Assembly: GCA_947165025.1 (NCBI GenBank)
Contig: CAMUYQ010000003.1
Span: forward strand, 54,747 to 118,746
Source: an uncultured Lachnospiraceae bacterium
GTDB lineage: Bacteria > Bacillota > Clostridia > Lachnospirales > Lachnospiraceae
DNA length: 64,000 nucleotides
Direction: 5' to 3'
Shown: piece by piece, positions 1 to 64,000 of the stretch
How positions within the stretch are numbered: the stretch's first letter is position 1
How the letters are laid out: every line of letters begins with the position of its first letter
Program-made: the position numbers and the translations under genes
The notes under the pieces: model-generated
Seen by the model: the letters and a program-made list of their open reading frames with translations, nothing else
The model's database searches: none
Told to the model about the DNA's origin: nothing

Positions 1-70
1 GTTCATAATGGACCGCATCGAGAGATCGATGGATTATTATTCGTAAACAGGAAAAGGAAGAGGTTTTCAT

Positions 71-832
71 ATGATCCTTGAGATGAAAAATATAGTCAAG
101 CACTTTGATGACTGCAATGTGCTTCATGACATATCGTTATCCGTTGACAGCGGTGAGGTTGTATCGATAATAGGACGATCGGGCTCGGGTAAGTCAACGC
201 TCCTTCGCTGCGCGACTTTTCTCGAGAAGATCGATGGCGGATCGATAAGCTATAAAGGCGAGACGGTCGCACACACACCTGAAGGCGGTCGGGCAGTTTA
301 CGCAAACAAAAAAGACATCGCAAGAGCCAAAAACTATTTCGGGCTTGTGTTCCAGAACTTTAACCTGTTCCCGCACTATTCGGTCATCAAAAATGTATAT
401 GACGCACCCGTGAACGTTCAGAAGACGGACAGAAAGGCCGCTGAAGAAGAGGCGCTTGAGATACTTGATAAGATGGGACTTCGTGATAAGGCGGATGCGT
501 ATCCGTGCCAGCTGTCGGGAGGACAGAAGCAGCGTGTTGCGATAGCGCGTGCACTTGCGATGCATCCCGATATCCTTTTCTTTGACGAGCCGACGAGTGC
601 TCTTGATCCCGAGCTTACCGGAGAGGTATTAAAGATAATCAGAAAGCTCGCTCAGGAAAAGATGACGATGGTCATAGTCACTCACGAGATGAACTTTGCG
701 CGCGCCGTGTCAAACCGCGTGATATTTATGGACGGCGGATACATCGTCGAGGAGGGCGATCCCGAAGAAGTATTCGGCAATCCGAAACAGGAAAGGACCA
801 GACAGTTCCTCAGGAACTATTCGGATGACTGA
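71..832 (+). CDS. ABC transporter ATP-binding subunit (polar amino-acid uptake type)
   Basis: Walker A GRSGSGKST, ABC signature LSGGQKQR, Walker B ILFFDEPTSALD, H-loop VTHEM; complete 253-aa ORF. Confidence 0.9.
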   Translation: MILEMKNIVKHFDDCNVLHDISLSVDSGEVVSIIGRSGSGKSTLLRCATFLEKIDGGSISYKGETVAHTPEGGRAVYANKKDIARAKNYFGLVFQNFNLFPHYSVIKNVYDAPVNVQKTDRKAAEEEALEILDKMGLRDKADAYPCQLSGGQKQRVAIARALAMHPDILFFDEPTSALDPELTGEVLKIIRKLAQEKMTMVIVTHEMNFARAVSNRVIFMDGGYIVEEGDPEEVFGNPKQERTRQFLRNYSDD

Positions 833-1791
833 TGGCTAAGATCACTGATTATTCATTCAGGTCACATGACGACCGGCAGACACCTATCCACGCCGTAAAA
901 TGGGAACCCGACAACGGTGAAGTTACCGCATGTATTCAGATAGTTCACGGAATGAGAGAGTACATCGAAAGATACTCCGGGTTTGCCGAATTCCTGACCG
1001 CAAAGCAGTTTGCCGTATTCGGACACGATCATATAGGACACGGATATTCTGTTGAACGCACAGAGGACAGAGGCATAATGCACTGCAAAAAGCCGGATGT
1101 CGTCATGGTCGAGGATATTTATTCCAACTATGAGATCATGAAACGTGAGTATCCCGGCAGGCCTTGCTTTATCCTCGGACACAGTATGGGATCGTATCTT
1201 TTAAGAGAATTTCTCGCTGAAAAGGCTGAGTCTCTTTCGGCTCTGTCAGGTGCCGTGATCATGGGAACGGGATGCGAGAACAATGCGGCGCTGTTTTTCG
1301 GAAACATCCTTTGTCGCCTGATGATGCTGTTTAAGGGAAGAGACGGACATACGATGCTTCTGCCGGCTCTTATGTTCAGCGGCAGTTACAAAAAGTTTGA
1401 CAGAACGGGGAAGCATCCCGAAAACAGCTGGCTGTCAAAGAATGTCGATAATGTGAAGAAATACTTCGACCCTTCTGATCCGCGAAATCATTGTGTTTTT
1501 TCGGTCAACGGATATAACATTCTTCTTCGTTCGACCTGGTATGACAACAGGAAGAAGAACATAAGGAAGATGAATATGGATATCCCGGTGATTTTTGTCT
1601 CCGGCGATCAGGATCCTGTAGGCGCGATGGGAGAGGGTGTCAGAAAATCATATTCCATGTTTATGGAAGCCGGTGTTAAGGATGTTTCGATCAAACTTTA
1701 CGAGGGTGACCGGCATGAGATACTGAATGAACTCGACCGGGACAGGGTCTATGAAGACCTTTATGAGTGGATGAAAGAGAGAATGCAGTAA
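832..1791 (+). CDS. Alpha/beta hydrolase (lysophospholipase / monoacylglycerol-lipase-like)
   Basis: HG oxyanion region IVHGMREY, nucleophile elbow GHSMGS, C-terminal GDQD...DRHE acid/His; start overlaps the upstream stop (TGATG). Confidence 0.75.
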   Translation: MAKITDYSFRSHDDRQTPIHAVKWEPDNGEVTACIQIVHGMREYIERYSGFAEFLTAKQFAVFGHDHIGHGYSVERTEDRGIMHCKKPDVVMVEDIYSNYEIMKREYPGRPCFILGHSMGSYLLREFLAEKAESLSALSGAVIMGTGCENNAALFFGNILCRLMMLFKGRDGHTMLLPALMFSGSYKKFDRTGKHPENSWLSKNVDNVKKYFDPSDPRNHCVFSVNGYNILLRSTWYDNRKKNIRKMNMDIPVIFVSGDQDPVGAMGEGVRKSYSMFMEAGVKDVSIKLYEGDRHEILNELDRDRVYEDLYEWMKERMQ

Positions 1792-1796
1792 AGACC

Positions 1797-2624
1797 ATGA
1801 AGAAAGAACTTGACGGAATTGTATATGACTTCATTTCACCCACGGGAAATATGACTATACTCGTGGAATCGGATGTTGATAAAAATGATTATGCCGATGT
1901 TGCAAAACGCCTTATGAAAGAGGAGAAGCGATGTGAACAGGTCGGATTCGTGATGAAGTCGGATAAGGCTGATATAAAGCTCTGCATGGCTGCAGGAGAG
2001 TTCTGCGGGAATGCCACGATGTCGGCTGCCGCACTGTTTGCTGATAAAATGGGTTTTGAGAGGGAAGTTGAAGGCTGCGTAAATGTTGAAACCGATGTTT
2101 TTGACGACCCGGTACCGGTTTACATAACTCTTGCGTTTGAGGATGACGGAAAGGTTTTCAGAGGACGGATCAAAATGCCCCTGCCCGGCAGCATCACAGA
2201 GCATTCTTTATCGTACGCCGGCAGGACATACAAACTTCCGGTCGTAAGCTTTGACGGTATATCGCATATAATCGCTTCTTCCGATGAACTCGGACTGGAA
2301 TATGAGCAGATCGAGGAAGCACTCAGGGCGTGGTCCGGTGATATCGGGTCCGCATGCGTCGGTATCATGGTTGTCGAGAAGTTTGAAGACAAGCATAACG
2401 GCGAGATATCAACGGTCATCAGACCGCTCGTTTACGCCCCCGATGTTGAAACGCTTTACTGGGAGAGTTCGTGCGCCAGCGGAACGACGGCTCTTGGCGC
2501 TTATTATAAAAGATCACTTGATATGAAGACACTCAGACTTATGGCCATCCAGCCCGGAGGTTATCTGACGGCCGTTTGCGATGCGGACGGAACGATCAGT
2601 CTTGAGGGAAGGGTCAGGTTATAA
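1797..2624 (+). CDS. DapF-fold (diaminopimelate epimerase-like) protein, function unknown
   Basis: Two pseudo-symmetric halves, each with a Cys motif placed as in DapF (EFCGNATMSAA and ESSCASGTTALGAY), plus a GNxxxLVE N-terminus. Start moved to the ATG at 1797 because the track ORF start at 1767 lies inside the upstream gene. Confidence 0.45.
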   Translation: MKKELDGIVYDFISPTGNMTILVESDVDKNDYADVAKRLMKEEKRCEQVGFVMKSDKADIKLCMAAGEFCGNATMSAAALFADKMGFEREVEGCVNVETDVFDDPVPVYITLAFEDDGKVFRGRIKMPLPGSITEHSLSYAGRTYKLPVVSFDGISHIIASSDELGLEYEQIEEALRAWSGDIGSACVGIMVVEKFEDKHNGEISTVIRPLVYAPDVETLYWESSCASGTTALGAYYKRSLDMKTLRLMAIQPGGYLTAVCDADGTISLEGRVRL

Positions 2625-2653
2625 CAGATATCGGAGGATGATATCGGAAAGAG

Positions 2654-5600
2654 GTGTGTATGGATTTTCAGGCTGTAGTAGACAAAATGACCGCAATGAC
2701 ATGTGTTGTCTCGGTGGAGCATTTTCCGGACGGAAGATACGGCAAATTCCGAATTGTCACGGGAAACCGCGCGTACATCGATTCGATTGAGCATCCTGCA
2801 CCCGGAACTCAGATGCTTACCAGTAAATTTACTCCGAACTCGGAATACACCGATTACCTGACAAGGGATCTGAACTTCGAGGATTTCTGCTACCGCGCAG
2901 CTGTCGGAAAGAAATGCCTTCACTCATACGCACATCCGGACAGGATGAATGTCTGGATCAACATGTCCTTCCTGCCGCTCGATGCTGATGAGGAAAACCT
3001 AAGCTACTGCCTTTACATGATGGAGATAAACTTCGAGGCAGATTCCGAGAACATGTCGGGTGTGGCATCTGATACTGCTGCCTCAGTACTTGAAACCTGT
3101 ATCAAGCTGAGCGGAACGACTGATTTTAAAGCTACGATCAAAGACGTGACTGAGGAAATACGGGATCTGTGTCATGCCGAACACTGCTGTATCCTTGTCA
3201 TGAATGAGTTTGACAGATCATGCTATGTACTCGGGGAGGCTTTTCAGGAGGGAACAAAGCTCCTTCCCATGGAGACATATGTTGACGATGCATTTTATGA
3301 CATTGCCGATTCATGGAAAGGCACGATCGCAGGAAGCAACTGCCTGATCGCAAAGAACGAGCAGGATATGGAGATCGTCAAAGAACGTAATCCGGTATGG
3401 TACGAGTCTCTTACAAGCGCAGGCGCATATAACATAGTCCTCTTCCCGTTAAAATCACGCAACCAGCTTCTCGGTTATATGTGGGCTCTTAATTTTGATT
3501 CGAAGCTTGCGGTTAAGATCAAGGAGACACTGGAGGTCACGACATTCATCGTAGGATCCGAACTTGGTAACTACCTTCTTGTTGACAGACTCCGCCTGAT
3601 GGGATCGATAGATATGCTTACCGGAGTCATGAACCGTAACGAGATGAACAATGTCGTTGACGAACTTGCACACGGTATAAAAGAGGATGTTTCGGTCGGC
3701 GTAATATTTGCGGATCTTAACGGCCTTAAGACCGTCAATGATGTTAACGGACACAATGCCGGCGATACGCTTCTTAAGAACGCATCGGCGGCACTTAGAA
3801 AAGTTTTTTCCGAGAAAGAGATATTCCGTGCCGGAGGCGATGAGTTCTCGATCATCGTTACCGGTATAACCGAAAAGGAACTCGATGAGAAGATAGAAAT
3901 GATCAGAAAGGTGAGTAAAGACTTTGATGATCTTTCATTCGCTCTCGGAGGCAGTGTTGAAAAGAACAGCACAAACGTCAGAATGGCTCTGCGCCGTGCT
4001 GATGAGAGGATGTACGAGGATAAGCAGAAATACTACAGCAAGCATCCGGGCCGCGCAGAGGAAAACAGAAGAAGCCGCGGTAATGTGAACAGTCCCGCAC
4101 CGGCCGGTCCGGAAGATGCCATGATAAGGGAACTGAACTACGATACACTGACGGGTCTTCCGAGTATGGCATACTTCTTCAGGCTTGCCGAGACAGGCAG
4201 AAAGAGCATGCATGATAATGAGGTGGAATCCGCACTTGTATTCATTAATCTTAACGGCCTCAGATTCTTCAACCAGAAGTACGGATTTGCTGAAGGCGAT
4301 CAGCTCATCAAAGAGTTCGGCCGGATCATATCTGAAATGTTCGGAAAGGATAACTGCAGTCACTTCGGCCAGGATCATTTTGCGCTTTTTACGGAAGCAT
4401 CCGGAGTGGAAGATAAACTGAAGAAGATCTTCAGGACAATGAAAAAGGCCAACGGAGGGAAAACGCTTTTTGTGCGTGCCGGGATATATCCGGATTCAAT
4501 GGGCATCGTCGAAACATCCGTTGCGATCGACAGAGCAAGGTATGCATGCGATTCTGTCAGGGATGATAACAGTTCGTATTTCAATTATTATGACAAGACC
4601 ATGCTCCAGCGGGAGATAAACAGGAAATACGTCATTGATAATCTTGACAGGGCGCTGGCTGAAAACTGGATAACCGCATTTTATCAGCCGATCGTCAGGG
4701 CAACGAGCAGAAAGATCTGTGATGAAGAGGCTCTGGCAAGATGGATAGATCCGGATAAGGGTATGTTTTCGCCGGCTGATTTTATCCCGATACTTGAAGA
4801 TTCAAAGCTGATATACAAGGTCGATCTTCATATTGTTGACGTTATCCTGGAGAAGATAAAGAAACAGAAGGCGGCCAATCAGTTTACCGTTCCTGTCAGT
4901 GTCAATCTCTCAAGAACCGACTTTGAGTGCTGTGACATAGTGGAAGAGATCAACAACCGTGTTGAGGCGGCCGGAGTGTCAAAAGATCTGATCACGATCG
5001 AGATAACCGAAAGCGTTGTCGGTGAGAATTTTGATTACATGAAGGAGCAGATCAGCCGTTTCCAGAATCTTGGTTTCAAGGTATGGATGGATGACTTCGG
5101 AAGCGGTTATTCATCACTTGATCTTCTTCAGGAACTTCAGTTTGACCTGATCAAATTTGATATGCGTTTCATGAGACAGTTTGAGACGACACCGAAGTCG
5201 AGAGTCATCCTGACAGAGCTTATGAGAATGGCAGCAAGCCTTAACATAGAAACGGTATGTGAAGGTGTTGAGACAGCCGAACAGGTTGAGTTCCTGTCGG
5301 AGATCGGATGTACGAAGATGCAGGGGTATTACTTCTGCAAACCAATCCCGTATGACCAGATCAAGGAGAGATACAAGAACGGTCTTCAGATCGGATTTGA
5401 GGATCCTGAAGAACATGGTTACCATAAGATGCTCAGTGCGATCAATCTTTATGATCTGGGTGCTATTTCAAGTGAAGAGTGCGAATCCGTAAAACATTAT
5501 TTTAATACGATCCCGATGGCGATCATTGAATCAAACGGCGATGATCTCAGCATATTAAGGTGTAACAAGACTTACCGTGAGTTTTCCGAACGGTATAAAG

Positions 5601-6586
5601 ACATAGAAGATGAGATGATTGATGGTATACGCCAGTGCGAGAATATAGGGCAGAGAACGTTCTTAAGTGAACCTTCGGCGGACGGCGATATGGTTAACAT
5701 CATGATCCGACGTGTCATTGATAATCCGGTCACGAATGTCGGGGCGTTTGCCGTGGCGGTTCTTGACATAACCGGAAAGAATGATCAGTCGCCTACTTAC
5801 ACCGGCGTCGCAAAAGCTCTTTCCGCCGATTTCATAGATATGTACTATGTTGATCTCGACACTGAAAGATTCACGCAGTATTCGTCGTCGGACAAGAATG
5901 GTATATCGGCAGAAAGAAGCGGAGAGGGATTCTTTACGACGAGCCGCAAAGATGCTCTCGAATACATATACTTCGATGACCAGGAGCCGTTCATAAGAGC
6001 CTTTACAAAAGAGAATGTCGAAAGATCTCTCAATGAGAACGGTGTTTTCACGCATATGTACAGGCTTCTTATAGATGGGGAGCCGCAGTATGTGAACATG
6101 AAAGCAGTCCGTATGGATAATGCCGGTAACCGGATCGTAATCGCCGTAAGTAACGTAGACGCTCAGATGAGACAGCAGGAAACACTGGAGCGCCTCAAGG
6201 AAGAGACGATCACATATTCAAGGATCTCCGTACTTATGGGTGACTTCATCGCGATCTATACGGTCGATCCGGAAACGGGCAGCTATATGCAGTACAGTTC
6301 ATCGGATGAATTCTCCAATCTGGGAACATCAAGGGCCGGAGTTGATTTCTTCGGAGATTCGCGCGAAGAGATACGCTCAAGTATCGTACCCGAAGACTAT
6401 GATATGTTCATGAAAGAGTTCACTAAAGAAAATGTTCTCGGCAAGACTCAAAGGGGTGAACTGTTTGTATTGAATTACAGACTTAAGCTCGGCAAAGAGC
6501 CCGTGCAGATAACATTAAGGGCAGGCATTGTCAGGGAGAAAGACGGCCCGCAGCTGATCGTCGGTGTAGCAAAGGGGAATTCTTGA
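2654..6586 (+). CDS. Multidomain c-di-GMP turnover protein: sensor(PAS/GAF-like)-GGDEF-degenerate GGDEF-EAL-2x C-terminal PAS-like repeats
   Basis: Intact RAGGDEFSII. The second cyclase-like domain has GQDHFALF in place of GGDEF. EAL domain motifs EALARW, EITES, DDFGSGYSSL, QGYYFCKP. Two related C-terminal repeats (YYVDLDTERFTQYSSSD / IYTVDPETGSYMQYSSSD). Confidence 0.9.
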   Translation: MCMDFQAVVDKMTAMTCVVSVEHFPDGRYGKFRIVTGNRAYIDSIEHPAPGTQMLTSKFTPNSEYTDYLTRDLNFEDFCYRAAVGKKCLHSYAHPDRMNVWINMSFLPLDADEENLSYCLYMMEINFEADSENMSGVASDTAASVLETCIKLSGTTDFKATIKDVTEEIRDLCHAEHCCILVMNEFDRSCYVLGEAFQEGTKLLPMETYVDDAFYDIADSWKGTIAGSNCLIAKNEQDMEIVKERNPVWYESLTSAGAYNIVLFPLKSRNQLLGYMWALNFDSKLAVKIKETLEVTTFIVGSELGNYLLVDRLRLMGSIDMLTGVMNRNEMNNVVDELAHGIKEDVSVGVIFADLNGLKTVNDVNGHNAGDTLLKNASAALRKVFSEKEIFRAGGDEFSIIVTGITEKELDEKIEMIRKVSKDFDDLSFALGGSVEKNSTNVRMALRRADERMYEDKQKYYSKHPGRAEENRRSRGNVNSPAPAGPEDAMIRELNYDTLTGLPSMAYFFRLAETGRKSMHDNEVESALVFINLNGLRFFNQKYGFAEGDQLIKEFGRIISEMFGKDNCSHFGQDHFALFTEASGVEDKLKKIFRTMKKANGGKTLFVRAGIYPDSMGIVETSVAIDRARYACDSVRDDNSSYFNYYDKTMLQREINRKYVIDNLDRALAENWITAFYQPIVRATSRKICDEEALARWIDPDKGMFSPADFIPILEDSKLIYKVDLHIVDVILEKIKKQKAANQFTVPVSVNLSRTDFECCDIVEEINNRVEAAGVSKDLITIEITESVVGENFDYMKEQISRFQNLGFKVWMDDFGSGYSSLDLLQELQFDLIKFDMRFMRQFETTPKSRVILTELMRMAASLNIETVCEGVETAEQVEFLSEIGCTKMQGYYFCKPIPYDQIKERYKNGLQIGFEDPEEHGYHKMLSAINLYDLGAISSEECESVKHYFNTIPMAIIESNGDDLSILRCNKTYREFSERYKDIEDEMIDGIRQCENIGQRTFLSEPSADGDMVNIMIRRVIDNPVTNVGAFAVAVLDITGKNDQSPTYTGVAKALSADFIDMYYVDLDTERFTQYSSSDKNGISAERSGEGFFTTSRKDALEYIYFDDQEPFIRAFTKENVERSLNENGVFTHMYRLLIDGEPQYVNMKAVRMDNAGNRIVIAVSNVDAQMRQQETLERLKEETITYSRISVLMGDFIAIYTVDPETGSYMQYSSSDEFSNLGTSRAGVDFFGDSREEIRSSIVPEDYDMFMKEFTKENVLGKTQRGELFVLNYRLKLGKEPVQITLRAGIVREKDGPQLIVGVAKGNS

Positions 6587-6617
6587 CAAATCGGTTAGGT
6601 TGATGCAAAATATGAAA

Positions 6618-6712
6618 GGCGTTCGCTGATAAGAATTCGACTGAAGGAGACTCGCGCATGAGGATCACCTTCGGTGATGGGCGCTCGTCGTGCAGGCAGG
6701 GTATCCCCTACC
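6618..6712. repeat. Structured intergenic repeat element, copy 1 (short form)
   Basis: A ~50-nt core (6646-6695) is the reverse complement of 58363-58411. The internal hairpin ATCACC-TTC-GGTGAT corresponds to ATTACC/GGTAAT in the other copy, a compensatory change. Confidence 0.6.
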
Positions 6713-6719
6713 AACATTT

Positions 6720-6803
6720 GCAGAAATGGCGGAATTGGCAGACGCGCACGGTTCAGGTCCGTGTGAGGTAACACTCATGAGGGTTCAAGTCCCTTTTTCT
6801 GCA
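6720..6803 (+). tRNA. tRNA-Leu (anticodon CAG), long variable arm, no encoded CCA
   Basis: Hand-folded cloverleaf. Acceptor GCAGAAA/TTTCTGC; D-stem GCG/CGC with a GG loop; anticodon stem CACGG/CCGTG with loop TTCAGGT; 17-nt variable arm; T-arm GAGGG-TTCAAGT-CCCTT; discriminator A. Confidence 0.85.
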
Positions 6804-6804
6804 C
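6788..6804 (+). repeat. att core copy 1 (AGTCCCTTTTTCTGCAC), 3' end of tRNA-Leu
   Basis: The same 17-mer recurs at 34529-34545 and 46617-46633 (identical) and at 44761-44777 (one mismatch), all in direct orientation. Confidence 0.8.
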
Positions 6805-6808
6805 TTAA

Positions 6809-6840
6809 TAGCATCTGATTTCATCAGGTGCTATTTTGTT
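6809..6840 (+). terminator. Intrinsic terminator after tRNA-Leu (supplied by the inserted element)
   Basis: Stem TAGCATCTGAT / ATCAGGTGCTA (one G-T pair), 3-nt loop, then TTTTGTT. Confidence 0.6.
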
Positions 6841-6924
6841 GCCTAAAAACGCTGTAACGGCGCGGGTTTAAAGGCTATCACTATGTTCGACATACGTCGT
6901 CTCTTTTTGTCTGATTTCGACAGT

Positions 6925-6982
6925 TTTCCCCCATCGATGGGGGAAAAAATGGGGGAAAAATTGGGGGAAAAATTGGGGGATA
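6925..6982 (+). repeat. GGGGGAAAA array (candidate arm-type recombinase sites), left end of segment 1
   Basis: Perfect palindrome TTTTCCCCC-ATCGAT-GGGGGAAAA, followed by three more GGGGGAAAA-like copies at a 12-bp period. A related array lies at 34455-34492. Confidence 0.5.
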
Positions 6983-6994
6983 AGACATGCTTCT

Positions 6995-7064
6995 TGCATT
7001 TCACGTCAAAAAAAGTGCGTTTCACGTATAATATATAATTATAAGTGGCAATCTTTCCGAAAAT
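6995..7064 (+). promoter_or_regulatory. Class-1 LytTR-type operator plus promoter of the RR/HK operon
   Basis: TGCATTTCACG (6995-7005) and TGCGTTTCACG (7016-7026), starting 21 bp apart. A TCCGAAAA box lies 42 bp after the proximal repeat; a TATAAT at 7027 is an alternative -10. Confidence 0.6.
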
Positions 7065-7099
7065 TAGAACGACATATTGGATTTAGAAGGAAGTCATAA

Positions 7100-7852
7100 A
7101 TGGATCATAAAATGAAGATCGCCATATGCGATGATGAAAAGCCCATAAGGGACTATATAGAAAAATGCGTGCGTGAAGTAAAGGCAGATGTTGAAGTTGT
7201 TCAATATCCGGATGCTTCAGAAATGGTTGCGGCAAGTTTTGATGCAGATATACTATTCCTGGATATCCAGATGCCGGGTATGGACGGGATGAAAGCAGCT
7301 CGGATACTTCGGACTATGGGTAACAAAACTATCATAGTTTTTGTTACTGCTGTTGAGGAGTATGTATTCCAAGCGTTTGATGTTGGGGCGGTGCAATACA
7401 TAGTAAAGCCGTTTGACAGAAACAAACTTATAGATACGATCAAAAAGACGATAGCTCTTGCCGAAGAGAGAAACAGCATAGATGCTGCCCTTTCAGATAT
7501 GAATGAGTCAAATGAAGCTAAAAGATCTATAACGATCAAGTCTGATGGCGTTAACAGACGGGTTATATTGACGGAAATAATGTATGCTGAAGTGTTTGAA
7601 CATCGCATAATACTCCATATGAATGATAAGGAGTGTATTAACTATTACGGGAAGATGTCTGATCTTGAAATGGTTGCCGGAAAAGACTTTTATCGGGTGC
7701 ACCGGGCGTATCTGATCAATCTTGCGTATGTTAAGTCATATGATTCGAAGAGCGTTTCGATTTCAGGAGAGGAGATCCCCGTGGCTCGGGGAAAATATCA
7801 GGAACTTGTAAAAGCATACTTGTCATACTACACACGTAAGGAGCATTTATGA
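7100..7852 (+). CDS. LytTR-family response regulator (REC + LytTR DNA-binding domain)
   Basis: REC motifs ICDDE, FLDIQMPGMDG, VTA, VKPF; C-terminal LytTR signature FYRVHRAYLINLAYV. Confidence 0.9.
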   Translation: MDHKMKIAICDDEKPIRDYIEKCVREVKADVEVVQYPDASEMVAASFDADILFLDIQMPGMDGMKAARILRTMGNKTIIVFVTAVEEYVFQAFDVGAVQYIVKPFDRNKLIDTIKKTIALAEERNSIDAALSDMNESNEAKRSITIKSDGVNRRVILTEIMYAEVFEHRIILHMNDKECINYYGKMSDLEMVAGKDFYRVHRAYLINLAYVKSYDSKSVSISGEEIPVARGKYQELVKAYLSYYTRKEHL

Positions 7853-9255
7853 TCGACTATATTGTTGCCAATTTTGCGTCATTCGCTGATGCTTTTACTC
7901 ATTGTCTGGTAGTCATATATATAATCTGTGTGTCTTTTCTGTTATCAGTCTGGATAAAACCGTTTGTTCAAATCCGCAGGGCGTCATCTCTTACCGCGAT
8001 CATATATTTCATTTTCAGATTTATATACTATTTGATACCTGTAGATAGTGATTTTATCAGGGGGATTGCGTTTGGGATCATACCCGTAGTATTCCTTGTT
8101 TCATGGCTTTTGGATAATAAAAGGAATCCGGTCCAGAAACTGTTCCTTTCAATTCTCTATTATCTGATAAGCTGGCTGACATATGAGATTTCAGTGGAGA
8201 TCGGTCTTTTTGAAAGAGATATCATGTACAGATTTGAATGGTATCATTCGGATGCCAATGCCATTGCGATCGAGTTTATCATATGGAATTTGATCGAATA
8301 TGCTTTTGCGGTAGTTATTCTGTATATTTCAGTGCGCCTTATTCAGAAGGCATATATAAGAAAAATGGAAGAATTGTCATGGAAAGAACTGTTGATGCTG
8401 CTAGCCCCGTTCTGGACTATTCTTTTGGTAAAACCAATTATGTTGGCGTATTTCACTCTCTGGATGGATGGTATAGCAAATGGGAGTATAAATGAAAACA
8501 TACCGTCAAGCATTTATCGCCTGGTGTTCTGTGTTCTGTCGCTACTGTCTGTAATTATCATTATTACGCTGTATCAGAGGATCAAAGAGGCCACGGATGA
8601 TAAATATGCAAGACAGTCCCTTGAGAATCAGATCGAGGATATCCGGCGACATATGGGGCAGATAGAGGATATGTATGAAAAGATGAGAGCGATGCGGCAT
8701 GACATGGGCAATCATATGGCTGTGATAGAGGGCCTTGCAGATAAGGGAGAGAAGGATGCCCTGAGTGAGTATATCGGACAGTGGAAAAAGAATTATGATG
8801 AGTCAGGAACACTGGTTAAGACCGGAAATCCGATCATCGATGTTGCAATTTCGGAGTTTGCCGCAAGATTTAAAGAGTCTGACATACCGTTTGAACAGTC
8901 ATTTCAGTATCCCGAACAGCTTACGATCAATCCATTCGATCTGTGTGTTGTGGTAACAAATGCGCTTCAGAATGCATATGAAGCATCTGTAAACACGAAA
9001 ACACCCTCAGTATCACTGACATCTGTTGTCCGTGATCAAACGTTTATCATCAGTCTGAGAAACCATACAGACAACAAAGTGTATATAAATTTCGAAGAAG
9101 ATATACCGGTTTCGTCAAAAAAGGAAGACGGTCATGGGTACGGACTAAAGAATATAAGGACAATCGCCCGTAAGTACAAGGGTGATATCGAAATACGTCA
9201 AGAAGTTGAAAAAGACGGGTATATGTTTGTTCTGAACGTCATGTTTATTGGCTGA
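7849..9255 (+). CDS. AgrC/HPK10-like membrane sensor histidine kinase (GHKL)
   Basis: About six N-terminal hydrophobic helices; H-box MRHDMGNHM; N-box NALQNAYEA; G-box GHGYGLKNI; start overlaps the RR stop (ATGA). Confidence 0.85.
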   Translation: MIDYIVANFASFADAFTHCLVVIYIICVSFLLSVWIKPFVQIRRASSLTAIIYFIFRFIYYLIPVDSDFIRGIAFGIIPVVFLVSWLLDNKRNPVQKLFLSILYYLISWLTYEISVEIGLFERDIMYRFEWYHSDANAIAIEFIIWNLIEYAFAVVILYISVRLIQKAYIRKMEELSWKELLMLLAPFWTILLVKPIMLAYFTLWMDGIANGSINENIPSSIYRLVFCVLSLLSVIIIITLYQRIKEATDDKYARQSLENQIEDIRRHMGQIEDMYEKMRAMRHDMGNHMAVIEGLADKGEKDALSEYIGQWKKNYDESGTLVKTGNPIIDVAISEFAARFKESDIPFEQSFQYPEQLTINPFDLCVVVTNALQNAYEASVNTKTPSVSLTSVVRDQTFIISLRNHTDNKVYINFEEDIPVSSKKEDGHGYGLKNIRTIARKYKGDIEIRQEVEKDGYMFVLNVMFIG

Positions 9256-9257
9256 AC

Positions 9258-9327
9258 CGCAATTCACGACTGAAAAAGTGCGCTTCACGTCGAATCTATT
9301 GTTTATTTCTACAATTTCCCGATACTA
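9258..9327 (+). promoter_or_regulatory. Class-1 LytTR-type operator, copy 2, plus CCCGATAC box
   Basis: CGCAATTCACG (9258-9268) and TGCGCTTCACG (9279-9289), 21 bp apart; CGATA at 9320, 41 bp after the proximal repeat. Confidence 0.55.
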
Positions 9328-9360
9328 AAAGCATAATATGAAATGGTTTTTTCGCGTGGG

Positions 9361-9429
9361 TGCAATTCACGTCGAAAAAAGTGCATTTCAAGTAATGTGG
9401 GTTTATTTGATGCTGTCCTATTACGATAG
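9361..9429 (+). promoter_or_regulatory. Class-1 LytTR-type operator, copy 3, plus TACGATAG box
   Basis: TGCAATTCACG (9361-9371) and TGCATTTCAAG (9382-9392), 21 bp apart; CGATA at 9424, 42 bp after the proximal repeat. Confidence 0.55.
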
Positions 9430-9574
9430 AACGATTAGATACAGCATCAAATGTGTCAAGTTCGCAGAACTTGACATGTAGCGTCGGCTCTTCGACGAAG
9501 TCGAATCAGGATGAGCCGACGTTCTCGGGTTGCAAGGAAACGGATTTCATAAGAAGAACAGGAGGTTCAGGAAG
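9406..9574 (+). promoter_or_regulatory. Inverted repeat around the putative -10, plus a multi-hairpin GGA-rich 5' leader for the first cluster gene
   Basis: 11-bp inverted repeat TTTGATGCTGT/ACAGCATCAAA (9406-9416 / 9441-9451). Hairpin 9454-9476 (10 bp). Nested hairpin 9482-9521 with unpaired TCAGGAT. Further GGA motifs run up to the SD AGGAGG. Confidence 0.5.
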
Positions 9575-10351
9575 ATGTCAACAATAAGACAAACAGCAGG
9601 CAGTAATTATTTTGATGAGACCTATGGCGGAGGTAGTTCAGGCTATTCCAATGATTTTCTGTCAGGGTTAAGTGTAAATACCAACAGTAATGGCGGCGGT
9701 TCATTCGATCTGGCGGATTATGCCATGATCAAGAACGGATCATACGGCAAGCTTATGAAGGCGTACTACGGACAGGAAAAAGCACAGAAGGCCGTAGAAT
9801 CCAAGGAGAGCACTTCCAAGCTTACACAGATGGCCGGTAATGCCGGAGGAATGGCAAATGCAGCAAAAGCCCTGATGGATGATTCATTATGGCAGAAGAA
9901 GACCATAACGGAGAAGGACGAAAAGACCGGAGAGGAAACGACTAAAGAAGATTATGACTGGAAGGCCATCACAAAGGCTGTTAAGGGATTCATCGAAAAC
10001 TATAACAACACAGTGGCTGGTGCAGGTGAATCCGATACAAAGGGTGTGTTGAGGAATGCTTCCTTCATGGTCAAGACAACGGCGGCATACAAGAAAACAC
10101 TTGAAAAGGCCGGCATCACGATCACAAGCGGAAATAAGCTCGAACTTAACGAGGAAGACCTTAAGAATGCGGACATTTCAACGCTTAAGACACTGTTTAC
10201 GGGTTACAACTCTTTTGCCGACAAGATGGCGACAAAGGGTAACACGATAGCAAACGAAGCTGCAAGTGCCGGCGGAACATATACGAGCAATGGAACGTAT
10301 TCCAAAGCACTGTCACAGATAGTATCGACCAAGATCGATACCAAAGAATAA
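9575..10351 (+). CDS. Short FliD (flagellar cap, HAP2)-like protein
   Basis: Start at ATG 9575 behind SD AGGAGG (the track ORF starts at an upstream TTG). By eye, FIENYNNTV, SLWQKK, GVLRNAS and LEKAGITITSGNKLELNEEDLKNADISTLKTLFTG resemble the Firmicute FliD motifs FVDxYN, LWEEKAK, GLLRND and GITT...GKLxxDExKL...LF. No signal peptide. Confidence 0.45.
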   Translation: MSTIRQTAGSNYFDETYGGGSSGYSNDFLSGLSVNTNSNGGGSFDLADYAMIKNGSYGKLMKAYYGQEKAQKAVESKESTSKLTQMAGNAGGMANAAKALMDDSLWQKKTITEKDEKTGEETTKEDYDWKAITKAVKGFIENYNNTVAGAGESDTKGVLRNASFMVKTTAAYKKTLEKAGITITSGNKLELNEEDLKNADISTLKTLFTGYNSFADKMATKGNTIANEAASAGGTYTSNGTYSKALSQIVSTKIDTKE

Positions 10352-10396
10352 CAAGGATGTTAACGATAATCACGGAAGATTAAGGAGGATTAGACC

Positions 10397-11044
10397 ATGT
10401 CAATGAATGTAGGAACAGATTATACGAATTACAAAACCGGATACACTAACACAGAAAATCAGAAAAAGGATGTCGATATTTCCGAAAAGACTGCAGATCA
10501 GGGCAAGACTGCGTATGTCAAGGAAGGTGTTGTTTATGATAAGTCCGGAGAAAAAGTAGACAACTCAACATATTCGATCAATAAGATGAGCGCAACTGAC
10601 AGGGCTGCGATCGTCGATCAGCTGAAGGAAGATGCAAGGCAGAGGGAACAGCAGCTTGTAAGCATCGTGCACAGAACAATAGCTGATCAGGCCGGAGCAT
10701 ATGGAAAAGCTACCGGAAATGATATCTGGACACTCCTTTCTGGCGGAAAGGTTACTGTAACTGCAGCCGAAAAGGCACAGGCACAGAGAGATATCAGTGA
10801 AGACGGGTATTACGGTGTTAAGCAGACATCCCAGAGATTGTTTGACTTTGCCTGTGCGCTTGCCGGGGATGACGTGGATAAGATGAAAGAAATGCAGAAG
10901 GCCATGGAGAAGGGTTTCAAGCTTGCTACAAAATCATGGGGTAAGGAACTTCCGGGCATATGCGGAGAAACATTTGATGCGGCTAACAAACTGTTTGAGG
11001 AATATTACAGGTCAAAAGATCCTGGAGCAGCATTGTCAGAATAG
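10397..11044 (+). CDS. Hypothetical protein (cluster gene 2)
   Basis: SD AAGGAGGA 6 nt upstream; conserved-looking C-terminal helical segment GYYGVKQTSQRLFDFACALAGDD...EKGFKLATKSWGKELPGI; no TM helix or signal peptide. Confidence 0.7.
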   Translation: MSMNVGTDYTNYKTGYTNTENQKKDVDISEKTADQGKTAYVKEGVVYDKSGEKVDNSTYSINKMSATDRAAIVDQLKEDARQREQQLVSIVHRTIADQAGAYGKATGNDIWTLLSGGKVTVTAAEKAQAQRDISEDGYYGVKQTSQRLFDFACALAGDDVDKMKEMQKAMEKGFKLATKSWGKELPGICGETFDAANKLFEEYYRSKDPGAALSE

Positions 11045-11148
11045 GTGGCGTAAAGTTTTCATAGAAAACTTTGCGGCACGTTGGCCACGACTTCCACGCA
11101 GTGGAATTGTTATGTCGTGGCTCTCAAGAGTAGGAGAGGACTAAAGCC

Positions 11149-11736
11149 ATGAACATAACCATGAAAGGTGCCGGCCTTCTCGGAATGGGTAATCCCGGTC
11201 TTAAAAGTACACAGGACCGTCTGGACAGAATGGTCAAAAGGGATAATAAAATAGCGTTCTTTGAGCAGCAGAAAGAGAATCTGAAGACTATGAAGACGGA
11301 TTCGCTTGAAGATATCTCAAGAAAACTGGAAATGCTTCATGGTTATGATGATCAGATCGCGCTTGCAAAGGTTGAGTTCAATAACAGTCAGGTTTTCCAT
11401 ATGCTTGATGAAGCAAGGGAACTTGGCGAGAAGATTGCTGAAGCAGCCGAGAAGAATGCTCCTAAGACTCCAGAAGAAAGACGCGAGGATATGATCGAGG
11501 AGGTTACAGGAGTAGATATGGACGGTGGAATACTTGGAGAAGTGATGGACGAACTCGAGGATATCACGGAAGAGATGACGGAGAAAGCCGCGGAAGAGCT
11601 TGAAGAAATGACAGAGGAGACTCTTTCGGAGCAGGATCTGAAACAGGCATTGTATCAGGAACCTTTAAGCACTGAGGATCCTGTGGAAGATGATCTGTTG
11701 CAGGATAAGTATAAACGGATCGATTACCGGGTATAG
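11149..11736 (+). CDS. Hypothetical acidic coiled-coil-like protein (cluster gene 3)
   Basis: Complete ORF with SD GGAGAGGA; E/D-rich C-terminal half; structured upstream intergenic region (hairpins within 11050-11130). Confidence 0.65.
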   Translation: MNITMKGAGLLGMGNPGLKSTQDRLDRMVKRDNKIAFFEQQKENLKTMKTDSLEDISRKLEMLHGYDDQIALAKVEFNNSQVFHMLDEARELGEKIAEAAEKNAPKTPEERREDMIEEVTGVDMDGGILGEVMDELEDITEEMTEKAAEELEEMTEETLSEQDLKQALYQEPLSTEDPVEDDLLQDKYKRIDYRV

Positions 11737-11778
11737 GAAACGGATTTCCTATCATAATAGTCAAAGGAGGACGAAATC

Positions 11779-12327
11779 ATGGCATTATCAGGTATCATGA
11801 CAACATCGCTGTTGTCGGCAAATAATTCAATGAAGATCGCAAGAGTACAACAGGGCGCCAAGAACCAGATGGACGGACACGCCGGTGTGCTTGATGCAGA
11901 GATAAAGCTAGACAGCGCCCGGGGCGGGGATGTTAAGAAAAAACAGGAAGAGCTTGAGGAGACAAAGAAAAAGGCTTCCGAACTTGAAGAATCCACTATG
12001 AATACGCTTTCGGCTACATCCGATGATCTGAAGAAGGCGGCTAAAGACGATCTTGAAGCCAGAAGGGCAGAGAAGGCTGAAGAGAAGAAGAAAGCCGAAA
12101 AAGCAGCAGAGAAAAAGAGGGTGGAGAAGAAGGCTACCGAAGAGAGGATCGAGAAGATCGGAGAAGCAGCAACATCTGAAACCGCAGAGATATCTGATGG
12201 TGATCATAGTGTATCGGTAGAGGGAACATTGTTTGAAGGCGCCACGATCAATGTCGTTGTTGACGGTGTAACTCCAAGCACAGGCGCAACCGGAACAATA
12301 GGCGTATCGATGGACGAAAAAGCCTGA
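11779..12327 (+). CDS. Hypothetical K/E-rich protein with weak flagellin-N-terminus-like start (cluster gene 4)
   Basis: SD AAGGAGGA. N-terminus SLLSANNSMKIARVQQG...DGHAGVLDAEIK loosely recalls flagellin LSANN...DDAAGLAISEKM; the rest is K/E-rich low complexity. Confidence 0.6.
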   Translation: MALSGIMTTSLLSANNSMKIARVQQGAKNQMDGHAGVLDAEIKLDSARGGDVKKKQEELEETKKKASELEESTMNTLSATSDDLKKAAKDDLEARRAEKAEEKKKAEKAAEKKRVEKKATEERIEKIGEAATSETAEISDGDHSVSVEGTLFEGATINVVVDGVTPSTGATGTIGVSMDEKA

Positions 12328-12341
12328 CAGAGGGTTATAAT

Positions 12342-12923
12342 ATGAAAATCACGGGATCATACAATCAATATGAGCTGAATAATATGGAATCAACAGGCAG
12401 TAAGCCCAAGGCAGAAAAGGAATACGCCAACTATCTGATGAAGAAGTATCCGTGCCTGTCTCCAGGAAAGAATTCTGTTGTATCTGTAACAAGTGGATTA
12501 TTGCGTAAAGCCATGTCCGATGAGAAGACCGGTGAGTGGCTTGAGAGAGAATTATCAAAGGCTCCCGATTATATCAAACAGGCTCAACAGTCTGCGATTG
12601 CCCATGGTTCAACCCTGAAGTTCTGTTCTATAGAGTTCGGAGAGGAGTATTCCACGATGTGTACGCTTACTGTAACAGACGGCGGAGGAACTGATCCGGA
12701 CATTGATGAATGGCTTGAGAAGGTTAAGAAGGAAAGGGCTGAGCGAAAAGCCGAGGAAAAGAAACAGGAAGAAGAACGCGCAGAGGTTCGCCGACAGGAA
12801 ACAGAAACATATAAGATGGAACTAAAGGGCAGGGATCTTGAAGATCTGACAAGACAGTTCGCCATGAATCTGACAACACAAGCCTCAACGCTTTCGAACG
12901 GTTCAATTGATATAAAAGCGTGA
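12342..12923 (+). CDS. Hypothetical protein, member of an in-cluster paralogue family (cluster gene 5)
   Basis: Shares the pattern VS[VIL][ST]xxG...M..D.....W ... [IF]xFGE with the products of 16684-17607 and 17619-18254. Confidence 0.65.
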   Translation: MKITGSYNQYELNNMESTGSKPKAEKEYANYLMKKYPCLSPGKNSVVSVTSGLLRKAMSDEKTGEWLERELSKAPDYIKQAQQSAIAHGSTLKFCSIEFGEEYSTMCTLTVTDGGGTDPDIDEWLEKVKKERAERKAEEKKQEEERAEVRRQETETYKMELKGRDLEDLTRQFAMNLTTQASTLSNGSIDIKA

Positions 12924-12934
12924 TCATTTCAATG

Positions 12935-13035
12935 TAAACAATTATCTTCAAAATGCCGATATATATTTAAGATAAGTGATAATGTCGCCTGATCAGAAAA
13001 GGAGTTCGGATCAGTATTGTCAAGGAGGATGACAC
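12935..13035 (+). promoter_or_regulatory. Sigma-D/sigma-28-type promoter plus hag-like leader (GGA hairpin + GGA-containing SD)
   Basis: TAAA (12935-12938), 16-nt spacer, GCCGATAT (12955-12962). Hairpin 12989-13014 presents AAGGAG in its loop. SD AAGGAGGA at 13023-13030. Confidence 0.6.
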
Positions 13036-13689
13036 ATGAGCGGGATAAATGCGGTTAATAACGGTAAATCCGGTGAATTTCTACAGGGAATTCAGACGAC
13101 AATAAAGGAAAAACTGAATAATGCTATTGAAGAAGGAGCATTCTCCAACGCATTTGATGAAGGAGTAGCTGCAACCCTTTCAATATCGTCATCCGGGATC
13201 GCTCAGGCTAGTCGGGCAGAAAGAGAAGATATCATTCGACAATCTATAGTCCAGCTGGATGGCGGGTATAGAAAGTTTAATCTTACAGATGAAGAAGCCT
13301 GTATTCTCAAGAGTTTCCGGTTGGAAGAATACTATGATATCCGGAATAGAATGAAGAATGAGGATATTAACGCCTATAATGATCTTTTAAAGTCTGAAGA
13401 GATCGCCGACAAGAACTCCGACCCGAGCGCAAAGTTTAAAGTATATTCAAAAGCATATAACTGGGCTTACGGGGACGTTTTTGACAGAATCCATAAGGAA
13501 AATCCGGAAGTTGATATTTATGTAAGATCACCGGGGACGGAGGAAAATCATAACTATCAAATGAGAAATAACAGAACCTCACTTATTATTTCCACGGATG
13601 AAATAAAACTCCTTCAGTCAAGAAATAACAACGATAAGAAAGCACAGGAAGAACTGTGGAATAGGATCCTGGAAAAGATCCGATCATGA
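13036..13689 (+). CDS. Hypothetical protein (cluster gene 6)
   Basis: Complete 217-aa ORF with a strong SD; no recognisable motif. Confidence 0.65.
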   Translation: MSGINAVNNGKSGEFLQGIQTTIKEKLNNAIEEGAFSNAFDEGVAATLSISSSGIAQASRAEREDIIRQSIVQLDGGYRKFNLTDEEACILKSFRLEEYYDIRNRMKNEDINAYNDLLKSEEIADKNSDPSAKFKVYSKAYNWAYGDVFDRIHKENPEVDIYVRSPGTEENHNYQMRNNRTSLIISTDEIKLLQSRNNNDKKAQEELWNRILEKIRS

Positions 13690-13707
13690 GTTTGATGAAA
13701 TGACAAG

Positions 13708-13787
13708 TCGGGATATATTAAAGGAAAGCATTAATATCGCTTGATCCGAAAAGGAGTTCGGATTCATATGATCAAGGAGGATATCAC
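13708..13787 (+). promoter_or_regulatory. Second copy of the hag-like leader (GGA hexaloop hairpin + SD)
   Basis: Hairpin ATCCGAA-AAGGAG-TTCGGAT (13744-13763). SD AAGGAGGA at 13774-13781. A degenerate TCGGGATAT box at 13708 has no convincing -35. Confidence 0.5.
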
Positions 13788-14756
13788 ATGAAGGTCAATA
13801 ACACATCCTTTTTTATGAATGATGGCGTATTTGGAACATCGAATACATCGGAGCGTTCAAACAATAATCCATCCAAATCATCCGGAATATCGATAAACGG
13901 CAGTTCTTTTGCCATGCAGAATGATCCCATTGCGGCCAAGCGGGAGGAAGCCCGTAAGAAAGCAATGAAGGTCATCGGGGATGCGTTTGCTAATGACCGG
14001 AAGATTGATGAAGACCTTGATGCAAGAAGCGAGCATATCCGAAAGCTGAAAACTGTTCAGAATGACGCAAATAAAGTGATCAACGAAATAGAATCAGACC
14101 GTGCTGCTCTTCGAGATGAGTATGGTATTGATACGGACAGTCAGGAAGAGAAAGATCTCCAGCTTCTTGAGAAGGAATTCAGGGCACGCCAAAAAGGTTC
14201 TGATGTTCAACTTACAAAGGAGGATATGGAGGAGATCGCTAAGATTAAGGCAAAGGGCCTTACGGAATATCAGAGCAGGTCGATGGAAATGCTTGATTAT
14301 GAGAAACCATATCTTGATGCAGCATATGAGGCTAAAGCCGGTATAGAAGAGGAAAATCTAACCATTGCAGCAATAAAGCGTGAACTTCCGAAGAATGACG
14401 CAATGTTGAAAGCCCAGGATAAAGCCGATGCCATAGAAGATGCTGCATCAAAAGAGATCATGGGGATGCTTGTCGATGAAGCGAAGGAACAAATCGACGA
14501 AGAGGCAAAGGAGGCCGAAGAAAAGGCCAAGGAGAAACAGGAGAAGGAAGAAGAACTCCAGGAGAAGATCGATGCCGCAAGGGAAAGACGTAAGGAAGAG
14601 GAAGAACTCACTGAAGACATCGTGGAATCTGCCCAGGATCTTAATGTTACAACAGCTAACATAAATGATGCACAGAAGGACATTAAGGATATGATGAACA
14701 AACTGGCACTCGTAGAAGAAGATATGAAGGGTGCCGCTGTGGATCAAAAATCATAA
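13788..14756 (+). CDS. Hypothetical coiled-coil-like protein (cluster gene 7)
   Basis: S/N-rich N-terminus, then a long K/E/D-rich helical-looking region; 322 aa. Confidence 0.65.
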   Translation: MKVNNTSFFMNDGVFGTSNTSERSNNNPSKSSGISINGSSFAMQNDPIAAKREEARKKAMKVIGDAFANDRKIDEDLDARSEHIRKLKTVQNDANKVINEIESDRAALRDEYGIDTDSQEEKDLQLLEKEFRARQKGSDVQLTKEDMEEIAKIKAKGLTEYQSRSMEMLDYEKPYLDAAYEAKAGIEEENLTIAAIKRELPKNDAMLKAQDKADAIEDAASKEIMGMLVDEAKEQIDEEAKEAEEKAKEKQEKEEELQEKIDAARERRKEEEELTEDIVESAQDLNVTTANINDAQKDIKDMMNKLALVEEDMKGAAVDQKS

Positions 14757-14793
14757 AGCATATTGATTGGTACTACCATTCAATATAGATCGG

Positions 14794-14824
14794 TCGGGTC
14801 ACGGAAAACGTGGCCCGATTTTTT
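14794..14824 (+). terminator. Intrinsic terminator ending the first transcription block of the cluster
   Basis: 10-bp stem TCGGGTCACG/CGTGGCCCGA (one G-U pair), loop GAAAA, followed by TTTTTT. Confidence 0.7.
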
Positions 14825-14829
14825 GTTTA

Positions 14830-15010
14830 TAGTCGTTTTATGTCATATGATAGTCGATTTTTGAAATATATATAAATATGGGATTAAATTGGTCGATAGA
14901 TATTTCAGATGATTTATTTCTATAAGTGTATAAAGAATTTGCTAAGGAAAGCACCCCAGAGGATCCATGGAGAGGATCGTAATTATAATGAGGTGCTTTT
15001 ACTTTTTTAA
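14830..15010 (+). promoter_or_regulatory. Regulatory cassette: class-2 LytTR-type operator + TAAA-N15-GTCGATAG promoter + GGA leader with terminator-like hairpin
   Basis: TAGTCGTTTTA (14830) and TAGTCGATTT (14851), 21 bp apart. TAAA at 14873-14876 and GTCGATAG at 14892-14899. GCTAAGGAAAGC at 14941. Hairpin AAAGCACC/GGTGCTTT (14948-14999) followed by a T-run. Confidence 0.55.
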
Positions 15011-15056
15011 CAGGGGGAGTAGTAAGCCGGCAAGGGGAAACCGGAAGAAAAAACTT

Positions 15057-15764
15057 ATGAAAATTTGGATCTGTGACGGAGAGAAAAGTGATATTGATGA
15101 GTTGAAGAGCCTTATCGATTGTTACAAAAAGAAAAAAGATATAGGGAATGTTGAAGTAAGAGTGTTTGGTGATGCTGCTGAACTTATACAGGAAATGATT
15201 GACGGTGATGCTGCAGATATTATTATTTTAGATGCAATGATAGCGGAAAATGGAACTGAGGATCTTCTTAAAAAAATACGAACTAGGAATTCAGATTCAA
15301 AAGTCATTCTGCTTATTTCGGAAATGAGACATGTACTTGACGGATATCAGATGAAAACAGATTGGATTCTTTTGAAAGAAAACCCCTCTGACAGATTTTT
15401 TGAATGTATGGATAGGCTGTGTTCAGACATCCGGGAGAAACGAAAAATCCTTTCCTTGTCGTGTGTAGAGGGAGATTATGTTTTCAGCCGATCGAAAATA
15501 CTGTTTATAGAGAGTGAAGGTCATCGCTGTACAATTCATGAATTGAATGGAGATTATCACATATACCGTCGCCTGGATGAACTCGAAGAGAGAATAGATT
15601 CGCCGTATTTTATACGAATTCATCAAAGCTATCTAGTCAATGTCAAATACATACAACGTATAAGCAATTACGAACTAACAATGGCAGACGGTTGTATCTT
15701 GCCAGTATCTAAGGCGAGATATAAACAGGTTCAGCGTGAATACGCAGAAAATAAAATGAATTGA
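15057..15764 (+). CDS. Orphan LytTR-family regulator with a divergent receiver-like N-terminal domain
   Basis: C-terminal LytTR signature FIRIHQSYLVNVKYI. The N-terminal REC-like fold has ICDGE in place of the DD/DE pocket, and IIILDAMI. Start moved to ATG 15057 because the track start 14967 lies inside the leader hairpin. Confidence 0.75.
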   Translation: MKIWICDGEKSDIDELKSLIDCYKKKKDIGNVEVRVFGDAAELIQEMIDGDAADIIILDAMIAENGTEDLLKKIRTRNSDSKVILLISEMRHVLDGYQMKTDWILLKENPSDRFFECMDRLCSDIREKRKILSLSCVEGDYVFSRSKILFIESEGHRCTIHELNGDYHIYRRLDELEERIDSPYFIRIHQSYLVNVKYIQRISNYELTMADGCILPVSKARYKQVQREYAENKMN

Positions 15765-15766
15765 TA

Positions 15767-15910
15767 TAGTCGTTTTATGCATTATATGATCGATTCAGGA
15801 CATTCCTATAATATGAATTGCGAAATGTGCCGATAACTATATCAGATAATTGTATAAGCTAAGGATAGCAGCTGTGGTCAAAGGAATGAACTTTGATGAC
15901 AGTCTTTTTT
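15767..15910 (+). promoter_or_regulatory. Regulatory cassette, copy 2 (class-2 operator, GCCGATAA box, GGA leader, terminator-like hairpin)
   Basis: TAGTCGTTTTA at 15767 and TGATCGATTCA at 15787. GCCGATAA at 15829-15836. GCTA-AGGA-TAGC at 15858-15869. Hairpin 15872-15902 with GGA at its apex, then TCTTTTTT. Confidence 0.55.
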
Positions 15911-15926
15911 ATAAGTGGGGGGTAGT

Positions 15927-16502
15927 ATGAACATTTTTTTTGAGAAACCTGAAGAACAGAAGATAACCAGCCAAAGGGAGCTGGTGGAGCATTTACTCAA
16001 TAATTCCGGTGATGTTGATGAGATGTCGGAGGAAAATCGCAGAGAGATGGACGCCCGGATAATGGCAAAGCTTAAATCCGGAAAAAAGCTTTCGCAAAAG
16101 GAACTGGATTATCTTAGGAGAACAAACCCCATACTTTATGCTCAGGCAATGAGAGTACAGAGAATGGCGGAGGCGCTCGAAGAACAGCTTAAGCATGCGA
16201 GAAGCAAGGAGGAAGTTAACCAGATCTTTACTACTGCGTTGTCCGGTATATCCAAGAATGATCCTGACCGTGAATACCTTGTGGCTTCTTTCAATCGTAT
16301 TTCTACAGAGTTTCGCAAATCTAAAATGTATAATAAGCTGCTGACCACCACTGAGGAAGCAAGGAAGAAAAAGAAACAGGTAGATCCGGATAAGGATCTG
16401 TTTAAGGAAGATAATGATGACAAAGACGGGTTTGATCTGAGCAGTTGGAGTCCTTTACGTGAGTTGTATGAACAGATGCCATCTTTTGTGGCCGGAGCGT
16501 GA
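15927..16502 (+). CDS. Hypothetical helical protein (cluster gene 9)
   Basis: ATG 15927 behind a GGGGGG SD (the track ORF starts at an upstream GTG inside the SD); K/E-rich, no motif recognised. Confidence 0.65.
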   Translation: MNIFFEKPEEQKITSQRELVEHLLNNSGDVDEMSEENRREMDARIMAKLKSGKKLSQKELDYLRRTNPILYAQAMRVQRMAEALEEQLKHARSKEEVNQIFTTALSGISKNDPDREYLVASFNRISTEFRKSKMYNKLLTTTEEARKKKKQVDPDKDLFKEDNDDKDGFDLSSWSPLRELYEQMPSFVAGA

Positions 16503-16518
16503 CGATTCTTTGCTATTC

Positions 16519-16660
16519 TTGATGATTTATATGGACGATAGTCGTTTCATGGCATTTATATAATACAGACTTATAACATGTCGATAATAGTATCAGACAA
16601 CTGAATAAGCAAGGGATTGCGGCTGTGTTCAAAGGATTGAATTTTGGAGACAGTTTTTTT
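16519..16660 (+). promoter_or_regulatory. Regulatory cassette, copy 3
   Basis: Half-sites TTGATGATTTA (16519, degenerate) and TAGTCGTTTCA (16539). GTCGATAA at 16580-16587. GCAA-GGGA-TTGC at 16609-16620, which covaries with GCTA...TAGC. Hairpin 16623-16653 followed by TTTTTTT. Confidence 0.55.
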
Positions 16661-16683
16661 ATACGAAATAAGGGGGATTAAGT

Positions 16684-17607
16684 ATGACAGGAACAGCAGT
16701 AGCATCATGTTTCAATTACAGCAGTTACGCAAGTTATCAGACTTCAAGTAAGAAGACGGGTGAGGTATTGTTTTCCGATAGTATTGATGTCAATAGTGAC
16801 AAGGTGAAAAAAGAGGAGTCCCAGAGGGGATCTGTTATGGAGGAATACTATGCAAGAAAGCCTCAGTACAAAGAAAGGGCAAAAGAACGAGTTGATGGCG
16901 GTTATGTTGTTCTAAAGTGTGCCGGGATTTCCACCGAGGACATGGAGAACATGTCCATGAATGAGTTTAAAGATGTGATGAGCAAGGTTATTGCCGGGAT
17001 TCCGCATCATGCCACAAGACCATATGATGAAGAAACGGTACTTATTTCCGAAGAAGGTTGGGAAAACATGAAGAAGGATCCTGATTATGCAGCATATGTG
17101 GTGGGTCTGCTTCAGGAAGACAGATCCTTTGCAAATCCGTTCTTTGCGCTGGGGGATAAAGGAAGTTATATTGTGCAGCATTTTGGCGCATCTCCGGAGG
17201 ACTATCATGGAGTCGGATTTAGCAAGATATACGGTGGTACTGCTGCGGGAGCACGTTCGATGTATAACTCGGCGAAGGCAGGAGGAATTGAGACGCGTGG
17301 CCCACAGGCGGATCTTCAGCCTCCGTCAGACTATAATCTTTGGGAAGAGAGAAGAAAAGCAAAGAGGCGTAAAAGAAAAGAGCAGCTTGATGAAGAAATC
17401 ATGTCTCAATATTATCAGAAGAAGCATTTGAACGATCTGTATGAAAAGAAACTTTACGAGAACAAGGAACTTGCACGATCTCGCAGTGTGGCTGAAATGA
17501 TAGGATCACGGAGCAATACATCACATGCGCCGAAGCTTTCTATGGCAAGCGGTACGGCGTTTTATGAAGCGGCGTTTATGACATCTGATATAACTGAAAT
17601 GTTTTAG
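16684..17607 (+). CDS. Hypothetical protein, paralogue family member (cluster gene 10)
   Basis: LISEEGWENMKKDPDYAAYVV ... IVQHFGASPED aligns by eye with the next gene and with 12342-12923; basic KRRKRK segment near the C-terminus. Confidence 0.65.
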   Translation: MTGTAVASCFNYSSYASYQTSSKKTGEVLFSDSIDVNSDKVKKEESQRGSVMEEYYARKPQYKERAKERVDGGYVVLKCAGISTEDMENMSMNEFKDVMSKVIAGIPHHATRPYDEETVLISEEGWENMKKDPDYAAYVVGLLQEDRSFANPFFALGDKGSYIVQHFGASPEDYHGVGFSKIYGGTAAGARSMYNSAKAGGIETRGPQADLQPPSDYNLWEERRKAKRRKRKEQLDEEIMSQYYQKKHLNDLYEKKLYENKELARSRSVAEMIGSRSNTSHAPKLSMASGTAFYEAAFMTSDITEMF

Positions 17608-17618
17608 GAGCATCTTGT

Positions 17619-18254
17619 ATGAACAATATGATCACAATCAGCAGTATGAGTCGCGCATTCCGACAGACACCGGTTCGCAGACCAAGTAAAAATGATGTAA
17701 GAGGAGCATCATTTGCGGACTGCGTTCAAAAAGAAGCGGATAAACAGAACATTCCGAATAACGAAACTATGCGTAGTGTAGACGAATATCGGACATACCT
17801 GAACGATAAGCTTCAGAATCTCTCATTTGATTCATCAAACAGAATGGACACCACGATGGTATCCTTATCGGATGCTGGTATTAATCGTATGATGAAGGAT
17901 CCCGAATATGAGAAATGGGTTATCTGTCAGGTTAGTTCCATGATTTCAACAGATGATCCGTTCAGCGGTATGGCAGGCGGAAAGTTTATCATAATGCGCT
18001 TTGGAGAGAGAGAATCAGATCTTAGTGTAACAATAGAGAGAGCCGGTTTTTCAAACGGACAGGACAGTATGATGCCAAAGACTCATAAAGATGAAGATGA
18101 GAATTTCTGGAACAGACGGCAAAACCGGCTTGAAGAGCAGATTGATGTAAGTGAGGAGATTCGTGAAAGAGAAGCGGAAGGTCTTTCAATAATGATCAAT
18201 CCGTTTTTGGATATAAGCGGGAAAAAAGCCATTGAGGGTAATACCGCCAACTGA
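17619..18254 (+). CDS. Hypothetical protein, paralogue family member (cluster gene 11)
   Basis: SLSDAGINRMMKDPEYEKWVI ... IIMRFGERESD; starts 11 nt after the upstream stop codon. Confidence 0.65.
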   Translation: MNNMITISSMSRAFRQTPVRRPSKNDVRGASFADCVQKEADKQNIPNNETMRSVDEYRTYLNDKLQNLSFDSSNRMDTTMVSLSDAGINRMMKDPEYEKWVICQVSSMISTDDPFSGMAGGKFIIMRFGERESDLSVTIERAGFSNGQDSMMPKTHKDEDENFWNRRQNRLEEQIDVSEEIREREAEGLSIMINPFLDISGKKAIEGNTAN

Positions 18255-18256
18255 AA

Positions 18257-18403
18257 TAGTCGTTTTATGTCATATTATAGTCAGTTTATGCAGAGGGTGT
18301 TTAGTGGTTATACAGACACGACGATAAAACTTTCAGATCAATATAAGAGCTAAGGATAGCGGCTGTGTTCAAAGGAGTGAACCTTGATCACGGTCGTTTT
18401 TTT
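18257..18403 (+). promoter_or_regulatory. Regulatory cassette, copy 4
   Basis: TAGTCGTTTTA (18257) and TAGTCAGTTTA (18278), 21 bp apart. GACGATAA at 18320-18327. GCTAAGGATAGC at 18349-18360. Imperfect hairpin 18359-18395 followed by TTTTTTT. Confidence 0.55.
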
Positions 18404-18488
18404 GTAATCAAAAATAAGATACCGCTCGGACCTTTCCGGAGAGCGGTGCGGCTCTGACTGACAGATGAGTCGCGGAAAGGGGGACAAT

Positions 18489-20678
18489 ATGTCATTTGCA
18501 GTACAAACAAGTTTTAATCAAACGTATCAGTATGGGAGCTTTGGCTCTAAATCTAATCGTGGAGAGGATTCTATAGGAAGAGAATTCATGGGAAGCGCTA
18601 CTTCACGAACCACTTCATCTGATAAGGGTGAAAATATCGGCGTTATGACGATTGGTAACATAGGGTATATTGCCAAATATGCGGACTCATCGACAGAAGA
18701 AGATCCTATCATCAAAGTCGGAGATTATGAGGTCAGGGTAAATGATGTTGATCCGCATAATGCTACTAAGGTAGAGATGTTTGCGCTGATGAGCTATATG
18801 GATGATAAAGGTCTCATCGAGAACACCGGCATGAAATCATTTGGAAAAATGACAGCGTATGGGGCACAGGCGGAATATAACGGATTTTGTAGTGATCTAT
18901 CCGATCCTGAGCTGGCATGGACAAAGAACAGAGACTGGACAGCGATACTGCAAAACGCAAAAGAAACATTTTTTGGTATTCCGCAGGCATATAATCAAGG
19001 GCTTAACTGCGAGAACATTGTTGCCGGACTTGAGCGTTGGGCAGAGACAAGGTGTGATAAAGGCGAGAATATAATTACAGAGGTATCCGGTGAGAGTGAA
19101 GTGTCAAGTGATATGGATGCCACATGTATTCCGGTTGTCGGCAAAGGATATGGCGATCCGGCCGCATACACCAGGTGTATTACAGCTAATATCAAGACCA
19201 AGGAAGCCTATGTACAGCAGAATTCCAACGGAGAAGTGATTTATTCGTACAGGGAGACGGAGCAGTCATTCAATATCATCATCAATTCTGACGGTAAGGA
19301 TAAAACATACACGATAACCGGTATTGACGAAAACGGCGAGGAGTTTGAAAGAGCGTTTGATCCATATGATCTGGATCCTAAAGATATGGATTATCCCGAG
19401 TTCGCTGCGATGTGCATGTACATCAGACAGACGGATGAAACAGCTGATCTGATAGCTAGCAGCTATTTTACGGATACAAGCTATTTCGACGGGATATTTG
19501 ACAGAGGTGATCGTGTCAGCCTGCTGGGACAGTATGCTGAAGAGTATGGTAATTCTGAGCCGTCCCTTGCAAGCCTTGCGAATAAGATATTTGAAGCTAT
19601 AAGTACATTTTTCGACAGAGCAATGAGGGGAAACGGATTCTCTGAAGAAGCATTCTCACTCCTGTTTGCGGACCTTGATGATATCGAGACGCAGGAAAAG
19701 ATCAGTGCGCTCAAAAACGGATATACCTATTCTGACAACACAACCGATCCGGTATCCGAAACAATTGTTTCAAAACACAATCAGTACACGGATCCTGATA
19801 CCGGTGAGATTGTTCCGGTGAATATCAGATATATCACAGCCTATACTGATGAGGGGATCTCCTGTAAGGAAATAAAAGATGAAGGGGGAAAAATATCACA
19901 GAGAGATTTATGGAGTCTATCTTATGATTCTCCGGACAGTTATGAAAAGGTTCAGGAGTTCTTAAAGAGTTTTTCGAAGGATCAGAATCTTACATTTGCT
20001 CCACAGGAGAAGTTTTGGAAGGATTTCATGAAGGATGATTTTGATATTGACGGATTCCGTGCATATTACGATTCCACCGATAACGGAAAGATAAATGTAG
20101 AGAAGGGATTACAGGAGGGCAAGAATCTGGGAGATCTCTTGACCGAGCCTTTTGCCGAATATATCAACAACACTCATTTTATCGGCAAGGTATTTACGGA
20201 GCAGGAAATGTGGGATAACTGGAATGCCCAAATAGAAGCAAACCAGAGGACTTTGGGCTTAAACTGTACAGGAGATATAGCATCCACAGATTCCAGGGAT
20301 AAGGTCCGTGAAATGAGAGAACAGGCATTTTTGGGGATTGGAAAGAATGCTTCGGAGAACGTAAAAAAAGCCTGGCTGGAGGCTGCAGATGAAATTGGAA
20401 TGGACGGACAGGGATTATCGGCTACCGGAACACTTGATCATATCCCGCAGTTTATGATACAGCGATTTATCCGCCAGTATAACGGATATGATCCGGATGA
20501 TGTTCTGGGGAGTACGGTAAGCTCGGCCATCCAGGCGGCTCAGGACGCTATTTATGCTCTTGACCATCCTCTCGAGCCTGATACAACAAGGAGTTCGAAA
20601 GTACTTGCGGCGAGGGAGAAAGAGAGAGCTTTCTATGAGCGTTTTATAGAAAAACTCATGGGAATGAGAGCGCTCTAA
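18489..20678 (+). CDS. Large hypothetical protein (729 aa from ATG 18489; cluster gene 12)
   Basis: ATG 18489 behind SD AAAGGGGGA (the track ORF starts 24 nt upstream); no TM helix, signal peptide or catalytic motif recognised. Confidence 0.65.
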   Translation: MSFAVQTSFNQTYQYGSFGSKSNRGEDSIGREFMGSATSRTTSSDKGENIGVMTIGNIGYIAKYADSSTEEDPIIKVGDYEVRVNDVDPHNATKVEMFALMSYMDDKGLIENTGMKSFGKMTAYGAQAEYNGFCSDLSDPELAWTKNRDWTAILQNAKETFFGIPQAYNQGLNCENIVAGLERWAETRCDKGENIITEVSGESEVSSDMDATCIPVVGKGYGDPAAYTRCITANIKTKEAYVQQNSNGEVIYSYRETEQSFNIIINSDGKDKTYTITGIDENGEEFERAFDPYDLDPKDMDYPEFAAMCMYIRQTDETADLIASSYFTDTSYFDGIFDRGDRVSLLGQYAEEYGNSEPSLASLANKIFEAISTFFDRAMRGNGFSEEAFSLLFADLDDIETQEKISALKNGYTYSDNTTDPVSETIVSKHNQYTDPDTGEIVPVNIRYITAYTDEGISCKEIKDEGGKISQRDLWSLSYDSPDSYEKVQEFLKSFSKDQNLTFAPQEKFWKDFMKDDFDIDGFRAYYDSTDNGKINVEKGLQEGKNLGDLLTEPFAEYINNTHFIGKVFTEQEMWDNWNAQIEANQRTLGLNCTGDIASTDSRDKVREMREQAFLGIGKNASENVKKAWLEAADEIGMDGQGLSATGTLDHIPQFMIQRFIRQYNGYDPDDVLGSTVSSAIQAAQDAIYALDHPLEPDTTRSSKVLAAREKERAFYERFIEKLMGMRAL

Positions 20679-20684
20679 AACTTC

Positions 20685-20766
20685 GCCAATATATTCAAGT
20701 CGAAATTTAATAAGAGTTATGGAAAGTGGCTGTGTTCAAAGGATTGAACTTTGGACACAGCTTTTT
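20685..20766 (+). promoter_or_regulatory. Partial regulatory cassette, copy 5 (GCCAATAT box, GGA-apex terminator-like hairpin)
   Basis: GCCAATAT at 20685-20692 with no TAAA at the proper spacing and no clear LytTR repeats. Hairpin GCTGTGTTCAAAGG/CTTTGGACACAGC (20729-20761) followed by TTTTT. Confidence 0.4.
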
Positions 20767-20821
20767 CGTACCAAACAAAGCATAAACAGACAGGAAAACA
20801 AGGACTGGAGGGTAGTGATTA

Positions 20822-22135
20822 ATGAAAATTGCAGACAGTACAGTAAACATGATGTCGGGGAGAAACTATACTCAGACCGGGATGAAGAACGGGGTGGCCG
20901 GTTATGAAAGCAGCTTCACGGGAATGATCAACAGATATAACACCCATAGGGATAATGCTCTTGCAAAGGACACTTATCAATCCGGCAAGGATAATGGTGG
21001 GATGGGTTCTTACAATATGGATGATATCGGGTATTTCAAGGGACTCGGAAAAATCACATCTGGAAGCCTATTTGGAGCGGGAGCAGGTGCGTCAGCTTTT
21101 CAAAACAACACTCTGGCCGCGATGTTTAAGAGATTCGCATCTTTTGGAATGATAGGCGGCGCGGCTATTGGCGGATACTCCTCGAGTATGGTCACGTATT
21201 CCGAAACCGAAGAGACAGGGTTTCATGCGTGCGGTAAGGCATGTACAGAGGACGGCCGGACGATCGATTTTAATGTAAATATCCTGATGAGCAGGAGCTA
21301 TATGGAATATATGAACGTAAGGATCCCGACTATGGCTGATGCCCTGTTTGATCCGCTTATTGTCAATATAGGATCTGATACAGCGGATGTGCGGGATCAG
21401 ACTTTTAAGTTTGATCTTGATGCCGACGGGTGTGAGGATGAAATATCCATGCTTGGTAAGTGCTCGGGATTTCTTGCTTTGGATAAAGACGGAAACGGAA
21501 AAATCGATGACGGCAATGAATTGTTCGGAACAAAGAGCGGTGACGGATTCGGTGAGCTTCGGGAATATGACAGTGATGGTAATGGATGGATCGATGAGAA
21601 CGACGAGATATTCTCAAAACTTAAGGTATGGTGCAAGGATGAGAACGGTAATGACGTACTCATGGATCTGAAGGAGGCAGACATCGGAGCTATATATCTG
21701 GGAGAACAGCGGACGGAGTTTACACTTGGCGGGGCAGACGGTTACAGAGACGGAGTGATCAGATCCACAGGGGTATTTCTTCGCGAGAGTGGAGGCGCAG
21801 GTACAATACAGCATGTGGACTTGTCCATGAAACAAAACGGTCTGGGTACAAAGGTCAGCGGTGATGATACAGTTATGGATGTAAGTACATCCGACAACCG
21901 AAATCAGAGCAATGCCACCAGGAGACAGGAAGAAAGACGGCGGCAGGAAGCAAAGGCAAGAAGGAGAAAAGCTGATGATAAGGCAGCTGCGGATGCCATG
22001 TACAGAAGACAGATGGAAAATAGGAAATACATGAATAAGCTTCAGGAGAGGCGATTTATGGAGAGAAAGGAATACCATGAGGAACTGAGCGAGGAGCAGA
22101 TGGAGAAACTGCTTGAAGATCAGGAAGCAGTATAA
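20822..22135 (+). CDS. Hypothetical protein with EF-hand-like DxDxDG calcium-binding repeats and a basic C-terminal tail (cluster gene 13)
   Basis: DLDADGCEDEI, LDKDGNGKIDDGNELFG, YDSDGNGWIDENDEIF, CKDENGNDVL; C-terminal RRQEERRRQEAKARRRK; no signal peptide. Confidence 0.7.
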   Translation: MKIADSTVNMMSGRNYTQTGMKNGVAGYESSFTGMINRYNTHRDNALAKDTYQSGKDNGGMGSYNMDDIGYFKGLGKITSGSLFGAGAGASAFQNNTLAAMFKRFASFGMIGGAAIGGYSSSMVTYSETEETGFHACGKACTEDGRTIDFNVNILMSRSYMEYMNVRIPTMADALFDPLIVNIGSDTADVRDQTFKFDLDADGCEDEISMLGKCSGFLALDKDGNGKIDDGNELFGTKSGDGFGELREYDSDGNGWIDENDEIFSKLKVWCKDENGNDVLMDLKEADIGAIYLGEQRTEFTLGGADGYRDGVIRSTGVFLRESGGAGTIQHVDLSMKQNGLGTKVSGDDTVMDVSTSDNRNQSNATRRQEERRRQEAKARRRKADDKAAADAMYRRQMENRKYMNKLQERRFMERKEYHEELSEEQMEKLLEDQEAV

Positions 22136-22231
22136 CAATCCGGTTTTAAATAATCCCTTCTTCATATATGCCGACTTCGTCAAAAGGCGGAGCCGGCATA
22201 GCTTTATATGGGAATAAGGATTATTTCGATA

Positions 22232-24625
22232 TCAATGCCCTATATCGTCAAACAAATCATATACCGGTGTGCGTGTAGGCTCCGGATCGTAATCGTAGTC
22301 ATAATCATAATCAGTACGGTCATCGGCTGAGTGCGAGGCAGTATAATCCCTTTCGGTTATTCCTGCATCAGATCTCGAGAGCGTCTCCTCTTTAACCGGA
22401 GTCTTCGGTTCAAGAGCCTTAAGAGCTGCTATATACGGTTCTTGCGTAAAGCTTCGATCCATTGCAAGTTTAGAGTCACGGTCGATCATTTTGATATTTC
22501 GATATTCGCCTGTAACGCAGTTCAAGTTAACGGAAGCTGCCTTCAACAAGCCTTCCAGAATACGGAGCTGATGCAGATAATCATCGTAATTGTTCTCTGA
22601 CAGCCCAAGATTAAGAGCCTTCTGCTTCAGCTCTTTGTATCTTAGGATCTGCATTGTTGTTTCCATATCGACAGACTGAATTATCTCACTAAGAGCATTT
22701 GTTTTTTCTTCCTCAGTCAGTTGGGGGTCCTGCTCGCTGTCTTTGTTGTGAAGATGTCTGTATTTTGCTTCGAGATAACGTTCCTCTTTATTTTTCTCAT
22801 ATTCAGCATAGGATATAAGAACTTCCGGCCTTTGAAGGTCCTTGTTACTTAAGAATCTGATGATCTGCTCGGCTTCAGCAAACGTAAGCTCATTATACGG
22901 ACAGGTGAGTTTCCATCTGTCAGAGTTAGTGTTTAACAAGTTGTAAAGATCGACTTTCTGCTTGCTTGTCATAGGCTCCAGCAGTGCATGCTCATGGCGT
23001 ATTGTCGACTTATCGGGGTATGTGAGCAGTCGATCGATCTGAGAAAGATCAAAGCCTTTAAGTACACGCTCTAAGCTTTGAAGACCCCTGATCACAGATT
23101 CTTTTTCCTGATAGCACTTTACCGAACCCTCCAGTTTATCGATATACTTCTTAAGATTACTCCAGGTCTTGCCTATTTCCCGGAATCGACTTCTGATATC
23201 AGCATGAGTGTATAAACCAAGAAGGTTTGCCGCATACATGGATCGCTGCATCCTCAGGATCTTCTTGTCTATATCAGAGATCACAGGATGAGATCTGAGG
23301 AGTTCCTCGCGATCTTTATCTTTAAATAGGGACATGATTGTATCAATGATCAGCTCTTTGAAGTATTTAAGAACTTTGATGGCATAAAGAAATACTATCT
23401 CCAGATTCGATCTCCGGCAGCCGTTTTCATTGTATCTGCTTATATTCATGTTGAATTCGTTTGTGCGTGGATCTTTTGATATATAATCGATGCGATCGAT
23501 CCTGTACTGCTGTTCAGCCCTCTTTTCCTCCTGAAGAACCTGTCTTTCAGGAATCGGTTTGCCGCCATTATCAAATCCTATGCCGGAATCCCAGCCCATT
23601 CGCTGGCATATGGCTTTTCTCATATATTTTTCACCAAGTGCTATATCCCTTACCTGGAACGGCAAAATGCTGTCTTTCATATGAAGATCATGGCATATGA
23701 ACAGAACATGATCAGGTGTCTGCGAAATGTCATATCTGCTGATCCCGGTTTTCGGATCCGTGTATTGCTCCGACATGAACTCCATAAATCCCTGCCAGCT
23801 TGTAACACCGTGTTCCTTGCATTCCGCTAGAGCGCTATCAATATCTTGTCTGATGCGGTCTTTATTGCTCGTACCGTCATGACTCTTTGCTCTTACATAT
23901 TCTTCAGCCACATCCGGGACATCCGGCGTATGATTTTTATGATCGATATCCGCATCAAGCAGTATGGGAAGATCATGTGCGAGGCTTATCTCGTCATTGA
24001 GATTGCGGAGCTTACGTCGTAGTGCTTTGTTCATGCATATTTTATGAGTGCCGTCCATAGAGAATGCACAGACAACGATATGGTTATGGACATGATCCGT
24101 ATTCATGTGTGTTGATACAACACATTGAAATCCGGGAAAAGCTCTTTTGGCATATTCAACCCCGATCCTGTGAACAAGAAGCGGATCCGGAGGTGTCCCG
24201 CCATGTTCTTTACCGGGAAATGACTGTATAAAGTGTTCAGCATCTATCGGTTTCTTTTCGACGGTAATGCGTCTGCCAGTCTTCTTGTCTGTATATGTAG
24301 CGTACTTGGCGCTTCCTCTGCGCCTTCTGCCATTACCGTTTTCTTCATACTTATACTTGGACGCTGCAAAGTCAACAGAGGCCATTTCTTCGATACAGTT
24401 GATGCCGGTAACAAGGACTGTCTTATCACCGTCAAGTTCCATAACCGTCTTTTCGAGATTTTTAGCATACTTAAGAACAACATCGAAGTTGTCATCTTCG
24501 ACTACGGTGTCCTTCGCTTCATATGACTTATCCGTCAAAGTGTTCTTCGTTTCATCGTTAACGTAGTTGATGCATGAAGCAACGCCTTTGGAACTATGTA
24601 TTGGGATGTTTTTAAGTATAGCCAT
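22232..24625 (-). CDS. Relaxase/mobilisation nuclease-domain protein (MobA/VirD2 superfamily) with a long C-terminal extension
   Basis: N-terminal relaxase region with His triad HMNTDHVHNHIVV; 797 aa; convergent with the unknown-function cluster. Confidence 0.8.
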   Translation of the reverse strand: MAILKNIPIHSSKGVASCINYVNDETKNTLTDKSYEAKDTVVEDDNFDVVLKYAKNLEKTVMELDGDKTVLVTGINCIEEMASVDFAASKYKYEENGNGRRRRGSAKYATYTDKKTGRRITVEKKPIDAEHFIQSFPGKEHGGTPPDPLLVHRIGVEYAKRAFPGFQCVVSTHMNTDHVHNHIVVCAFSMDGTHKICMNKALRRKLRNLNDEISLAHDLPILLDADIDHKNHTPDVPDVAEEYVRAKSHDGTSNKDRIRQDIDSALAECKEHGVTSWQGFMEFMSEQYTDPKTGISRYDISQTPDHVLFICHDLHMKDSILPFQVRDIALGEKYMRKAICQRMGWDSGIGFDNGGKPIPERQVLQEEKRAEQQYRIDRIDYISKDPRTNEFNMNISRYNENGCRRSNLEIVFLYAIKVLKYFKELIIDTIMSLFKDKDREELLRSHPVISDIDKKILRMQRSMYAANLLGLYTHADIRSRFREIGKTWSNLKKYIDKLEGSVKCYQEKESVIRGLQSLERVLKGFDLSQIDRLLTYPDKSTIRHEHALLEPMTSKQKVDLYNLLNTNSDRWKLTCPYNELTFAEAEQIIRFLSNKDLQRPEVLISYAEYEKNKEERYLEAKYRHLHNKDSEQDPQLTEEEKTNALSEIIQSVDMETTMQILRYKELKQKALNLGLSENNYDDYLHQLRILEGLLKAASVNLNCVTGEYRNIKMIDRDSKLAMDRSFTQEPYIAALKALEPKTPVKEETLSRSDAGITERDYTASHSADDRTDYDYDYDYDPEPTRTPVYDLFDDIGH

Positions 24626-25056
24626 ATCACTTTATCCTCCTTTACAGCCTGATTGTTATTTGTGTCGCAACTTCGGACATATTCAGCCGAAGGCTGCCTA
24701 TTTCACGCCCCGGCGTGAAGGGTACGGGCTTGCCTGTCGGGTGCAGGGTGGTAATCCTGCCAAGCGATAATCTGGGCCCACCAGGGACCGGATTATCTCT
24801 GCTTGCTATGTCTGAGATCAGGCAAGTTCATCTACCTAATACAGATTTTTTGGAAGATTTAAGACATGATCCGTACCCCCGGGAACATAAATAATCAGGC
24901 TAACGTCTCCTGCCCGTTAGCCTGTAAATGCCGTCATTTGAAATGTCCATTTGGGGGCAAATGTCTCGGAATGAAAAAATTTTATGTCTTAAAATCGGCG
25001 AAATCTTTGTATTAGAGAACTAAGCAACAGAAAAACTTCGAAAGGAGCGATGCAAG
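24626..25056. promoter_or_regulatory. Candidate oriT / divergent promoter region
   Basis: Lies directly upstream of the relaxase. Several inverted repeats: CACGCC-CC-GGCGTG (~24706), GATAATCTGG...CCGGATTATC (~24766-24797), AGGCTAACG...CGTTAGCCT (~24897-24923), TTTAAGACAT...ATGTCTTAAA (~24857/24984). Confidence 0.35.
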
Positions 25057-25410
25057 ATGCAAAAACAGTTTACTTTCACCCGAACCGATAACCTGACCGA
25101 GTATCAGGAACTGATCTACAACCTGTTTGAGGCATGGGGTCATATGAGATTTCAGATGCTCACAGCTTTGTTTCAGTGTCTGTTCACTGAAGAAGAACTA
25201 AGGAATCCCACATATGTTACTGCAAAGCTGGCTTCGATGGTGCAGCAGGGTCCTGCGACGATGCAGGCAGACAGGGTAACAAATCAACCGATATCTACGG
25301 TCGAGACAAATCGGTCGGTGCAGGAACCGGAACAGGTGGACGCTCAGGATGAAGAGAAAACTGATTACCTGAGCATTTTTGATAGCGACATGGATAAAGC
25401 AGGTATATAA
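25057..25410 (+). CDS. Hypothetical protein
   Basis: 117-aa ORF with SD AAAGGAG; no motif recognised. Confidence 0.55.
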   Translation: MQKQFTFTRTDNLTEYQELIYNLFEAWGHMRFQMLTALFQCLFTEEELRNPTYVTAKLASMVQQGPATMQADRVTNQPISTVETNRSVQEPEQVDAQDEEKTDYLSIFDSDMDKAGI

Positions 25411-25428
25411 GAAAGGACGGCGATTAAT

Positions 25429-26490
25429 ATGATGAATGTAACAAGTAATATGTCAAAGGATGATCTGAGTAGGATAAGGATTGCGATCGATACCGGAAAG
25501 GCTTATACGAAGTTCTGCTACAGGGATAAGGAAGGTAACGATGTATGCGACAAGTTCGTATCAGCCATCGGGCTGGTATCGAAGAACCCCATGCAGGCCA
25601 CAGATAATAAGGTGTTCAGATGTGATCTGTTAAAGGATCCTTACTATATCGATATTCCGGAACTGTGTGATATAACCACGACAAGCGATAACGAGAAGAA
25701 CGGGACCGGGTTGTCGGTAAGTGATAACAACCATGACAGGGAGATCGTAACACTCGGGGCCTGCCTGTCGATCGTAAAGGTGATGAAAAAACACGGAGTA
25801 AACCGTGCATGCGTTTATGTTGCGATCGGTGCGCCTATCACGGAATATGAAAAGATCCGGAAGGAAAGAAATGCATACTTCAACAGTATCCTTCCGACAG
25901 ACAGGTGGGTGGAATGCAGATATGAAGGCAGGATATATCAGTTCATTGTCAAAAGAAGTGTTGTGTGTCCTGAAACTGTTGCGGCGTTTGTTTATAACAC
26001 CGGCAATGACAAGGGAAACATGCTCCTTGTCGATATCGGAGGGAATAACATCCAGTATGTCTGCTCCACAAACGGTGTGATCAATTTTGACCGTGCAAAG
26101 ACGTTTACGGCAAAAGGCGGAGTTAACACATTTGCCCGTCGGATCCGTATGTTGATGGAACAGAATCAGATCGAACCGGTCGGTACCGTTGTTGAGATCA
26201 CCGAGTGGCTTGCCAATCCCAAATCAATCCCCGGAAAGTACGGAAACAACTGGAAAGAGCGCTTCAAGGAACTTGTTGATGCGGAGAAGAAAACATATTT
26301 TTCGCAGATCACGGGGATATTGGATACAGTGACCGGAAACTTCAGGGAAGAAATGCTACGGGGCTATAAGGTCTGCTATACCGGCGGTGGTTCGGTTCTC
26401 TTTAAGAGTGAGATCAAGGTCAGCGGTGGGATCACGTTTGAAGGGAACGAATACGCAAACGTATTGGGATTTTACAAGATGCTCTCGTAA
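25429..26490 (+). CDS. parM: ParM/StbA-like actin-fold segregation ATPase
   Basis: Actin-fold phosphate and adenosine motifs: IAIDTGKAYTKF, VDIGGNNIQY, YTGGGS. Confidence 0.65.
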   Translation: MMNVTSNMSKDDLSRIRIAIDTGKAYTKFCYRDKEGNDVCDKFVSAIGLVSKNPMQATDNKVFRCDLLKDPYYIDIPELCDITTTSDNEKNGTGLSVSDNNHDREIVTLGACLSIVKVMKKHGVNRACVYVAIGAPITEYEKIRKERNAYFNSILPTDRWVECRYEGRIYQFIVKRSVVCPETVAAFVYNTGNDKGNMLLVDIGGNNIQYVCSTNGVINFDRAKTFTAKGGVNTFARRIRMLMEQNQIEPVGTVVEITEWLANPKSIPGKYGNNWKERFKELVDAEKKTYFSQITGILDTVTGNFREEMLRGYKVCYTGGGSVLFKSEIKVSGGITFEGNEYANVLGFYKMLS

Positions 26491-26547
26491 CTGATGAGCA
26501 GAAGAGTATGCAGTGGGCTGAGTATAAAGAAAGCGAGGTCGGATACT

Positions 26548-26733
26548 ATGAATAAACCGGATAGAAATATAGATGCTAAGTATATACCGATAGATGTAGC
26601 GATCAAGAAATATAACATGTGCCGGAACACTCTTATGAAGATATCGGATGAGGCAAAAGCAACGGTTCGTCTTGGCCGAATTGTTCGGATCAATGCTGAG
26701 AAGTTTGAAGAGTATCTGGATTCATCTTCATAA
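26548..26733 (+). CDS. xis: Excisionase-type helix-turn-helix DNA-binding protein
   Basis: Small protein with YIPIDVAIKKYNMCRNTLMKI...GRIVRINAEKFEEYL, the typical MerR-like excisionase HTH. ATG 26548 has SD GAGGT; located upstream of the integrase. Confidence 0.6.
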   Translation: MNKPDRNIDAKYIPIDVAIKKYNMCRNTLMKISDEAKATVRLGRIVRINAEKFEEYLDSSS

Positions 26734-26851
26734 AAGGGAATACTGTTATGATGAAGGGCAGGGATAGTGACTTGCATGTATTGACACTGATTGAGCGGAC
26801 TTTTATATTATACTTAACGGAACTCAAAAAGTCGAAAGGAGGAAATGATAA

Positions 26852-27025
26852 ATGGGTTCGAAAATGGGAAGACCGTATGCTGAACATCCGTTGAATCATG
26901 ATCTGAAAGTCCGTATTGATGATGATACCTATGTTTTGCTTGAAAGGTATTGTGAAAAGAATCAGACCAACAAGGCGGAGGTCATTCGTAGCCTTCTGAT
27001 GAAGTTTTTAAGTAAACAAAGGTAA
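26852..27025 (+). CDS. Ribbon-helix-helix (CopG-like) small protein (57 aa; below the ORF-track cutoff)
   Basis: SD AAAGGAGGA at 26836. Hand translation MGSKMGRPYAEHPLNHDLKVRIDDDTYVLLERYCEKNQTNKAEVIRSLLMKFLSKQR shows a beta-strand plus two helices, the RHH pattern. Confidence 0.55.
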   Translation: MGSKMGRPYAEHPLNHDLKVRIDDDTYVLLERYCEKNQTNKAEVIRSLLMKFLSKQR

Positions 27026-27151
27026 CAAAAAGGGAGCCCTCCCCGACCAAAGTTTGGACTCCCTTAAGTGCAACAGACACAGAGTGCCTGCATGGTTATA
27101 ATACTCTACCTTGCAGCACTCTGTAAATAGCCGAGATTGAGAGGTGAGAGT

Positions 27152-28270
27152 ATGGCAAAGAAGTATAAAGGAAAGTATGAGCGAACACGTATAACACTGA
27201 AAAGTGGCAAGACTAAAGACATCTACTATAAAAACAAAGATGAGATGGTAGAAAAACTGAAAGAGGCTCGTGAAAAGGATTCGGAAGAGTATCAGCTGCT
27301 TTATAATCCGACATTGAATCAGTATTATCAACATTTTACTGAGATAAGGAGAACAGAAGTAAAGGAGTCTACACTCAGATCGCAAAAATCCCAGTTCAAA
27401 CAGATAACGGATGTCGAAATGGCAAAGGGTATCAAGTTCGGTGATATGCATATCAAAGATATCACGAGACGGAATATTGAAGACGCACGGCAAAAGCTTT
27501 TGGACCAGGGGAAAAGTCCACAGGGGCTTAATATAGCATTTGCACACCTTAATCATGTTCTTAACACGGCTACGATTGATGAAACAATAAAACGGAACCC
27601 CTGCAAGGCGCTTAAACAGTTGAAGAGAGACGATACTCCGGTAGTGTCTGATACAACGCACAGGGCATTATCGGAAGAGGAAACCATAAGGTTCTTTGAA
27701 GCGGCAAAAGAATGCAACAGTTATTACTACAATGTTTTTCGGTTCATGATAAAGACCGGCATGCGTATCGGTGAGGTGGGCGCTTTGTATCCGACAGATA
27801 TAGACCGGCATAAGGGTTTTATTCATGTGAGAAGGACTGTCAGACGCAACGAAGCAGGAAGATTTTATATCGGTGATGATGTAAAGACATCAAGCGGAAA
27901 AAGAGATATACCACTGACCGATGATATTCTTCAGGTGATTAGAGATCAGGAAAAGAATAATCATACAATGTTCGGCCTTTCCAAGGACGGATTGATCTTC
28001 AGATCTGTAGAAGGGAATATCATGAGAGACTACAGCGTTGATCGTGAAATCGCGAGGATATGCAGGAAAGCCGACATTGAGTATTTCTCGAGCCACGCAT
28101 TTCGTAATACGTACGCGACACGCTTTATGGAGCAGCGTCCCCAGGACTTCAAAATCCTTTCGGAGATTCTTGGGCATAAGGATGTATCGATCACGCTGAA
28201 CCTGTATACGCACGTGATGACCGAGAAGAAGGTTAATGCTATGAAGGATGTTGTTATAAGGATTGGATGA
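27152..28270 (+). CDS. int: Tyrosine recombinase / phage-type integrase
   Basis: C-terminal catalytic motifs TGMRIGE (Arg), HAFRNTYATR (His-x-x-Arg), LGHKDVSITLNLYTH (His...Tyr); ATG 27152 behind SD GAGGTGAG. Confidence 0.9.
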   Translation: MAKKYKGKYERTRITLKSGKTKDIYYKNKDEMVEKLKEAREKDSEEYQLLYNPTLNQYYQHFTEIRRTEVKESTLRSQKSQFKQITDVEMAKGIKFGDMHIKDITRRNIEDARQKLLDQGKSPQGLNIAFAHLNHVLNTATIDETIKRNPCKALKQLKRDDTPVVSDTTHRALSEEETIRFFEAAKECNSYYYNVFRFMIKTGMRIGEVGALYPTDIDRHKGFIHVRRTVRRNEAGRFYIGDDVKTSSGKRDIPLTDDILQVIRDQEKNNHTMFGLSKDGLIFRSVEGNIMRDYSVDREIARICRKADIEYFSSHAFRNTYATRFMEQRPQDFKILSEILGHKDVSITLNLYTHVMTEKKVNAMKDVVIRIG

Positions 28271-28342
28271 AGGCAACAGAACAGATCGAGAATTAATTGA
28301 AAAACCTTAATCAATAAGGTATAACGGTATAAGTTAAGCGGG

Positions 28343-29187
28343 GTGAGAGCTATTCCTAATTACATAAAAAATAAACGACAGAAAATCGACAAGTGTAATA
28401 TATGTGGGAACAAAACTGAGTTGACTTGGGATCATATTCCCCCTCGTTCGGTGTGCTTTGAGAGTGATTATATAGCCAATACTGTCATGGAGGGGATTCC
28501 GGAAGATAATAATCATATGATTCGTTACCGAAGTGGAATAAAGTATAGATCAATCTGTCAACGCTGTAATGGGGAGTTACTTGGAACATATGATACTGCG
28601 TATAAGGAATTCGTTCACTCAATTGCCCAGAAACTACACATTCAACGAGATAATCCGGCTGATAGTATAGTTGTTTCGGCTCAAATCAACAGGGTGTGTC
28701 GGGCAATGATAGGTCACGTTTTGGCAGCAAGAAGCAAATTCGAACCTGAACCTATTCCCGAGAACGAGATGAGAGCATATTTTCTAAATGACAAAAAGAA
28801 AATGGAGGGTATACGACTATACACATGGATATACCCATATTCAACCATTCTTATACTTCGAGATTATGTTGCAACGGGATATTCTAATGGGACACACCCA
28901 TATGTGGGGTTATAAGCCATGTTTCATCATATCCACTAGCTTATTTAGTGGCTGCTGAAGAACAGGATTGTTGGTTGGACGATTTAGGGGGTTATACTAC
29001 AGAGAACATAGATGATTTGGTTGAGGTGACTTTACATTCTAAAACTTTGTGTTTGAAAGATACTGGTATTTTTAAAGGCTTTAGTTGGCCGTGTAATATT
29101 GGCGATGAGAATTATGGAGATGCTATGATGATTTTAAGTAACAGCACATCATTGGAAGATTCAAGGTTGGCGATAGGAAAAAGATAA
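28343..29187 (+). pseudogene. HNH/zinc-ribbon-like nuclease gene interrupted by a frameshift near 28890-28900
   Basis: CNICGNK...TWDHIPPRS...CQRCNGE motifs. The reading frame continues in a second frame that is open from 28888 (WDTPICGVISHV...AAEEQDCWLDD) into the track ORF 28948-29187. Confidence 0.5.
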
Positions 29188-29362
29188 TACAGAAATAACG
29201 TGAAAGTGATAGCTCTTGACCGTCATAGAGCAAATGATATACTTGAAGAAAATTGAGTTAGTACTGGAAACGATATGTTCATAAAGGTGTTGAATGAGTA
29301 ATTGCTCAATAATTCAGAATGAATTATGTGTGAAAACATAATAGAGATTGTGATATTAATGA

Positions 29363-30784
29363 GTGATACTCGGAGGAATACAGTTGGAAGTTTTTAACAT
29401 CGGCAAGGAAAACGAACAGGTTGAATATAAAAAGAGTACTGCCGAACTCAAAGAAGGCGTGATCTCTATGGCGGCTATACTCAACAAGCACGGCTCTGGA
29501 GAGCTGTATTTTGGCGTAAAGAACAATGGTGATGTTGTTGGTCAACAGATTACGGATAAGACTCTACGGGATATAAGCCAGGAGATAAGCAATCATATCA
29601 GACCTGTAATATACCCTGAAGTGGTTAAAAAGGACTACGGAGATAAAGAAGTAGCCTACGTTAAGTTTGATGGGAAAAGAAAGCCTTACCTGGCATATCA
29701 CATTCCGCGTATTCGTGTTGCAGATGAAGATAAGGTTATGGACCAGGATACCTATAACGACATGCTAAAGGAGAGGGATTCGTCAAAAGCATGGGAGCTG
29801 CAGGAATCAAAATATACGGTTGAAGATATTATTGGATCTGATTTTCGTACTTATCTTAACAGAGCCAAGGAGGCAAATCGGATCACCTTTGACTCAGATG
29901 AGCCTGCGATAGTTCTTGAAAAACTGGAACTTTTGGCTGAAGATGGAATCCATCTTTTGAATGCTGGGGCTGTACTGTTCTGCAATTCTTCTATGAATGA
30001 TGTTCAGATGGCTAAATTTGCCACAGATGTAAAGGCAACCTTTACCGATATTCGCAGGGAGGATCGTGGGTCTATCATAGGATTGAGCAAAACCTGTGAG
30101 CAGTATATTATTGACGCAATGGATTGGAAGGCGGATATCATAGGACTTAAGCGGGTAGAGACACCGGAAATTCCCGTGGAAGCCGTCCGTGAGGCGATCA
30201 TCAATTCCTACGGACATAGGCTCTATGACAATAATCAATGCAATGAGATAGATGTTTTTAAGAACAGAATTGAAATCCATACGACAGGAGGCTTCCCTAA
30301 AGGGCACACTCCTGAAGAATTCCTAGATGGTAATAAAAAGGCTATTCGGAGAAACAAACTTATCACCGGAGTTTTGTATTATTCTGATGATATGGAGACA
30401 TTTGCAACCGGACTTAAGCGCATAAAGGATCTATGTGATGAAGCCGGGTGTAAAGTTGAGTTCCGTATGGAACAGGATGACTTCGTTGTGGTGTTTTACC
30501 GAAATCTCAGGGAAGAGTGGAATCAGGCAAAGAGCGCTGAGAGTAGCTCCCTTGATAGCACTACCAAGAGACTACCAAGAGACTACCAAGAGACTACCAA
30601 GACAAGCGCAGAGGCTATCAAAGATATTATGCGAAATAATCCGACCATCTCTGCGGCCGAAATAGCAAAATTGGTGGGGTTATCTGTTAGTGGAGTTCAG
30701 TATCATATTAAAAAGTTGAAGGCATCTGGGGAGATTGAAAGAGAAGGCGGAGATTTTGGTGGCAGATGGATAGTAAATACATAA
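29363..30784 (+). CDS. AlbA_2 (Schlafen-like) domain / ATPase-like / C-terminal winged-HTH protein (RecG-like putative regulator family)
   Basis: N-terminal ENEQVEYKKS...LNKHGSGELYFGV (AlbA_2 signature); C-terminal wHTH AAEIAKLVGLSVSGVQYHIKKLKASGEIERE. The true start may be TTG 29384, behind GGAGGA. Confidence 0.7.
   Translation: MILGGIQLEVFNIGKENEQVEYKKSTAELKEGVISMAAILNKHGSGELYFGVKNNGDVVGQQITDKTLRDISQEISNHIRPVIYPEVVKKDYGDKEVAYVKFDGKRKPYLAYHIPRIRVADEDKVMDQDTYNDMLKERDSSKAWELQESKYTVEDIIGSDFRTYLNRAKEANRITFDSDEPAIVLEKLELLAEDGIHLLNAGAVLFCNSSMNDVQMAKFATDVKATFTDIRREDRGSIIGLSKTCEQYIIDAMDWKADIIGLKRVETPEIPVEAVREAIINSYGHRLYDNNQCNEIDVFKNRIEIHTTGGFPKGHTPEEFLDGNKKAIRRNKLITGVLYYSDDMETFATGLKRIKDLCDEAGCKVEFRMEQDDFVVVFYRNLREEWNQAKSAESSSLDSTTKRLPRDYQETTKTSAEAIKDIMRNNPTISAAEIAKLVGLSVSGVQYHIKKLKASGEIEREGGDFGGRWIVNT
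30561..30604 (+). repeat. Four tandem copies of an 11-nt unit (CTACCAAGAGA) inside the coding sequence
   Basis: Copies at 30561, 30572, 30583 and 30594 (the last has one mismatch). The unit length is not a multiple of 3. Confidence 0.9.
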
Positions 30785-31067
30785 TCTGTATTATACATAA
30801 GAGATTTATCTTTCATAGCCATATATTGTTCTGTGGAGATAAAAAATACGGGATACTAGATATGCTGAATTAGAAACATGTTGTAATTCATGTCTAATAG
30901 AATCAATTCTCAATATGTTTTGTTCCGACGGAATGCGAATATGTGTTTTATATGTTCGAAAACAGAAAGATGAGAGAAGCATAAATGTGAATGAAAAGCT
31001 ATAAAATCCTGAGGTTGTGCTTTGAAAACTCAAAGAAACTGAAGGTGGATTGAATAAAGGGGTGGCG

Positions 31068-32702
31068 ATGGGCTCGCTTGGATTATTTGAGATTCGAAAT
31101 TTTTGGGATAAAATGGAGATTCCATACAAAAATAAGAAGGAGATATTTGAGAAATTCTATGGGAAATCAAATCTAAAAATAAATAACGCTGATGAGGCAA
31201 TTTCGTATTTGCGAGTTGTTTTGGACAAGCTTCAAGCAGTGATGGTAAGTATTATTACGACTGGAAATAGCAAAAGGGTTATATTTGAGTTGCTTAAAAT
31301 ACAAGATAAGTGCTTTAATCACTATTGCTTTGAAAAAGAAGAGAGAAGAGAAATAATAGATAGAAAAGTGGATAGTTCACATCTTCAAGAAATATATGGG
31401 GTTAATAGAAATATCGCACTGGATTTATTATATGGAATAAATATATGGTTGGAAAATGCTGTTTTACTGCAACAAAAGCTAGAAGAGAAATACGATGTTC
31501 ATATAATGAACATTGATGTTGAGCTTTGTCTTTTGGTATATGTATATGGAACGGTATCACGGTCCTTATCTTTTCTTACACTAAGCAAAAATCTAAACAG
31601 TACTAAACTGTATTATGGATTAGAAATCACTCCTCAAAGCAATATGCCAATAAATGTATTACGGTATCATCCGGTGATTTATTATAATCCGCTAATGGCT
31701 GGGAACCAAAATGTATTTAACATGAAAACAGAGGATTTTAGGAGTTTAGATAATACAGAATTTGGAAGAGGTTTTGCAAACGAGTATAATATAAGCCTTT
31801 TAGATTCATTGAGAGTGTTAAAAACATTTCAAAAAAATGAATTAGAAGATGGAAGAATTGCATGCATGGCTTATGAGAAAAAATTCTTCATAGCTAGAGT
31901 AAATGAGGTGGTAGCTAAATCGGGAATGGGAGAGAGGTTTTTGGCGGCATTTTCTATTGATAAAGAGAAGATGGTTGCTAATTGCTCAAATAATGATCCT
32001 ATTATATGGAAGGGCGGTGTACATAAATATCGTTTTGAATTAAGGCCTATTGTTTTGATGGAAGATGATACAGTATGCATTTCGTACCAAGCGTTTGAAC
32101 AGACAATTCAAATATGGATGTCATATTATTCTAATGGCGGAGTTGCATATAGTGATATTGAAGATTTGTTTACTGAAGGCGAAGAAAGACGCAATAGAGA
32201 ATTGTCCCATGAGTTGTTGAAAAGTATTGTTCAAATTTTGAAAGAAAAGTATCCAGATTATTATTGTGATACAAATGTGAAATATGAAAGGATTTTCGGC
32301 TCAAAAGACATTGATTATGGAGATTATGACATTGTTTTTTTTGCAAAAGACAAACGGGAATTGTTTTTAATTGAATCCAAGTATTTCTCGGATTCACTTA
32401 ATATTAGTGGTCATATAAATGATTTTGTGAAATTAATTAAAAAAAATGGATATTATGAGCATTGTAGAAAAAGATATGACTTGGTGTTGGAAAATACTTA
32501 TGATATTAAGAGATTTATAGGAGTTAGCGGGAATATAAACATGCATTGCCTTTTTATACCATCTAAGCCTTTAGAGATTGAATTCCAAGATGATGATAAG
32601 GTAGTTACTTTTGTTCCTTTTGGTATTTTGGAACAGTATTTAGATGGAAAGATTGTTTCAGAGGATGGATCTGAAATTATTAGACCAACGATTCTTATCT
32701 GA
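31068..32702 (+). CDS. Large hypothetical protein with a C-terminal PD-(D/E)xK-type nuclease motif
   Basis: GDYDIVFFAKDKRELFLIESKYF (D...ExK spacing typical of restriction-endonuclease-like/NERD folds). The ~420-aa N-terminal region has no recognisable motif. Start uncertain (TTG 31050, ATG 31068 or ATG 31113). Visibly AT-rich. Confidence 0.6.
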   Translation: MGSLGLFEIRNFWDKMEIPYKNKKEIFEKFYGKSNLKINNADEAISYLRVVLDKLQAVMVSIITTGNSKRVIFELLKIQDKCFNHYCFEKEERREIIDRKVDSSHLQEIYGVNRNIALDLLYGINIWLENAVLLQQKLEEKYDVHIMNIDVELCLLVYVYGTVSRSLSFLTLSKNLNSTKLYYGLEITPQSNMPINVLRYHPVIYYNPLMAGNQNVFNMKTEDFRSLDNTEFGRGFANEYNISLLDSLRVLKTFQKNELEDGRIACMAYEKKFFIARVNEVVAKSGMGERFLAAFSIDKEKMVANCSNNDPIIWKGGVHKYRFELRPIVLMEDDTVCISYQAFEQTIQIWMSYYSNGGVAYSDIEDLFTEGEERRNRELSHELLKSIVQILKEKYPDYYCDTNVKYERIFGSKDIDYGDYDIVFFAKDKRELFLIESKYFSDSLNISGHINDFVKLIKKNGYYEHCRKRYDLVLENTYDIKRFIGVSGNINMHCLFIPSKPLEIEFQDDDKVVTFVPFGILEQYLDGKIVSEDGSEIIRPTILI

Positions 32703-32963
32703 AAAAGCTGTTTATTGATCTATTATAAACTATATTACTATTGGGTTTTGTTTTATACTCAACGCGTGTCTACCTTGGGAATGAATGAGACACTATGAAT
32801 GTAGCTTCCTTTTACGTGTATTTTCCGGGCGTGTTATAAATCAATATGCTGATCAATTGTATTCTGGGATGTAGTTAGTAGGTCCTTAGTTTTGATAAAC
32901 GATAGATAACGGGACATAGAAATATGAAAACGGATACCCTGGAGAATTAATCTGGGAGGAAAA

Positions 32964-33746
32964 ATGAATTTTTTATTCTGGAATACACATAAGAATACGG
33001 GGATTAATAAATATGTGGCTGACATAGTTAACGAGAAAAAAGTCGATACTATTATCCTATGTGAATATAAAGCGATCCCGGAGGAGTTGATTTCGTTACT
33101 TCCAAAGAAATACTTGATGGCCGAAGACGTTGGGTGTGGAGACATCCGGGTATTTAGTAATCATAATGATATTGTGCAGGGGGTACAGGAAAGCCATTAT
33201 TCTATTCATATAATTGATCATAGTTTTATACTTTGTGCTATGCATTTGCCAAGCAGACGTCATCACTTTGGATCAAATAATCGTAAGATTATCGCACAAA
33301 GGGCAGTTTCAGAATTGGAGATAATTGAGAAGGAGTTGGGTTGTGTGAACAGTATAGTTGTAGGTGATTTGAATGATAATCCATATGATGAAACTTGTTT
33401 GGCAGCCGAATCGTTACATGGACTATCTTCGATTCGTGAGGCTGAACGAAAATCACGAATAATAGATGGTGTTAAGTTTAATATGTTCTATAATCCGATG
33501 TGGAGTTTGCTTGGAGATAATAAATTTCCGCCTGGAACATATTATTATTCTAGTAATGATGCCATGTGCTCGTTTTGGTATATGTTTGACCAGGTCTTAA
33601 TCAGGCCGCAATTAAAAGAACTATTGTCGTTCGATGATATTGAGATAATGTGTGGTACAGAGAGTTATAGTTTGTTAGATAATAAGGGACATCCCGATAT
33701 AACAATAAGTGATCATTTGCCACTTTTTTTTAGGATAGGAATATAA
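32964..33746 (+). CDS. Endonuclease/exonuclease/phosphatase (EEP) family protein
   Basis: N-terminal FWNT...ILCEY (Asn/Glu), internal VGDLN, C-terminal SDHLPLF, the hallmark EEP catalytic motifs. Confidence 0.75.
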   Translation: MNFLFWNTHKNTGINKYVADIVNEKKVDTIILCEYKAIPEELISLLPKKYLMAEDVGCGDIRVFSNHNDIVQGVQESHYSIHIIDHSFILCAMHLPSRRHHFGSNNRKIIAQRAVSELEIIEKELGCVNSIVVGDLNDNPYDETCLAAESLHGLSSIREAERKSRIIDGVKFNMFYNPMWSLLGDNKFPPGTYYYSSNDAMCSFWYMFDQVLIRPQLKELLSFDDIEIMCGTESYSLLDNKGHPDITISDHLPLFFRIGI

Positions 33747-33760
33747 GGAGGAATAGATGA

Positions 33761-34318
33761 ATGAGAATTCCTACTAAGTTTGATTTTTCAACAAAATCAG
33801 GTGAGTTCCCTATTGATATTATAAAGGAGGAAATCGAGGGGATAAACAAACAGTTAAAAGGAATTGTAAAGATTTCTGTAGAGGAATATGATGGGCCAGT
33901 GGAGTCATATGACAAGATGAATGCGCTAGCTGCTCTTGCGTCAAATCTATATGGGAATACACATGTAGATATTCAAGATGAACTAGGTGAATTAGTAGAA
34001 GAAGATTTCAAGTATGAAATTATTATCACATCAGATTATTTGGAGTTTTACAAATATCGTTTGATGTTTCTCAGAAATGGATTATCAGGGTATCCGGCCG
34101 AAATAATTCTGGATAAAGATGTATCTGATGAGATTAATAAAAACGTTGATGAAGACTACCATTATTTTATAGATTCTGAAAGTGGTTTTAGAGCCGCAAT
34201 AAAGAGTATATTCTTGACAAGAAGAGTATCAGAAGTTATTCAGAATATTATTTATGCTGTCCAGAGAACAGAAGAATACAAGAAGGTTAATACAAAAACG
34301 AAAAATAATGAGACATAA
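33761..34318 (+). CDS. Hypothetical acidic protein, closely following the EEP gene
   Basis: SD AAGGAGGA overlaps the EEP stop codon; 185 aa; no motif recognised. Confidence 0.6.
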   Translation: MRIPTKFDFSTKSGEFPIDIIKEEIEGINKQLKGIVKISVEEYDGPVESYDKMNALAALASNLYGNTHVDIQDELGELVEEDFKYEIIITSDYLEFYKYRLMFLRNGLSGYPAEIILDKDVSDEINKNVDEDYHYFIDSESGFRAAIKSIFLTRRVSEVIQNIIYAVQRTEEYKKVNTKTKNNET

Positions 34319-34454
34319 ATGTGGGAGGATATATTAAGAGACATAAAGAAAATCGATATAAAAGAGGTCCAACAGTTTAATATAATGTTCATTTACTAAA
34401 TAAAAGAAAAAGGCGAAAACAATCTGCAAGGTAATGGAAGATACTAGAAATGAA

Positions 34455-34492
34455 ATGGGGAAATGTGCAAGGGGGAAACCATGGGGGAAAAT
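34455..34492 (+). repeat. GGGG(G)AAA array, right end of segment 1
   Basis: GGGGAAA (34457), GGGGGAAA (34471) and GGGGGAAAA (34483), in the same orientation as the array at 6939-6982, 37-72 bp before att copy 2. Confidence 0.5.
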
Positions 34493-34528
34493 GTTCATAA
34501 ACGTTGAAAAACCGTACCCAGAGGTTTC

Positions 34529-34733
34529 AGTCCCTTTTTCTGCACTATCATTTGTACGTATTTATGGGCAGCCGTCAATGTGGCGGAAATGCTGATGAAT
34601 ACGTACTTTTTTTATCCCACACATCGTTCGTCATATTGCACAACACAAGATATTGATAGATGAATATTATAGTTTTTCTCCCTTTTTACATTTGTGTTGC
34701 TCATGATAGAATAATTCAAATCGGCATTTGCGG
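34529..34733 (+). repeat. att copy 2 plus a ~190-bp duplicate of the native tRNA-downstream region
   Basis: Aligns by eye with 46617-46816. The 17-mer core is identical. The terminator hairpin is partly degenerate here, and the following ~125 nt differ at about 4 positions. Confidence 0.85.
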
Positions 34734-34744
34734 AGGTCTTAAAA

Positions 34745-35440
34745 GTGAAGAATGTGAAATATCCGGATCCAAATGTGATCCATCCAATTGTCGGATATGA
34801 TAAAGAAATCTATGTAAAACCAACAATAACGACCCCGAATATAATTGTTGGGGATTTTACTTATATTGCAGATTCAGAGTTTGAAAGCCATGTGACAAAC
34901 TTTTATCCCTGGAGCAGGGATAAGCTTATAATCGGCAAATTCTGCCAGATTGCAGCCGGAGTTGAGTTTGTAATGAATGATGCAAATCATCAGATGAATA
35001 CAGTGACAACATTTCCTTTTTACACGCTTGAGGGATGGGAAATGAATGCTCCCGCTCCATCTGAAATGCCATTCAAAGGAGATACTGTGATTGGCAATGA
35101 CGTGTGGATCGGGCAAAATGCGGTTATTCTTCCCGGCGTTCATATAGGTGACGGAGCAATCATTGGAGCAAACAGCATTGTAGGAAGTGATGTCGATTCT
35201 TATACGATCGTTGTTGGAAATCCGGCAAAACCTTTGAGGAAACGCTTTGACGAAGAGCTTATCGGTTTGCTGCTAAAAATCAAGTGGTGGGATAAAAGTG
35301 TTGAAGAAATCAACAGTATGATCCCGATACTTACCTGCAACGATTTGTCAAAGGTTAAAGCAGAATTAGAGAAACGACTGAATGCAGACTCAGATGACTA
35401 TGAGGACATACATGATCCGTGCCTGCGTTTCCAGAGGTAA
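34745..35440 (+). CDS. vat: Vat-family streptogramin A / xenobiotic O-acetyltransferase (hexapeptide repeat)
   Basis: GKFCQIAAGVEFVMNDANHQMNTVTTFPF, PFKGDTVIGNDVWIGQNAVILPGVHIGDGAIIGANS and IKWWDK match the Vat/SatA architecture; GTG start with SD GGAGG. Confidence 0.75.
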   Translation: MKNVKYPDPNVIHPIVGYDKEIYVKPTITTPNIIVGDFTYIADSEFESHVTNFYPWSRDKLIIGKFCQIAAGVEFVMNDANHQMNTVTTFPFYTLEGWEMNAPAPSEMPFKGDTVIGNDVWIGQNAVILPGVHIGDGAIIGANSIVGSDVDSYTIVVGNPAKPLRKRFDEELIGLLLKIKWWDKSVEEINSMIPILTCNDLSKVKAELEKRLNADSDDYEDIHDPCLRFQR

Positions 35441-35443
35441 AAA

Positions 35444-35965
35444 ATGGTAATAATTATAACTGGGGCATCCCATGTTGGGAAAACACTTCTGGCACAAAAG
35501 ATGCTGGAGAGATACAAGTTTCCATATCTGTCAATTGACCATCTGAAGATGGGGCTTATTCGCAGTGGAAACACTGATCTTACACCCGAAGACGATGACG
35601 AGCTTACGGAATACTTGTGGCCGATAATCAGAGAAATCATTAAGACAGCCACTGAGAATGAGCAGAACCTTATTGTTGAAGGCTGCTATATACCTTTTGA
35701 TTGGAGGAATAGTTTTGGTGAGCAGTATCTTCAGTCGATAAGATTCATCTGCCTTGCTATGTCAGATGAATATATAGATTCGCATTTTGAAGAAATAAAA
35801 TCACATGGCTCTGATATCGAAACAAGGCTTGATGATTCTAATTGTTCAGCTGAGCAACTGAAACAAGATAACCACCAAATCATAGATGGGTACCAATCTA
35901 ACGGAGAACATATCACTCTAATCACAGAAAGCTTCGATGATTCGATAAGGGGAGTATTGGATTAG
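35444..35965 (+). CDS. P-loop kinase-like protein
   Basis: Walker A GASHVGKT at the N-terminus; 173 aa; substrate unknown. Confidence 0.55.
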   Translation: MVIIITGASHVGKTLLAQKMLERYKFPYLSIDHLKMGLIRSGNTDLTPEDDDELTEYLWPIIREIIKTATENEQNLIVEGCYIPFDWRNSFGEQYLQSIRFICLAMSDEYIDSHFEEIKSHGSDIETRLDDSNCSAEQLKQDNHQIIDGYQSNGEHITLITESFDDSIRGVLD

Positions 35966-36022
35966 CAAATTCAGATTTGTAGAGAAGCGAAAAACTTTTG
36001 AGGGACGTTTACACGAATAGAC

Positions 36023-36883
36023 ATGAAAACAATTTACAGAAGTGAAGAAGGAAAAAACAGAATATTGGAGTTATATGACGCTCAACTTTCCAGATTACCC
36101 ATACCATGGAAAGATGTTTATACTGAGACATCTTTTGGCAGAACACATATAGTTGAGACCGGTAACTTCGATGGTGAGCCATTGCTTGTTTTTCACGGGG
36201 GCAATGCCACAAGTGCTTATAACCTCCTTGACTGCGGTTTTCTTTTTAAGGATTTCCATATATACGCGGTAGATACAATCGGACATCCGGGCAAAAGCGC
36301 GGAGAGGAGCTTGTCAGCGATCAATTATGATTATGGAAAATGGACCGGCGAGGTAATAGATGCGCTTGGATTTGAAAAGATCAGTTTGTTTGGCGGTTCC
36401 TTTGGTGGTGGCATAATAGCAAAGACCATGTGTGAAGTGCCTGATAAGATAAAGCGCGTTGTGATTTATATCCCGTCAGGAATTAAGAATGCTTTTCAGC
36501 TTAAAAACGCCACCATGATGTTCCCCATGATCTTGTATTGGGTTACGGGAAAGGATGAGTGGCTTAAAAAGACCATGATGCCCATGGCAATAACTGAAGA
36601 AAATATTACACAGGATATATATGAGACTGCGAAACTCAGCATAGATCATGTGAAGGTTAAAACAGCCATGCCCACAAATGTTGCCGCTTCAAGAATGGCA
36701 AAATGCAAAGCGCCGACGCTTGTTATGGGTGCTGAAAAAGATTGTCTCTTTCCGGGGGCAAAAGTTCTTGAGAGAGCAAAACGGATTATTCCGAATTGTC
36801 AAACCTATCTTCTGCGAGACCGGGGACATATGCATTTTCTGACTGAGGAAGAAAAGAAAATGATTGTCGATTTTCTGAAATAA
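36023..36883 (+). CDS. Alpha/beta hydrolase
   Basis: HGG oxyanion motif (VFHGGNA), nucleophile elbow GGSFGG, C-terminal DRGHM. Confidence 0.7.
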   Translation: MKTIYRSEEGKNRILELYDAQLSRLPIPWKDVYTETSFGRTHIVETGNFDGEPLLVFHGGNATSAYNLLDCGFLFKDFHIYAVDTIGHPGKSAERSLSAINYDYGKWTGEVIDALGFEKISLFGGSFGGGIIAKTMCEVPDKIKRVVIYIPSGIKNAFQLKNATMMFPMILYWVTGKDEWLKKTMMPMAITEENITQDIYETAKLSIDHVKVKTAMPTNVAASRMAKCKAPTLVMGAEKDCLFPGAKVLERAKRIIPNCQTYLLRDRGHMHFLTEEEKKMIVDFLK

Positions 36884-36990
36884 CTTAAATAATAAATGAA
36901 AGAGATAAATTCGAGTTTGTCGGCATGAACGTTGGAACATAAAATTGGAAGATAACTTTTTGATTTAATATACATGGAAATGGATCAACT

Positions 36991-37815
36991 ATGGGACAAG
37001 AATTACATCATAATGGGGAATATGTTATCGTAAAAAATCATAGGATTCATATTTTCCGCGCCGGGAACGGGAATGGACCTAAACTCGTTTTTTTGTCAGG
37101 CTCAGGCACAGTGGCCCCGGTATATGATTTCAAAATTTTATATCAGAAACTTCTTAATGATTTTGAGATAATTGTTATCGAGAAATTCGGATATGGTTAC
37201 TCGGATTTATACGACGCACCAACCGACATTGATTCATTGATTTTTTATCATAGAGAAGCGTTATCGAAAATAGGCGAGGAGGGACCATTTATTCTCCTGC
37301 CGCATTCAATGTCCGGGCTTGAGGCAATACGCTGGAAACAGACATATCCGGAGGAGATTAAAGCTATTATAGGACTTGATATGGCAGTTCCTGTGCAGTA
37401 CTTAAGCTGGGGACAGGAAGATCTTGATAAGCGGACCGACCGGATAATTAAACTGCAGAAGCTCCATAAGAAAGGTCTATTATTCTGGTATCCTTTGAAT
37501 AAGCGAGGACTTAGTAAAGATGACATTAAACAACAAAAACTTCTGTGGAAAAGAAACGGAATGAATGACTGTTATATCGGTGAAGCAAAAACTGTGTTGG
37601 CCAATGCAAAGCTTGTTGACAAAACCGGCGAAATAGATTGTCCGATTCTGATGTTTGTTTCTGATGGTAAGCAGGTATCCGCGAATTGGATTCAGTATCA
37701 GAACGAGTTCGCAAAACGTAACAATGCAAAGATCATTCAATTAAACTGCGGACACTATGTGCATTATTATGAGAGTGATCGCATCAGTGAAGAAATCAAG
37801 AGGTTTATTGAATAA
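36991..37815 (+). CDS. Alpha/beta hydrolase
   Basis: LSGSGT oxyanion region, nucleophile elbow HSMSG, C-terminal CGHYVH. Confidence 0.7.
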   Translation: MGQELHHNGEYVIVKNHRIHIFRAGNGNGPKLVFLSGSGTVAPVYDFKILYQKLLNDFEIIVIEKFGYGYSDLYDAPTDIDSLIFYHREALSKIGEEGPFILLPHSMSGLEAIRWKQTYPEEIKAIIGLDMAVPVQYLSWGQEDLDKRTDRIIKLQKLHKKGLLFWYPLNKRGLSKDDIKQQKLLWKRNGMNDCYIGEAKTVLANAKLVDKTGEIDCPILMFVSDGKQVSANWIQYQNEFAKRNNAKIIQLNCGHYVHYYESDRISEEIKRFIE

Positions 37816-38061
37816 AATCGGAAGATAAAGCTGTATGAGATTGGAATGCATGTGAGATATGGATATGCGTGGTCATTGACTTCCATATGGTTCTCTGATA
37901 GTATGAAGAAGTCAAAGGGAGTAGCTTGCATATCAAGGTATATGTAACATGCTTTCGTCAGTACGGGAAAGCTTTTCCCCGGAACGTGTTGTTAAAAGCG
38001 AGACTTTGCCACGATCACTTTCGTGGTGAAGTTTTTTATTTTCTATGAACGGAGGACTATT

Positions 38062-38517
38062 ATGATCGTTGTTTTTGAAGGACTAATCCTTAGTTTTTGG
38101 CTCTTGCTCATATGTGTGGTCGGCATGGCGAAAGAAGGTCCGGTTGGGCTTGTTCTTTTCTATGAGCAGGAAGTACAGGATCGGGTTATTGAATTGGGGC
38201 TGACTTCGAAAGAAAGGATAAAGAAGACCAGCATCATTTCAGGTCTGGCGATGTGGATTCCAATGCTGATAGTGATTCCTACAATCGTACATTTTTATAA
38301 TGGCGCAAGCGGATTCCTTGATCATTTCATTCAACTGACGATCATTTATCTGATAGAGGGATTGTTTGACCGTCTGTTTATCGACTGGTGGTGGGTAGGA
38401 CAGACCAAGGCATGGATCATTCCCGGGACTGAAGAGTTTATCCCTTATATATACGGAAAAACGCTTGTGACAAAATGGGTTGGAACACTTGTCGGTTTCC
38501 GGTATTGGCAGCAATAG
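38062..38517 (+). CDS. Small integral membrane protein
   Basis: Three to four hydrophobic helices; ATG 38062 behind SD CGGAGGA. Confidence 0.55.
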   Translation: MIVVFEGLILSFWLLLICVVGMAKEGPVGLVLFYEQEVQDRVIELGLTSKERIKKTSIISGLAMWIPMLIVIPTIVHFYNGASGFLDHFIQLTIIYLIEGLFDRLFIDWWWVGQTKAWIIPGTEEFIPYIYGKTLVTKWVGTLVGFRYWQQ

Positions 38518-38564
38518 TTTCCGGTGTTATAACTCTTTTGACGTAGCAGGGTTTTTATGGGTAT

Positions 38565-39446
38565 ATGAAAATGAATGGAACAATTTCAACAACTGTAGCC
38601 GTGAACGGATTTGAAGGAGTTTTGTACTCAGGTGACGGAACAAAGAATAGAGTGATGATCGTCATGTCGGGATCTAACGGAGGGATGAAGCTTACAAAAG
38701 CTGAGGCCTTGTTCTATCATAAAAACGGCATTCCTGCACTGGCGCTTGCCTTATTCAAGACGAAGCAGACTGGTAAATTTCTTGATCGAGTTCCTGTTGA
38801 ATATGTTGAAAATGCCATAAAGTGGCTTAAAGAACAAGGTTATCAAAACATCGGAATAGATGGCATGTCAAAAGGAAGCGAAATGGCATTACTGTCGGCA
38901 TCCATGTTTTCCGAAATATCCTGTGTGATAGCAAGAGTGCCTTCATACTTTGTAAGTGAAGGGTTGTCCGGGAAGGGCAAGAGCAAAGGTCCGTCAGGAA
39001 CATCGTGCTGGAGCTATAAGGGAGAAGAGATCCCGTATGCTCCGTATAATAAAAGGTCCTTCGATATTCTTAAGATGTTCCGGGAGGAAAAGGAACTGCA
39101 TATTATCAGGTTTAACCGGGATAAAAATGTCACACCTGAGACAGTCATCCCGGTGGAAAAGATCAAAGCCCCTATACTTTTGCTGTCTTCAAAAAGGGAT
39201 GAGGTATGGCCGTCATATGACAGCTCGTTATATATAGAAAAAAGACTGCGCGAGAGTGGCTTTAACTATCCTGTAAAACATATATCATATGAATCAATGA
39301 GTCATGCAATGATAACCAGGATCCCGTTTGGGATCAGGCTTGTCTTTAAAACGGAACGTCAGAATGCAAAAGTATGTGAACTTGAACGTAAAAAAATGGG
39401 CAAGGAACTGATTGAATGGGTAGATACATGTTTTCAGCAAAGCTGA
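38565..39446 (+). CDS. BAAT/acyl-CoA thioesterase C-terminal-like (dienelactone hydrolase fold) protein
   Basis: GIDGMSKGSEMAL nucleophile region, later D and H (SMSHAM); 293 aa. Confidence 0.6.
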   Translation: MKMNGTISTTVAVNGFEGVLYSGDGTKNRVMIVMSGSNGGMKLTKAEALFYHKNGIPALALALFKTKQTGKFLDRVPVEYVENAIKWLKEQGYQNIGIDGMSKGSEMALLSASMFSEISCVIARVPSYFVSEGLSGKGKSKGPSGTSCWSYKGEEIPYAPYNKRSFDILKMFREEKELHIIRFNRDKNVTPETVIPVEKIKAPILLLSSKRDEVWPSYDSSLYIEKRLRESGFNYPVKHISYESMSHAMITRIPFGIRLVFKTERQNAKVCELERKKMGKELIEWVDTCFQQS

Positions 39447-39590
39447 TGGTGTATTATATTGGAAGATAAATTGCCACGGAGGAGACAGAGTTTTAAAAGC
39501 CCTGTCTCCTTTTTGAAATAATACATTGACGAATATCTATGTATATGCTATTATCAACACATAGATAAACATCTATATAAGGAGGAGATT

Positions 39591-39893
39591 ATGGCCAAAT
39601 TAGACGAAGTGCTGATATGTAAGGCTCTTGGAGATCCCAACAGAATGGAAATCGTTAAGATGCTTTCTGATCAGGAGAAGTGCGGATGCAAGCTTCTTGA
39701 AAAGTTCGATATTACACAGCCGACTCTTTCTCATCACATGAAGATACTGGTAGATTCGGGACTGGTTAACGACAGAAAAGAAGGCAAGTGGCACTACTAT
39801 TCAATAAACACGGACATCATGAAAGAATTCTGTGGATTTATTAAAACTCTCTGTAATGAAACCACCGGCAAATGCTGTAAGGGGAAAGCATGA
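39591..39893 (+). CDS. ArsR/SmtB-family metalloregulator
   Basis: wHTH ITQPTLSHHMKILVDSGLV, Cys pair EKCGCKLL at the ELCVCDL position, Cys-rich tail CNETTGKCCKG. Confidence 0.85.
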   Translation: MAKLDEVLICKALGDPNRMEIVKMLSDQEKCGCKLLEKFDITQPTLSHHMKILVDSGLVNDRKEGKWHYYSINTDIMKEFCGFIKTLCNETTGKCCKGKA

Positions 39894-40891
39894 TGTGGGA
39901 CTTTATTCAGACACAGATCCTGGGGATGAAGTGGCTGAACATTTTGATCGGGGAACTCCTGTCTGCATTAGGATTGGATATAGATAGCAGGATAGGCTCC
40001 GGCATACACTTTTTTATCTATGATGTTATAAAGATCACGATCCTTCTTTGTTTGCTGATCTTTGTGATCTCATATATCCAGAGTTTCTTTCCACCGGAGC
40101 GTAGCAGGAAGATAATGGGCAGATTTCACGGAATCGGAGCAAATATCGTAGGAGCCTTGCTTGGAACCGTGACACCATTCTGCTCGTGCTCATCCATCCC
40201 GATATTTATGGGATTTACGAGTGCCGGATTACCGCTTGGAGTAACATTCTCTTTTTTGATCTCATCACCGATGGTGGATCTGGGGAGCCTCGTACTGCTT
40301 ATGAGCATCTTTGGGGCAAGGATAGCCATCGTTTATGTTGTGATGGGACTTATGATCGCTGTTGCAGGTGGTACATTGATCGAGAGACTTCATATGGAAG
40401 ATCAGGTCGCGGATTTTATCAGGAATGCAAACAGCAGCGTTGAAATAGAAACTCCGAGCCTCCCTGTTAAAGAGCGTTTAATATACGCAAAGGACCAAGT
40501 AGTATCTACATTTAAGAAAGTGTTTCCATACATTCTGATAGGAGTCGGGATTGGGGCTGTGATACATAACTGGATTCCGGAAAGCTGGATCAGGGCAGTG
40601 CTTGGGGGAAGAAATCCCTTTGGAGTGATACTTGCAACAATCCTGGGTATTCCGATGTATGCTGATATCTTTGGTGTGATCCCTATAGCCGAGGCACTCT
40701 TGTCCAAAGGAGCTTTGCTTGGTACGATCTTAAGCTTTATGATGGCAGTGACTACACTCAGTCTTCCGTCGCTCATTATGCTGAAGAAAGCTATCAAGCC
40801 AAAACTGTTAGGAACATTTATAGCCATCTGTACAGTGGGTATCATCATTGTCGGGTATGGTTTCAACTTATTTCAATATTTATTCATCTGA
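39890..40891 (+). CDS. Permease of the DUF318/ArsP-like family
   Basis: About 8-10 TM helices; conserved TPFCSCSSIP motif; start overlaps the arsR-like stop (ATGA). Confidence 0.7.
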   Translation: MMWDFIQTQILGMKWLNILIGELLSALGLDIDSRIGSGIHFFIYDVIKITILLCLLIFVISYIQSFFPPERSRKIMGRFHGIGANIVGALLGTVTPFCSCSSIPIFMGFTSAGLPLGVTFSFLISSPMVDLGSLVLLMSIFGARIAIVYVVMGLMIAVAGGTLIERLHMEDQVADFIRNANSSVEIETPSLPVKERLIYAKDQVVSTFKKVFPYILIGVGIGAVIHNWIPESWIRAVLGGRNPFGVILATILGIPMYADIFGVIPIAEALLSKGALLGTILSFMMAVTTLSLPSLIMLKKAIKPKLLGTFIAICTVGIIIVGYGFNLFQYLFI

Positions 40892-40905
40892 AGGAGGATA
40901 TGGTC

Positions 40906-41133
40906 ATGAATATCAAGGTATTAGGCGGAGGATGCAAAAGCTGTGAGGCTCTCCTTGCATCTGCAAAAGAAGCAGTAGCGAAAAAAGGGATCGATGCGGA
41001 GATAGAGTATATCACGGATATGGAAAAGATCATGGGTTTCGGAGTGATGAGTATGCCGGCTCTTATGATCGACGGAAAAGTTGTTTCAGCCGGAAAGGTT
41101 CTTAAGGCTAAGGAAGTTGAAAAATTCTTATAG
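40906..41133 (+). CDS. Thioredoxin-fold redox-active disulfide protein (CxxC)
   Basis: MNIKVLGGGCKSCE N-terminal CxxC; ~76 aa. This small protein commonly follows such permeases. Confidence 0.7.
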   Translation: MNIKVLGGGCKSCEALLASAKEAVAKKGIDAEIEYITDMEKIMGFGVMSMPALMIDGKVVSAGKVLKAKEVEKFL

Positions 41134-41147
41134 GAGATGTCAGGGAT

Positions 41148-41675
41148 ATGGATAATATGGAAAGAGAACTGTTTATAAGGGACGCTGATCCCGAAGATGC
41201 TAAAAAACTGGTGGAGATATATTCATATTATGTTCTGAATACCGCTGTTTCTTTTGAATATGAAGTTCCGTCAGTTGCAGATTTTGAAAACAGGATCAAG
41301 ACAACAAAAGAAAAATATCCATATATGGTGTGCTTATTAAAAGACAGGATCGTCGGCTATGCGTATGCGGGACCATATAGTTCTAGAGAAGCTTATAACT
41401 GGACAGCAACAACATCTATCTATGTTGATAAGGATTATCGCAGACAGGGTATCGGTTCGTTGCTGTACAAAGAGCTGGAAAAAAGGCTTAAAGAACAGGG
41501 CATAGTCAACCTGCTTGCAGGAGCCGCCTATAGTGATGAAGAGGATGAATATCTCACACATGACAGCTATAAGTTTCATATACGATCGGGATATACAAAA
41601 GCAGCTCACATGAAGACTATAGGTAAGAAATTTGACAGATGGTATGATCTGTTATGGATGCAGAAAAAACTATAG
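41148..41675 (+). CDS. GNAT N-acetyltransferase of the phosphinothricin-acetyltransferase (PAT/ArsN1-like) type
   Basis: IRDADPEDA...SFEYEVPS...RRQGIGSLLYKELE acetyl-CoA motif; 175 aa. Confidence 0.7.
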   Translation: MDNMERELFIRDADPEDAKKLVEIYSYYVLNTAVSFEYEVPSVADFENRIKTTKEKYPYMVCLLKDRIVGYAYAGPYSSREAYNWTATTSIYVDKDYRRQGIGSLLYKELEKRLKEQGIVNLLAGAAYSDEEDEYLTHDSYKFHIRSGYTKAAHMKTIGKKFDRWYDLLWMQKKL

Positions 41676-41693
41676 TAAGCGGAGGGAAGATCT

Positions 41694-42116
41694 ATGACAC
41701 ACAAAGAAAAAGCAATGAAGATATTTTATGAAAAATTCAATTGCTCGCAGGCAGTTCTTGGAGCATACGCGGATGATTATGGGCTGACGGTAGATCAGGC
41801 TATGAAAGTGGCAGCATGTTTCAGCGGGGGCGTGAGAAAAGGTGAAGTGTGTGGTGCTGTATCCGGGGCAATCATGGTGATCGGGTTGAAATACGGAGAC
41901 GGCCCCGACTATAAAGCAACTGCTTATCCCAAGGCTGCTGAGTTTATGGAAAGATTCAAAGAAAAGAATGCTTCATATATCTGCAAGGATATACTTGGCT
42001 GTGACATATCCTCCGAAGCGGGGATGCTCTATGCCCGGGAGAATGGACTTTTTAAGGATATTTGTCCGAGAATGGTAGAATCCGCGGTTGATATTCTGGA
42101 AGATATGGAAATATAA
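41694..42116 (+). CDS. C_GCAxxG_C_C family redox-like protein
   Basis: FNCSQAVLGAY, GEVCGAVSGA, ICKDILGC, CPRMV, the eponymous Cys pattern. Confidence 0.75.
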   Translation: MTHKEKAMKIFYEKFNCSQAVLGAYADDYGLTVDQAMKVAACFSGGVRKGEVCGAVSGAIMVIGLKYGDGPDYKATAYPKAAEFMERFKEKNASYICKDILGCDISSEAGMLYARENGLFKDICPRMVESAVDILEDMEI

Positions 42117-42165
42117 GCAATTGGTACAGAGGAGAAATACGGAATTTTGATGGAGGAAAAGCAAG

Positions 42166-42291
42166 GTGAATGAATTTAATGAATGTGTTCATGAAGTTTT
42201 TTCTGCAGCCGGTGATATTATCATAAAATCAATGATGGGCGGATATCTTGTATACCTCAATGGTAAACTGATCGAAGTTACTTGCGGGTAG
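42166..42291 (+). pseudogene. Possible truncated TfoX-N-like gene remnant
   Basis: 41-aa GTG ORF ending ...KSMMGGYLVYLNGKLIEVTCG recalls the MFGGYGLYxxGKxF core of the TfoX N-terminal domain. Too short to be intact. Confidence 0.25.
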
Positions 42292-42335
42292 GATAAGATT
42301 AGCCGTGGGAAGATTATCTTGTATAATGCACATTT

Positions 42336-42367
42336 AAGCTTCGGTTAAATCCCGAAGCTTTTTCTTT
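42336..42367 (+). terminator. Intrinsic terminator
   Basis: AAGCTTCGG / CCGAAGCTT 9-bp stem, 7-nt loop, T-rich tail. Confidence 0.7.
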
Positions 42368-42376
42368 GGAATTGTG

Positions 42377-42430
42377 TTGACAAAAAATATGTAATATATT
42401 ACATTGTTTCGTGTAGGTAATATATTACAT
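42377..42430 (+). promoter_or_regulatory. Promoter with two palindromic MarR-type operator sites
   Basis: TTGACA at 42377-42382. Perfect palindrome TGTAATATATTACA at 42390-42403 overlaps the -10 region. Second palindrome GTAATATATTAC at 42417-42428. Confidence 0.6.
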
Positions 42431-42449
42431 AATATAAAAAGGAGCTCAC

Positions 42450-42929
42450 ATGAATTACGATGAAGTAATGAATATCGAAAAAGTAACGTTTGGAGATATG
42501 CCACCACAGCCTTTTTTACTCGGATTACTCAGTGCATTTGATAACAGATATCAGGCTGCAGCCGATGCATATTTCAAGGAGATTACCTGGAAACAATTCT
42601 TTGCAATAATCTGTATCAACCTATGCAAGAAACCTCCGACGTTAAATGAGCTTTCTGATGTAATGGGAAGTTCTCATCAGAATGTGAAGCAGATTTTACT
42701 TAAGCTTGAGAAAAAGGGGTTTGTCTCTGCAGTTCCTGATGATAAAGACAAGCGAAAGCAACGGATCTTTGTCACAGATAAATGCAGGACTTTTTTGGAA
42801 CAGAATGACAATAACGGCCAACAGAGCCAATATGTCATCGGAAGAATATTTGATGGAATCGATGAAAAGAGCCTTCAAACTACCATACAAACTATCATGA
42901 AAATGGAAAGGAATTTGAGCGAGTTATGA
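42450..42929 (+). CDS. MarR-family transcriptional regulator
   Basis: wHTH LNELSDVMGSSHQNVKQILLKLEKKGFV...DKRKQRIFVT. Confidence 0.8.
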   Translation: MNYDEVMNIEKVTFGDMPPQPFLLGLLSAFDNRYQAAADAYFKEITWKQFFAIICINLCKKPPTLNELSDVMGSSHQNVKQILLKLEKKGFVSAVPDDKDKRKQRIFVTDKCRTFLEQNDNNGQQSQYVIGRIFDGIDEKSLQTTIQTIMKMERNLSEL

Positions 42930-43477
42930 AAACACTGATCATTTACACATCACAGACAGGATTTACTAAAAGATATGCAGAGTGGATTGCAGAGAAAACG
43001 GGCGGAGATTTACTTGAACTTAAGGATGCTCAGAAGAAGAGTGATGATTACTTCAAGGATTTTGATGCAATCTGCTATGGCGGTTGGCTTATGGCAGCGA
43101 ATGTTGTTAAGGTTAAATGGTTCTTTGAAAAGGCCAATAACTGGAAGAATAAACGTCTTGTTTTGTTCTGTGTAGGAGGCAGCCCTAATGACAATCCTGA
43201 TATAGATACTTTTCTTCAGAATGCCCTTACTAAGGAGCAGCATAAGTATATTAAAATATTCTACTGTCAGGGCGGTTTTAACTATGAAAAGATGAAGACA
43301 CCATCCAGACTTGCAATGAAGATGTTTGTATCAACTCTCAGGAATAAAAAAGATGCTACTGAGAAAGAAAAGGTCATGGCCGAGAAGATGGCTTCATCCT
43401 ATGATATTTCTGATGTCAAATATATAGAACCTATAGTGGCTTATCTGTTGGAGAAAGATAATGAAAAGGCTGTTTAA
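42926..43477 (+). CDS. Flavodoxin-domain protein
   Basis: MKTLIIYTSQTGFTKRYAEWI FMN-phosphate loop; overlaps the marR stop. Confidence 0.75.
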   Translation: MKTLIIYTSQTGFTKRYAEWIAEKTGGDLLELKDAQKKSDDYFKDFDAICYGGWLMAANVVKVKWFFEKANNWKNKRLVLFCVGGSPNDNPDIDTFLQNALTKEQHKYIKIFYCQGGFNYEKMKTPSRLAMKMFVSTLRNKKDATEKEKVMAEKMASSYDISDVKYIEPIVAYLLEKDNEKAV

Positions 43478-43853
43478 AACCCTGCTTGCAATAGTAATCG
43501 TAATTGCGGTGATCCTCATATCTGCAGTCGCAATTGTTAGTGTCAGGATGAGTGGACAGGTCAAGGCTTTCGACAAATCAGGAATTGATCTGTCCCATGT
43601 TGCTGATGGTGTATATAATGGTCATAGTGAGACGGATCTGGTCAAGGTTGATGTTCAAGTAACAGTAGCTGATGGGAGAATAGAAGATATTGAAATCCTA
43701 AAGCACGAGTGTGGCAAGGGGCATCCTGCTGATGTGATTATTAGTGATATGATCAAAGATAATACAGTAGAGGTTGATGCGGTTTCGGGTGCAACGATGT
43801 CCAGTGAAGTAATAAAAGACGCAGTCAGGGATGCGTTAAGATCGGGGCTTTAA
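43461..43853 (+). CDS. Membrane-anchored FMN-binding domain protein
   Basis: N-terminal TM helix; C-terminal VDAVSGATMSS motif (the FMN attachment Ser/Thr context). Confidence 0.7.
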   Translation: MKRLFKTLLAIVIVIAVILISAVAIVSVRMSGQVKAFDKSGIDLSHVADGVYNGHSETDLVKVDVQVTVADGRIEDIEILKHECGKGHPADVIISDMIKDNTVEVDAVSGATMSSEVIKDAVRDALRSGL

Positions 43854-44084
43854 CTTCAGTATAAACGGTTAAGCAAATCGCAGTTTGTCGAGATGAAGCG
43901 ATAGTATGTTATCTTGGATAATTACACAAAGGGGATTCAGTCCAAGCAGGACTGAAGTTCATATTTTTATTCTGGAAGTCTTACTTCATACAGTTTTATG
44001 GACGAGCATGAGCACATATTCAAGCAATTGGAGTTGTGATATAATAATCTTGAACAAGTAGTTTATGATTATAGGAGATCCTTC

Positions 44085-44352
44085 ATGCCTGCTTTATCAA
44101 TGTTTTATGGAATAATAAGTGCGTATGCAGAGCGAAAAAGGCGGTAAACACAATAAACCGCACATTCATGCAATTTACGGAGAAAATGAGATTGTAATTG
44201 CATTGGATGGTGAAGTGCTCGAAGGAAACTTTCCGACAAAGCAGTTTAAGATGCTTGAAGGTTGGATGGCGATTCATGAAGATGAGTTAAAAGCAAATTG
44301 GCAAATGCTGAGTGATGGTGAAGGATATTTTAAGATAGAGCCTTTAAAATAG
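44085..44352 (+). pseudogene. DUF4160-family gene with an apparent +1 frameshift near 44117
   Basis: ATG 44085 encodes MPALSMFYGII, the typical DUF4160 N-terminus, then hits a stop. The family continues in the next frame (RMQSEKGGKHNKPHIHAIYG...). Confidence 0.55.
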
Positions 44353-44364
44353 GAGTGATTATTC

Positions 44365-44607
44365 ATGTTAAGACCTACTGCAACAAAGGTTTTACCTCAA
44401 CAGGATTATCAAATCAGTGTGACATTCGATAATGGTGAAAACAGGTTATTTGATGTCAAACCGTACATTAAGGGATCGTGGTACGGGATGTTGAAAGATG
44501 AAAACTATTTCCGCCGTGTCAGTACAGACGGATTTACGGTTGTATGGCCTGAAGGGCAGGATATCTGTCCGGATGAATTGTATGAGTGCTCGCAAATCAT
44601 AGATTAA
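44365..44607 (+). CDS. DUF2442-family protein
   Basis: VTFDNGENRLFDVKPY...VVWPEGQDICPDELY, the typical DUF2442 pattern, paired with the DUF4160 gene. Confidence 0.7.
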   Translation: MLRPTATKVLPQQDYQISVTFDNGENRLFDVKPYIKGSWYGMLKDENYFRRVSTDGFTVVWPEGQDICPDELYECSQIID

Positions 44608-44760
44608 TTATGGCGGAGCAGGTTTATTTACCTCCTTCAAGCCCAATCCCCATTACCTGACAAAAACCCGGTAAGATTCATTATCTGCCGGTTTTTTTGT
44701 TGTAGTCAGACCTGTAGTCAAAACCCCGCAAATGGCGTAAATACAGGGCTTTACAATAAG

Positions 44761-44777
44761 AGTTCCTTTTTCTGCAC
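44761..44777 (+). repeat. att core copy 3 (AGTTCCTTTTTCTGCAC, one mismatch)
   Basis: Direct repeat of the tRNA-Leu 3' end, followed by TATCTATTTGTAG, which resembles the native downstream TAAGATTTGTACG. Confidence 0.7.
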
Positions 44778-44810
44778 TATCTATTTGTAGTCTTAAAAAT
44801 CGTCATTTTC

Positions 44811-44842
44811 GGGGTCAACTGTGGTCAAAAATGTGGTCAAAA
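44811..44842 (+). repeat. G(G/T)GGTCAA(A/C) triple direct repeat next to att copy 3
   Basis: GGTCAA at 44813, 44823 and 44835 (10-12 bp period). Confidence 0.5.
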
Positions 44843-45055
44843 CGTAGAACAAGCAGTATATGGACTGTTCTCCGCGCGAATACAGGAGAAAAGCCGCTGC
44901 CTTGGAATAACTGAGAGAAAACGACCGGGTCAAAAGGCCGCCGTGACAGACTTTTTGGCAGATATGATCAATTTGATTCGAAAAGTGATATAATGCACAT
45001 ATGGTTGTCGATCATATCGAAGAACAAATAATAAAACATACATACAGCGAAAACA

Positions 45056-46516
45056 ATGGAAAAGAATGAAAAAGCAGAAAGCATAGACCATGGTGTAGGA
45101 CAGTTTGCCGCAGAGGCGAGTGCTGCGGTGGATGATGTGTCGCTTTTGTTTGATGTCAAAGATTATCCGGAGGAGATGCATGAACTTATAATCGAGTGCA
45201 ACCGGAGGATCGATGAGGCAAACAGTAAATATCGGATTGCCAAGTTCCGAGAGGATATGTTCGCCAAAGGAATGAAAGCGGGCATGTATTTTTGCACGTT
45301 TGATCGAGATGAGAACATGTTGAGCTTTGAGTTCAATGAAGAGACCAGACAGATGCTTGGCTACGATGGACTTGAGGATCTGCCTAACGAATTTGAAAGT
45401 TGGGTGAAGACTCTTGTCCCGGAAGAGCGCGACGCAATCGTAAAACTGTTCTGGGATTCGGTCCGAATACACCGGGATCTGCCGGATATCACTCATGCCA
45501 CATATCGTATGCAGAAGAAGGACGGCAGCATCATTTGGGTTACGGGAGCAGGAAGATTTATCAGACGTCCCGATGATGGCTCTTTGGAGATATACATGGG
45601 CTGCTATCGCGATATCACTGCACAGCAGGAACGGGAGGAATACTTAAAGATCATTGAGGCTTTAGGCAAGGTCTTCAATTTCTCCTTGTTTATAGATGTA
45701 ACCGATATGAGTTACCGCATGATCAGTACCAATGAGTATGTGGAGACAGTTCCGAAGGATCCGGACGCCATTGTCTTTCTTAGAAATATTGTTGCCGCAT
45801 CAGTGGCTGAGAGCTTCCGCCCAATGTTATATGACTGGCTTGACAAGGATGCCATTCTTGCTTCTATTGAAGAGCATGGATCGACAAGCATGGAGTTTTA
45901 CAGTGAGAGCGCACATAGGTGGTTTGACGGGATCTTTATGGTCGGTGACCGGAACGAAGACGGAAGCATCGCACACATCGTTTACGGCTGCCAGGATACA
46001 ACTGATGCAAAACTCCAGAGTCTGGCGCAGCAGAAAAAGATTTCGGAATTTGAGACTGAGATATATATAGATTCTCTTTCGCAGATCCACAACAGAAAGT
46101 TCCTGGATGAAAAACTCGTATATGAACCATGCCAGGCTGTTGTTATGGCCGATATCGATGTGTTTAAGGATATCAACGACACCGTCGGTCACCAGGGAGG
46201 TGACGAAGCGATCCAAAAAGTAGCCAAGCTGCTTGAACAGTCGGTTCGTAAGGATGATGTGGTAATTCGCTACGGCGGAGATGAGTTCATGATAGTGTTC
46301 TTCGCTATAACAAGAGAAGATCTGGAAGGAAAACTATCATTCTTAAAGTCTGAGCTTGGAAAGATCACCCTGGAAAACAATCCCGAGATCAGAATAACCA
46401 TGAGCTTCGGTGCCGCATTCGGAACGGAGCTTGTTAATAATCTGATAGGAACTGCTGATAAGGCACTTTATGAATCCAAGAAAATAAGGGATACATATAC
46501 AGTGATAGAAATCTGA
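45056..46516 (+). CDS. PAS-domain diguanylate cyclase (GGDEF) with I-site
   Basis: RYGGDEFMIVF active site preceded by RKDD (RxxD) five residues upstream; PAS-like regions in the N-terminal 300 aa. Confidence 0.85.
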   Translation: MEKNEKAESIDHGVGQFAAEASAAVDDVSLLFDVKDYPEEMHELIIECNRRIDEANSKYRIAKFREDMFAKGMKAGMYFCTFDRDENMLSFEFNEETRQMLGYDGLEDLPNEFESWVKTLVPEERDAIVKLFWDSVRIHRDLPDITHATYRMQKKDGSIIWVTGAGRFIRRPDDGSLEIYMGCYRDITAQQEREEYLKIIEALGKVFNFSLFIDVTDMSYRMISTNEYVETVPKDPDAIVFLRNIVAASVAESFRPMLYDWLDKDAILASIEEHGSTSMEFYSESAHRWFDGIFMVGDRNEDGSIAHIVYGCQDTTDAKLQSLAQQKKISEFETEIYIDSLSQIHNRKFLDEKLVYEPCQAVVMADIDVFKDINDTVGHQGGDEAIQKVAKLLEQSVRKDDVVIRYGGDEFMIVFFAITREDLEGKLSFLKSELGKITLENNPEIRITMSFGAAFGTELVNNLIGTADKALYESKKIRDTYTVIEI

Positions 46517-46616
46517 CCGACTTTCGGGAACTGTTTAAATAAGAGGATAGAGATTCAGAAGGGAAAATCGAAGGGAAAAGCTAGTAAGGGATTGCCAGCA
46601 CAATATCACAGGCATC

Positions 46617-46827
46617 AGTCCCTTTTTCTGCACTAAGATTTGTACGTATTTATCAGTAACCGTCAAAAAGAGCGGAAACGCTGATAAATACGTACTTTTT
46701 TTATCCCACACATCGTTCGTCATTTTGCACAACACAAGATATTGATAGATGAATATTATAGTTTTTCTTCCTTTTTACATTTGTGTTGCTCATGATAGAA
46801 TAATTCAAATCGCAATTTGTCGAGATG
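46617..46827 (+). repeat. att core copy 4 plus the native tRNA-downstream region (partner of 34529-34733)
   Basis: See 34529-34733. Also contains the 22-mer CAAATCGCAATTTGTCGAGATG (46806-46827), which recurs at 43874-43895. Confidence 0.85.
46642..46702 (+). terminator. Probable ancestral tRNA-Leu terminator
   Basis: 15-bp stem GTACGTATTTATCAG / CTGATAAATACGTAC followed by TTTTTTT. Confidence 0.65.
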
Positions 46828-46894
46828 TTTGACAGGAATAATGCTCGATAAATTGGCAAGTATCTATTCAAAAGGAAATAACGAGGTGAATAAC

Positions 46895-47374
46895 ATGGAT
46901 ATTATATATGATATAGCGAACCTGAACGATATACCGGAACTTGTACGTCTTAGAATTCTGTATATGATCGATGATTTTGACTCTATAACCGATGAAGAAA
47001 GAGTGGGAATGGAAAAGCAGCTTCCCGGATATTTCGAGAGAGAACTAGGGAAAAAACTGATCGCATTTGTTGCAAGAGCAGAAGGAAGACTTGTTGCAGC
47101 AGCGTATCTCCTTATTATCGAGAAACCTGCGAATCCTTTTTTCCTAAATGGACTTGATTCGGAGGTTTTGAGTGTATATACGGAAGAGGGATATCGTGGA
47201 AAAGGGATTTGTACAAACCTTATGAGGAACATGATTGAATATGCGCAGGAACATAAGATCAGCCGTATTGATCTTATGGCCACAGATGAGGGTTATCCGA
47301 TTTATAAAAAATTAGGATTTGAAGATAAAGTGCAAAAATACAAGGATATGAGATTAGTAATGGTTAATCAATGA
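46895..47374 (+). CDS. GNAT-family N-acetyltransferase
   Basis: EGYRGKGICTNLMRNMIEYA acetyl-CoA motif; ATG 46895 behind SD GAGGTG (the track ORF starts upstream at 46817). Confidence 0.75.
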   Translation: MDIIYDIANLNDIPELVRLRILYMIDDFDSITDEERVGMEKQLPGYFERELGKKLIAFVARAEGRLVAAAYLLIIEKPANPFFLNGLDSEVLSVYTEEGYRGKGICTNLMRNMIEYAQEHKISRIDLMATDEGYPIYKKLGFEDKVQKYKDMRLVMVNQ

Positions 47375-47582
47375 AACTACAGTCGAGACTGTCTGCTTGC
47401 TGACGAAGAAATAGCGTATTTACAGGCTTTATCGGCGTTTTAGAAGGGGATTCCGGAGCATTGAAAAATCGATTTATATTTTGACAGGGTGATTTATGAA
47501 AAAACATCGTCAAAACCGGCAGATAAAGGGATGGTAACGGATTAGAGACAGTGAACCGATACAGGGAAGCGAGGAGGTCCAA

Positions 47583-48431
47583 TTGAAAATACAATGCGAT
47601 TTTTGCCAAAACACATATGAGGATTATCTGGAAAAGTGCCCCTCGTGCGGTGCACCCAATCCCTCTCACCATGATGGCGACAAACAGCCCCGCACCATAG
47701 AAGAACTGAAAAAATGGTACGAAGACAGGCAGCTTCCGCCTCCCGAGACCACGAGGTTTTTTATCGGAGTCGATTATAAAGAGCCAAGGGCTTTTGGTAT
47801 CTATAAAAATGACAATAATGAGTTTGTCATATACAAAAACAAAGCCGACGGCAGCCGTGTGATCAGGTATCAGGGAAAGGATGAGACATATGCCGTTGAC
47901 GAACTGTTTCAAAAGCTCAAGGATGAAATAGTCCATCAGAAAGCAAGAAGCACCTCCCGGGGCAGGCAGACAAAATCGGATAACAGGCTGAAACAGATCA
48001 GATCGATTATTTACATGATCTTTGCTTTGGCATTTATTGTCATATTTGTATTTGAAAGTGTCTCCGGCAAACGCCACAACGGTTATTACAATTATGAAGA
48101 TATAGTCTATTATAACGATGCCGGCAACTGGTATTATTTCGATGATGATGACGATGAGTGGTATACTGTCACAACGCCCACACAGTATGATCCCAACAAT
48201 ACAGACCCGTATTTTATGGGCAGGTCATACGAAGATGTGGACTGGGAATCAACAGATCAGGACCTTAATGAAAATTCTGACGAAGGTTTCAGAACGGTTC
48301 CGGACGTAACAGACAGTTCGGCATACCGGGATAACCATTCATCCGACTCCGATTCCGATTCGGATTATGACTGGGATTCCGGTTCGGATTCATGGGACTC
48401 TGACGACTCGGATTGGGACAGCGACTGGTGA
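47583..48431 (+). CDS. Zinc-ribbon / single-TM protein with an extremely acidic D/S/W-rich tail
   Basis: CDFCQN...CPSCGAP zinc ribbon; hydrophobic helix IIYMIFALAFIVIFVF; tail SDSDSDSDYDWDSGSDSWDSDDSDWDSDW; TTG start behind GAGGAGG. Confidence 0.65.
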   Translation: MKIQCDFCQNTYEDYLEKCPSCGAPNPSHHDGDKQPRTIEELKKWYEDRQLPPPETTRFFIGVDYKEPRAFGIYKNDNNEFVIYKNKADGSRVIRYQGKDETYAVDELFQKLKDEIVHQKARSTSRGRQTKSDNRLKQIRSIIYMIFALAFIVIFVFESVSGKRHNGYYNYEDIVYYNDAGNWYYFDDDDDEWYTVTTPTQYDPNNTDPYFMGRSYEDVDWESTDQDLNENSDEGFRTVPDVTDSSAYRDNHSSDSDSDSDYDWDSGSDSWDSDDSDWDSDW

Positions 48432-48541
48432 ACATAGCCAAGTAGTGTGACATATCTGTGACGGGCTGGGTGCTAAAACATAATTAACAAAAGGAACCGG
48501 ACCCGATCGCCCGGACAGCAACTTGAAAGAAGGCGATTTAA

Positions 48542-48778
48542 ATGTCAGCAATCAGAGAAGAAGAACTGAATATGGTAAACGGTGGGAATGCACTTGAAGA
48601 GCTTTTCAGCGGACCGAAGTTTTCTGTAGGTGACCGGGTAATGTCGTTATCAAGACCGGAACTTGGAGTCGGATTGGTAATAGATACAAAATATGATAAA
48701 GGATGGATCTATTCCGTAGAAATGTATAGCGGAGTAATCTATGCAACCCAGGAAGATCTGGAGTTCGCTATCAAATAA
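48542..48778 (+). CDS. Small protein with a double-glycine-type leader-like N-terminus
   Basis: MSAIREEELNMVNGG resembles the LSxxELxxIxGG leader; 63-aa remainder without Cys. Confidence 0.5.
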   Translation: MSAIREEELNMVNGGNALEELFSGPKFSVGDRVMSLSRPELGVGLVIDTKYDKGWIYSVEMYSGVIYATQEDLEFAIK

Positions 48779-48849
48779 ACAGCAGGTTAACGACAAACTT
48801 TTTCATACAACCTCCCTTGAAGAATCTCTTTTCTCCTTCTCAGCCTGTA

Positions 48850-49392
48850 TTAAAGCTGAGATGACTTCTGGAGACTGCTGTTTTCATGTTCTGTTTCATA
48901 TTCATCAACTATCGTATATATCATACCGTTTTTGCCTCTGTCCGAGCGCATCAGCGAGATCAGCTCAACATCCATTCCGGCTGGAAACGGTGCATCCGTT
49001 GGAAAGCCTTTTTCATATTCGATCTTTCTGACGAGTGTCATATGGGGCATGAATTTCTTTTTGTCAAAAGGTATCCCGTTATCCGCAAGTGCTTTTCTTA
49101 TCCGCTTTACGTTGGTTTGAAGTCCACGGTCTTCTTTTATCCCTATCCAGAACGTATCGCCAAAGCTTCCGAAGCCGTCTATCACAAGTCTCATCGGTTC
49201 AAAAGTCACTTCCCGGAGTATTTCCGAAATGAATCCGGGGTCATTGTACTCGCCGATGAAAGCAAGAGTCAGATGCATGTTCCCGCGTGGGGTGAAATTG
49301 CCTTTCACGCCCTGAAGCTGCAGCCGCTTCTGAACAAAACAGAGTTCATCCAGTATTCCGTTGTCCGGTAATATCGCCAAAAAAAGTCTCAT
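48850..49392 (-). CDS. thpR: RNA 2',3'-cyclic phosphodiesterase (2H phosphoesterase, LigT/ThpR)
   Basis: Two HxT motifs: MHLTLAF and PHMTLVR. Confidence 0.85.
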   Translation of the reverse strand: MRLFLAILPDNGILDELCFVQKRLQLQGVKGNFTPRGNMHLTLAFIGEYNDPGFISEILREVTFEPMRLVIDGFGSFGDTFWIGIKEDRGLQTNVKRIRKALADNGIPFDKKKFMPHMTLVRKIEYEKGFPTDAPFPAGMDVELISLMRSDRGKNGMIYTIVDEYETEHENSSLQKSSQL

Positions 49393-49575
49393 ATCACTGC
49401 CTGTACATATCTTTTACGATAGTTTATCATATATAGCGATATTTCGCGACTTTTCGCTGCATATGTGGTATAATTTTTTCTGTTTTTTCAATTATAATAC
49501 GTCCCGGGATCACATATCGGGTTGACGGTCTTTAGGGGTTTGAAAATGATCATCCTATAAGAAAGAGAGCAAACT

Positions 49576-52500
49576 ATGAGATTGAAAAAGATCTTCACAC
49601 TTGCCATAACTGTCGCACTTTCGTTTTCTGTTCAGGCATTTGCGAACGTTGAGGCGCTGCCTGAAGTGTCAGAGGAGATGCTTTCGCCTGATTACTGGAC
49701 GAAAGGCATGAAGGAAGCGGATAAGGTACTTGCCGATGAGGATGAGATAAAACGGCTCAATGAATCGTATCTGTCATGCAAGGACTGTTGCATGAACGAC
49801 CTTGAGGCTTTTGAGGAAACGTTTGACGGTGAGAAGGAGAACCTGGCCAGGTGGAAAGGTTCGATGACCGATCTGGCAAAGTTCCTTGACGGAAAGCATT
49901 ATGATAAATCCGATAATATCATATCGGGCAGGTATGTAATGGACATACTTAACAACCTTGATGATCCCGATGCGTCAAAAACGCAGCAGGTAAGATATGG
50001 TATCGTCGTACACCGCTCGAACGTGAGAGTATATCCGACTGATCTTATAATAGCCGATGATCCCGGGGACAGTGATTTTGACAACGTTCAGAATTCTTCG
50101 ATTAGGATCGGAGAGCCTGTCGTTATTCATTCATCCTCAACGGATGGAAACTATTATTACTGCTATACGTCATGTGTGTCGGGATGGATACCGGCAGAGG
50201 ATATCGCGGTATGCAGGGACAGGAATGAATGGCTTGCGGCATGGCATATCCCTGACGATGAGGTCATGGTGGTGACAGACTCGAAGATCACACTTGAGGA
50301 TTCAAATACGAATCCGGAGTTTACCGGTCTGATGCTCACCATGGGAACTGTACTTGAAAAGGTTCAGCCGTATGAATACGGCAAAATGATCGCCAACAGG
50401 AGCGCATACTACAATTATCCCGTATGGATCCCCGTAAGGGATGAGAACGGAATGTATGCAAGAAAGCGTGCACTCGTCTCGGTACATCACGGTCTGTCCG
50501 ACGGATATCTCCCGCTCACGAGCGAAAATATCATAAAGCAGGCGTATACAAAGCTCGGTGATACATACGGCTGGGGCGGCATGCTCACGTCCGTTGACTG
50601 TTCGGGCTATGTAAGAGATGTGTATAAATGCTTCGGACTGGAGCTTCCGAGGAATACGACATGGCAGTCGGCAATGCCGGTTGAGAAATATGATCTCTCC
50701 CTTGCGGATGATGATGACAAGAAGGAGCTGTTTGACAGTCTTCCTCCAGGGTCGATACTATTCTTCAAAGGCCATGAGATGCTGTATCTAGGACATGATG
50801 AAGACAGGTATTATGTCATAAGTGCCACAAGCTCGATGATGTACCCGGGAACTCAGGACAAGGCAAGAGTCCGCTCCGTGATCATCAATACGCTTGATGT
50901 AAAACGTGCAAACGGAAATACATGGCTTACTGACCTGTATGAGGCGGCTGTTCCATATGTCGCAAATGAAGATAACATTATGGAGCCGGTGTTCAAGGTT
51001 AAGGAAACGTCCGGCTCATCAAAGAAAGCGCCTGTAACCGAAGGTGAGGAAGAAGAGGATGAAGACGGTCAGCCTTATGAAGAGATAGCATTTGATAAGA
51101 CCTGGGAATTCGCGGATTCCTCAAAGATAAATGACGGTATCGCAAGACTTTACAGATCGGAAGAAGCGGACAGGAAAGATCTTACGATATGCATTAATGC
51201 GGGACACGGAACTAAAGGCGGTGCGGATGTCAAAACACCGTGCCATCCCGACGGAAGTCCGAAGATCGTATCGGGATCGACGGCAGCGGGCGCTACTGAG
51301 GCCACGGCAATAGCCAGGGGATGCATCATGGCAAACGGTGACCTTGAGGCAGATGCAACGCTTAAAGCCGCCATGGTCACGAAAGAGGAGCTTCTTAAGG
51401 CCGGATATGATGTTCTGATGATAAGGGAGACCGATGATGTTCAGCTTGATAACATCGCCCGTACACTTATCGCGAACAACTGTGCCGATGCACATATCGC
51501 CCTTCATTATGATTCGACGGCAACAGGCAAGGGTGTGTTCTTCTGCAGCGTTCCGGATGATGAGAACTATAAGAACATGGAACCCGTAAGATCGTACTGG
51601 GAGCTTCATGACAAGCTCGGAAAGAGTCTTGTATACGGTCTTAACAGTGTGGGATTCCCTAAATGGAATAACGGGGAGCTCGAGATGGATCTGACGCAGA
51701 CATCGTTCTCGACTGTTCCTTCCGTGGATCTTGAGATAGGAGATACATCATCGGATTATTCTTATAAGGAGCTTGTAAGGGTTGCCGAAGGAATAAGGAA
51801 AGGACTGGACTTGTTCTATGACAGGACAGTGTTCAACGAAAAAGATGTCATGGTCAAAGGCGACAACCATGATATCCCTGCGACCGTATGCATTCCGAAA
51901 GGCGACGGACCTTTCGCGGCGGTAGTGATGCTTCACGGCACCGGTTCAGACCGTGATGAGGCAGGCGATACGTATGTTATGGCTGCACACAGTATGGCAG
52001 CCGATCACGGCATAGCAACGATACGTATTGATTTTCCGGGGTGCGGCGACAGTAAAGCCGACAGTACTGAGTACGACTATGGATCGGCTGTTGAAGACGC
52101 TGTCGCGGCAGCAGGCTATCTGGAAAAACTCGGAAACATCGACATGAAAAGGATCGGAGTGATGGGCTGGAGCCAGGGCGGAACGGATGCGCTTCTTGCC
52201 TGCGCAAGACATCCCGGGATATTCAGTTCTGTCGTTACATGGGCCGGGGCTCCTGACCTTGAGGCCGTCGGACTGTTTACGGACGAAGATTATAAAGAGG
52301 CCGAGAAAACAGGCTCGTTTGAAATGAAGTTTGAGTTCAGGGACAGCCTGAAGACAAGCAAACAATGGTGTGATGACGTTAAAAATACGAAAGTACTTGA
52401 GGAATTTGCCGATAACTACACCGGTCCGGTCCTTGCGATCGCGGGAACGAACGATGAAACGGTCGATCCGAAGCAGAGTGAGGATATAACCGCATCAAGC

Positions 52501-52638
52501 AAAAACACGCAGTCGCGGCTGTATCTTATTGATGATATGGATCATACATTTAATGTCTTTTCGGAAAATGACCTGCATTCGATGAAAGATGCGATAAACG
52601 AGACGGGAGAATTCTTTGCCGATACACTGAAAAAATGA
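49576..52638 (+). CDS. Secreted multidomain cell-wall hydrolase: SH3-like + NlpC/P60 + MurNAc-L-Ala amidase (Amidase_3) + alpha/beta hydrolase
   Basis: Signal peptide MRLKKIFTLAITVALSFSVQAFA. NlpC/P60 DCSGYVRDVY...GHEMLYLGH. Amidase ICINAGHGTKGG...HIALHYDS. Hydrolase VMLHGTGSD...GWSQGG...DH. Confidence 0.8.
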   Translation: MRLKKIFTLAITVALSFSVQAFANVEALPEVSEEMLSPDYWTKGMKEADKVLADEDEIKRLNESYLSCKDCCMNDLEAFEETFDGEKENLARWKGSMTDLAKFLDGKHYDKSDNIISGRYVMDILNNLDDPDASKTQQVRYGIVVHRSNVRVYPTDLIIADDPGDSDFDNVQNSSIRIGEPVVIHSSSTDGNYYYCYTSCVSGWIPAEDIAVCRDRNEWLAAWHIPDDEVMVVTDSKITLEDSNTNPEFTGLMLTMGTVLEKVQPYEYGKMIANRSAYYNYPVWIPVRDENGMYARKRALVSVHHGLSDGYLPLTSENIIKQAYTKLGDTYGWGGMLTSVDCSGYVRDVYKCFGLELPRNTTWQSAMPVEKYDLSLADDDDKKELFDSLPPGSILFFKGHEMLYLGHDEDRYYVISATSSMMYPGTQDKARVRSVIINTLDVKRANGNTWLTDLYEAAVPYVANEDNIMEPVFKVKETSGSSKKAPVTEGEEEEDEDGQPYEEIAFDKTWEFADSSKINDGIARLYRSEEADRKDLTICINAGHGTKGGADVKTPCHPDGSPKIVSGSTAAGATEATAIARGCIMANGDLEADATLKAAMVTKEELLKAGYDVLMIRETDDVQLDNIARTLIANNCADAHIALHYDSTATGKGVFFCSVPDDENYKNMEPVRSYWELHDKLGKSLVYGLNSVGFPKWNNGELEMDLTQTSFSTVPSVDLEIGDTSSDYSYKELVRVAEGIRKGLDLFYDRTVFNEKDVMVKGDNHDIPATVCIPKGDGPFAAVVMLHGTGSDRDEAGDTYVMAAHSMAADHGIATIRIDFPGCGDSKADSTEYDYGSAVEDAVAAAGYLEKLGNIDMKRIGVMGWSQGGTDALLACARHPGIFSSVVTWAGAPDLEAVGLFTDEDYKEAEKTGSFEMKFEFRDSLKTSKQWCDDVKNTKVLEEFADNYTGPVLAIAGTNDETVDPKQSEDITASSKNTQSRLYLIDDMDHTFNVFSENDLHSMKDAINETGEFFADTLKK

Positions 52639-52761
52639 ATGAAAAAAAATAAACGTATGCGTGCAAATCAAAAAAAAGTGTGATAAAATCGTTGATGTGA
52701 AACGTTTGTGCTCCGTAAGGAATACCGACGGACTAAATTTTGGAAAGGTGGTACACAACTG

Positions 52762-53727
52762 ATGACAGAGAAGCAGTTTAAGAAGGGTGACGTGATTTTT
52801 CGTGAAGGGGATACAGGAGATACTCTGTATCAGATAAAGGATGGCGTTGTGTCCATATATGCGGCATACGGTGAGAGCGATCAGCAGCTTCTTGTAGAAC
52901 TTGGCAAGGACCAGTTCTTCGGCGAGATGGCAGTTATCGAAGCATATCCCAGAAGTGCAACCGCTGTTGCAAAAGAGGATGTTAATGCGATCGAGATCGG
53001 CTGCGGTCAGATAAGTGATTATTTCAAGAATGAACCCGACAGGATCATAGATATCATGAAGAGCCTCGGCGGACGCCTTCGTGACCTTACCGCTGACTAC
53101 AGCGATGTAAGTGCGACGATCAAAGAACTCGGTGCAAGCGAGGGTCAGGAGAAGAGTGCAGGACTTGTTGATAAGATCAAGAAGTTTGCAGGTGTTTACA
53201 AGAGAAGCAAAGCAGCTGATACGATCAGCCAGGAGACGCTTCGCAAGCTTTCACAGAGCGGACATGCTGACGGTTATACAACGAAGGTTGAGAAGTACAA
53301 AAAGGGAACCGTTATCTTCAAAGAAGGCGAGATCGGTGACTGCATGTACGACATTCACTTCGGAACGATCGGAATATACAAGGGCTACGGAACGGCAGAT
53401 GAGAAGCTTCTTGCCAAGCTTTCTACCGATGAGTTCTTCGGTGAACTCGGAATGATAGATAACGTTAAGAGAAGCGGAACAGCAGTTGTTCTTGATGATG
53501 ATACAACGCTTGAGACCATCACCGTTTCGGATCTTAAGAACCTGTTCACACAGAATCCTCCCAAGGTTGAGATGATCCTTGAGCACGTATCATACAGACT
53601 CAGGAAGCTCACGAAGGAATACATGGCAGCATGCGGTATCGTATCACGCGTTTCAGATGCCGGCGGCAATGTCAGTGATGATCTGAAGAACACTGTAAAG
53701 GGTTACACACAGAATCTTTATGACTGA
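52762..53727 (+). CDS. Tandem cyclic-nucleotide-binding (CAP_ED x2) protein without an output domain
   Basis: FFGEMAVIE..PRSATAVA and FFGELGMID..KRSGTAVV; ATG 52762 behind SD AAAGGTGG. Confidence 0.85.
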   Translation: MTEKQFKKGDVIFREGDTGDTLYQIKDGVVSIYAAYGESDQQLLVELGKDQFFGEMAVIEAYPRSATAVAKEDVNAIEIGCGQISDYFKNEPDRIIDIMKSLGGRLRDLTADYSDVSATIKELGASEGQEKSAGLVDKIKKFAGVYKRSKAADTISQETLRKLSQSGHADGYTTKVEKYKKGTVIFKEGEIGDCMYDIHFGTIGIYKGYGTADEKLLAKLSTDEFFGELGMIDNVKRSGTAVVLDDDTTLETITVSDLKNLFTQNPPKVEMILEHVSYRLRKLTKEYMAACGIVSRVSDAGGNVSDDLKNTVKGYTQNLYD

Positions 53728-54502
53728 TAAGCATAGAACTGTTATACAGGTTCAACCGAGGTATGATTTTCGTGAAGAATGGGAAGTACTTGCGGATAAA
53801 GAGAACCTGAAATATGAAGCATTGGATTTTTCAACACAGCCTGCTCTTAATGAGAGCGGGCTGTTTGAAGAATACAGCAAATGGTACGGCTCATGCAACA
53901 GGACCACGTCTATACACGGATTCTTCATCGATGTCAACCCGGCAAGCGGGGATCCCGATTTCAAAAAGCTGTCGCAGGACAAATGCATAAAAAGCTGTGA
54001 GACGGCAAAGATCATAGGAGCAAAGAATGTCGTGTTCCATTCGAGCTGTTTTCCTTTTCTTCGCGGAGTATATCTTGATGTATGGTCGAAACGCTGCGCG
54101 GATTTTTATCAGGAGATCGCATCAAAGTTTGACCTTAACATTTTTATCGAGAACAGTCCGGATATAGACCCCGGACCGATCGCCGCACTTATGTGCCGGA
54201 TTGAGGACAAGCGGGTCGGAGTATGCCTTGATGTAGGACACGCAAACTATTCATCGGCTCCGATCAGACAGTGGTTTGAAGAACTCGGAGAATGGATAGG
54301 ATATCTGCACCTGTCCGATAATAACGGTACATATGATGATCATCTGCCGCTCGGCGAGGGCAGTGTAAACTGGCAGGAAACCGATGAACTGTGGAGAAAG
54401 CTTGACAGAGACACGTACATAACTCTTGAGATCAACGGACTTGTAGCGGCGGGACGCGCCGTGAACTTCCTTAAAGAGAACGGATATTTCGGATATGAGT
54501 AA
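53720..54502 (+). CDS. Xylose-isomerase-like TIM-barrel (sugar phosphate isomerase/epimerase family) protein
   Basis: VVFHS, IENS, CLDVGHANY and HLSDNNG metal-ligand pattern; overlaps both neighbours. Confidence 0.7.
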   Translation: MTDKHRTVIQVQPRYDFREEWEVLADKENLKYEALDFSTQPALNESGLFEEYSKWYGSCNRTTSIHGFFIDVNPASGDPDFKKLSQDKCIKSCETAKIIGAKNVVFHSSCFPFLRGVYLDVWSKRCADFYQEIASKFDLNIFIENSPDIDPGPIAALMCRIEDKRVGVCLDVGHANYSSAPIRQWFEELGEWIGYLHLSDNNGTYDDHLPLGEGSVNWQETDELWRKLDRDTYITLEINGLVAAGRAVNFLKENGYFGYE

Positions 54503-55913
54503 AGAAGGCAAGGTAAAGACCGACGAATCACTTGAGGTCATCAGAAAAAGAATACTGACTGATATTTCCGAGGGCATCATGCTCATCGGATTTAACGGTT
54601 ACATACTGTACGCAAATACTACTGCTTCAAAGATACTCGGTATTTCCGAGGAAGAGATGGCGGGGCAGAGTTTTGCGTCGCTGTTTTTTGACAAGCCTGA
54701 GAATGACGAATTCTGCCAGGCAGTCATCGACAGTATATATGACAGGAACAGGCAGCACGATACGATACTGACATACAAAAACGGCGAGGATACGCTGACT
54801 CTCAGAGTGATGACTTCATTCTATATCGATGGTGAAGAGAGAAAAGGTATTATCGCGGTATTTTCGGATGTCAGCGAGATGATGGAACTTCGTGATGCCG
54901 TCAAATCGATGAAGAAGATACAGGCGCTCAATGACAAGCTTGAGCTGCGTAATAAACTTCTGTCCGAGACGTTCGGCCGTTTCCTTTCGGATGAGATTGT
55001 AAAGAAGCTTCTTGATACCCCCGACGGATTAAAGCTTGGAGGAGAGAAGCGTACGCTTACGATGATGATGAGCGATATAAGAGGTTTTACGGCTCTTTCG
55101 GAGAGAATGGATGCAGCAGACCTTATAGCGATGTTAAACCACTATCTCGAGGAGATGACAGAGGCCATACAGGATCACGGCGGTACGATCATCGAGTTTA
55201 TCGGTGACGGAATACTTGCTATCTACGGTGCTCCCGACTATTATGACGATCATGCCGCAAGAGCTGTTGCCGCGGCGATAGATATGCAGTCGAGGATGAC
55301 TGCGATCAATAAATGGAACGAAAAGAGAGGATATCCTCCGCTTGAGATGGGTATCGGTATCAATACGGGTGAAGTCATCGTAGGAAACATCGGATCGGAA
55401 AAACGTACGAAGTACGGTGTGGCCGGTCCCGCAGTCAATCTGTGCGGCCGTATCGAGAGCTATACGATAGGCGGACAGATACTGATCCCGCCTTCGACAA
55501 AGGATGCCATAGATGCCGAACTTGAGATCACAAAGGAAATGACCGTATATCCGAAGGGGGCAAAGGGAGAACTGCTTCTGTCCCAGATCACGGGTATCGG
55601 AAAGCCTTATGATGTGCATTTCAGTCAGGAGATCAGGAAACCGCTTCCTCTCACAAAGCCTGCCCCGGTATGCTTCTACCGGCTTGAAGGAAAGCACAAG
55701 CTTGAAGGCATGCTGTTCGGAGGTATCACCGCCGTTACCGATGACCGTGCGATGTTTGCAACCGATACAAAGATGGAGATACTTGACAATATCCAGATAG
55801 ATGCAGGTGGAGACCTGTACTGCAAAGTGCTTGAGGAACAGCCCGAAGGTTACCTTCTTCAGTTCACTGCGATCCCCGCAGGCTACAGCGACTGGATTGA
55901 ACAGTTCAAGTGA
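54495..55913 (+). CDS. PAS-domain class III adenylate/guanylate cyclase
   Basis: TLTMMMSDIRGFTALSE, EFIGDGILAIYGAP, GINTGEVIVGNIGSEKRTKYGVAGPAVNLCGRIES. Confidence 0.85.
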   Translation: MSKEGKVKTDESLEVIRKRILTDISEGIMLIGFNGYILYANTTASKILGISEEEMAGQSFASLFFDKPENDEFCQAVIDSIYDRNRQHDTILTYKNGEDTLTLRVMTSFYIDGEERKGIIAVFSDVSEMMELRDAVKSMKKIQALNDKLELRNKLLSETFGRFLSDEIVKKLLDTPDGLKLGGEKRTLTMMMSDIRGFTALSERMDAADLIAMLNHYLEEMTEAIQDHGGTIIEFIGDGILAIYGAPDYYDDHAARAVAAAIDMQSRMTAINKWNEKRGYPPLEMGIGINTGEVIVGNIGSEKRTKYGVAGPAVNLCGRIESYTIGGQILIPPSTKDAIDAELEITKEMTVYPKGAKGELLLSQITGIGKPYDVHFSQEIRKPLPLTKPAPVCFYRLEGKHKLEGMLFGGITAVTDDRAMFATDTKMEILDNIQIDAGGDLYCKVLEEQPEGYLLQFTAIPAGYSDWIEQFK

Positions 55914-55997
55914 AAACGGGTCATTATCACAACGCCTTCAAACGCCGACCGTTTTCTTGACTATGCATTACGCCGTATAATATAATCTTTTTCGGTT

Positions 55998-57221
55998 ATG
56001 TATGCTATAAGATTGGAACTTGGCCGCGAGCTGGAGGACATGCTTTTCTGCAAAATGCAGGCAAAGCGTGATGAAGAAGAGCTCGCAGTTGCAAGATATA
56101 GAGCAAAGAGGGCATGGTATCTCAAAAAAATAGGGATACTTACGGCGAACACAGGGTTCCTGATAGGGATCCTTGTTTTTGCGTTCATGGATATTTCCAA
56201 GTACCATGAACTCAGTGATCTGAGAGAGATGCTGTCGCACAGGCCTGTTTTCTATGCCGCTCATCCGATAGTTGACGTTACCGAGATAGAGGAAAAGCGT
56301 GAACGGATCCGTATGGAGGAGGAGCTGAAGAGTACAAGCTATTTTGCCGAAGCAAACGAACAGACCGAGCAGTTCCCGCAGTCCGTTGTAAGTGAATACG
56401 GAATAGTCATAGATATAAACAGCAATACGATACTGGCATCGCGTGAAGGCAGGACAAGGATCAATCCGGCATCGATGACGAAGATCATGACCGTTCTCGT
56501 TGCGGCCGAAAACCTTGCCGAGGACAGCCTTGAGGACACTTTCACGGTAACGCCCGAGATCAACTACTACAGCTATCGGCATGGATGCAGCACCGTCGGG
56601 TTTGCCGACAATGAGACGGTTACCGTTAAGGACCTGTTCTACGGGACGATCCTTCCTTCGGGAGGGGATGCCGCTGTGTCACTCGCAACATACATAGCAG
56701 GCGATCAGGATGCGTTTGTCGAGCTTATGAACAAAAAACTTGAGACGCTCGGACTGTCGGATACAGCGCACTTTACGAACTGTGTCGGACTGTTTGACAA
56801 CGACCATTACTGCACGTGCTATGATATGGCTATGATACTGAGAGCTGCGATAGCAAATCCATTATGTAAGGAAGTTCTTTCGACGAGAACATATACGACA
56901 ACGCCGACGGACATACATCCGAACGGTATCGAGATATCAAACTGGTTTTTGAGAAGATCCGAGGATAAGCCGATCGGAGCCGAGATGACATGCGCCAAGA
57001 CCGGTTACGTCAAGGAATCAGGCAACTGTGCAGCCAGCTATGCCACGGACAACAACGGCCGCGACATAATAGTCGTTACCGGAAAGTCAACAAGCAGCTG
57101 GAGATGCATATACGATCATGTTGACCTGTACAGGAAGTATATGCCGTCCTATGATCCTTCAGACACCGATACGGCAGAGGAGTCCCTCGAGGCCGCAAAC
57201 GGCGCAGCCATAGATGAATAA
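55998..57221 (+). CDS. Serine-type D-Ala-D-Ala carboxypeptidase (PBP5-like), membrane-anchored
   Basis: SxxK (PASMTKIMT), LPSGGDAA, KTG (CAKTGYV); N-terminal TM helix. Start uncertain, as several in-frame ATGs precede the helix. Confidence 0.8.
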   Translation: MYAIRLELGRELEDMLFCKMQAKRDEEELAVARYRAKRAWYLKKIGILTANTGFLIGILVFAFMDISKYHELSDLREMLSHRPVFYAAHPIVDVTEIEEKRERIRMEEELKSTSYFAEANEQTEQFPQSVVSEYGIVIDINSNTILASREGRTRINPASMTKIMTVLVAAENLAEDSLEDTFTVTPEINYYSYRHGCSTVGFADNETVTVKDLFYGTILPSGGDAAVSLATYIAGDQDAFVELMNKKLETLGLSDTAHFTNCVGLFDNDHYCTCYDMAMILRAAIANPLCKEVLSTRTYTTTPTDIHPNGIEISNWFLRRSEDKPIGAEMTCAKTGYVKESGNCAASYATDNNGRDIIVVTGKSTSSWRCIYDHVDLYRKYMPSYDPSDTDTAEESLEAANGAAIDE

Positions 57222-57310
57222 TGTGATAAATCACAATTTTTAAAAAAAATCACAAAAAAATAAAGGAAAAGAAAGGTCTTCACGTAATATTACAAGTGGA
57301 GACTTTTTTT

Positions 57311-58321
57311 ATGAGAATCAGGGAAGAAATAGAACAGTGGGAAGATAAGTATCTGTCCCCCTATGCATCCAAGAGCATGAATTCAAAGGGCAGGGATGTC
57401 GCCGAAGAGGAATGCGACATAAGGCCCGTATATCAGAGAGACAGGGACAGGATCCTTCACAGCAATTCCTTCAGAAGACTCAAGGACAAGACTCAGGTTT
57501 TTCTGGCACCCGAAGGTGATCATTACAGGACACGTCTGACACATACCCTGGAAGTATCACAAAACGCAAGAACGATAGCCAAGGCCCTTCGCCTTAATGA
57601 GGACCTTACGGAGGCGATCGCGCTCGGACATGACATAGGACACACACCGTTCGGTCATGCAGGTGAAAGGGCGCTTGCGCGTGTCTGCCCCGGGGGTTTT
57701 GAACATAACGTCCAGTCGGTCCGTGTCGTTGAAGTGCTCGAAAAGCGCGGAGCAGGCCTCAATCTGACCTGGGAAGTGCGTGACGGTATCAGGAACCACA
57801 AGACAAAAGGTATGCCGTCAACACTCGAAGGCAGGATAGTCAGATATTCCGACAAGATCGCCTATATACACCACGACATGGATGATGCCATAAGAGGCAG
57901 GATCCTGTGCGAGGAAGATATCCCCAAAGAGCTCAGGAATACGCTCGGTGACACGACAACAAAGCGTTTTGACTGTTTTACGCATGATATTATCAGGAAC
58001 TCGGCCGATAAGAACGATATCTGCATGTCGGATGAGATTTCACAGGCGATGAGCGAACTTCGGCAGTTCATGTTTGACAACGTATATACGAATCCGAAGG
58101 TCAAGAGTGAGGAAGTAAAGGCGGAGCGCCTTGTGGAGTTTCTGTACGAGCATTTCCTTCACAATCACGAGAAGCTTCCGGAAGAGTACATGGTGCTCGT
58201 AAATGAGCGCGGTACGAGCCTTGAAAGAGCTGTTTGTGACTACGTTTCTTCAATGTCTGACAGATATGCGGTCGCAGTGTTCAATGATATGTTCCTGCCA
58301 AGCTCCTGGAAGGAGATGTGA
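57311..58321 (+). CDS. dgt: dGTP triphosphohydrolase-like HD-domain protein
   Basis: RTRLTHTLEVSQ, GHDIGHTPFGHAGE, DKIAYIHHDMDD; positioned upstream of dnaG, as is common in Clostridia. Confidence 0.85.
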   Translation: MRIREEIEQWEDKYLSPYASKSMNSKGRDVAEEECDIRPVYQRDRDRILHSNSFRRLKDKTQVFLAPEGDHYRTRLTHTLEVSQNARTIAKALRLNEDLTEAIALGHDIGHTPFGHAGERALARVCPGGFEHNVQSVRVVEVLEKRGAGLNLTWEVRDGIRNHKTKGMPSTLEGRIVRYSDKIAYIHHDMDDAIRGRILCEEDIPKELRNTLGDTTTKRFDCFTHDIIRNSADKNDICMSDEISQAMSELRQFMFDNVYTNPKVKSEEVKAERLVEFLYEHFLHNHEKLPEEYMVLVNERGTSLERAVCDYVSSMSDRYAVAVFNDMFLPSSWKEM

Positions 58322-58330
58322 ACGGCAGAA

Positions 58331-58469
58331 AGGAGGGACCCGCGAAGCGGGAGGATTCCTTACTGCACGACGAGCGCCATTACCGAAGGTAATTCTCATG
58401 CGCGAGTCTCCGATACCGCGAGCCCCATTCTGCGAAGCAGAATTTAAATGGCGAGCGTCCGATAAGAGG
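58331..58469. repeat. Structured intergenic repeat element, copy 2 (long form, inverted relative to copy 1)
   Basis: Three short hairpins with CGAAG-type loops (CCCGC-GAA-GCGGG, ATTACC-GAA-GGTAAT, TTCTGC-GAA-GCAGAA). The core 58363-58411 is the reverse complement of 6646-6695. Confidence 0.6.
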
Positions 58470-58474
58470 TTAAT

Positions 58475-60277
58475 ATGTACTACCCCGACGAAATTGTGGA
58501 AGAAGTCCGACAGCGCAACGATATAGTCGATGTTATTTCTTCTTACGTACGTTTAAATAAAAAGGGCAGCAATTATTTCGGATTGTGCCCGTTTCATAAC
58601 GAAAAGACCGGATCGTTCTCGGTAACGCCCTCAAAGCAGATGTACTACTGCTTCGGATGCGGTAAGGGCGGTAACGTCATAACGTTCATTCAGGATTATG
58701 AGAACATGACATTTACCGAGGCCGTCAGGATGCTTGCTGACCGCGCAGGGATGACACTTCCCGAGACCCGCTCCGATGAAGCCCGTGAGCGTGAGAACAA
58801 AAGGGCACAGCTGCTTGCCGTCAACAGGGAAGCAGGCAAGTATTATTACGCACAGCTTCGCAGTCCTGCCGGAGAGAGAGGACTTGAATATTTCAGGAAG
58901 AGAGGCCTCTCGGATGAGACGATGCAGCGTTTCGGTCTCGGATTTGCCAGATCCTCAAGGGATGAGACGTTCAGATATCTGAAGAGTAAAGGCTTTTCGG
59001 ATGAGGTATTAAGAGAGAGCGGTCTGTTCAACCACAGAGAAAATCAAGGGATGACGGACAAATTCTGGAACCGTGTCATCTTCCCGATAATGGATACGGG
59101 TCAGAGGATCATCGGATTCGGCGGAAGAGTGATGGGTGACGGAGAACCGAAATACCTGAACTCCCCGGAGACACCGGTATTTGACAAGAGTCGGAACCTT
59201 TACGGACTTAACATCGCAAAGTCCACGAAGGCTAAAAATATGATCATCTGCGAAGGATACATGGATGTCATCGCACTGCATCAGGCAGGATTCGATCAGG
59301 CGGTTGCTTCACTCGGAACCGCATTTACTTCCGGACACGCAAACCTGATAGCCAGATACGCAAAAGAGAATGTAAGGCCCGGTGAGATAGCAAGATACAA
59401 AGATATCCTTCTTTGCTATGACTCTGACGGTGCGGGAGTTGAGGCGGCAAAAAGGGCGCTTACGACACTTCGAACGGCAGGTCTTTCGGCAAAGGTCATC
59501 GACATGAAACCGTACAAGGATCCCGACGAGTTCATCAAAAACCTCGGAGCCGAAGAGTTTGCAAAGCGTATCGAAAACGCCGAAAACGGATTCATGTATG
59601 AGATAAGGCAGCTCGAGAGTGAGTATGACCTTAAGGATCCTTCAAAAAAAAGCCGTTTTATCACGGATGTGGCGACAAGGCTGCTCCGTTTTGAAGACCC
59701 CGTCGAACGCGACGGATATGCCGGAAATATCGCATACAAATATGACGTTTCGCCTGACTCGTTAAACGAGGTCATCAGGAAGCAGGCGGTAGAGATGGGT
59801 GGCATCACCATCGCACCAAAACCGATGCCGACAAGAGGCGAAAAGGGAAGCCTTGACGATGCGACCCGGCTCCCTCAGTCACGACTTCTGTCATGGATAT
59901 GTGACGCCCCTGAAGTTTACGGGATCGTCAGCCGATATATAAGCGCGGATGATTTTTCCGATCCGCTGTACCGTAAGGTAGCCACGATACTGTTCGACCA
60001 GCTCGATAATGACCGGTTTGATCCGGCGAACGTTGTAAGCATGTTCACTGAAGAGGAGGAGCAGCGGCAGATCGCGGAGGCTTTTCACCAGAATATCGGA
60101 CATCTGGAAAGCGTTCAGATGAGAGAAAATGCACTGAAGGATCTGATGCTGAACGTAAAAAGGCTCTCACTCATGAGAGATGACCGCAAGGACAATGATT
60201 TTAACAGGATCATCACGATCCGCAAAGAGCTCGAAGAGCTTGAACGCGCCCATATCAGCCTGGGTGATAATGAATAG
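58475..60277 (+). CDS. dnaG: DNA primase
   Basis: Zinc-ribbon CPFHNEKTGSFSV...YCFGCG, TOPRIM EGYMDV...DSDGAG; 600 aa. Confidence 0.95.
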   Translation: MYYPDEIVEEVRQRNDIVDVISSYVRLNKKGSNYFGLCPFHNEKTGSFSVTPSKQMYYCFGCGKGGNVITFIQDYENMTFTEAVRMLADRAGMTLPETRSDEARERENKRAQLLAVNREAGKYYYAQLRSPAGERGLEYFRKRGLSDETMQRFGLGFARSSRDETFRYLKSKGFSDEVLRESGLFNHRENQGMTDKFWNRVIFPIMDTGQRIIGFGGRVMGDGEPKYLNSPETPVFDKSRNLYGLNIAKSTKAKNMIICEGYMDVIALHQAGFDQAVASLGTAFTSGHANLIARYAKENVRPGEIARYKDILLCYDSDGAGVEAAKRALTTLRTAGLSAKVIDMKPYKDPDEFIKNLGAEEFAKRIENAENGFMYEIRQLESEYDLKDPSKKSRFITDVATRLLRFEDPVERDGYAGNIAYKYDVSPDSLNEVIRKQAVEMGGITIAPKPMPTRGEKGSLDDATRLPQSRLLSWICDAPEVYGIVSRYISADDFSDPLYRKVATILFDQLDNDRFDPANVVSMFTEEEEQRQIAEAFHQNIGHLESVQMRENALKDLMLNVKRLSLMRDDRKDNDFNRIITIRKELEELERAHISLGDNE

Positions 60278-60286
60278 CAGAGGAGA

Positions 60287-61411
60287 ATGAAAATGGAAGA
60301 CGAAATGCAGAAAAAATTTGAGGAACGGCTGCTCGAACTCAAAGCTTTTGCGAAGAAGAAAAAGAATGTGCTCGAGCCGGGTGAGATCGCTGATTTCTTC
60401 AGTGAATTCGAACTCGACGACGACAACTTCGACAGGATCTATGAGTTTATGGAGCAGAACAGCATCGATCTTCTCCGTATCGTTGAAGAGGAGGAAGAAG
60501 ATGTTCCCGATGATGAGATCGACCTTTCCGAAGAGGAAGAGGTTGATGTCGAGAATATCGATCTGTCGGTTCCCGACGGTGTGTCCATCGAAGACCCTGT
60601 CAGAATGTATCTGAAGGAGATAGGTAAGGTACCGCTCCTTAGCGCGGAAGAGGAGATCGAACTTGCAAAGCGAATGGAAGAGGGCGACGAGGAAGCCAAG
60701 AAGAGACTGGCAGAGGCCAATCTGAGACTCGTCGTTTCGATCGCCAAGCGTTATGTGGGCCGCGGAATGCTGTTCCTTGATCTGATCCAGGAAGGCAATC
60801 TCGGACTTATCAAAGCCGTTGAAAAGTTTGATTACACAAAGGGATACAAGTTCAGTACATATGCAACATGGTGGATCCGTCAGGCCATCACGCGCGCCAT
60901 CGCGGATCAGGCAAGGACTATCAGGATCCCGGTACATATGGTCGAGACGATCAATAAGCTCATCAGAGTGAGCCGTCAGCTCCTTCAGGAGCTCGGAAGG
61001 GAACCAACCCCTGAGGAGATCGCTGCGGAGATGAACCTTCCGGTTGAGCGTGTCAGGGAGATACTCAAGATATCACAGGAGCCTGTTTCGCTCGAGACTC
61101 CGATCGGTGAGGAAGAAGACAGTCATCTCGGTGATTTTATACAGGACGATAATGTTCCGGTGCCTGCAGAGGCCGCTGCGTTCACGCTTCTTAAAGAGCA
61201 GCTCGTCGAGGTTCTCGAAACGCTCACCGACAGAGAGCAGAAGGTGCTTCGTCTCCGCTTCGGACTTGATGACGGAAGAGCACGCACACTCGAGGAAGTA
61301 GGTAAGGAGTTTAAGGTAACACGTGAGCGTATCAGACAGATCGAGGCAAAGGCTTTAAGAAAGCTTCGTCATCCGTCGCGCTCCAAGAAGCTTAAGGATT
61401 ATCTGGATTAA
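60287..61411 (+). CDS. sigA: Primary RNA polymerase sigma factor (sigma-70/SigA)
   Basis: Region 2 [37 protein letters not shown], region 4 [29 protein letters not shown]. The start could be the third codon, ATG 60293. Confidence 0.95.
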
Positions 61412-61414
61412 TAT

Positions 61415-62149
61415 ATGGCAGTACTGTCCGACAGGTTAAAAGCCGTTGCAAAAATGATCACGCCGGGAATACCGGTCGCAGACATAGGATGCGATCATGC
61501 GTACCTGCCGATCCGGCTTATAGAAGAGGACATAAGCCCGCGCGTTATCGCGTGCGACATCAACTCCGGGCCGGTCAGAACGGCTAAGGAAAATATCAGC
61601 GATGCCGAGCTTTCCTCAAAGATCGAGGTGCGTCAGGGTGACGGACTGTCTGTACTGTCGCCGGGAGAGGTCGGATGCATCGTGATGGCCGGCATGGGCG
61701 GAAGGCTGATGATAAAGATACTCAGTGAAGGCACGGATGTGCTTGAGAGCGTATCGGAGATCATCATGGAGCCGCAGTCGGAGGTCGCTGAACTCAGACA
61801 TTTTCTTCAGGACTCCGGCTACAGGATAATCAGCGAGAACATGGTCTGTGATAACAACAAGTTCTATCCGCTTATCAAGGCCGTTCATGGCAGCATGAAC
61901 TGGGACAAGGAAGTATATTTCAGGTATGGCAAGATACTTCTTCGGGAAGAAAATCCTGTGCTGCATGAATTTCTGCTGATCGAAAAAGAGTACTGCTCCG
62001 ATCTTTTAAAGGAACTGGCGCAGAATGAAGATGTACCGCATATTTTTGTGCGGATGGAAGAGGTAAAAACGGACCTGGCGCTCAATGCGGATGCGCTTCA
62101 GCTCGTATCCGAGCCGGGACTGTTTGAGGATACAAGAATACTATCCTAA
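61415..62149 (+). CDS. trmK: tRNA (adenine22-N1)-methyltransferase
   Basis: DIGCDHAYLPI, ACDINSGP, GMGG; conserved position after sigA. Confidence 0.8.
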   Translation: MAVLSDRLKAVAKMITPGIPVADIGCDHAYLPIRLIEEDISPRVIACDINSGPVRTAKENISDAELSSKIEVRQGDGLSVLSPGEVGCIVMAGMGGRLMIKILSEGTDVLESVSEIIMEPQSEVAELRHFLQDSGYRIISENMVCDNNKFYPLIKAVHGSMNWDKEVYFRYGKILLREENPVLHEFLLIEKEYCSDLLKELAQNEDVPHIFVRMEEVKTDLALNADALQLVSEPGLFEDTRILS

Positions 62150-62163
62150 GGAGGGGAAGTTAC

Positions 62164-63822
62164 ATGAGAAAGGTTACAGTCACTGTCCAGAACAAAGAGT
62201 ATCAGTATGATGCGGGTACGAGCTATGAGCAGATAGCGAAGGACTTCGCCGACAAGTATGACGCGAAGATCGTTCTCGTATCGGCTGACGGCCGTCTTCG
62301 TGAACTTCACAAGATACTGTCAAACGACTGCACGCTTGAATTTATCACTCTTTCCGAAAAGATAGGAATGGAGACTTACAGAAGAAGTGCTACTTTCCTT
62401 CTTGTCAAGGCAGTGCATGATGTTATCGGAGACGACAGGAAAAATCATGTTGTCGCGCAGTACACTGTAGGAAGAGGCCTTCTTTGCAAGATAATAGGCA
62501 CACAGATCACGGACCAGTTTGTCAGAAGCGTCCATGCAAGGATGGATGAACTTATCTCACAGAACATACCGATATGGAAGACTTCGTATTCCGTTGAAGA
62601 AGCAAGACGTATATTTGCCGAGGCCGGTATGGAAGATAAGGTCAAGCTCTTCAAGTTCAGAAGAGCATCAAAGGTCAATGTTTATTCGATCGGTGAATAC
62701 AGGGATTACTATTACGGCTACATGGTACCGTCAACGGGTTATATCACTCACTATGATCTGTTCCCGTATGACGAGGGACTTATCCTTCAGCTTCCTTCGA
62801 GGCATTCACCGAATGTCGTTCCCCCGAGGAGTGATTCACCGAAGCTTCAGAAGACTCTCGAAGAGACGAGCAACTGGGGCGAGAGCATAGGCATCAAGGA
62901 TGTCGGTGATCTTAACGAGATGATATGTAACGAAGGCGTACAGGATGTTGTACTTCTCCAGGAAGCATACATGGAGAGCAGGATCGCGGAGATAGCAAAG
63001 GATATCGTTAAGCGCGGCGGACGTAAGTTCATTATGATAGCCGGCCCGTCATCTTCGGGTAAGACATCGTTTTCATACAGACTGTCGATACAGCTGAGGG
63101 CTCTCGGAATGCGTCCTCATCCGATCGCACTTGATAATTATTTCAAGAACAGGGAAGATACACCGAAGGATGAGAACGGTGATTATGATTTTGAATGTCT
63201 TGAAGCTATCGATGTTGAGCAGTTCAACAAGGATATGTTAAACCTCCTGTCCGGTGAGACCGTTGAGATACCGTCGTTCAATTTCAAGACCGGACAGCGT
63301 GAATATAAAGGTGATTATAAGAGACTCAACGAAAATGACATACTCGTTATAGAAGGTATCCACGGTCTGAATGAGAAGATGTCACACGCCCTTCCGGCTG
63401 AGAGCAAATACAAGATATACATTTCGGCCCTTACAGCGCTCAACGTTGACGAGCATAACAGGATCGCAACGACCGATGTCCGTCTGATCAGAAGAATGGT
63501 CAGGGACAACAGGACGCGAGGAACATCTGCGTCGGGTACGCTTAATATGTGGCACAGTGTAAGGCGCGGAGAAGAGAAGAATATATTCCCGTTCCAGGAA
63601 AGTGCGGATGCGGTGTTCAATTCGGCACTCATTTATGAACTGTCGGTATTAAAGCTTTATGCCGAGCCGCTTCTGTTTGGTATCAGCAAAGAAGATCCGC
63701 AGTATTACGAGGCAAAGAGACTTCTCAAGTTCCTCGATTATTTCCTCGGCTTTACGAGCGAGGGACTGCCGAACAATTCGCTTATCAGGGAATTTGTCGG
63801 TGGAAGCATATTTAACGTGTGA
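62164..63822 (+). CDS. TGS-like domain / uridine-kinase-family nucleoside kinase fusion
   Basis: P-loop IAGPSSSGKTS, VIEGIHGLN; the N-terminal ~250 aa resemble a ThrRS-type TGS/second-additional-domain region. Confidence 0.7.
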   Translation: MRKVTVTVQNKEYQYDAGTSYEQIAKDFADKYDAKIVLVSADGRLRELHKILSNDCTLEFITLSEKIGMETYRRSATFLLVKAVHDVIGDDRKNHVVAQYTVGRGLLCKIIGTQITDQFVRSVHARMDELISQNIPIWKTSYSVEEARRIFAEAGMEDKVKLFKFRRASKVNVYSIGEYRDYYYGYMVPSTGYITHYDLFPYDEGLILQLPSRHSPNVVPPRSDSPKLQKTLEETSNWGESIGIKDVGDLNEMICNEGVQDVVLLQEAYMESRIAEIAKDIVKRGGRKFIMIAGPSSSGKTSFSYRLSIQLRALGMRPHPIALDNYFKNREDTPKDENGDYDFECLEAIDVEQFNKDMLNLLSGETVEIPSFNFKTGQREYKGDYKRLNENDILVIEGIHGLNEKMSHALPAESKYKIYISALTALNVDEHNRIATTDVRLIRRMVRDNRTRGTSASGTLNMWHSVRRGEEKNIFPFQESADAVFNSALIYELSVLKLYAEPLLFGISKEDPQYYEAKRLLKFLDYFLGFTSEGLPNNSLIREFVGGSIFNV

Positions 63823-63825
63823 TCA

Positions 63826-64000
63826 AACAGTTCCCGGAACATCAGGGAGTCGAACAGACAATCGCTTGAAATACAGAGGAAAGTCCGGGCTTCACAGGGC
63901 AGGATGCCGGATAACGTCCGGTGGAGGCAACTCTAAGGAAAGTGCAACAGAAAATATACCGCTGAATGAAGATAGGAGGGGCCCACGAAGTGGGAGGAAC
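63826..64000 (+). ncRNA. rnpB: RNase P RNA, 5' portion (runs off the window)
   Basis: Universally conserved P4 segment GAGGAAAGTCCGGGC (63876), then ACAGGGCAGGATGCCGGATAACGTCCGG and GGAAAGTGCAACAGAAAATATACCGC. The exact 5' end was not determined. Confidence 0.85.

Follow-up and report, generated by a model that had tools for sequence, protein, structure and literature searches.

The tRNA-Leu(CAG) gene of an uncultured Lachnospiraceae bacterium is probably followed by a stacked array in which one intact mobilizable island and at least three decayed related islands lie head to tail, a reading to which, on sequence comparison, we assign a probability of roughly 0.8. The window, i.e., the whole stretch of 64,000 nt analyzed here, had been interpreted in an earlier sequence-only reading as carrying three island segments added one after another at the 3' end of the tRNA gene. 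Successive integration at this end is supported by hybrid junctions, a conserved arm geometry, and the finding of related elements behind this tRNA both in other species and on a metagenome contig, but the number of segments must be raised to at least four, with a remnant lacking a right end beginning at the last copy of the repeated core. Arrays of this type, consisting of an integrative mobilizable element (IME) and CIME-like remnants, are already known, and this is not a new kind of system.

The core is a 17-mer, AGTCCCTTTTTCTGCAC, and a pattern search confirmed exact copies at 6788-6804, 34529-34545, and 46617-46633 (copies 1, 2, and 4) and a copy with one mismatch at 44761-44777 (copy 3). 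These four copies are the total for the whole 2.7-Mb assembly, and a search of the window allowing up to 3 mismatches, with a chance expectation of 0.01 to 0.14, returned no extra copy. As previously claimed, an intact tRNA-Leu(CAG), the integration target, is found at copy 1 alone (6720..6804, + strand; ARAGORN; Rfam RF00005, 50.6 bits). Copy 1 forms the final 17 nt of this gene and is attL of segment 1. ARAGORN and Rfam gave one tRNA in the window, where the Rfam scan detected no other RNA family.

Segment 1 (6805..34528, + strand) is an intact IME of ∼27.7 kb, identified from Pfam matches, GC content, and its homologue in G004, a genome of another species of the genus. It has several of the properties that define an IME, i.e., its own recombinase, attL and attR sharing the target core, and a relaxase without a complete conjugation apparatus. 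Arm repeats lie inside both ends, and homology with sister elements ends at the cores. The left arm is followed by genes for a LytTR response regulator and a GHKL kinase (7100-9255; Pfam) and by an uncharacterized gene cluster (9530-22135) that includes a second LytTR regulator (14967-15764); 13 genes of the segment are uncharacterized, and a gene for a ParM-like protein is also present. The MobA/VirD2-type relaxase (22232..24625, − strand; 797 aa; PF03432, E = 3.6e-18) is ∼27% identical to Firmicutes plasmid relaxases, 547 of 607 of which are typed as mobilizable. No Pfam match to VirB4, T4CP, FtsK, or T4SS families was found among segment-1 open reading frames of ≥70 aa, and a search of the genome for a transfer helper gave no VirB4-type match and a split coupling-protein gene, so that none is evident.

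The tyrosine integrase of segment 1 (27152..28270, + strand; PF00589, E = 3e-24) is indeed the only integrase left, as the sequence-only reading had proposed: a six-frame search of the window gave one tyrosine-recombinase match, at 27668-28222, and no serine recombinase was found there. The integrase has 446 homologues at E ≤ 1e-60; homologues with 58 to 63% identity belong to other small elements with other tRNA-type targets and the same arm layout and are uninformative on the present locus. Directly 5' of the integrase gene is that of a small DUF6462 protein (26494..26733, + strand; PF20063, E = 2.6e-12), a putative excisionase whose position is kept in L028, L065, and L066. Between integrase and attR lies variable cargo of low GC content (28343..34318, + strand; GC, 0.359 versus 0.429 for the segment-1 backbone), encoding five proteins without a family match and a Schlafen/AlbA_2-HATPase_c_4 protein (29363-30784). 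This slot holds other genes in G004, and in L065 it holds DUF4062, HTH-M78-DUF4411, SLFN_AlbA_2, and RnlA/RnlB.

Copies 2, 3, and 4 are hybrid junctions, each consisting of a right arm, the core, and a left-arm-type flank. On the 5' side of each, two short direct repeats in 12-bp phase end 37 to 38 nt before the core, the first beginning at −58 to −60 and the second at −46 to −48, positions shared by two metagenome elements. The repeat word is different at each copy. The right (P) arm of segment 1 with core copy 2 (34470..34545, + strand) has AGGGGGAAA at 34470 and TGGGGGAAA at 34482 (38-nt gap); that of segment 2 with core copy 3 (44701..44777, + strand) has TGTAGTCAGA at 44701 and TGTAGTCAAA at 44713 (38-nt gap); and the right-arm remnant with core copy 4 (46559..46633, + strand) has AAGGGAAAA at 46559 and 46571 (37-nt gap). 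The attR of segment 1 is 90% identical to that of the L065 element, and this homology ends at the core. On the 3' side of copy 1, the left (P') arm of segment 1 (6805..6983, + strand) contains the tRNA hairpin terminator (∼6807-6840), an inverted GGGGGAAAA (6924-6932), and four phased repeats, namely three of GGGGGAAAA and one GGGGGATAA, at 6939, 6951, 6963, and 6975 (+135, +147, +159, and +171 from the core). The repeats at +135, +147, and +159 are common to segment 1 and G004, and the same left arm is found at tRNA-Leu in G004, G010, and G012.

Copies 2 to 4 had also been described as followed by sequence resembling the native downstream region. The shared motif TA(TC/AG)(T)ATTTGTA is present, but the sequence is the left arm of a sister family rather than native chromosome. 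A hairpin-type flank adjoins the tRNA in several congeners and, by alignment and distance counts, is co-linear with the segment-1 left arm; flanks of this type carry repeats at +133 to +159, with other words, in G008, G035, G015, G001, L028, and L029. Because the congener flank has these phased repeats, the hairpin flank of copies 2 and 4 is identified as a sister-family left arm. Two other interpretations, in which the tRNA and hairpin flank of G001, G008, G015, and G024 are empty sites and the ∼150-bp repeat block behind the hairpin flank is a mini-element at a second att site, were dropped on account of the same co-linearity and matching repeat offsets. No integrase was found in the 13 kb behind the G015 tRNA. 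An unoccupied tRNA-Leu locus, proposed earlier as a check, does exist in G009, where the bare tRNA lies between two conserved flanking genes.

The strong hairpin terminator reported after copy 4 was likewise recovered but is not unique to that copy. Hairpins with a U7 tract follow both copy 2 (−29.4 kcal/mol, z = −5.6) and copy 4 (−27.7 kcal/mol, z = −7.8); the terminator after copy 1 is segment 1's own, and at copy 3 the hairpin is deleted. Copies 2 and 4 each lie within one copy of a direct repeat of ∼235 bp (34519-34754 versus 46607-46843), in which the hairpin part is ∼80% identical and the next 135 bp are 98.5% identical.

Segment 2 opens with a left arm (34546..34754, + strand) that keeps the hairpin terminator and a conserved stretch, its arm repeats being deleted; together with 34519-34545 (copy 2 and the preceding 10 nt), it makes up the first copy of the 235-bp repeat. 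The body (34745..44607, + strand; Pfam, NCBIfam) encodes a Vat-like acetyltransferase, a P-loop protein, three alpha/beta hydrolases, an arsR-arsP-thioredoxin-GNAT-C_GCAxxG series, MarR, a flavodoxin, an FMN-binding protein, and DUF4160/DUF2442, and no mobility gene was found in it with Pfam or NCBIfam. Segment-2 modules are 95 to 99% identical in nucleotide sequence to those in other genera. The surroundings of 98 to 99% identical modules in G035 and G170 contained no element genes. Segment 3 begins with a truncated left arm (44778..44842, + strand) from which ∼91 nt, including the hairpin, is deleted; its two remaining TGTGGTCAAAA repeats are at 44820 and 44832, and it matches the sequence flanking tRNA-Leu in G015 and G035 at 98% identity. 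Its sole gene encodes a PAS-GGDEF protein (45056..46516, + strand), and the block at 44834-46549 has 98.5% nucleotide identity with a locus on another contig of the congener G035. Segment 3 is thus chimeric, with a TGTGGTCAAAA-type left arm, a AAGGGAAAA-type right arm, and the GGDEF gene between them.

Segments 2 and 3 are mosaics of modules exchanged recently. Both have kept cores and right arms; segment 2 lacks left-arm repeats, and segment 3 has a truncated left arm with a word other than that of its right arm. No recombinase, relaxase, or T4SS match was found in 34546-46616, and the remnants appear to have been reshaped by deletions. The fourth remnant keeps a left arm (46634..46843, + strand) with the hairpin terminator and deleted arm repeats, which together with 46607-46633 (copy 4 and the preceding 10 nt) forms the second copy of the 235-bp repeat. 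No core copy was found downstream of copy 4, and synteny shared with congeners restarts only at ∼55998.

Related elements occupy the same site elsewhere. In G004, the segment-1 element is present at the same tRNA; its integrase shows 98% identity and its element proteins 93 to 98% identity, versus 65.7% for a neighboring core protein, which lends indirect support to excision and transfer of the element. A 63-kb metagenome contig carries an independent array that opens with a segment-1-like element; next come a mini segment of 140 bp with a core on either side, another element that encodes its own integrase, a further core, and a hairpin-type arm. Scans of the collections for the core-plus-flank junction returned two genome contigs and three metagenome contigs. 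The flank at copy 2 belongs to the G035/L028 type (91% identical), that at copy 4 to the G001/L029 type (92 to 93%). No same-species genome was found with the Vat-like and GGDEF proteins as exact-match queries.

These observations suggest the following scheme. The tRNA-Leu(CAG) gene would be a hot spot into which a superfamily of elements with related tyrosine integrases inserts, and these integrases would recombine a 17- to 18-bp core at the tRNA 3' end. The attP would have a fixed geometry: one side of the core would carry two arm-type repeats in 12-bp phase that stop 37 to 38 nt short of it, and the other would carry the terminator hairpin of the tRNA and, at approximately +135 to +171, three or four arm-type repeats. 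Among sub-families, the repeat word varies and the integrase N-terminal domain along with it. Each new element would enter at whichever copy completes the tRNA, displacing older elements downstream, and array order would therefore run from youngest to oldest. The youngest would be segment 1, the intact IME with the GGGGGAAAA word, followed by segment 2, with the right-arm word TGTAGTCA and its integrase and left-arm sites lost, then by the segment-3 chimera, and last by the fourth remnant, which keeps a left arm alone. Segment 1 probably excises by recombination between copies 1 and 2, using the integrase and the DUF6462 protein, and may then be mobilized by its relaxase through a helper conjugation system. 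The repeats, the architecture of the junctions, the gene content, the related elements at this site elsewhere, and the covariation of integrase and arm word are observed directly; we infer the order of arrival, the excisionase function of DUF6462, present-day mobility, and the set of copies still usable by the resident integrase.

The integrase and L028, which has a different arm word, are 19% identical over residues 10 to 51 and 75.7% identical over residues 52 to 364, compared with 78.6% and 90.4%, respectively, for P0002, which has the same arm word. From this covariation alone, the N-terminal domain is predicted to bind the arm repeats. The earlier suggestion that the downstream segments depend in trans on the integrase of segment 1 is hard to sustain for segment 2, since its right-arm word at copy 3, TGTAGTCA, is unlike that of segment 1 and its left-arm repeats are deleted; use in trans is conceivable at copy 4, since AAGGGAAAA resembles GGGGGAAAA. 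A more speculative proposal, which we hold tentatively and on balance doubt, is that the superfamily has kept one tRNA core while splitting into five or more orthogonal combinations of an arm word with an N-terminal domain (arm words GGGGGAAAA, GTGGGACAAA, TGGTAGTCAAAA/TGTRGTCAAAA, GGGTCAGAA, and AAGGGAAAA) and that exchange of the arm-binding domain is, beyond drift, a mechanism of co-residence and escape from exclusion. If so, tandem elements could share an attachment site without excising each other.

Other origins of the repeats have to be weighed against accretion. Homologous (Campbell-type) recombination via the post-core repeat, rather than integrase action at the core, might have brought in or duplicated the 12.1 kb that separates copies 2 and 4, with copies 3 and 4 as passengers. 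The 135-bp block (∼34612-34750 versus 46701-46839), with its 98.5% identity beside a hairpin part at ∼80%, does suggest recent homologous exchange or gene conversion; it is younger than the remaining repeat and is left unexplained by simple accretion. The patchwork of segment 2, shared at high identity with other genera and set in G170 in a context without mobile-element genes, also fits such an origin. Nevertheless, copies 3 and 4 have complete right arms at the exact family spacing and the look of integrase junctions, so that homologous recombination may account for the young block but not for the arms, and we consider it unlikely.

Slightly less probable again is that copies 2 to 4 are fossil attR sites with chromosomal flanks of former hosts, acquired by aberrant excision as in specialized transduction. 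The position of the copy-2 and copy-4 hairpin flank directly 3' of the tRNA in several congeners, and its two types, as if from separate lineages, agree with this, and a captured native flank was considered. It was set aside, since three phased repeats at matching offsets and co-linearity with the segment-1 arm identify the flank as element DNA and make capture unnecessary; the bare flank, moreover, is seen in G009. A chance or ancestral origin of the four copies, free of any mobile-element history, can practically be dismissed, with 0.01 matches expected versus four observed and with an integrase, a relaxase, and arm repeats present here and homologous elements found in other species behind the same tRNA.

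Accretion of at least four islands remains the preferred reading, and it makes this locus a clean, readable case of island stacking and decay at a tRNA gene in the under-studied rumen Lachnospiraceae. It also brings a correction, in that the apparent native flank behind the tRNA in most congeners is an element arm. The fixed arm geometry could be used to annotate att sites for the segment-1 integrase family in metagenomes, and the covariation of arm word and N-terminal domain provides a testable case for specificity switching.

A scheme in which elements integrate, decay to CIMEs, and accrete has been described (PMC5704250), with ICESt1/ICESt3 and CIMEs of Streptococcus thermophilus and the IME_Sag2603_tRNAlys composite island of S. 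agalactiae as examples. As interpreted here, the present array resembles those systems in 3'-end integration, loss of integration and transfer genes, entry of the next element at a retained att site, and a head-to-tail arrangement in which direct core repeats form the boundaries and the internal att sites are chimeric. It differs in its host, a rumen Lachnospiraceae bacterium, its tRNA-Leu(CAG) target, its four or more layers, and its differing arm words, and it is known from sequence alone; decay has also gone further in the remnants than in a canonical CIME, left-arm sites being absent and one remnant being a chimera. Like the heterobivalent integrases of lambda and Tn916, the integrase has a PF00589 catalytic domain and SAM-like core-binding domains, and its N-terminal domain varies with the repeat word; short direct repeats lie at fixed distances on both sides of the core, a likeness of layout. 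In contrast, the regular 12-bp phasing and the arrangement of two sites versus three or four are this family's own layout. As in tRNA and tmRNA islands (PMC3146451), each integration restores the 3' end of a small RNA gene, and successive islands are marked by direct repeats of that end, but here the islands are Firmicutes mobilizable elements with a relaxase, and their arm-site architecture makes the array readable.

Three exact copies of the tRNA 3′-end core, AGTCCCTTTTTCTGCAC, lie at 6788, 34529 and 46617, and one with a single mismatch (AGTTCC...) lies at 44761 (copies 1 to 4, in order of position). No further match was found in the window even at ≤3 mismatches (chance expectation for core matches, 0.01 to 0.14), and the complete 2.7-Mb assembly holds these four copies only. 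Since all four are followed by T, identity extends to 18 bp. Copy 1 is the 3′ end of tRNA-Leu(CAG) (6720 to 6804), the sole tRNA of the window; the sequence-only reading, with three exact copies, one mismatched copy and a tRNA at copy 1 only, had therefore described the repeats correctly. Upstream of the tRNA is a ~60-nt motif, ACTCGCGCATGAGGATCACCTTCGGTGATGGGCGCTCGTCGTGCAGG (6644 to 6703, plus strand), which recurs at 58363 to 58411 on the minus strand (92% identity), at G000:C2:128982-129039 in the same genome and in many congener contigs; it has no Rfam match and folds no better than shuffles.

A search by junction pattern recovered relatives that are MAGs of rumen Lachnospiraceae. In the congener G009, the tRNA stands between homologues of the window genes at 832 to 1791 and 55998 to 57221, separated from them by just 79 and 137 nt, and this genome shows the bare locus, though with the tRNA inverted. 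The distance between the two conserved flanking genes is 15 kb in the congener G015 and 54 kb in the window. The GC content is 0.47 to 0.49 in the conserved flanks, 0.43 in the segment 1 backbone, 0.36 in segment 1 cargo, 0.40 in segment 2, and 0.41 at 46634 to 49500. Inversion of the tRNA relative to the flanking genes was seen in G009 (L010, 1501 to 1585) and in a metagenome contig (L027), and there islands would extend toward the other neighbour gene.

Pfam matches in segment 1 (6805 to 34528) comprise two LytTR regulators, one a response regulator accompanied by a GHKL kinase and the other within a long stretch of uncharacterised genes (9530 to 22135), a MobA/VirD2 relaxase (22232 to 24625, minus strand), a ParM-like protein, a DUF6462 protein (26494 to 26733), a tyrosine integrase (27152 to 28270) and 6 kb of low-GC cargo with a Schlafen/AlbA_2 protein. 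Because VirB4, coupling-protein and FtsK families were looked for by Pfam and none matched, segment 1 is, by its gene content, an integrative mobilizable element. Its relaxase is ~27% identical to Firmicutes plasmid relaxases, of which 547/607 are typed as mobilizable. No transfer helper is apparent in the genome; a genome-wide search for AAA_10/VirB4 yielded nothing above the cut-off, and the only coupling-protein match (PF02534) is on another contig (C1:603023-614397), in two pieces separated by ~10 kb. One piece adjoins a 645-aa serine-recombinase ORF, and the split gene may have been interrupted by an inserted element.

The gene run at 9530 to 22135 is bordered by LytTR regulators, has DUF6033 as its only family match and encodes proteins 93 to 97% identical in G004, another species of the genus. 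It also holds repeated intergenic families, including an 80-nt unit (15831, 16582, 18322 and 20689) and pairs at 12961/13713 and 14829/18256. The cargo slot between integrase and attR (28343 to 34318) encodes a Schlafen/AlbA_2-HATPase_c_4 protein and five proteins without a family match; a 260-aa protein (32964 to 33746) had no Pfam match at an E value of ≤0.01. In the metagenome locus L065, the slot (11354 to 19315) carries DUF4062, HTH-M78-DUF4411, a Schlafen/AlbA_2 protein and RnlA/RnlB. This variable low-GC slot looks like a defence-gene hot spot.

In G004, the segment 1 left end is joined to that genome's own tRNA-Leu, with element proteins 93 to 97% and the integrase 98% identical to those of segment 1, compared with only 65.7% for a neighbouring core protein; G004 diverges from the window past the integrase stop. 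The segment 1 left end is likewise at the tRNA in two further genomes (G010 and G012). In L065, where the integrase is 89% identical, homology returns over the final 62 nt leading up to core copy 2, and it ends at the core. From these homology limits and the identity pattern in G004, the ends of segment 1 are well defined and its movement between species appears recent.

Copy 1 is followed on its right by a segment 1 terminator hairpin (−15.6 kcal/mol, z −4.4) and then by GGGGGAAAA-type left-arm repeats at +135, +147, +159 and +171, with an inverted copy ahead of them; G004 shares this layout. After copies 2 and 4, the flank consists of TA..ATTTGTA, a hairpin with a 16-bp stem, a T-run and ATCCCACACATCGTTCGTC. 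It was previously noted that what follows copies 2 to 4 resembles the native downstream region and that the strong hairpin follows copy 4; the hairpin is present there, but not at copy 4 alone, as copy 2 has one too. The same flank directly follows the tRNA in G001, G008, G015, G024 and metagenome contigs, and in the congener G035 it comes after a second core copy, ~140 bp downstream of the tRNA. An arrangement of tRNA plus this flank was considered as an empty site and dropped, since the flank runs into phased repeats and is co-linear with the segment 1 left end. There are three such repeats in 12-bp phase, +133 to +159 from the core, with the word TGGTAGTCAAAA in G008 and the metagenome loci L028 and L029, TGTGGTCAAAA in G015 and G035, and GGGTCAGAA in G001. 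In a global alignment, co-linearity extends over the full stretch and the repeats fall at the segment 1 arm-repeat positions, which argues that the flank is the left arm of sister elements, a remnant of which lies in most of the genus, rather than native sequence. Its occurrence three times in the window is then no longer puzzling. Read in this way, every internal core copy has a right arm before it and a left arm after it, the order predicted by accretion, and the earlier proposal of successive integrations is supported.

These left arms appear to have decayed. After copies 2 and 4 the repeat block is gone, apparently by deletion between two CGTTCGTC motifs; after copy 3, where the arm is 98% identical to those of G015 and G035, ~91 nt including the hairpin has been lost and two TGTGGTCAAAA repeats are kept. 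The repeat common to copies 2 and 4 is uneven, with a hairpin part ~80% identical (that following copy 2 being of G035/L028 type and that following copy 4 of G001/L029 type) and the next 135 bp 98.5% identical. Gene conversion or homologous exchange probably acted on this repeat, and recombination through the 135-bp block could remove the 12.1 kb between copies 2 and 4 in a RecA-dependent manner.

Right arms were compared at five attR-type junctions (copies 2, 3 and 4 and the metagenome loci L028 and L065). All five have two direct repeats left of the core, starting at −58 to −60 and −46 to −48, in 12-bp phase, the second repeat being separated from the core by 37 to 38 nt. The words vary from junction to junction: AGGGGGAAA and TGGGGGAAA at copy 2, TGTAGTCAGA and TGTAGTCAAA at copy 3, and, each twice, AAGGGAAAA at copy 4, GTGGGACAAA in L028 and GGGGGAAA(C/A) in L065. 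The N-terminal domains of lambda Int and Tn916 Int read arm repeats. The segment 1 integrase is 78.6% identical over residues 10 to 51 and 90.4% over residues 52 to 364 to that of L065 (P0002; same word, GGGGGAAA), compared with 19% and 75.7%, respectively, for that of L028 (different word, GTGGGACAAA). Such covariation would be expected from recognition of the arm repeats by the N-terminal domain. Distant integrase homologues (58 to 63% identical) are on other small elements beside other tRNA-type cores, and the one locus checked in detail (L069) has the same two-repeat, 37-nt layout.

Recombinase, relaxase and transfer genes were looked for in segments 2 and 3 and none was found, in agreement with the sequence-only reading, which saw a single integrase gene and took both segments for stranded remnants or elements dependent on it in trans. 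Segment 2, between copies 2 and 3, carries a Vat-like hexapeptide acetyltransferase gene (34745 to 35440), whose NCBIfam Vat score of 249.6 bits falls short of the model's cut-off (300) and does not warrant the name streptogramin resistance gene. It also carries three alpha/beta hydrolase genes, an arsR-arsP-thioredoxin-GNAT-C_GCAxxG module (39454 to 42120), MarR, flavodoxin and FMN-binding genes, and a DUF4160/DUF2442 pair. The segment is a mosaic: 39454 to 42120 is 98.5% identical at the nucleotide level to G170, a genome of another genus in which the module sits in ordinary chromosome near parAB, and 95 to 98% identical to two more genomes, and 36952 to 37838 is 98.6% identical to a fourth genus. 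Within the family, genomes from at least three other genera have the module at 95 to 99% nucleotide identity.

The sole gene of segment 3, between copies 3 and 4, encodes a PAS-GGDEF protein. A block at 44834 to 46549 matches another, separate G035 contig at 98.5% identity and stops exactly at the start of a AAGGGAAAA arm remnant. As the left arm is of TGTGGTCAAAA type and the right arm of AAGGGAAAA type, segment 3 is a fusion of two remnants. The three segments proposed earlier are present, but they are not the whole array, as a fourth left arm starts at 46634. A search downstream of copy 4 in the window gave no fifth core, and synteny with congeners returns only at 55998. Most of the genus has this same state behind its tRNA, a left arm without a further core.

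A second stacked array at tRNA-Leu occupies a 63-kb metagenome contig, with seven parts in order: a segment 1-like element (integrase 89% identical), a core, a 140-bp mini segment also found in G035, a second core, the left arm of a GTGGGACA-type element (integrase 70% identical), its attR core, and a hairpin-type arm with TGGTAGTCAAAA repeats. Given this independent array, stacking at this tRNA is recurrent. The ~140-bp mini segment (L063, G035:C46, ~770 to 908; L065, 19546 to 19690) is bounded by the tRNA or an attR core on one side and by a second core on the other, and it holds a tRNA T-arm-like stretch, GGGTTCAAGGTCTC; its first ~50 nt also follow the tRNA in G005, where it was read over ~50 nt only. 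Another G035 contig (L058, G035:C60, 4656 to 8471) has a 1271-aa ORF combining radical-SAM (PF19864 and PF04055) and reverse-transcriptase (PF00078) domains, near a C39-peptidase ABC exporter and a PLD-type nuclease.

In streptococci, as reviewed (PMC5704250), ICEs and IMEs integrate and decay to a cis-mobilizable element, and a further element enters the retained att site. The tRNA-Leu array resembles this accretion and is a further example of the scheme; its host and its tRNA are different, and compared with the canonical streptococcal cases it has more layers and is more decayed.

Follow-up and report, generated by a model that had tools for sequence, protein, structure and literature searches.

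Three copies of a 32-bp direct-repeat element occur in the window (the whole 64,000-nucleotide stretch of uncultured Lachnospiraceae DNA that was analysed), one at the promoter of a regulator/kinase operon and two in tandem ahead of the adjacent gene cluster, and we consider it probable (at roughly 0.75) that these elements, termed class-1 here, are the operator recognised by their cognate response regulator, the product of 7100-7852, which would activate sigma-D-type promoters through them. The operator itself is of an already-known kind with a textbook LytTR architecture, and hence the core idea of the original prediction, made from the letters of the window, was ordinary but correct. The pairing of a LytTR operator with what looks like a flagellar-type promoter is unusual, and is a new point beyond that prediction; we know of no published LytTR activator working with a sigma-28-type polymerase, and a literature search found no paper describing the module.

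Each class-1 element is composed of two 11-bp direct repeats (DR1 and DR2) with starts exactly 21 bp apart, separated by an A-rich spacer (3/3 sites). Site 1 (6995-7026, plus strand), the copy at the regulator/kinase promoter, has DR1 TGCATTTCACG (6995-7005), spacer TCAAAAAAAG and DR2 TGCGTTTCACG (7016-7026), with 10/11 positions identical between half-sites; it adjoins a GGGGGAAAA array. Site 2 (9258-9289, plus strand) begins 3 nt past the kinase stop codon and has DR1 CGCAATTCACG (9258-9268), spacer ACTGAAAAAG and DR2 TGCGCTTCACG (9279-9289), with half-sites identical at 8/11 positions. Site 3 (9361-9392, plus strand), the downstream tandem copy, has DR1 TGCAATTCACG (9361-9371), spacer TCGAAAAAAG and DR2 TGCATTTCAAG (9382-9392), and nine of the 11 positions match. 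The 21-bp phase is exact in these three sites and in all 12 aligned sites of the comparison with relatives, and was held fixed in the wider scans of genomes and loci for the module.

Three imperfect 11-bp repeat pairs in 21-bp phase had been predicted, and this was borne out. The pattern GCDHTTCAMG-N11-GCDHTTCAMG has exactly three matches in the window, which are the three sites, compared to a mean of 0.09 in dinucleotide shuffles of the window, none of which (0/100) reached three; in the whole 2.7-Mb genome, too, these are the only exact matches. A weight matrix trained on nine sites in other genomes and on none from the window ranked the same three sites as the genome-wide top three (45.5 bits for site 1, 32.0 for site 2 and 34.8 for site 3), and the next best position, at 20.7 bits, lies inside other sequence and is without a -10 box. 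A one-mismatch pattern match on C6 has a GC-rich spacer, and no further regulon members were found in this 2.7-Mb genome by matrix and pattern scan. In blastn comparisons the likeness between site copies was limited to about 30-36 bp; the sites are therefore not remnants of a longer duplicated segment, and segmental duplication as the origin of their likeness was ruled out.

The elements are conserved in position among relatives. In 13 further loci with a regulator 54-80% identical, the element was found 5' of the regulator gene in 12 (G243, G058, G005, G221, L104, L105, L107, L108 and L110-L113), the upstream site not being seen in L109, which belongs to the class-1 clade, and right after the kinase stop in 10, with two loci ending too early and one showing none. 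These placements lend comparative support to the autoregulation and to the input into the downstream cluster that had both been predicted, the latter also through a tandem pair of sites in L107. Taking together 12 sites in five genomes and 16 matches in nine further loci, the elements lie 5' of the regulator gene or right after the kinase gene, with one exception (L110, position 443); all are on the gene strand, and the sequence flanking the conserved sites is not itself conserved. When 301 Lachnospiraceae genomes were scanned, all five with a regulator at least 58% identical had pattern matches at the locus, and the reversed-pattern control gave only nine matches across all 301. Over 80 homologous loci (regulator 40-80% identical), the module was present upstream of the regulator in 54/78 and after the kinase in 51/71; the strict module detector used found no module in 24/78 regions upstream of the regulator.

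Every element of the window stands 29-30 nt upstream of a (C/A)CGA(T/A)A box. Site 1 is followed after 30 nt by the sigma-D-like -10 box CCGAAAAT (7057-7064, plus strand; predicted start near 7070), at whose position L107 and L108 carry CCGATAAT. Site 2 is followed after 29 nt by the CCGATA box of the upstream tandem promoter (9319-9324, plus strand; predicted start near 9332), and site 3 after 30 nt by the ACGATA box of the downstream one (9423-9428, plus strand; predicted start near 9436). The spacing of 29-30 nt from DR2 to the box recurs in 12/12 aligned class-1 promoters and in 15 of 16 matches in nine further loci. Among the 12 aligned promoters the CGA columns of the box are nearly invariant, and the sequence between DR2 and the box is not conserved. 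No TAAA -35 was found at N13-16 from the box in any of the 12, which fits activator dependence. A GTTTATTT motif 3' of sites 2 and 3 was considered as a shared -35 and rejected, being 19 and 23 nt from the box and hence out of register. The core promoter behind each element looks sigma-D-like in sequence, not sigma-A-like, and is without a -35.

Published sigma-D promoters follow TAAA-N13-16-GCCGATAW, CGAAA variants included (PMC3865298), and the boxes of the window (CCGAAAAT, CCGATACT and ACGATAGA) have the CGA core of a sigma-D -10. The genome encodes FliA/SigD (C6:159571-160233; TIGR02479, 266 bits compared to a cut-off of 189.6), and its own flagellin promoters read TTAAGTTT-N11-(G/T)CCGATAT, with TTAAGTTT or TAAAGTTT as the -35. 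The CGA core is common to class-1 promoters and to the sigma-D/sigma-28 late flagellar promoters of B. subtilis, C. difficile and this genome's flagellin, with CCGATA, CCGAAA or ACGATA here compared to GCCGATAW there (PMC3865298). The flagellar promoters, however, have a -35 (TAAA, or TTAAGTTT in this genome) and need no activator, whereas class-1 promoters lack a -35 in 12/12 cases and have LytTR repeats in its place. Among the genomes tested, the module was seen only in those encoding the flagellar sigma factor, and FliA was present in 26/26 regulator-homologue-bearing genomes, compared to 160/301 (53%) of the sampled Lachnospiraceae, in counts that are not phylogeny-corrected. This association could mirror the function of the regulated genes instead of promoter recognition. 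Sigma-D is, from these comparisons, the fairly probable partner sigma factor of class-1 promoters.

The same operator and regulator could instead serve an ordinary sigma-A promoter, the box being a degenerate -10 (GATAAT-like, or TATAAT two bases downstream), a reading that we regard as unlikely though worth weighing. To our knowledge, the characterised LytTR activators (AgrA, whose promoters are described in PMC4227749, ComE, PlnC/D and BlpR) all work with the housekeeping sigma factor, sigma-A. Many distant homologues carry CCGATATAAT (CCGA+TATAAT), which contains a perfect TATAAT, and the boxes can be read as the weak -10 hexamers GATACT, GAAAAT and GATAAT, with A2 and T6 kept in the window's GATACT and GAAAAT. 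Against this, the most conserved columns are the C-G-A 5' of the putative hexamer, which sigma-A does not require, and the boxes have no TG extended -10, unlike the TGGTAAAAT of other LytTR subfamilies; more distant regulator subfamilies of the same bacterial family carry TGGTAAAAT or GNTATAAT boxes instead. The post-kinase boxes of the wider family (GCCGAAAGAA/TCCGAAATAG) are, moreover, poor hexamers for sigma-A and within the validated sigma-D range (PMC3865298), and the presence of FliA in all of the regulator-bearing genomes tested also counts against sigma-A. A generic sigma-70 scan, which gave fewer matches than shuffles, returned at the three sites only a weak TCTACA-18-CATAAT (9308-9337), and lends no support to canonical sigma-A promoters there.

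The proposed binder of the class-1 repeats (7100-7852, plus strand) has a receiver and a LytTR domain, Response_reg (PF00072) at 78.5 bits and LytTR (PF04397) at 51.6 bits, compared to a cut-off of 22.6 for the latter, and its receiver looks canonical in sequence, with D54 in LFLDIQMPGMDG, T82 and K103. Its LytTR domain matches AgrA best in the PDB (3BS1, E=1.4e-5), followed by ComE (4CBV, E=0.009), and the full product scores 50.7 bits in the AgrA equivalog model with its cut-off of 400 bits. The kinase gene (7849-9255, plus strand), which overlaps the regulator gene by 4 nt, encodes a membrane histidine kinase of the AgrC/ComD type (HATPase_c_5 and SPOB_a) with about 6-7 hydrophobic segments in residues 1-246, an H-box RHDMGNH (H284) and faint similarity to AgrC; no NCBIfam equivalog was found for either protein. 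A LytTR gene at the locus, the repeat geometry, a fixed promoter distance and orientation, placement at own and presumptive target promoters, and co-variation with the regulator characterise the element as a LytTR operator at the level of sequence, and that its binder is the product of 7100-7852 is very likely.

The repeats might alternatively be bound by another protein, such as the orphan LytTR regulator (14967-15764) or one whose gene lies elsewhere. The orphan is a second LytTR protein within the same island, and LytTR half-sites can resemble each other. Its own promoter and three others, however, bear a different repeat (TAGTCGTTTTA), and no homologue of it turned up at E<=1e-20 in G058, G005 and G221, all of which keep class-1 sites, so that it was ruled out as the binder on co-occurrence. 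The class-1 half-site also shifts with the clade of the kinase-linked regulator, being TGCRNTTCACG at identities of at least 54% and (G/T)TTCACAACA at 40-47%. These observations make any other binder very improbable.

In the mechanism that we propose for the 7100-7852 regulator at sigma-D-type promoters, the membrane kinase (7849-9255) would phosphorylate the regulator and two LytTR domains would dock in tandem on DR1 and DR2, both on the same face of the DNA since repeats 21 bp apart are two helical turns from each other, with the repeat centres at predicted positions of roughly -71 and -50, counted from the start. The bound regulator would then recruit or stabilise RNA polymerase at a -10-only core promoter 29-30 nt past DR2, taking over the -35 contact at sigma-D promoters. 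A flagellar-type -10 without a -35, combined with a regulator site, would make an AND gate that responds when sigma-D is active and the two-component system is switched on. Site 1 would provide positive autoregulation of the regulator/kinase operon, and the pair of full promoter modules at sites 2 and 3, offset from each other by 103 bp, would transcribe the leading operon of the neighbouring cluster, whose proteins are uncharacterised. In such a layout the regulator is likely to activate and not to repress. Repression by the regulator, or a non-regulatory origin of the sites (arm-type recombinase sites, iterons of a mobile element or chance repeats), is hardly credible even though the element sits on a mobile island integrated beside a tRNA gene, with the array next to site 1, and AgrA can repress at some sites, such as bsaA (PMC4227749), because the sites lie 5' of a -10 lacking a -35 with spacing fixed within 1 bp in 12/12 cases, as in an activator layout, are found ahead of regulator genes at unrelated chromosomal locations across dozens of genomes, and have only two repeats each, always in gene orientation, chance being excluded by the shuffles and the relatives-only matrix.

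One of the closest known counterparts is the ComE box of Streptococcus pneumoniae (comCDE, comAB and comX), with which class-1 elements share two imperfect repeats in 21-bp phase and a REC-LytTR regulator, as well as, in the proposed model, the tandem packing of LytTR domains. Both systems place a copy at the operon of the regulator itself, for positive feedback, and others at target operons, roles that for class-1 are presumptive. Set against the ComE consensus, the half-site cores also look alike (CA-TTCA-G compared to CATTTCACG). In ComE sites a 12-bp linker separates two direct repeats of 9 bp, which gives the same 21-bp phase (PMC4005675), which, together with the REC and LytTR domains encoded by the adjacent gene, upholds the earlier assignment of the repeat geometry to the LytTR type. 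Unlike ComE, the class-1 locus has no competence-peptide gene and no ComAB-type exporter, its spacer is a conserved A-tract, its -10 is CCGATA-like (apparently of the sigma-D type) and not sigma-A, and its LytTR domain matches ComE weakly. The AgrA system (agr P2/P3, Staphylococcus aureus) offers the best PDB match and the AgrC to which the kinase is faintly similar, and its proximal repeat has its centre near -60, while -35 and -10 elements can be recognised in P2/P3, set apart by over-long spacers (PMC4227749), whereas in class-1 promoters the proximal repeat would lie near -50 and there is no -35; the locus also has neither agrB nor agrD.

More generally, no peptide-precursor, AgrB-type processing or ComAB-type export families were detected among the neighbours (Pfam and NCBIfam), and in gene content the locus thus lacks the nearby signal-peptide and processing/export genes of an Agr/Com/Pln-type peptide quorum-sensing circuit. 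The only small ORF at the locus (9338-9481, 47 aa) was ruled out as a hidden signal-peptide gene, since it is without a ribosome-binding site and spans operator site 3, and its region is absent from G243.

A further parallel is found at flgM, a sigma-D-dependent promoter activated by DegU. DegU~P is cited as activating flgM in Bacillus subtilis (Hsueh et al. 2011, cited in PMC4793158), and, as far as that citation goes, the likeness lies in a response regulator that feeds a second signal into a flagellar-regulon gene. DegU, however, has a NarL/LuxR-type helix-turn-helix and uses inverted repeats, whereas class-1 has a LytTR protein on direct repeats.

The recurring module (direct repeats, A-tract spacer and, after a fixed 29-30 nt, a CCGATA-type -10 lacking a -35) is found ahead of regulator/kinase pairs and of the genes next to them in dozens of rumen and gut Lachnospiraceae, among them cultured Roseburia faecis, R. 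inulinivorans and Lachnospira eligens. If the sigma-D reading is true, it would be a compact activator-dependent sigma-28 promoter and would pair the LytTR family with a sigma factor new to it, besides giving access to an uncharacterised gene set, horizontally mobile, of abundant gut commensals. We lean slightly towards a still broader picture in which a LytTR clade confined to flagellated Lachnospiraceae (including Roseburia and Lachnospira) substitutes the missing -35 contact at sigma-D promoters, and so may place its own operon and a mobile, shuffled and possibly flagellum-exported protein set under a two-key switch of FlgM/sigma-D and a kinase-sensed external signal.

The first gene of the cluster presumed to be regulated (9575-10351, plus strand; 258 aa) has a faint resemblance to FliD_C (Pfam, E=0.0012, below cut-off). 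By blastp, its homologues lie 3' of regulator/kinase pairs in G243 (84% identity), G058, G005, L078, L079, L084 and L086, an arrangement that extends to other genera. Upstream of the regulator/kinase pair is a tRNA gene, and an Rfam scan of 6500-10000 returned this tRNA only, with no known RNA family in the leaders. The stretch from the kinase gene to the first cluster operon showed no terminator, so read-through from site 1 may contribute to its expression. Site 2 has its ortholog in the one site that G243 possesses, the two aligning with conservation from the 3' end of the kinase gene as far as and including CCGATACT, and the site 3 module is absent from G243. A tandem copy specific to this strain, which the one site of G243 might suggest, was ruled out by L107 (regulator 75% identical), which has the same pair and a near-identical promoter region around the second module, whereas closer relatives (G243, L104 and L105) have a single copy only. 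The box at 9423-9428 falls within the loop of a possible hairpin (9407-9414 pairing with 9442-9449) that only transcripts started at the upstream promoter could adopt.

Three pairs of 11-bp direct repeats (DR1 and DR2) were read from the sequence of 6800-9700, all on the plus strand and exactly where the original prediction had placed them: TGCATTTCACG at 6995 and TGCGTTTCACG at 7016 (site 1), CGCAATTCACG at 9258 and TGCGCTTCACG at 9279 (site 2), and TGCAATTCACG at 9361 and TGCATTTCAAG at 9382 (site 3), with a start-to-start distance of 21 bp in every pair. The 10-bp spacers are A-rich and mutually similar (TCAAAAAAAG, ACTGAAAAAG and TCGAAAAAAG), and hence the true unit is a 32-bp element (class-1). 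Shuffles and a genome-wide matrix exclude chance. A degenerate pattern of the element matched the window at these three places only (shuffle mean 0.09; 0/100 reached three), the full consensus with at most 3 mismatches recovered two of the three sites versus zero in shuffles, and exact pattern matches across the 2.7-Mb genome were likewise confined to these places. A weight matrix trained on nine sites from other genomes, with the window excluded, and scored at all positions on both strands ranked the three sites first to third genome-wide (45.5, 34.8 and 32.0 bits; next best, 20.7). A larger duplication as the source of their likeness was ruled out, since the copies match over 30-36 bp only.

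Site 1 lies 74 nt 5' of the start codon of the regulator gene (7100-7852), site 2 starts 3 nt past the stop codon of the kinase gene (7849-9255), and site 3 is 103 bp beyond site 2 and 183 nt ahead of the ATG at 9575, where the cluster starts. Domain searches identified REC and LytTR in the 250-aa regulator, and HATPase_c_5 and SPOB_a in the 468-aa kinase, whose residues 1-246 have about 6-7 hydrophobic segments and whose H-box is RHDMGNH; neither protein reached a curated NCBIfam equivalog. The regulator has the residues expected of a functional receiver (acceptor aspartate, T and K), and the isolated LytTR domain matches AgrA (3BS1, E=1.4e-5) and ComE (4CBV, E=0.009). The region resembles a mobile island inserted beside a tRNA gene, with tRNA-Leu(CAG) at 6720-6804 upstream of the pair, a series of highly charged, uncharacterised proteins downstream (9575-22135) that includes a second, orphan LytTR regulator without a kinase (14967-15764), and a relaxase on the minus strand (22232-24625).

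Of 301 Lachnospiraceae genomes searched at the protein level, 51 have a regulator homologue, and the four closest, G243, G058, G005 and G221 (79%, 65%, 60% and 58% regulator identity, respectively), were examined over long stretches. All four carry cluster-gene homologues 3' of the regulator/kinase pair, in varying combinations, as well as one class-1 element ahead of the regulator gene and another directly past the kinase stop; a third occurs in G005, ahead of a homologue of gene 20822-22135, and the class-1 sites total 12 in five genomes with the window's three included. A scan of named genome records added nine loci of the regulator clade (54-80% identity, mostly rumen MAGs), in which the matrix sites are all on the gene strand, 74-144 nt 5' of the regulator gene in eight of the nine and, in all seven far-reaching loci showing a site, 2126-2327 nt past the regulator start, just beyond the kinase gene. 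In the reverse approach, a pattern search gave a match at the locus in each of the five sampled genomes with a regulator at least 58% identical, and a reversed-pattern control gave 9 matches in total across the 301 genomes. Conservation at both positions thus supports, at the level of sequence, what the original prediction had proposed: autoregulation through the element at the regulator's own promoter, and an input into the cluster through that past the kinase gene. Red deer MAG 18 has two copies of the regulator family (L109 and L110), and a weaker class-1-like element (19.8 bits, without the CGA box) occurs at position 443 of L110, 2.5 kb upstream of the regulator gene.

We also applied a strict detector (a pair of 11-mers in 21-bp phase, up to 4 mismatches allowed, then [CAT]CGA[TA]A 27-31 nt on) to 80 named loci at 40-80% identity, including Roseburia faecis, R. 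zhanii, R. inulinivorans, Lachnospira eligens, L. hominis, Maccoyibacter, Jutongia and Acetivibrio ethanolgignens. The module was present ahead of the regulator gene in 54/78 loci and past the kinase gene in 51/71. The half-site varies with regulator clade, being TGCRNTTCACG in regulators at least 54% identical, (G/T)TTCACAACA with a AAAAAAGG spacer at 40-47% identity, and CNTTCACTAC or TTTCACAC in smaller groups, while the TTCAC core, the A-tract and the 21-bp phase are constant across clades. In distant loci the genes 3' of the kinase are homologues of the window's cluster families (35-67% identity); regulator, operator and cargo families therefore travel together, and this is our main argument that the repeats are the operator of the kinase-linked regulator. 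The orphan regulator was ruled out as the class-1 binder, as G058, G005 and G221 lack a homologue of it at E<=1e-20 and its own repeat, TAGTCGTTTTA, is a different one. Families 9575-10351, 11149-11736, 11779-12327, 12342-12923 and 15915-16502 follow regulator/kinase pairs in loci of other genera (L078, L079, L081, L083, L084, L086 and L088), where they are mostly 50-67% identical (34-67% for the 11779-12327 family), compared to about 39-47% for the regulator and 27-33% for the kinase.

When the 12 close-clade sites were aligned on the box downstream of them, (C/A)CGA(T/A)A was 29 or 30 nt from the end of DR2 in 12/12, and the intervening sequence was not conserved. The window boxes are CCGAAAAT at 7057, CCGATACT at 9319 and ACGATAGA at 9423; L107 and L108, two of the further loci, show CCGATAAT in place of CCGAAAAT. 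We read the box as a candidate sigma-D (sigma-28, FliA) -10, for which the consensus is TAAA-N13-16-GCCGATAW, with ACGAAAA and GCGAAAA variants among the validated promoters of Clostridioides difficile (PMC3865298). A bona fide FliA is encoded in the genome, whose flagellin/hook-associated genes carry TTAAGTTT-N11-GCCGATAT, TTAAGTTT-N11-TCCGATAT and TAAAGTTT-N12-GTCGATAT. Class-1 promoters resemble sigma-D promoters at -10 but not at -35, where TAAA was found in none of the 12, as expected if an upstream activator assumes the -35 contact. FliA was present in 26/26 tested genomes with regulator homologues, compared to 160/301 sampled Lachnospiraceae (base rate 0.53; naive probability <1e-6, ignoring shared ancestry), and, among all 51 homologue-bearing genomes, the five without FliA have the weakest regulator matches. 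Upstream regions of regulators this distant, with FliA present or absent, have sigma-A boxes such as TGGTAAAAT or GNTATAAT instead. The box could itself be a degenerate sigma-A -10, as a GATAAT-like hexamer or as TATAAT within CCGATATAAT, but we consider this unlikely, since it leaves unexplained the conserved CCG, the poor hexamers of the post-kinase promoters (GCCGAAAGAA) and the FliA link. Another LytTR subfamily (L090, L101 and L102, in G199, G015 and G219), occurring in genomes with and without FliA, has CATTTCACAGCAA-N8-CATTTCACAGCAA followed by a GNTATAAT sigma-A -10.

By analogy with known LytTR regulators, a phosphorylated regulator dimer would bind both repeats in tandem on one helix face and activate transcription (PMC4005675, PMC4227749). 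With predicted centres near -71 and -50, the repeats would precede a promoter unable to work alone, a position that points to activation, and site 1, at the regulator's own operon, would then create a positive feedback loop. Less certainly, the polymerase would carry sigma-D, in which case expression would need an active flagellar programme besides the kinase signal. Between the repeats, the conserved A-tract may help to bend the DNA or to contact the alpha subunit of the polymerase.

The tandem double-promoter input to the cluster also found support in sequence comparisons. Both modules look complete, each having a box of its own at the appropriate distance, and both occur in L107 (rumen MAG, regulator 75% identical), where the second promoter region is almost the same as in the window; this makes the double promoter a lineage feature rather than an accident of this genome. 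L104 and L105 have one site each, and the only G243 site is the orthologue of site 2, with the alignment kept from the 3' end of the kinase gene as far as and including CCGATACT and diverging past the predicted start. A 47-aa ORF (9338-9481) spanning the second tandem operator is probably no gene, as it lacks a ribosome-binding site and the region is absent from G243. The otherwise near-identical L107 leader is without a 76-nt stretch that the window has at about 9450-9525, in the leader of the first cluster gene; this stretch, with no match in Rfam, contains two hairpins, one showing GGA.

The repeats show every testable sequence feature of a LytTR operator, in support of that reading, and the operator itself is an ordinary kind of switch. 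The system differs from the Agr, Com and Pln peptide circuits, to which it does not belong because peptide and processing genes are missing. Among the papers searched on LytTR with sigma-D, FliA, Lachnospiraceae or Roseburia, none describes such a system; what is new is the coupling of the operator to a -35-less flagellar-type promoter and a mobile cluster of uncharacterised proteins across flagellated Lachnospiraceae.

Four class-2 promoters with TAGTCGTTTTA repeats (14830-18330), the orphan regulator's own and three others, end in GTCGATAG, GCCGATAA, GTCGATAA and GACGATAA, even nearer the sigma-D -10 than the class-1 boxes. Immediately ahead of the tRNA-Leu integration site, outside the island, is a 1310-aa GGDEF and EAL protein (2654-6586). 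Directly 3' of tRNA-Leu, at about 6810-6840, a hairpin (AGCATCTGA...TCAGGTGCT) followed by TTTTGTT, not detected in a simple terminator scan, is probably the tRNA terminator and would shield the regulator promoter from read-through. Between this hairpin and site 1, at 6924-6979, lies a perfect palindrome, TTTTCCCCCATCGATGGGGGAAAA, and behind it an array of GGGGGAAAAA copies at 12-bp period that stops 15 bp short of DR1; L107 and L108 also have this array ahead of the operator, and it may serve a recombinase as an arm site or be bound by some other protein next to the two-component promoter.

Follow-up and report, generated by a model that had tools for sequence, protein, structure and literature searches.

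The LytTR activators ComE, PlnC/D, BlpR and FsrA work at sigma-A promoters, and the algD gene of Pseudomonas aeruginosa has an AlgU-dependent promoter with a LytTR regulator, AlgR. The consensus of SigD promoters in Bacillus subtilis is TAAA-N15-GCCGATAT, SigI-type factors use CGWA as -10 element, and the leader of the B. subtilis flagellin gene hag is under CsrA-FliW control. At agr P2 and P3, which are LytTR-activated sigma-A promoters, the sites of AgrA consist of a 9-13 bp word repeated across a 12-13 bp spacer, just upstream of the -35 element (PMC5600425). In E. coli, the sigma-28 promoters of aer and trg depend on CRP centred at -49.5, as shown in vitro (Hollands et al. 2010, PMC2859248). 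Within Lachnospiraceae, the published sigma-28 reference is the flagellin promoter of Butyrivibrio fibrisolvens (-35 TAAA, -10 MCGATAa), and fliA has been reported for motile members of the family (PMC3720852).

The DNA analysed here (the window, 64 kb in full length) comes from a Lachnospiraceae bacterium and covers a mobile gene island. Seven promoters in the window consist of two direct repeats at a period of 20-21 bp followed by a CGATA-type box (Table 1), which reads CGAAA in the RR1 promoter. An earlier note on this DNA had reported that the start of the proximal repeat and the start of the box are separated by a fixed 41-44 bp at all seven, and all of the coordinates were verified. There are two repeat words, GTGCRNTTCACGT in class 1 (21-bp period) and ATAGTCGTTTTATG in class 2. 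Apart from a degenerate copy in two of the seven pairs, the repeats have the geometry of LytTR sites (9-13 bp word, 12-13 bp spacer) and adjoin two LytTR response-regulator genes, one of them next to an HPK10-type kinase gene; each class precedes its own regulator gene (class 1 RR1, class 2 RR2), which bears out their earlier designation as LytTR-type. No kinase partner of RR2 was found in the window.

Table 1. Promoter elements, genes and leader hairpins in the window (N, bases between the -35-like tetramer and the box)
Feature	Position	Strand	Details
Class-1 pair, promoter of the RR1-kinase operon	6994-7027	+	TTGCATTTCACGT / GTGCGTTTCACGT, copies at 6994 and 7015, 21-bp period
-10-like box of the same promoter	7056-7063	+	TCCGAAAA; TAAT 7036-7039, N16
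RR1, response regulator	7100-7852	+	Domain search: receiver (Response_reg, 5e-22) and LytTR (1e-13)
Membrane histidine kinase	7849-9255	+	HATPase_c_5 / GHKL, SPOB_a; family includes AgrC and ComD
Class-1 promoter	9257-9325	+	Repeats 9257-9269 and 9278-9290; box CCCGATAC 9318-9325
Class-1 promoter	9360-9429	+	Repeats 9360-9372 and 9381-9393; box TACGATAG 9422-9429
Five-gene operon downstream of the class-1 sites	9575-12923	+	Gene 1, 9575-10351, short FliD_C-like protein; genes 2-4, unknowns starting at 10397, 11149 and 11779; gene 5, 12342-12923, DUF6033 protein
Repeat-free canonical sigma-28-type promoter	12935-12962	+	TAAA-N16-GCCGATAT
Two genes after the repeat-free promoter	12961-14756	+	13036-13689 and 13788-14756
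Class-2 promoter of RR2	14829-14899	+	ATAGTCGTTTTATG at 14829, ATAGTCGATTTTTG at 14850; TAAA 14873-14876, N15; box GTCGATAG 14892-14899
RR2, orphan LytTR regulator	15057-15764	+	Weak (sub-threshold) receiver; ORF opens at 14967, probable start 15057
Class-2 promoter	15766-15836	+	Repeats at 15766 and 15786 (20-bp period, proximal copy degenerate); TAAT 15809-15812, N16; box GCCGATAA 15829-15836
Class-2 promoter	16517-16587	+	Repeats at 16517 (distal, degenerate) and 16538; TAAT 16561-16564, N15; box GTCGATAA 16580-16587
Class-2 promoter	18256-18327	+	Repeats at 18256 and 18277; box GACGATAA 18320-18327; no TAAA-like -35
Conserved leader hairpin	15858-15912	+	GGA apical loop, AAGGA upstream, U-run
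Further copies of the hairpin	16609-16663, 18349-18405, 20716-20768	+	
Variant of the hairpin	14935-15012	+	
Genes predicted to be under class-2 control	15915-22135	+	15915, 16684, 17619, 18465 (737 aa) and 20822 (437 aa); 16684 and 17619 DUF6033-like

CGATA occurs 200 times in the 128,000 strand positions of the window (both strands), so that any one 4-nt window has a chance of about 0.006 of containing a CGATA start, and six hits among seven sites give about 4e-13, a figure inflated by paralogy, yet the spacing is common to two unrelated repeat classes. In 55 related Lachnospiraceae loci the same phase was found with at least 15 different and unrelated repeat words: counted from the TTC core of the proximal half-site, CGA(A/T)A follows at 36-37 nt. 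When 53 unique LytTR-like sites from these loci and the window were anchored on the half-site rather than on the box, CGA(A/T)A stood at offset 36-37 from the proximal TTC in 19 of them, while the remaining 45 offsets together held only seven (expectation, about 0.5 per three offsets). An alignment anchored on CGA places TTC at -37 to -35 and -58 to -56 and C at -30 and -51; its CGA invariance is built in by the selection, from which the half-site-anchored test and one other analysis are free, and CGA is enriched in both of these. Two further loci, obtained later, again gave a TTC-to-box spacing of 37 nt. The repeat-to-box design thus recurs across the family far beyond chance and is no local quirk. 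It is hardly credible that the pattern arose by chance or by recent duplication of one promoter, with repeat and box copied together: the class-2 promoters with boxes at 15831, 16582 and 18322 are indeed paralogues and share 78-79% identity in the sequence downstream of the box, but their similarity does not extend to the spacer from repeat to box, and matches to the class-2 pattern, 128 of them and mostly from unrelated metagenomic contigs, had CGAWA at 43-45 nt in only three cases. These matches and the common phase of repeat words across genomes contradict such an artefact.

The boxes fit the sigma-28 -10 pattern (GCCGATAA/T, with a CGA core), position 4 being T or A, although several read CGAAA, CGATT or CGATG instead of CGATA; a G two bases upstream of the C is found in 60% of the promoter families. 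They agree with the -10 element MCGATAa of the B. fibrisolvens flagellin promoter (PMC3720852), and with TAAA-N16-TCCGATAC of a flagellin promoter in one of the related loci. Sigma-A-type LytTR promoters of the same genomes have TATACT, TGTTATATT or TGGTAAAAAT in the box slot, 37-38 nt past TTC, which argues that the box is a -10 element open to exchange and lies outside the regulator's binding site. The repeat-free promoter at 12935 is, as the earlier note had stated, an exact match to the canonical sigma-28 type and the only one in the window; it has A-G-A at +13 to +15 (13 nt past the C of CGA) in common with the composite promoters. Repeat-free relatives of the regulated genes in three related loci also have full TAAA-N15/16-GnCGAWA promoters, so the same box is in use without the activator. 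Strict TAAA-N15/16-nnCGAWA was found in seven of 46 upstream regions and in 0.9% of control windows. The evidence therefore supports the earlier assignment of CGATA as a likely sigma-28-type -10 element, with a spacing fixed within 1 bp over many genomes and repeat words.

It is quite improbable that CGATA instead serves as the site of some other DNA-binding protein, or as the start (5' end) of a conserved leader RNA, and that the true promoter lies elsewhere. An alignment of paralogous 82-nt leaders does start at the box, and a TYAGA motif follows it; however, box and leader GGA motifs lie about 16 to 32 nt apart, depending on the locus, whereas the distance from box to repeat is constant within 1 bp, class-1 promoters, whose leader is unrelated, have the box as well, as does the region upstream of flagellin, and no consistently placed alternative -10 was found at these promoters.

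Another explanation takes these sites as plain sigma-A promoters whose poor -10 (GATAAN or GAAAAT) is rescued by LytTR as at agr P3; the upstream CG would then be a coincidence or a local discriminator. Rescue of a weak sigma-A promoter is a classical role of LytTR activators (PMC5600425), the box occupies the slot of the sigma-A hexamers in sister promoters, and three boxes can pass as weak hexamers, with G first but the A of position 2 and the T of position 6 retained (GATAAT at 16583, GAAAAT at 7059, GATACT at 9321); two promoters offer other sigma-A readings, TCTACA-18-CATAAT (9308-9337) and TTGAAA-18-TAAATT (14861-14890). We consider this explanation unlikely: C and G of the box are invariant, the hexamer T at position 6 is absent from most boxes (GATAGA, GATAAC, GATAAA), a G two bases ahead of the C is seen repeatedly, as is TAAA 15-16 bp upstream, and the repeat-free relatives combine this box with a complete TAAA -35. 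The region holds no excess of sigma-70-type sites (29 observed, 35.6 expected).

A different alternative sigma factor, sigma-28-like or with a CGA-type -10 preference and encoded elsewhere (e.g. a second FliA paralogue or a SigI-type factor), is a rather unlikely candidate. The reading CGAAA of many boxes agrees with CGWA as well, promoters often lack a -35 element, and the cassette is mobile and found in island-like contexts. Most boxes are CGATA, however, which does not fit CGWA, the -35 element where present is (C)TAAA at 15-16 bp, a sigma-28 signature, and neither the 27.7-kb element nor the 10-kb surroundings in 49 related loci yielded a sigma-factor gene (tblastn, E <=1e-4).

The best reading, to which we give a probability of about 0.6, is a composite promoter that would require a LytTR regulator as well as sigma-28, the flagellar sigma factor. 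A regulator dimer would bind the two direct repeats (21-bp period) immediately upstream of the -35 slot; with the conserved A 13 nt past the C of CGA taken as the start, they would span about -77 to -42, and the -10 element would be GnCGA(T/A)A. RR1 and the kinase would act at class-1 sites, including that of their own operon, and RR2 at class-2 sites, including that of its own gene. Transcription would then need two inputs, active sigma-28, as a late checkpoint of the flagellum, and the stimulus to which the two-component system responds. The earlier note had also stated that most of the promoters lack TAAA and had suggested that the LytTR activator replaces -35 recognition. Among the seven promoters exact TAAA is indeed confined to that of RR2, recurring 15-16 bp before the 8-mer in two promoter families, and TAAA-type elements are absent at the 9320, 9424 and 18322 boxes and in most class-1-type promoters, but three other window promoters have TAAT at canonical spacing. 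TAAA or TAAT is thus kept at the right spacing in four of the seven, as well as throughout two families from other loci, and about 6-7 bp separate the end of the proximal half-site from the -35 slot downstream of it, an arrangement shared with classical sigma-A LytTR promoters (PMC5600425). For these reasons the activator seems to supplement -35 recognition, or to make up for a weak -35, and not to take its place in every case. Where TAAA is kept, as in the RR2 promoter, some basal sigma-28 transcription would be expected, and where it is lost, full dependence on the activator.

The transcripts predicted from these promoters have structured leaders. A structured 150-nt leader lies downstream of the 9422-9429 box. 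Those starting at 12961 and 13713 (about 79 nt each) carry one GGA in the loop of a hairpin and a second in the Shine-Dalgarno site (AAGGAGG), like the hag leader, and are putative CsrA targets. The class-2 leaders also carry two GGA motifs, but unlike in hag their attenuator-like hairpins precede a U-run and are placed at a considerable distance upstream of the Shine-Dalgarno site.

Family labels suggest a link of the regulated genes to flagella. The family of the first class-1 gene has more than 1000 proteins, and most of its best-scoring 120 have a precomputed FliD_C match. In two related loci the LytTR pair and kinase occur together with FlxA-like and DUF6033 genes, and flagellin genes lie within 10 kb in two loci, one being that of the flagellin promoter quoted above. 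No fliA, flgM or flagellar gene was found within the 64-kb window, and searches assigned no function to products other than the FliD_C-like, FlxA-like and DUF6033 proteins. Since most of the regulated genes are without known function, their place in a flagellar regulon is suggested by weak family labels. Several products have N-termini rich in serine, threonine, asparagine and glycine (read by eye). No family assignment among the products indicates another export route. One may speculate, as a doubtful extension, that the locus is a mobile flagellum-coupled accessory system of Lachnospiraceae, in which a LytTR/late-sigma AND gate is joined to a new GGA-loop leader RNA (possibly CsrA-bound) as a post-transcriptional check, and in which the products (FliD_C-like, FlxA-like, DUF6033 paralogues and large unknowns) use the flagellar type III apparatus for export or are assembled onto it.

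A literature search found no report of a LytTR/sigma-28 promoter pairing, so the pairing of LytTR with a sigma-28-type -10 seems undescribed, as the earlier note had suggested; activator dependence of sigma-28 promoters as such is known, from CRP at E. coli aer and trg (PMC2859248). In the latter two a DNA-bound activator sits just upstream of the sigma-28 -35 element, as is proposed here, and the proximal LytTR half-site would be centred near -49 if transcription starts 13 nt past the C of CGA. The differences are that a CRP dimer binds a palindrome whereas LytTR would bind tandem repeats reaching to about -77, that the phylum is another, and that the E. coli case was shown in vitro while ours is read from sequence. 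With the LytTR/sigma-A (AgrA) systems the locus shares two imperfect direct repeats about 12 bp apart directly upstream of the -35 region, a receiver-LytTR regulator with a HATPase_c_5-type kinase, and apparent autoregulation of the regulator operon; it is unlike them in the -10 element, GnCGAWA instead of TATAAT, in the -35 element, which if present is TAAA at 15-16 bp, and in its targets, unknowns with a putative flagellar link instead of toxins, bacteriocins and competence genes. AlgR at algD likewise pairs a LytTR regulator with an alternative sigma factor, but that factor is of the sigma-E type and the AlgR sites lie far upstream, without a fixed proximal tandem repeat. Canonical sigma-28/SigD promoters, with their textbook example at 12935-12962, have the same -10 core, upstream G and, where it is present, TAAA spacing; most of the composite promoters differ from them in carrying an activator site in place of an exact -35 element.

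Repeats of class 1 (GTGCRNTTCACGT, twice with a 21-bp period) and class 2 (ATAGTCGTTTTATG), the two LytTR-type direct-repeat words of the window, were located, and their positions are listed with those of the other features in the table. The distances of 41-44 bp between repeat and CGATA box that the earlier note had measured in seven promoters proved correct when the coordinates were checked. CGATA occurs 200 times in 128,000 strand positions, so that a stretch of 4 nt has a probability of ~0.006 of containing a CGATA start. The association of LytTR repeats with CGATA is confirmed at the level of sequence, and can be widened to what would be a family-wide promoter design.

Related loci from Lachnospiraceae (L001-L055) were collected through the protein family of gene 16684 (49 loci, Pseudobutyrivibrio isolates included) and through protein look-ups (six more). 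The identical design recurs in them with other repeat words, i.e., GTGCRGTTCAY (L005, L007, L008), GACCATTCRTG (L006, L009, L011), ACAWTTCGTAAC (L020, L021, L025), ATGCKGTTCACA (Pseudobutyrivibrio L014, L016) and several more, and it is present in cultured Pseudobutyrivibrio strains (L012, P. xylanivorans DSM 14809; L016, Pseudobutyrivibrio sp. ACV-2), which makes experiments feasible. When 32 promoters of ~15 repeat-word families were aligned on CGA, the cores of the LytTR half-sites came into sharp register, with TTC at -37 to -35 and -58 to -56 and C at -30 and -51, and the box consensus was G-n-C-G-A-(T/A)-A. Because this alignment was selected on CGA, two unbiased tests were added. Of the 85 unique pairs of intergenic repeats whose period is 21 bp, 21 have CGAWA (W = A or T) 36-48 nt past the proximal repeat, and CGATA is the top pentamer after poly-A in that stretch; with a generic half-site as anchor, CGAWA was found at offset 36-37 in 19 of 53 sites, versus 7 over the other 45 offsets. 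The spacing is 37 nt in both L054 and L055, which were fetched later. A metagenome scan with the class-2 pattern, usable only as a rough negative control (at least 128 matches on 120 contigs, mostly from unrelated environments), gave a box at 43-45 nt in 3 of 128 among the matches listed. No conserved gene neighbourhood was detected around the distant stand-alone homologues in L050 and L052.

The published sigma-28 reference for Lachnospiraceae has TAAA at -35 and MCGATAa at -10 (PMC3720852). The promoter of a flagellin gene in L049 reads TAAA-N16-TCCGATAC, and the operator-free promoter reported earlier at 12935-12962, TAAA-N16-GCCGATAT, is present and is the sole match of that kind in the window. 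Repeat-free relatives of the regulated genes (L047, L048, L050) carry complete sigma-28 promoters, and a strict sigma-28 pattern shows ~17-fold enrichment in front of family members. For sigma-70-type sites the region shows no enrichment. An A that is 77% conserved 13 nt past the C of CGA, and common to the repeat-free promoter at 12935, is plausibly the start site. These genomes also have LytTR sites, often before a regulator operon, at which a sigma-A-type TATACT, TGTTATATT or TGGTAAAAAT is located 37-38 nt past TTC. Since these hexamers and CGAWA occupy one slot, the box appears to be an exchangeable -10 element outside the regulator's site; and since the sigma-A type precedes regulator/kinase operons and CGAWA precedes cargo, one genome would combine two kinds of promoter under a single activator geometry. 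The few sigma-A readings of single promoters were set aside, being out of phase between promoters. In a SigI-like reading, for which we take the -10 element to be CGWA, only the CGAAA subset fits. The sigma-28 reading of the box is the best supported, and we infer it with a probability of about 0.6.

Counted from the putative start site, the repeats reach from ~-77 to -42, and 6-7 bp separate them from the -35 slot, which is their placement in classical LytTR promoters as well (PMC5600425). The earlier proposal that a LytTR activator replaces -35 recognition is overstated. A TAAA-like -35 is absent from promoters 9320, 9424 and 18322 (named by box start); an exact TAAA at 15-16 bp is found in the promoter of RR2, the second LytTR regulator (14873), and throughout two families elsewhere, and TAAT fills the slot at 7036, 15809 and 16561. 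Class-1-type promoters also conserve GTTT(A/G) ~20-23 nt before CGA. It was rejected as a candidate element, since at the proper spacing it fails to match the distal half of the -35 element known for E. coli sigma-28 (its second half). Repeat position and -35 survey together place the activator beside the -35 element, not on it, with that element ranging from intact to absent. One activator position for sigma-A and sigma-28-type promoters suggests contact with a polymerase part common to both holoenzymes.

The class-2 promoters are followed by a conserved leader RNA made of A(A/U)GGA, a long hairpin with an invariant GGA in the apical loop, and a U-run, which is a possible attenuator of the CsrA type; the fourth window copy lies between two genes, without a promoter. 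All 12 copies folded (12/12; z -3.2 to -6.2), 86% of cells pair in 16 copies versus 31-48% with the partner slid, and compensatory changes occur in 8 of 16 pairs of a hand-specified hairpin in a trimmed alignment. RNAalifold predicted no structure from the ungapped leader alignment, and Rfam gave no match for this RNA. Two other leaders, the first after the textbook sigma-28 promoter, are 80% identical and have ordinary folding energies (z -1.4 and -0.9). In both, a hairpin loop exposes GGA and the Shine-Dalgarno site reads AAGGAGG, a layout similar to that of the B. subtilis hag leader, which CsrA binds. The 150-nt leader 3' of promoter 9424 is unrelated to the class-2 leader and folds strongly, into two hairpins (-48 kcal/mol, z -4.0).

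Features of the LytTR locus, its surroundings and related loci (window positions unless a locus is named).
Feature	Position	Strand	Remark
tRNA-Leu	6720-6804		3' end (6782-6804) repeated at 34523-34545
Class-1 repeats	6994/7015, 9257/9278, 9360/9381		only occurrences
Class-2 repeats	14829/14850, 15766/15786, 16538, 18256/18277		16538 has degenerate partner 16517
CGATA starts	9320, 9424, 14894, 15831, 16582, 18322
CGAAA start	7058
RR1, LytTR response regulator	7100-7852	+
Membrane histidine kinase	7849-9255	+	HATPase_c_5 type
Leader	9436-9580		3' of promoter 9424
Five genes	9575-12923	+	first weakly FliD_C-like, last DUF6033
Similar leaders	12961-13039, 13713-13791
Two genes with similar leaders	13036, 13788	+
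RR2, orphan LytTR regulator	15057-15764	+	start probable
Class-2 leader copies	15858-15912, 16609-16663, 18349-18405, 20716-20768		also L001-L011, L016, L047, L048, L050
Five further genes	15915-22135	+	no assigned function
Relaxase	22232-24625	-	same integrated element
ParM-like gene	25429		same integrated element
Integrase	27137-28270		same integrated element
Recurring cassette	7100-12923; L054 5952-10753; L055 1468-11648
LytTR pairs with sigma-A-type -10	L016 11655, 13906; L012 3923; L055 6086-6310; L020 6814 (minus strand)		before regulator/kinase operons; some with upstream TG

The locus starts just 3' of tRNA-Leu, the sole Rfam match in the window (at the gathering threshold and also at E up to 5). 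A 12-nt unit, TGGGGGAAAAAn, stands in four tandem copies (6938-6983) in the interval from the tRNA to the RR1 promoter. A copy of the tRNA 3' end (23 nt, 2 mismatches) lies ~27.7 kb downstream, which places the entire locus inside an integrated element, probably an integrative mobilizable element; it also encodes Schlafen/AlbA_2, HNH-like and endonuclease genes, and no sigma-factor gene was found within it. The RR2 receiver domain scores 21 bits versus a Pfam cut-off of 30, its acidic pocket is DG, not DD, and no kinase adjoins it, whereas one accompanies its relatives in L002-L004; the first ATG of its ORF (14967) falls inside the leader hairpin, so that 15057 is the likelier start. The protein 9575 has more than 1000 homologues, with a precomputed FliD_C match in most of the best-scoring 120. 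The cassette of LytTR regulator, HATPase_c_5 kinase, DUF6033 paralogues, FlxA-like protein and short FliD_C protein recurs in L054 and L055, in island-like surroundings (Abi_2, Fic and methylase genes), and flagellin genes lie <10 kb away in two loci. A DUF6033-type domain is common to the 16684, 17619 and 12342 proteins. No family or fold was detected for the other regulated products. Sequence searches against NCBIfam, PHROGs and PDB assigned no function to the regulated genes, two window proteins had no match in exact-sequence look-ups, and the 16684 family, modelled with AlphaFold (pLDDT 71.6), matched no PDB fold. By eye, protein 20822-22135 shows repeated acidic DxDxDG-like motifs at about residues 195-275 (21400-21650) reminiscent of calcium-binding loops; a Pfam search gave no domain.

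If the sigma-28 reading is true, a whole bacterial family gates sigma-28 transcription by response regulators, one activator geometry would serve both holoenzymes, which points to a shared contact, e.g., the alpha C-terminal domain, and uncharacterised, mobile, flagellum-linked genes form a testable regulon in Lachnospiraceae, among which are motile gut species whose flagellins are pro-inflammatory (PMC3720852). No paper that connects LytTR regulators with sigma-28 promoters turned up in the literature search, nor any that mentions DUF6033. Control of sigma-28 promoters is usually attributed to the sigma factor together with its anti-sigma factor, and cases that depend on an activator are very few. 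The combination was thought undescribed in the earlier note; the general concept, an activator acting at a sigma-28 promoter, is known from E. coli aer and trg, whose sigma-28 promoters are activated by CRP at -49.5 and whose authors stress the scarcity of such cases (PMC2859248); the LytTR version appears to be new. The proximal LytTR half-site would centre near -49; the parallel to the CRP site at aer and trg is no more than suggestive.
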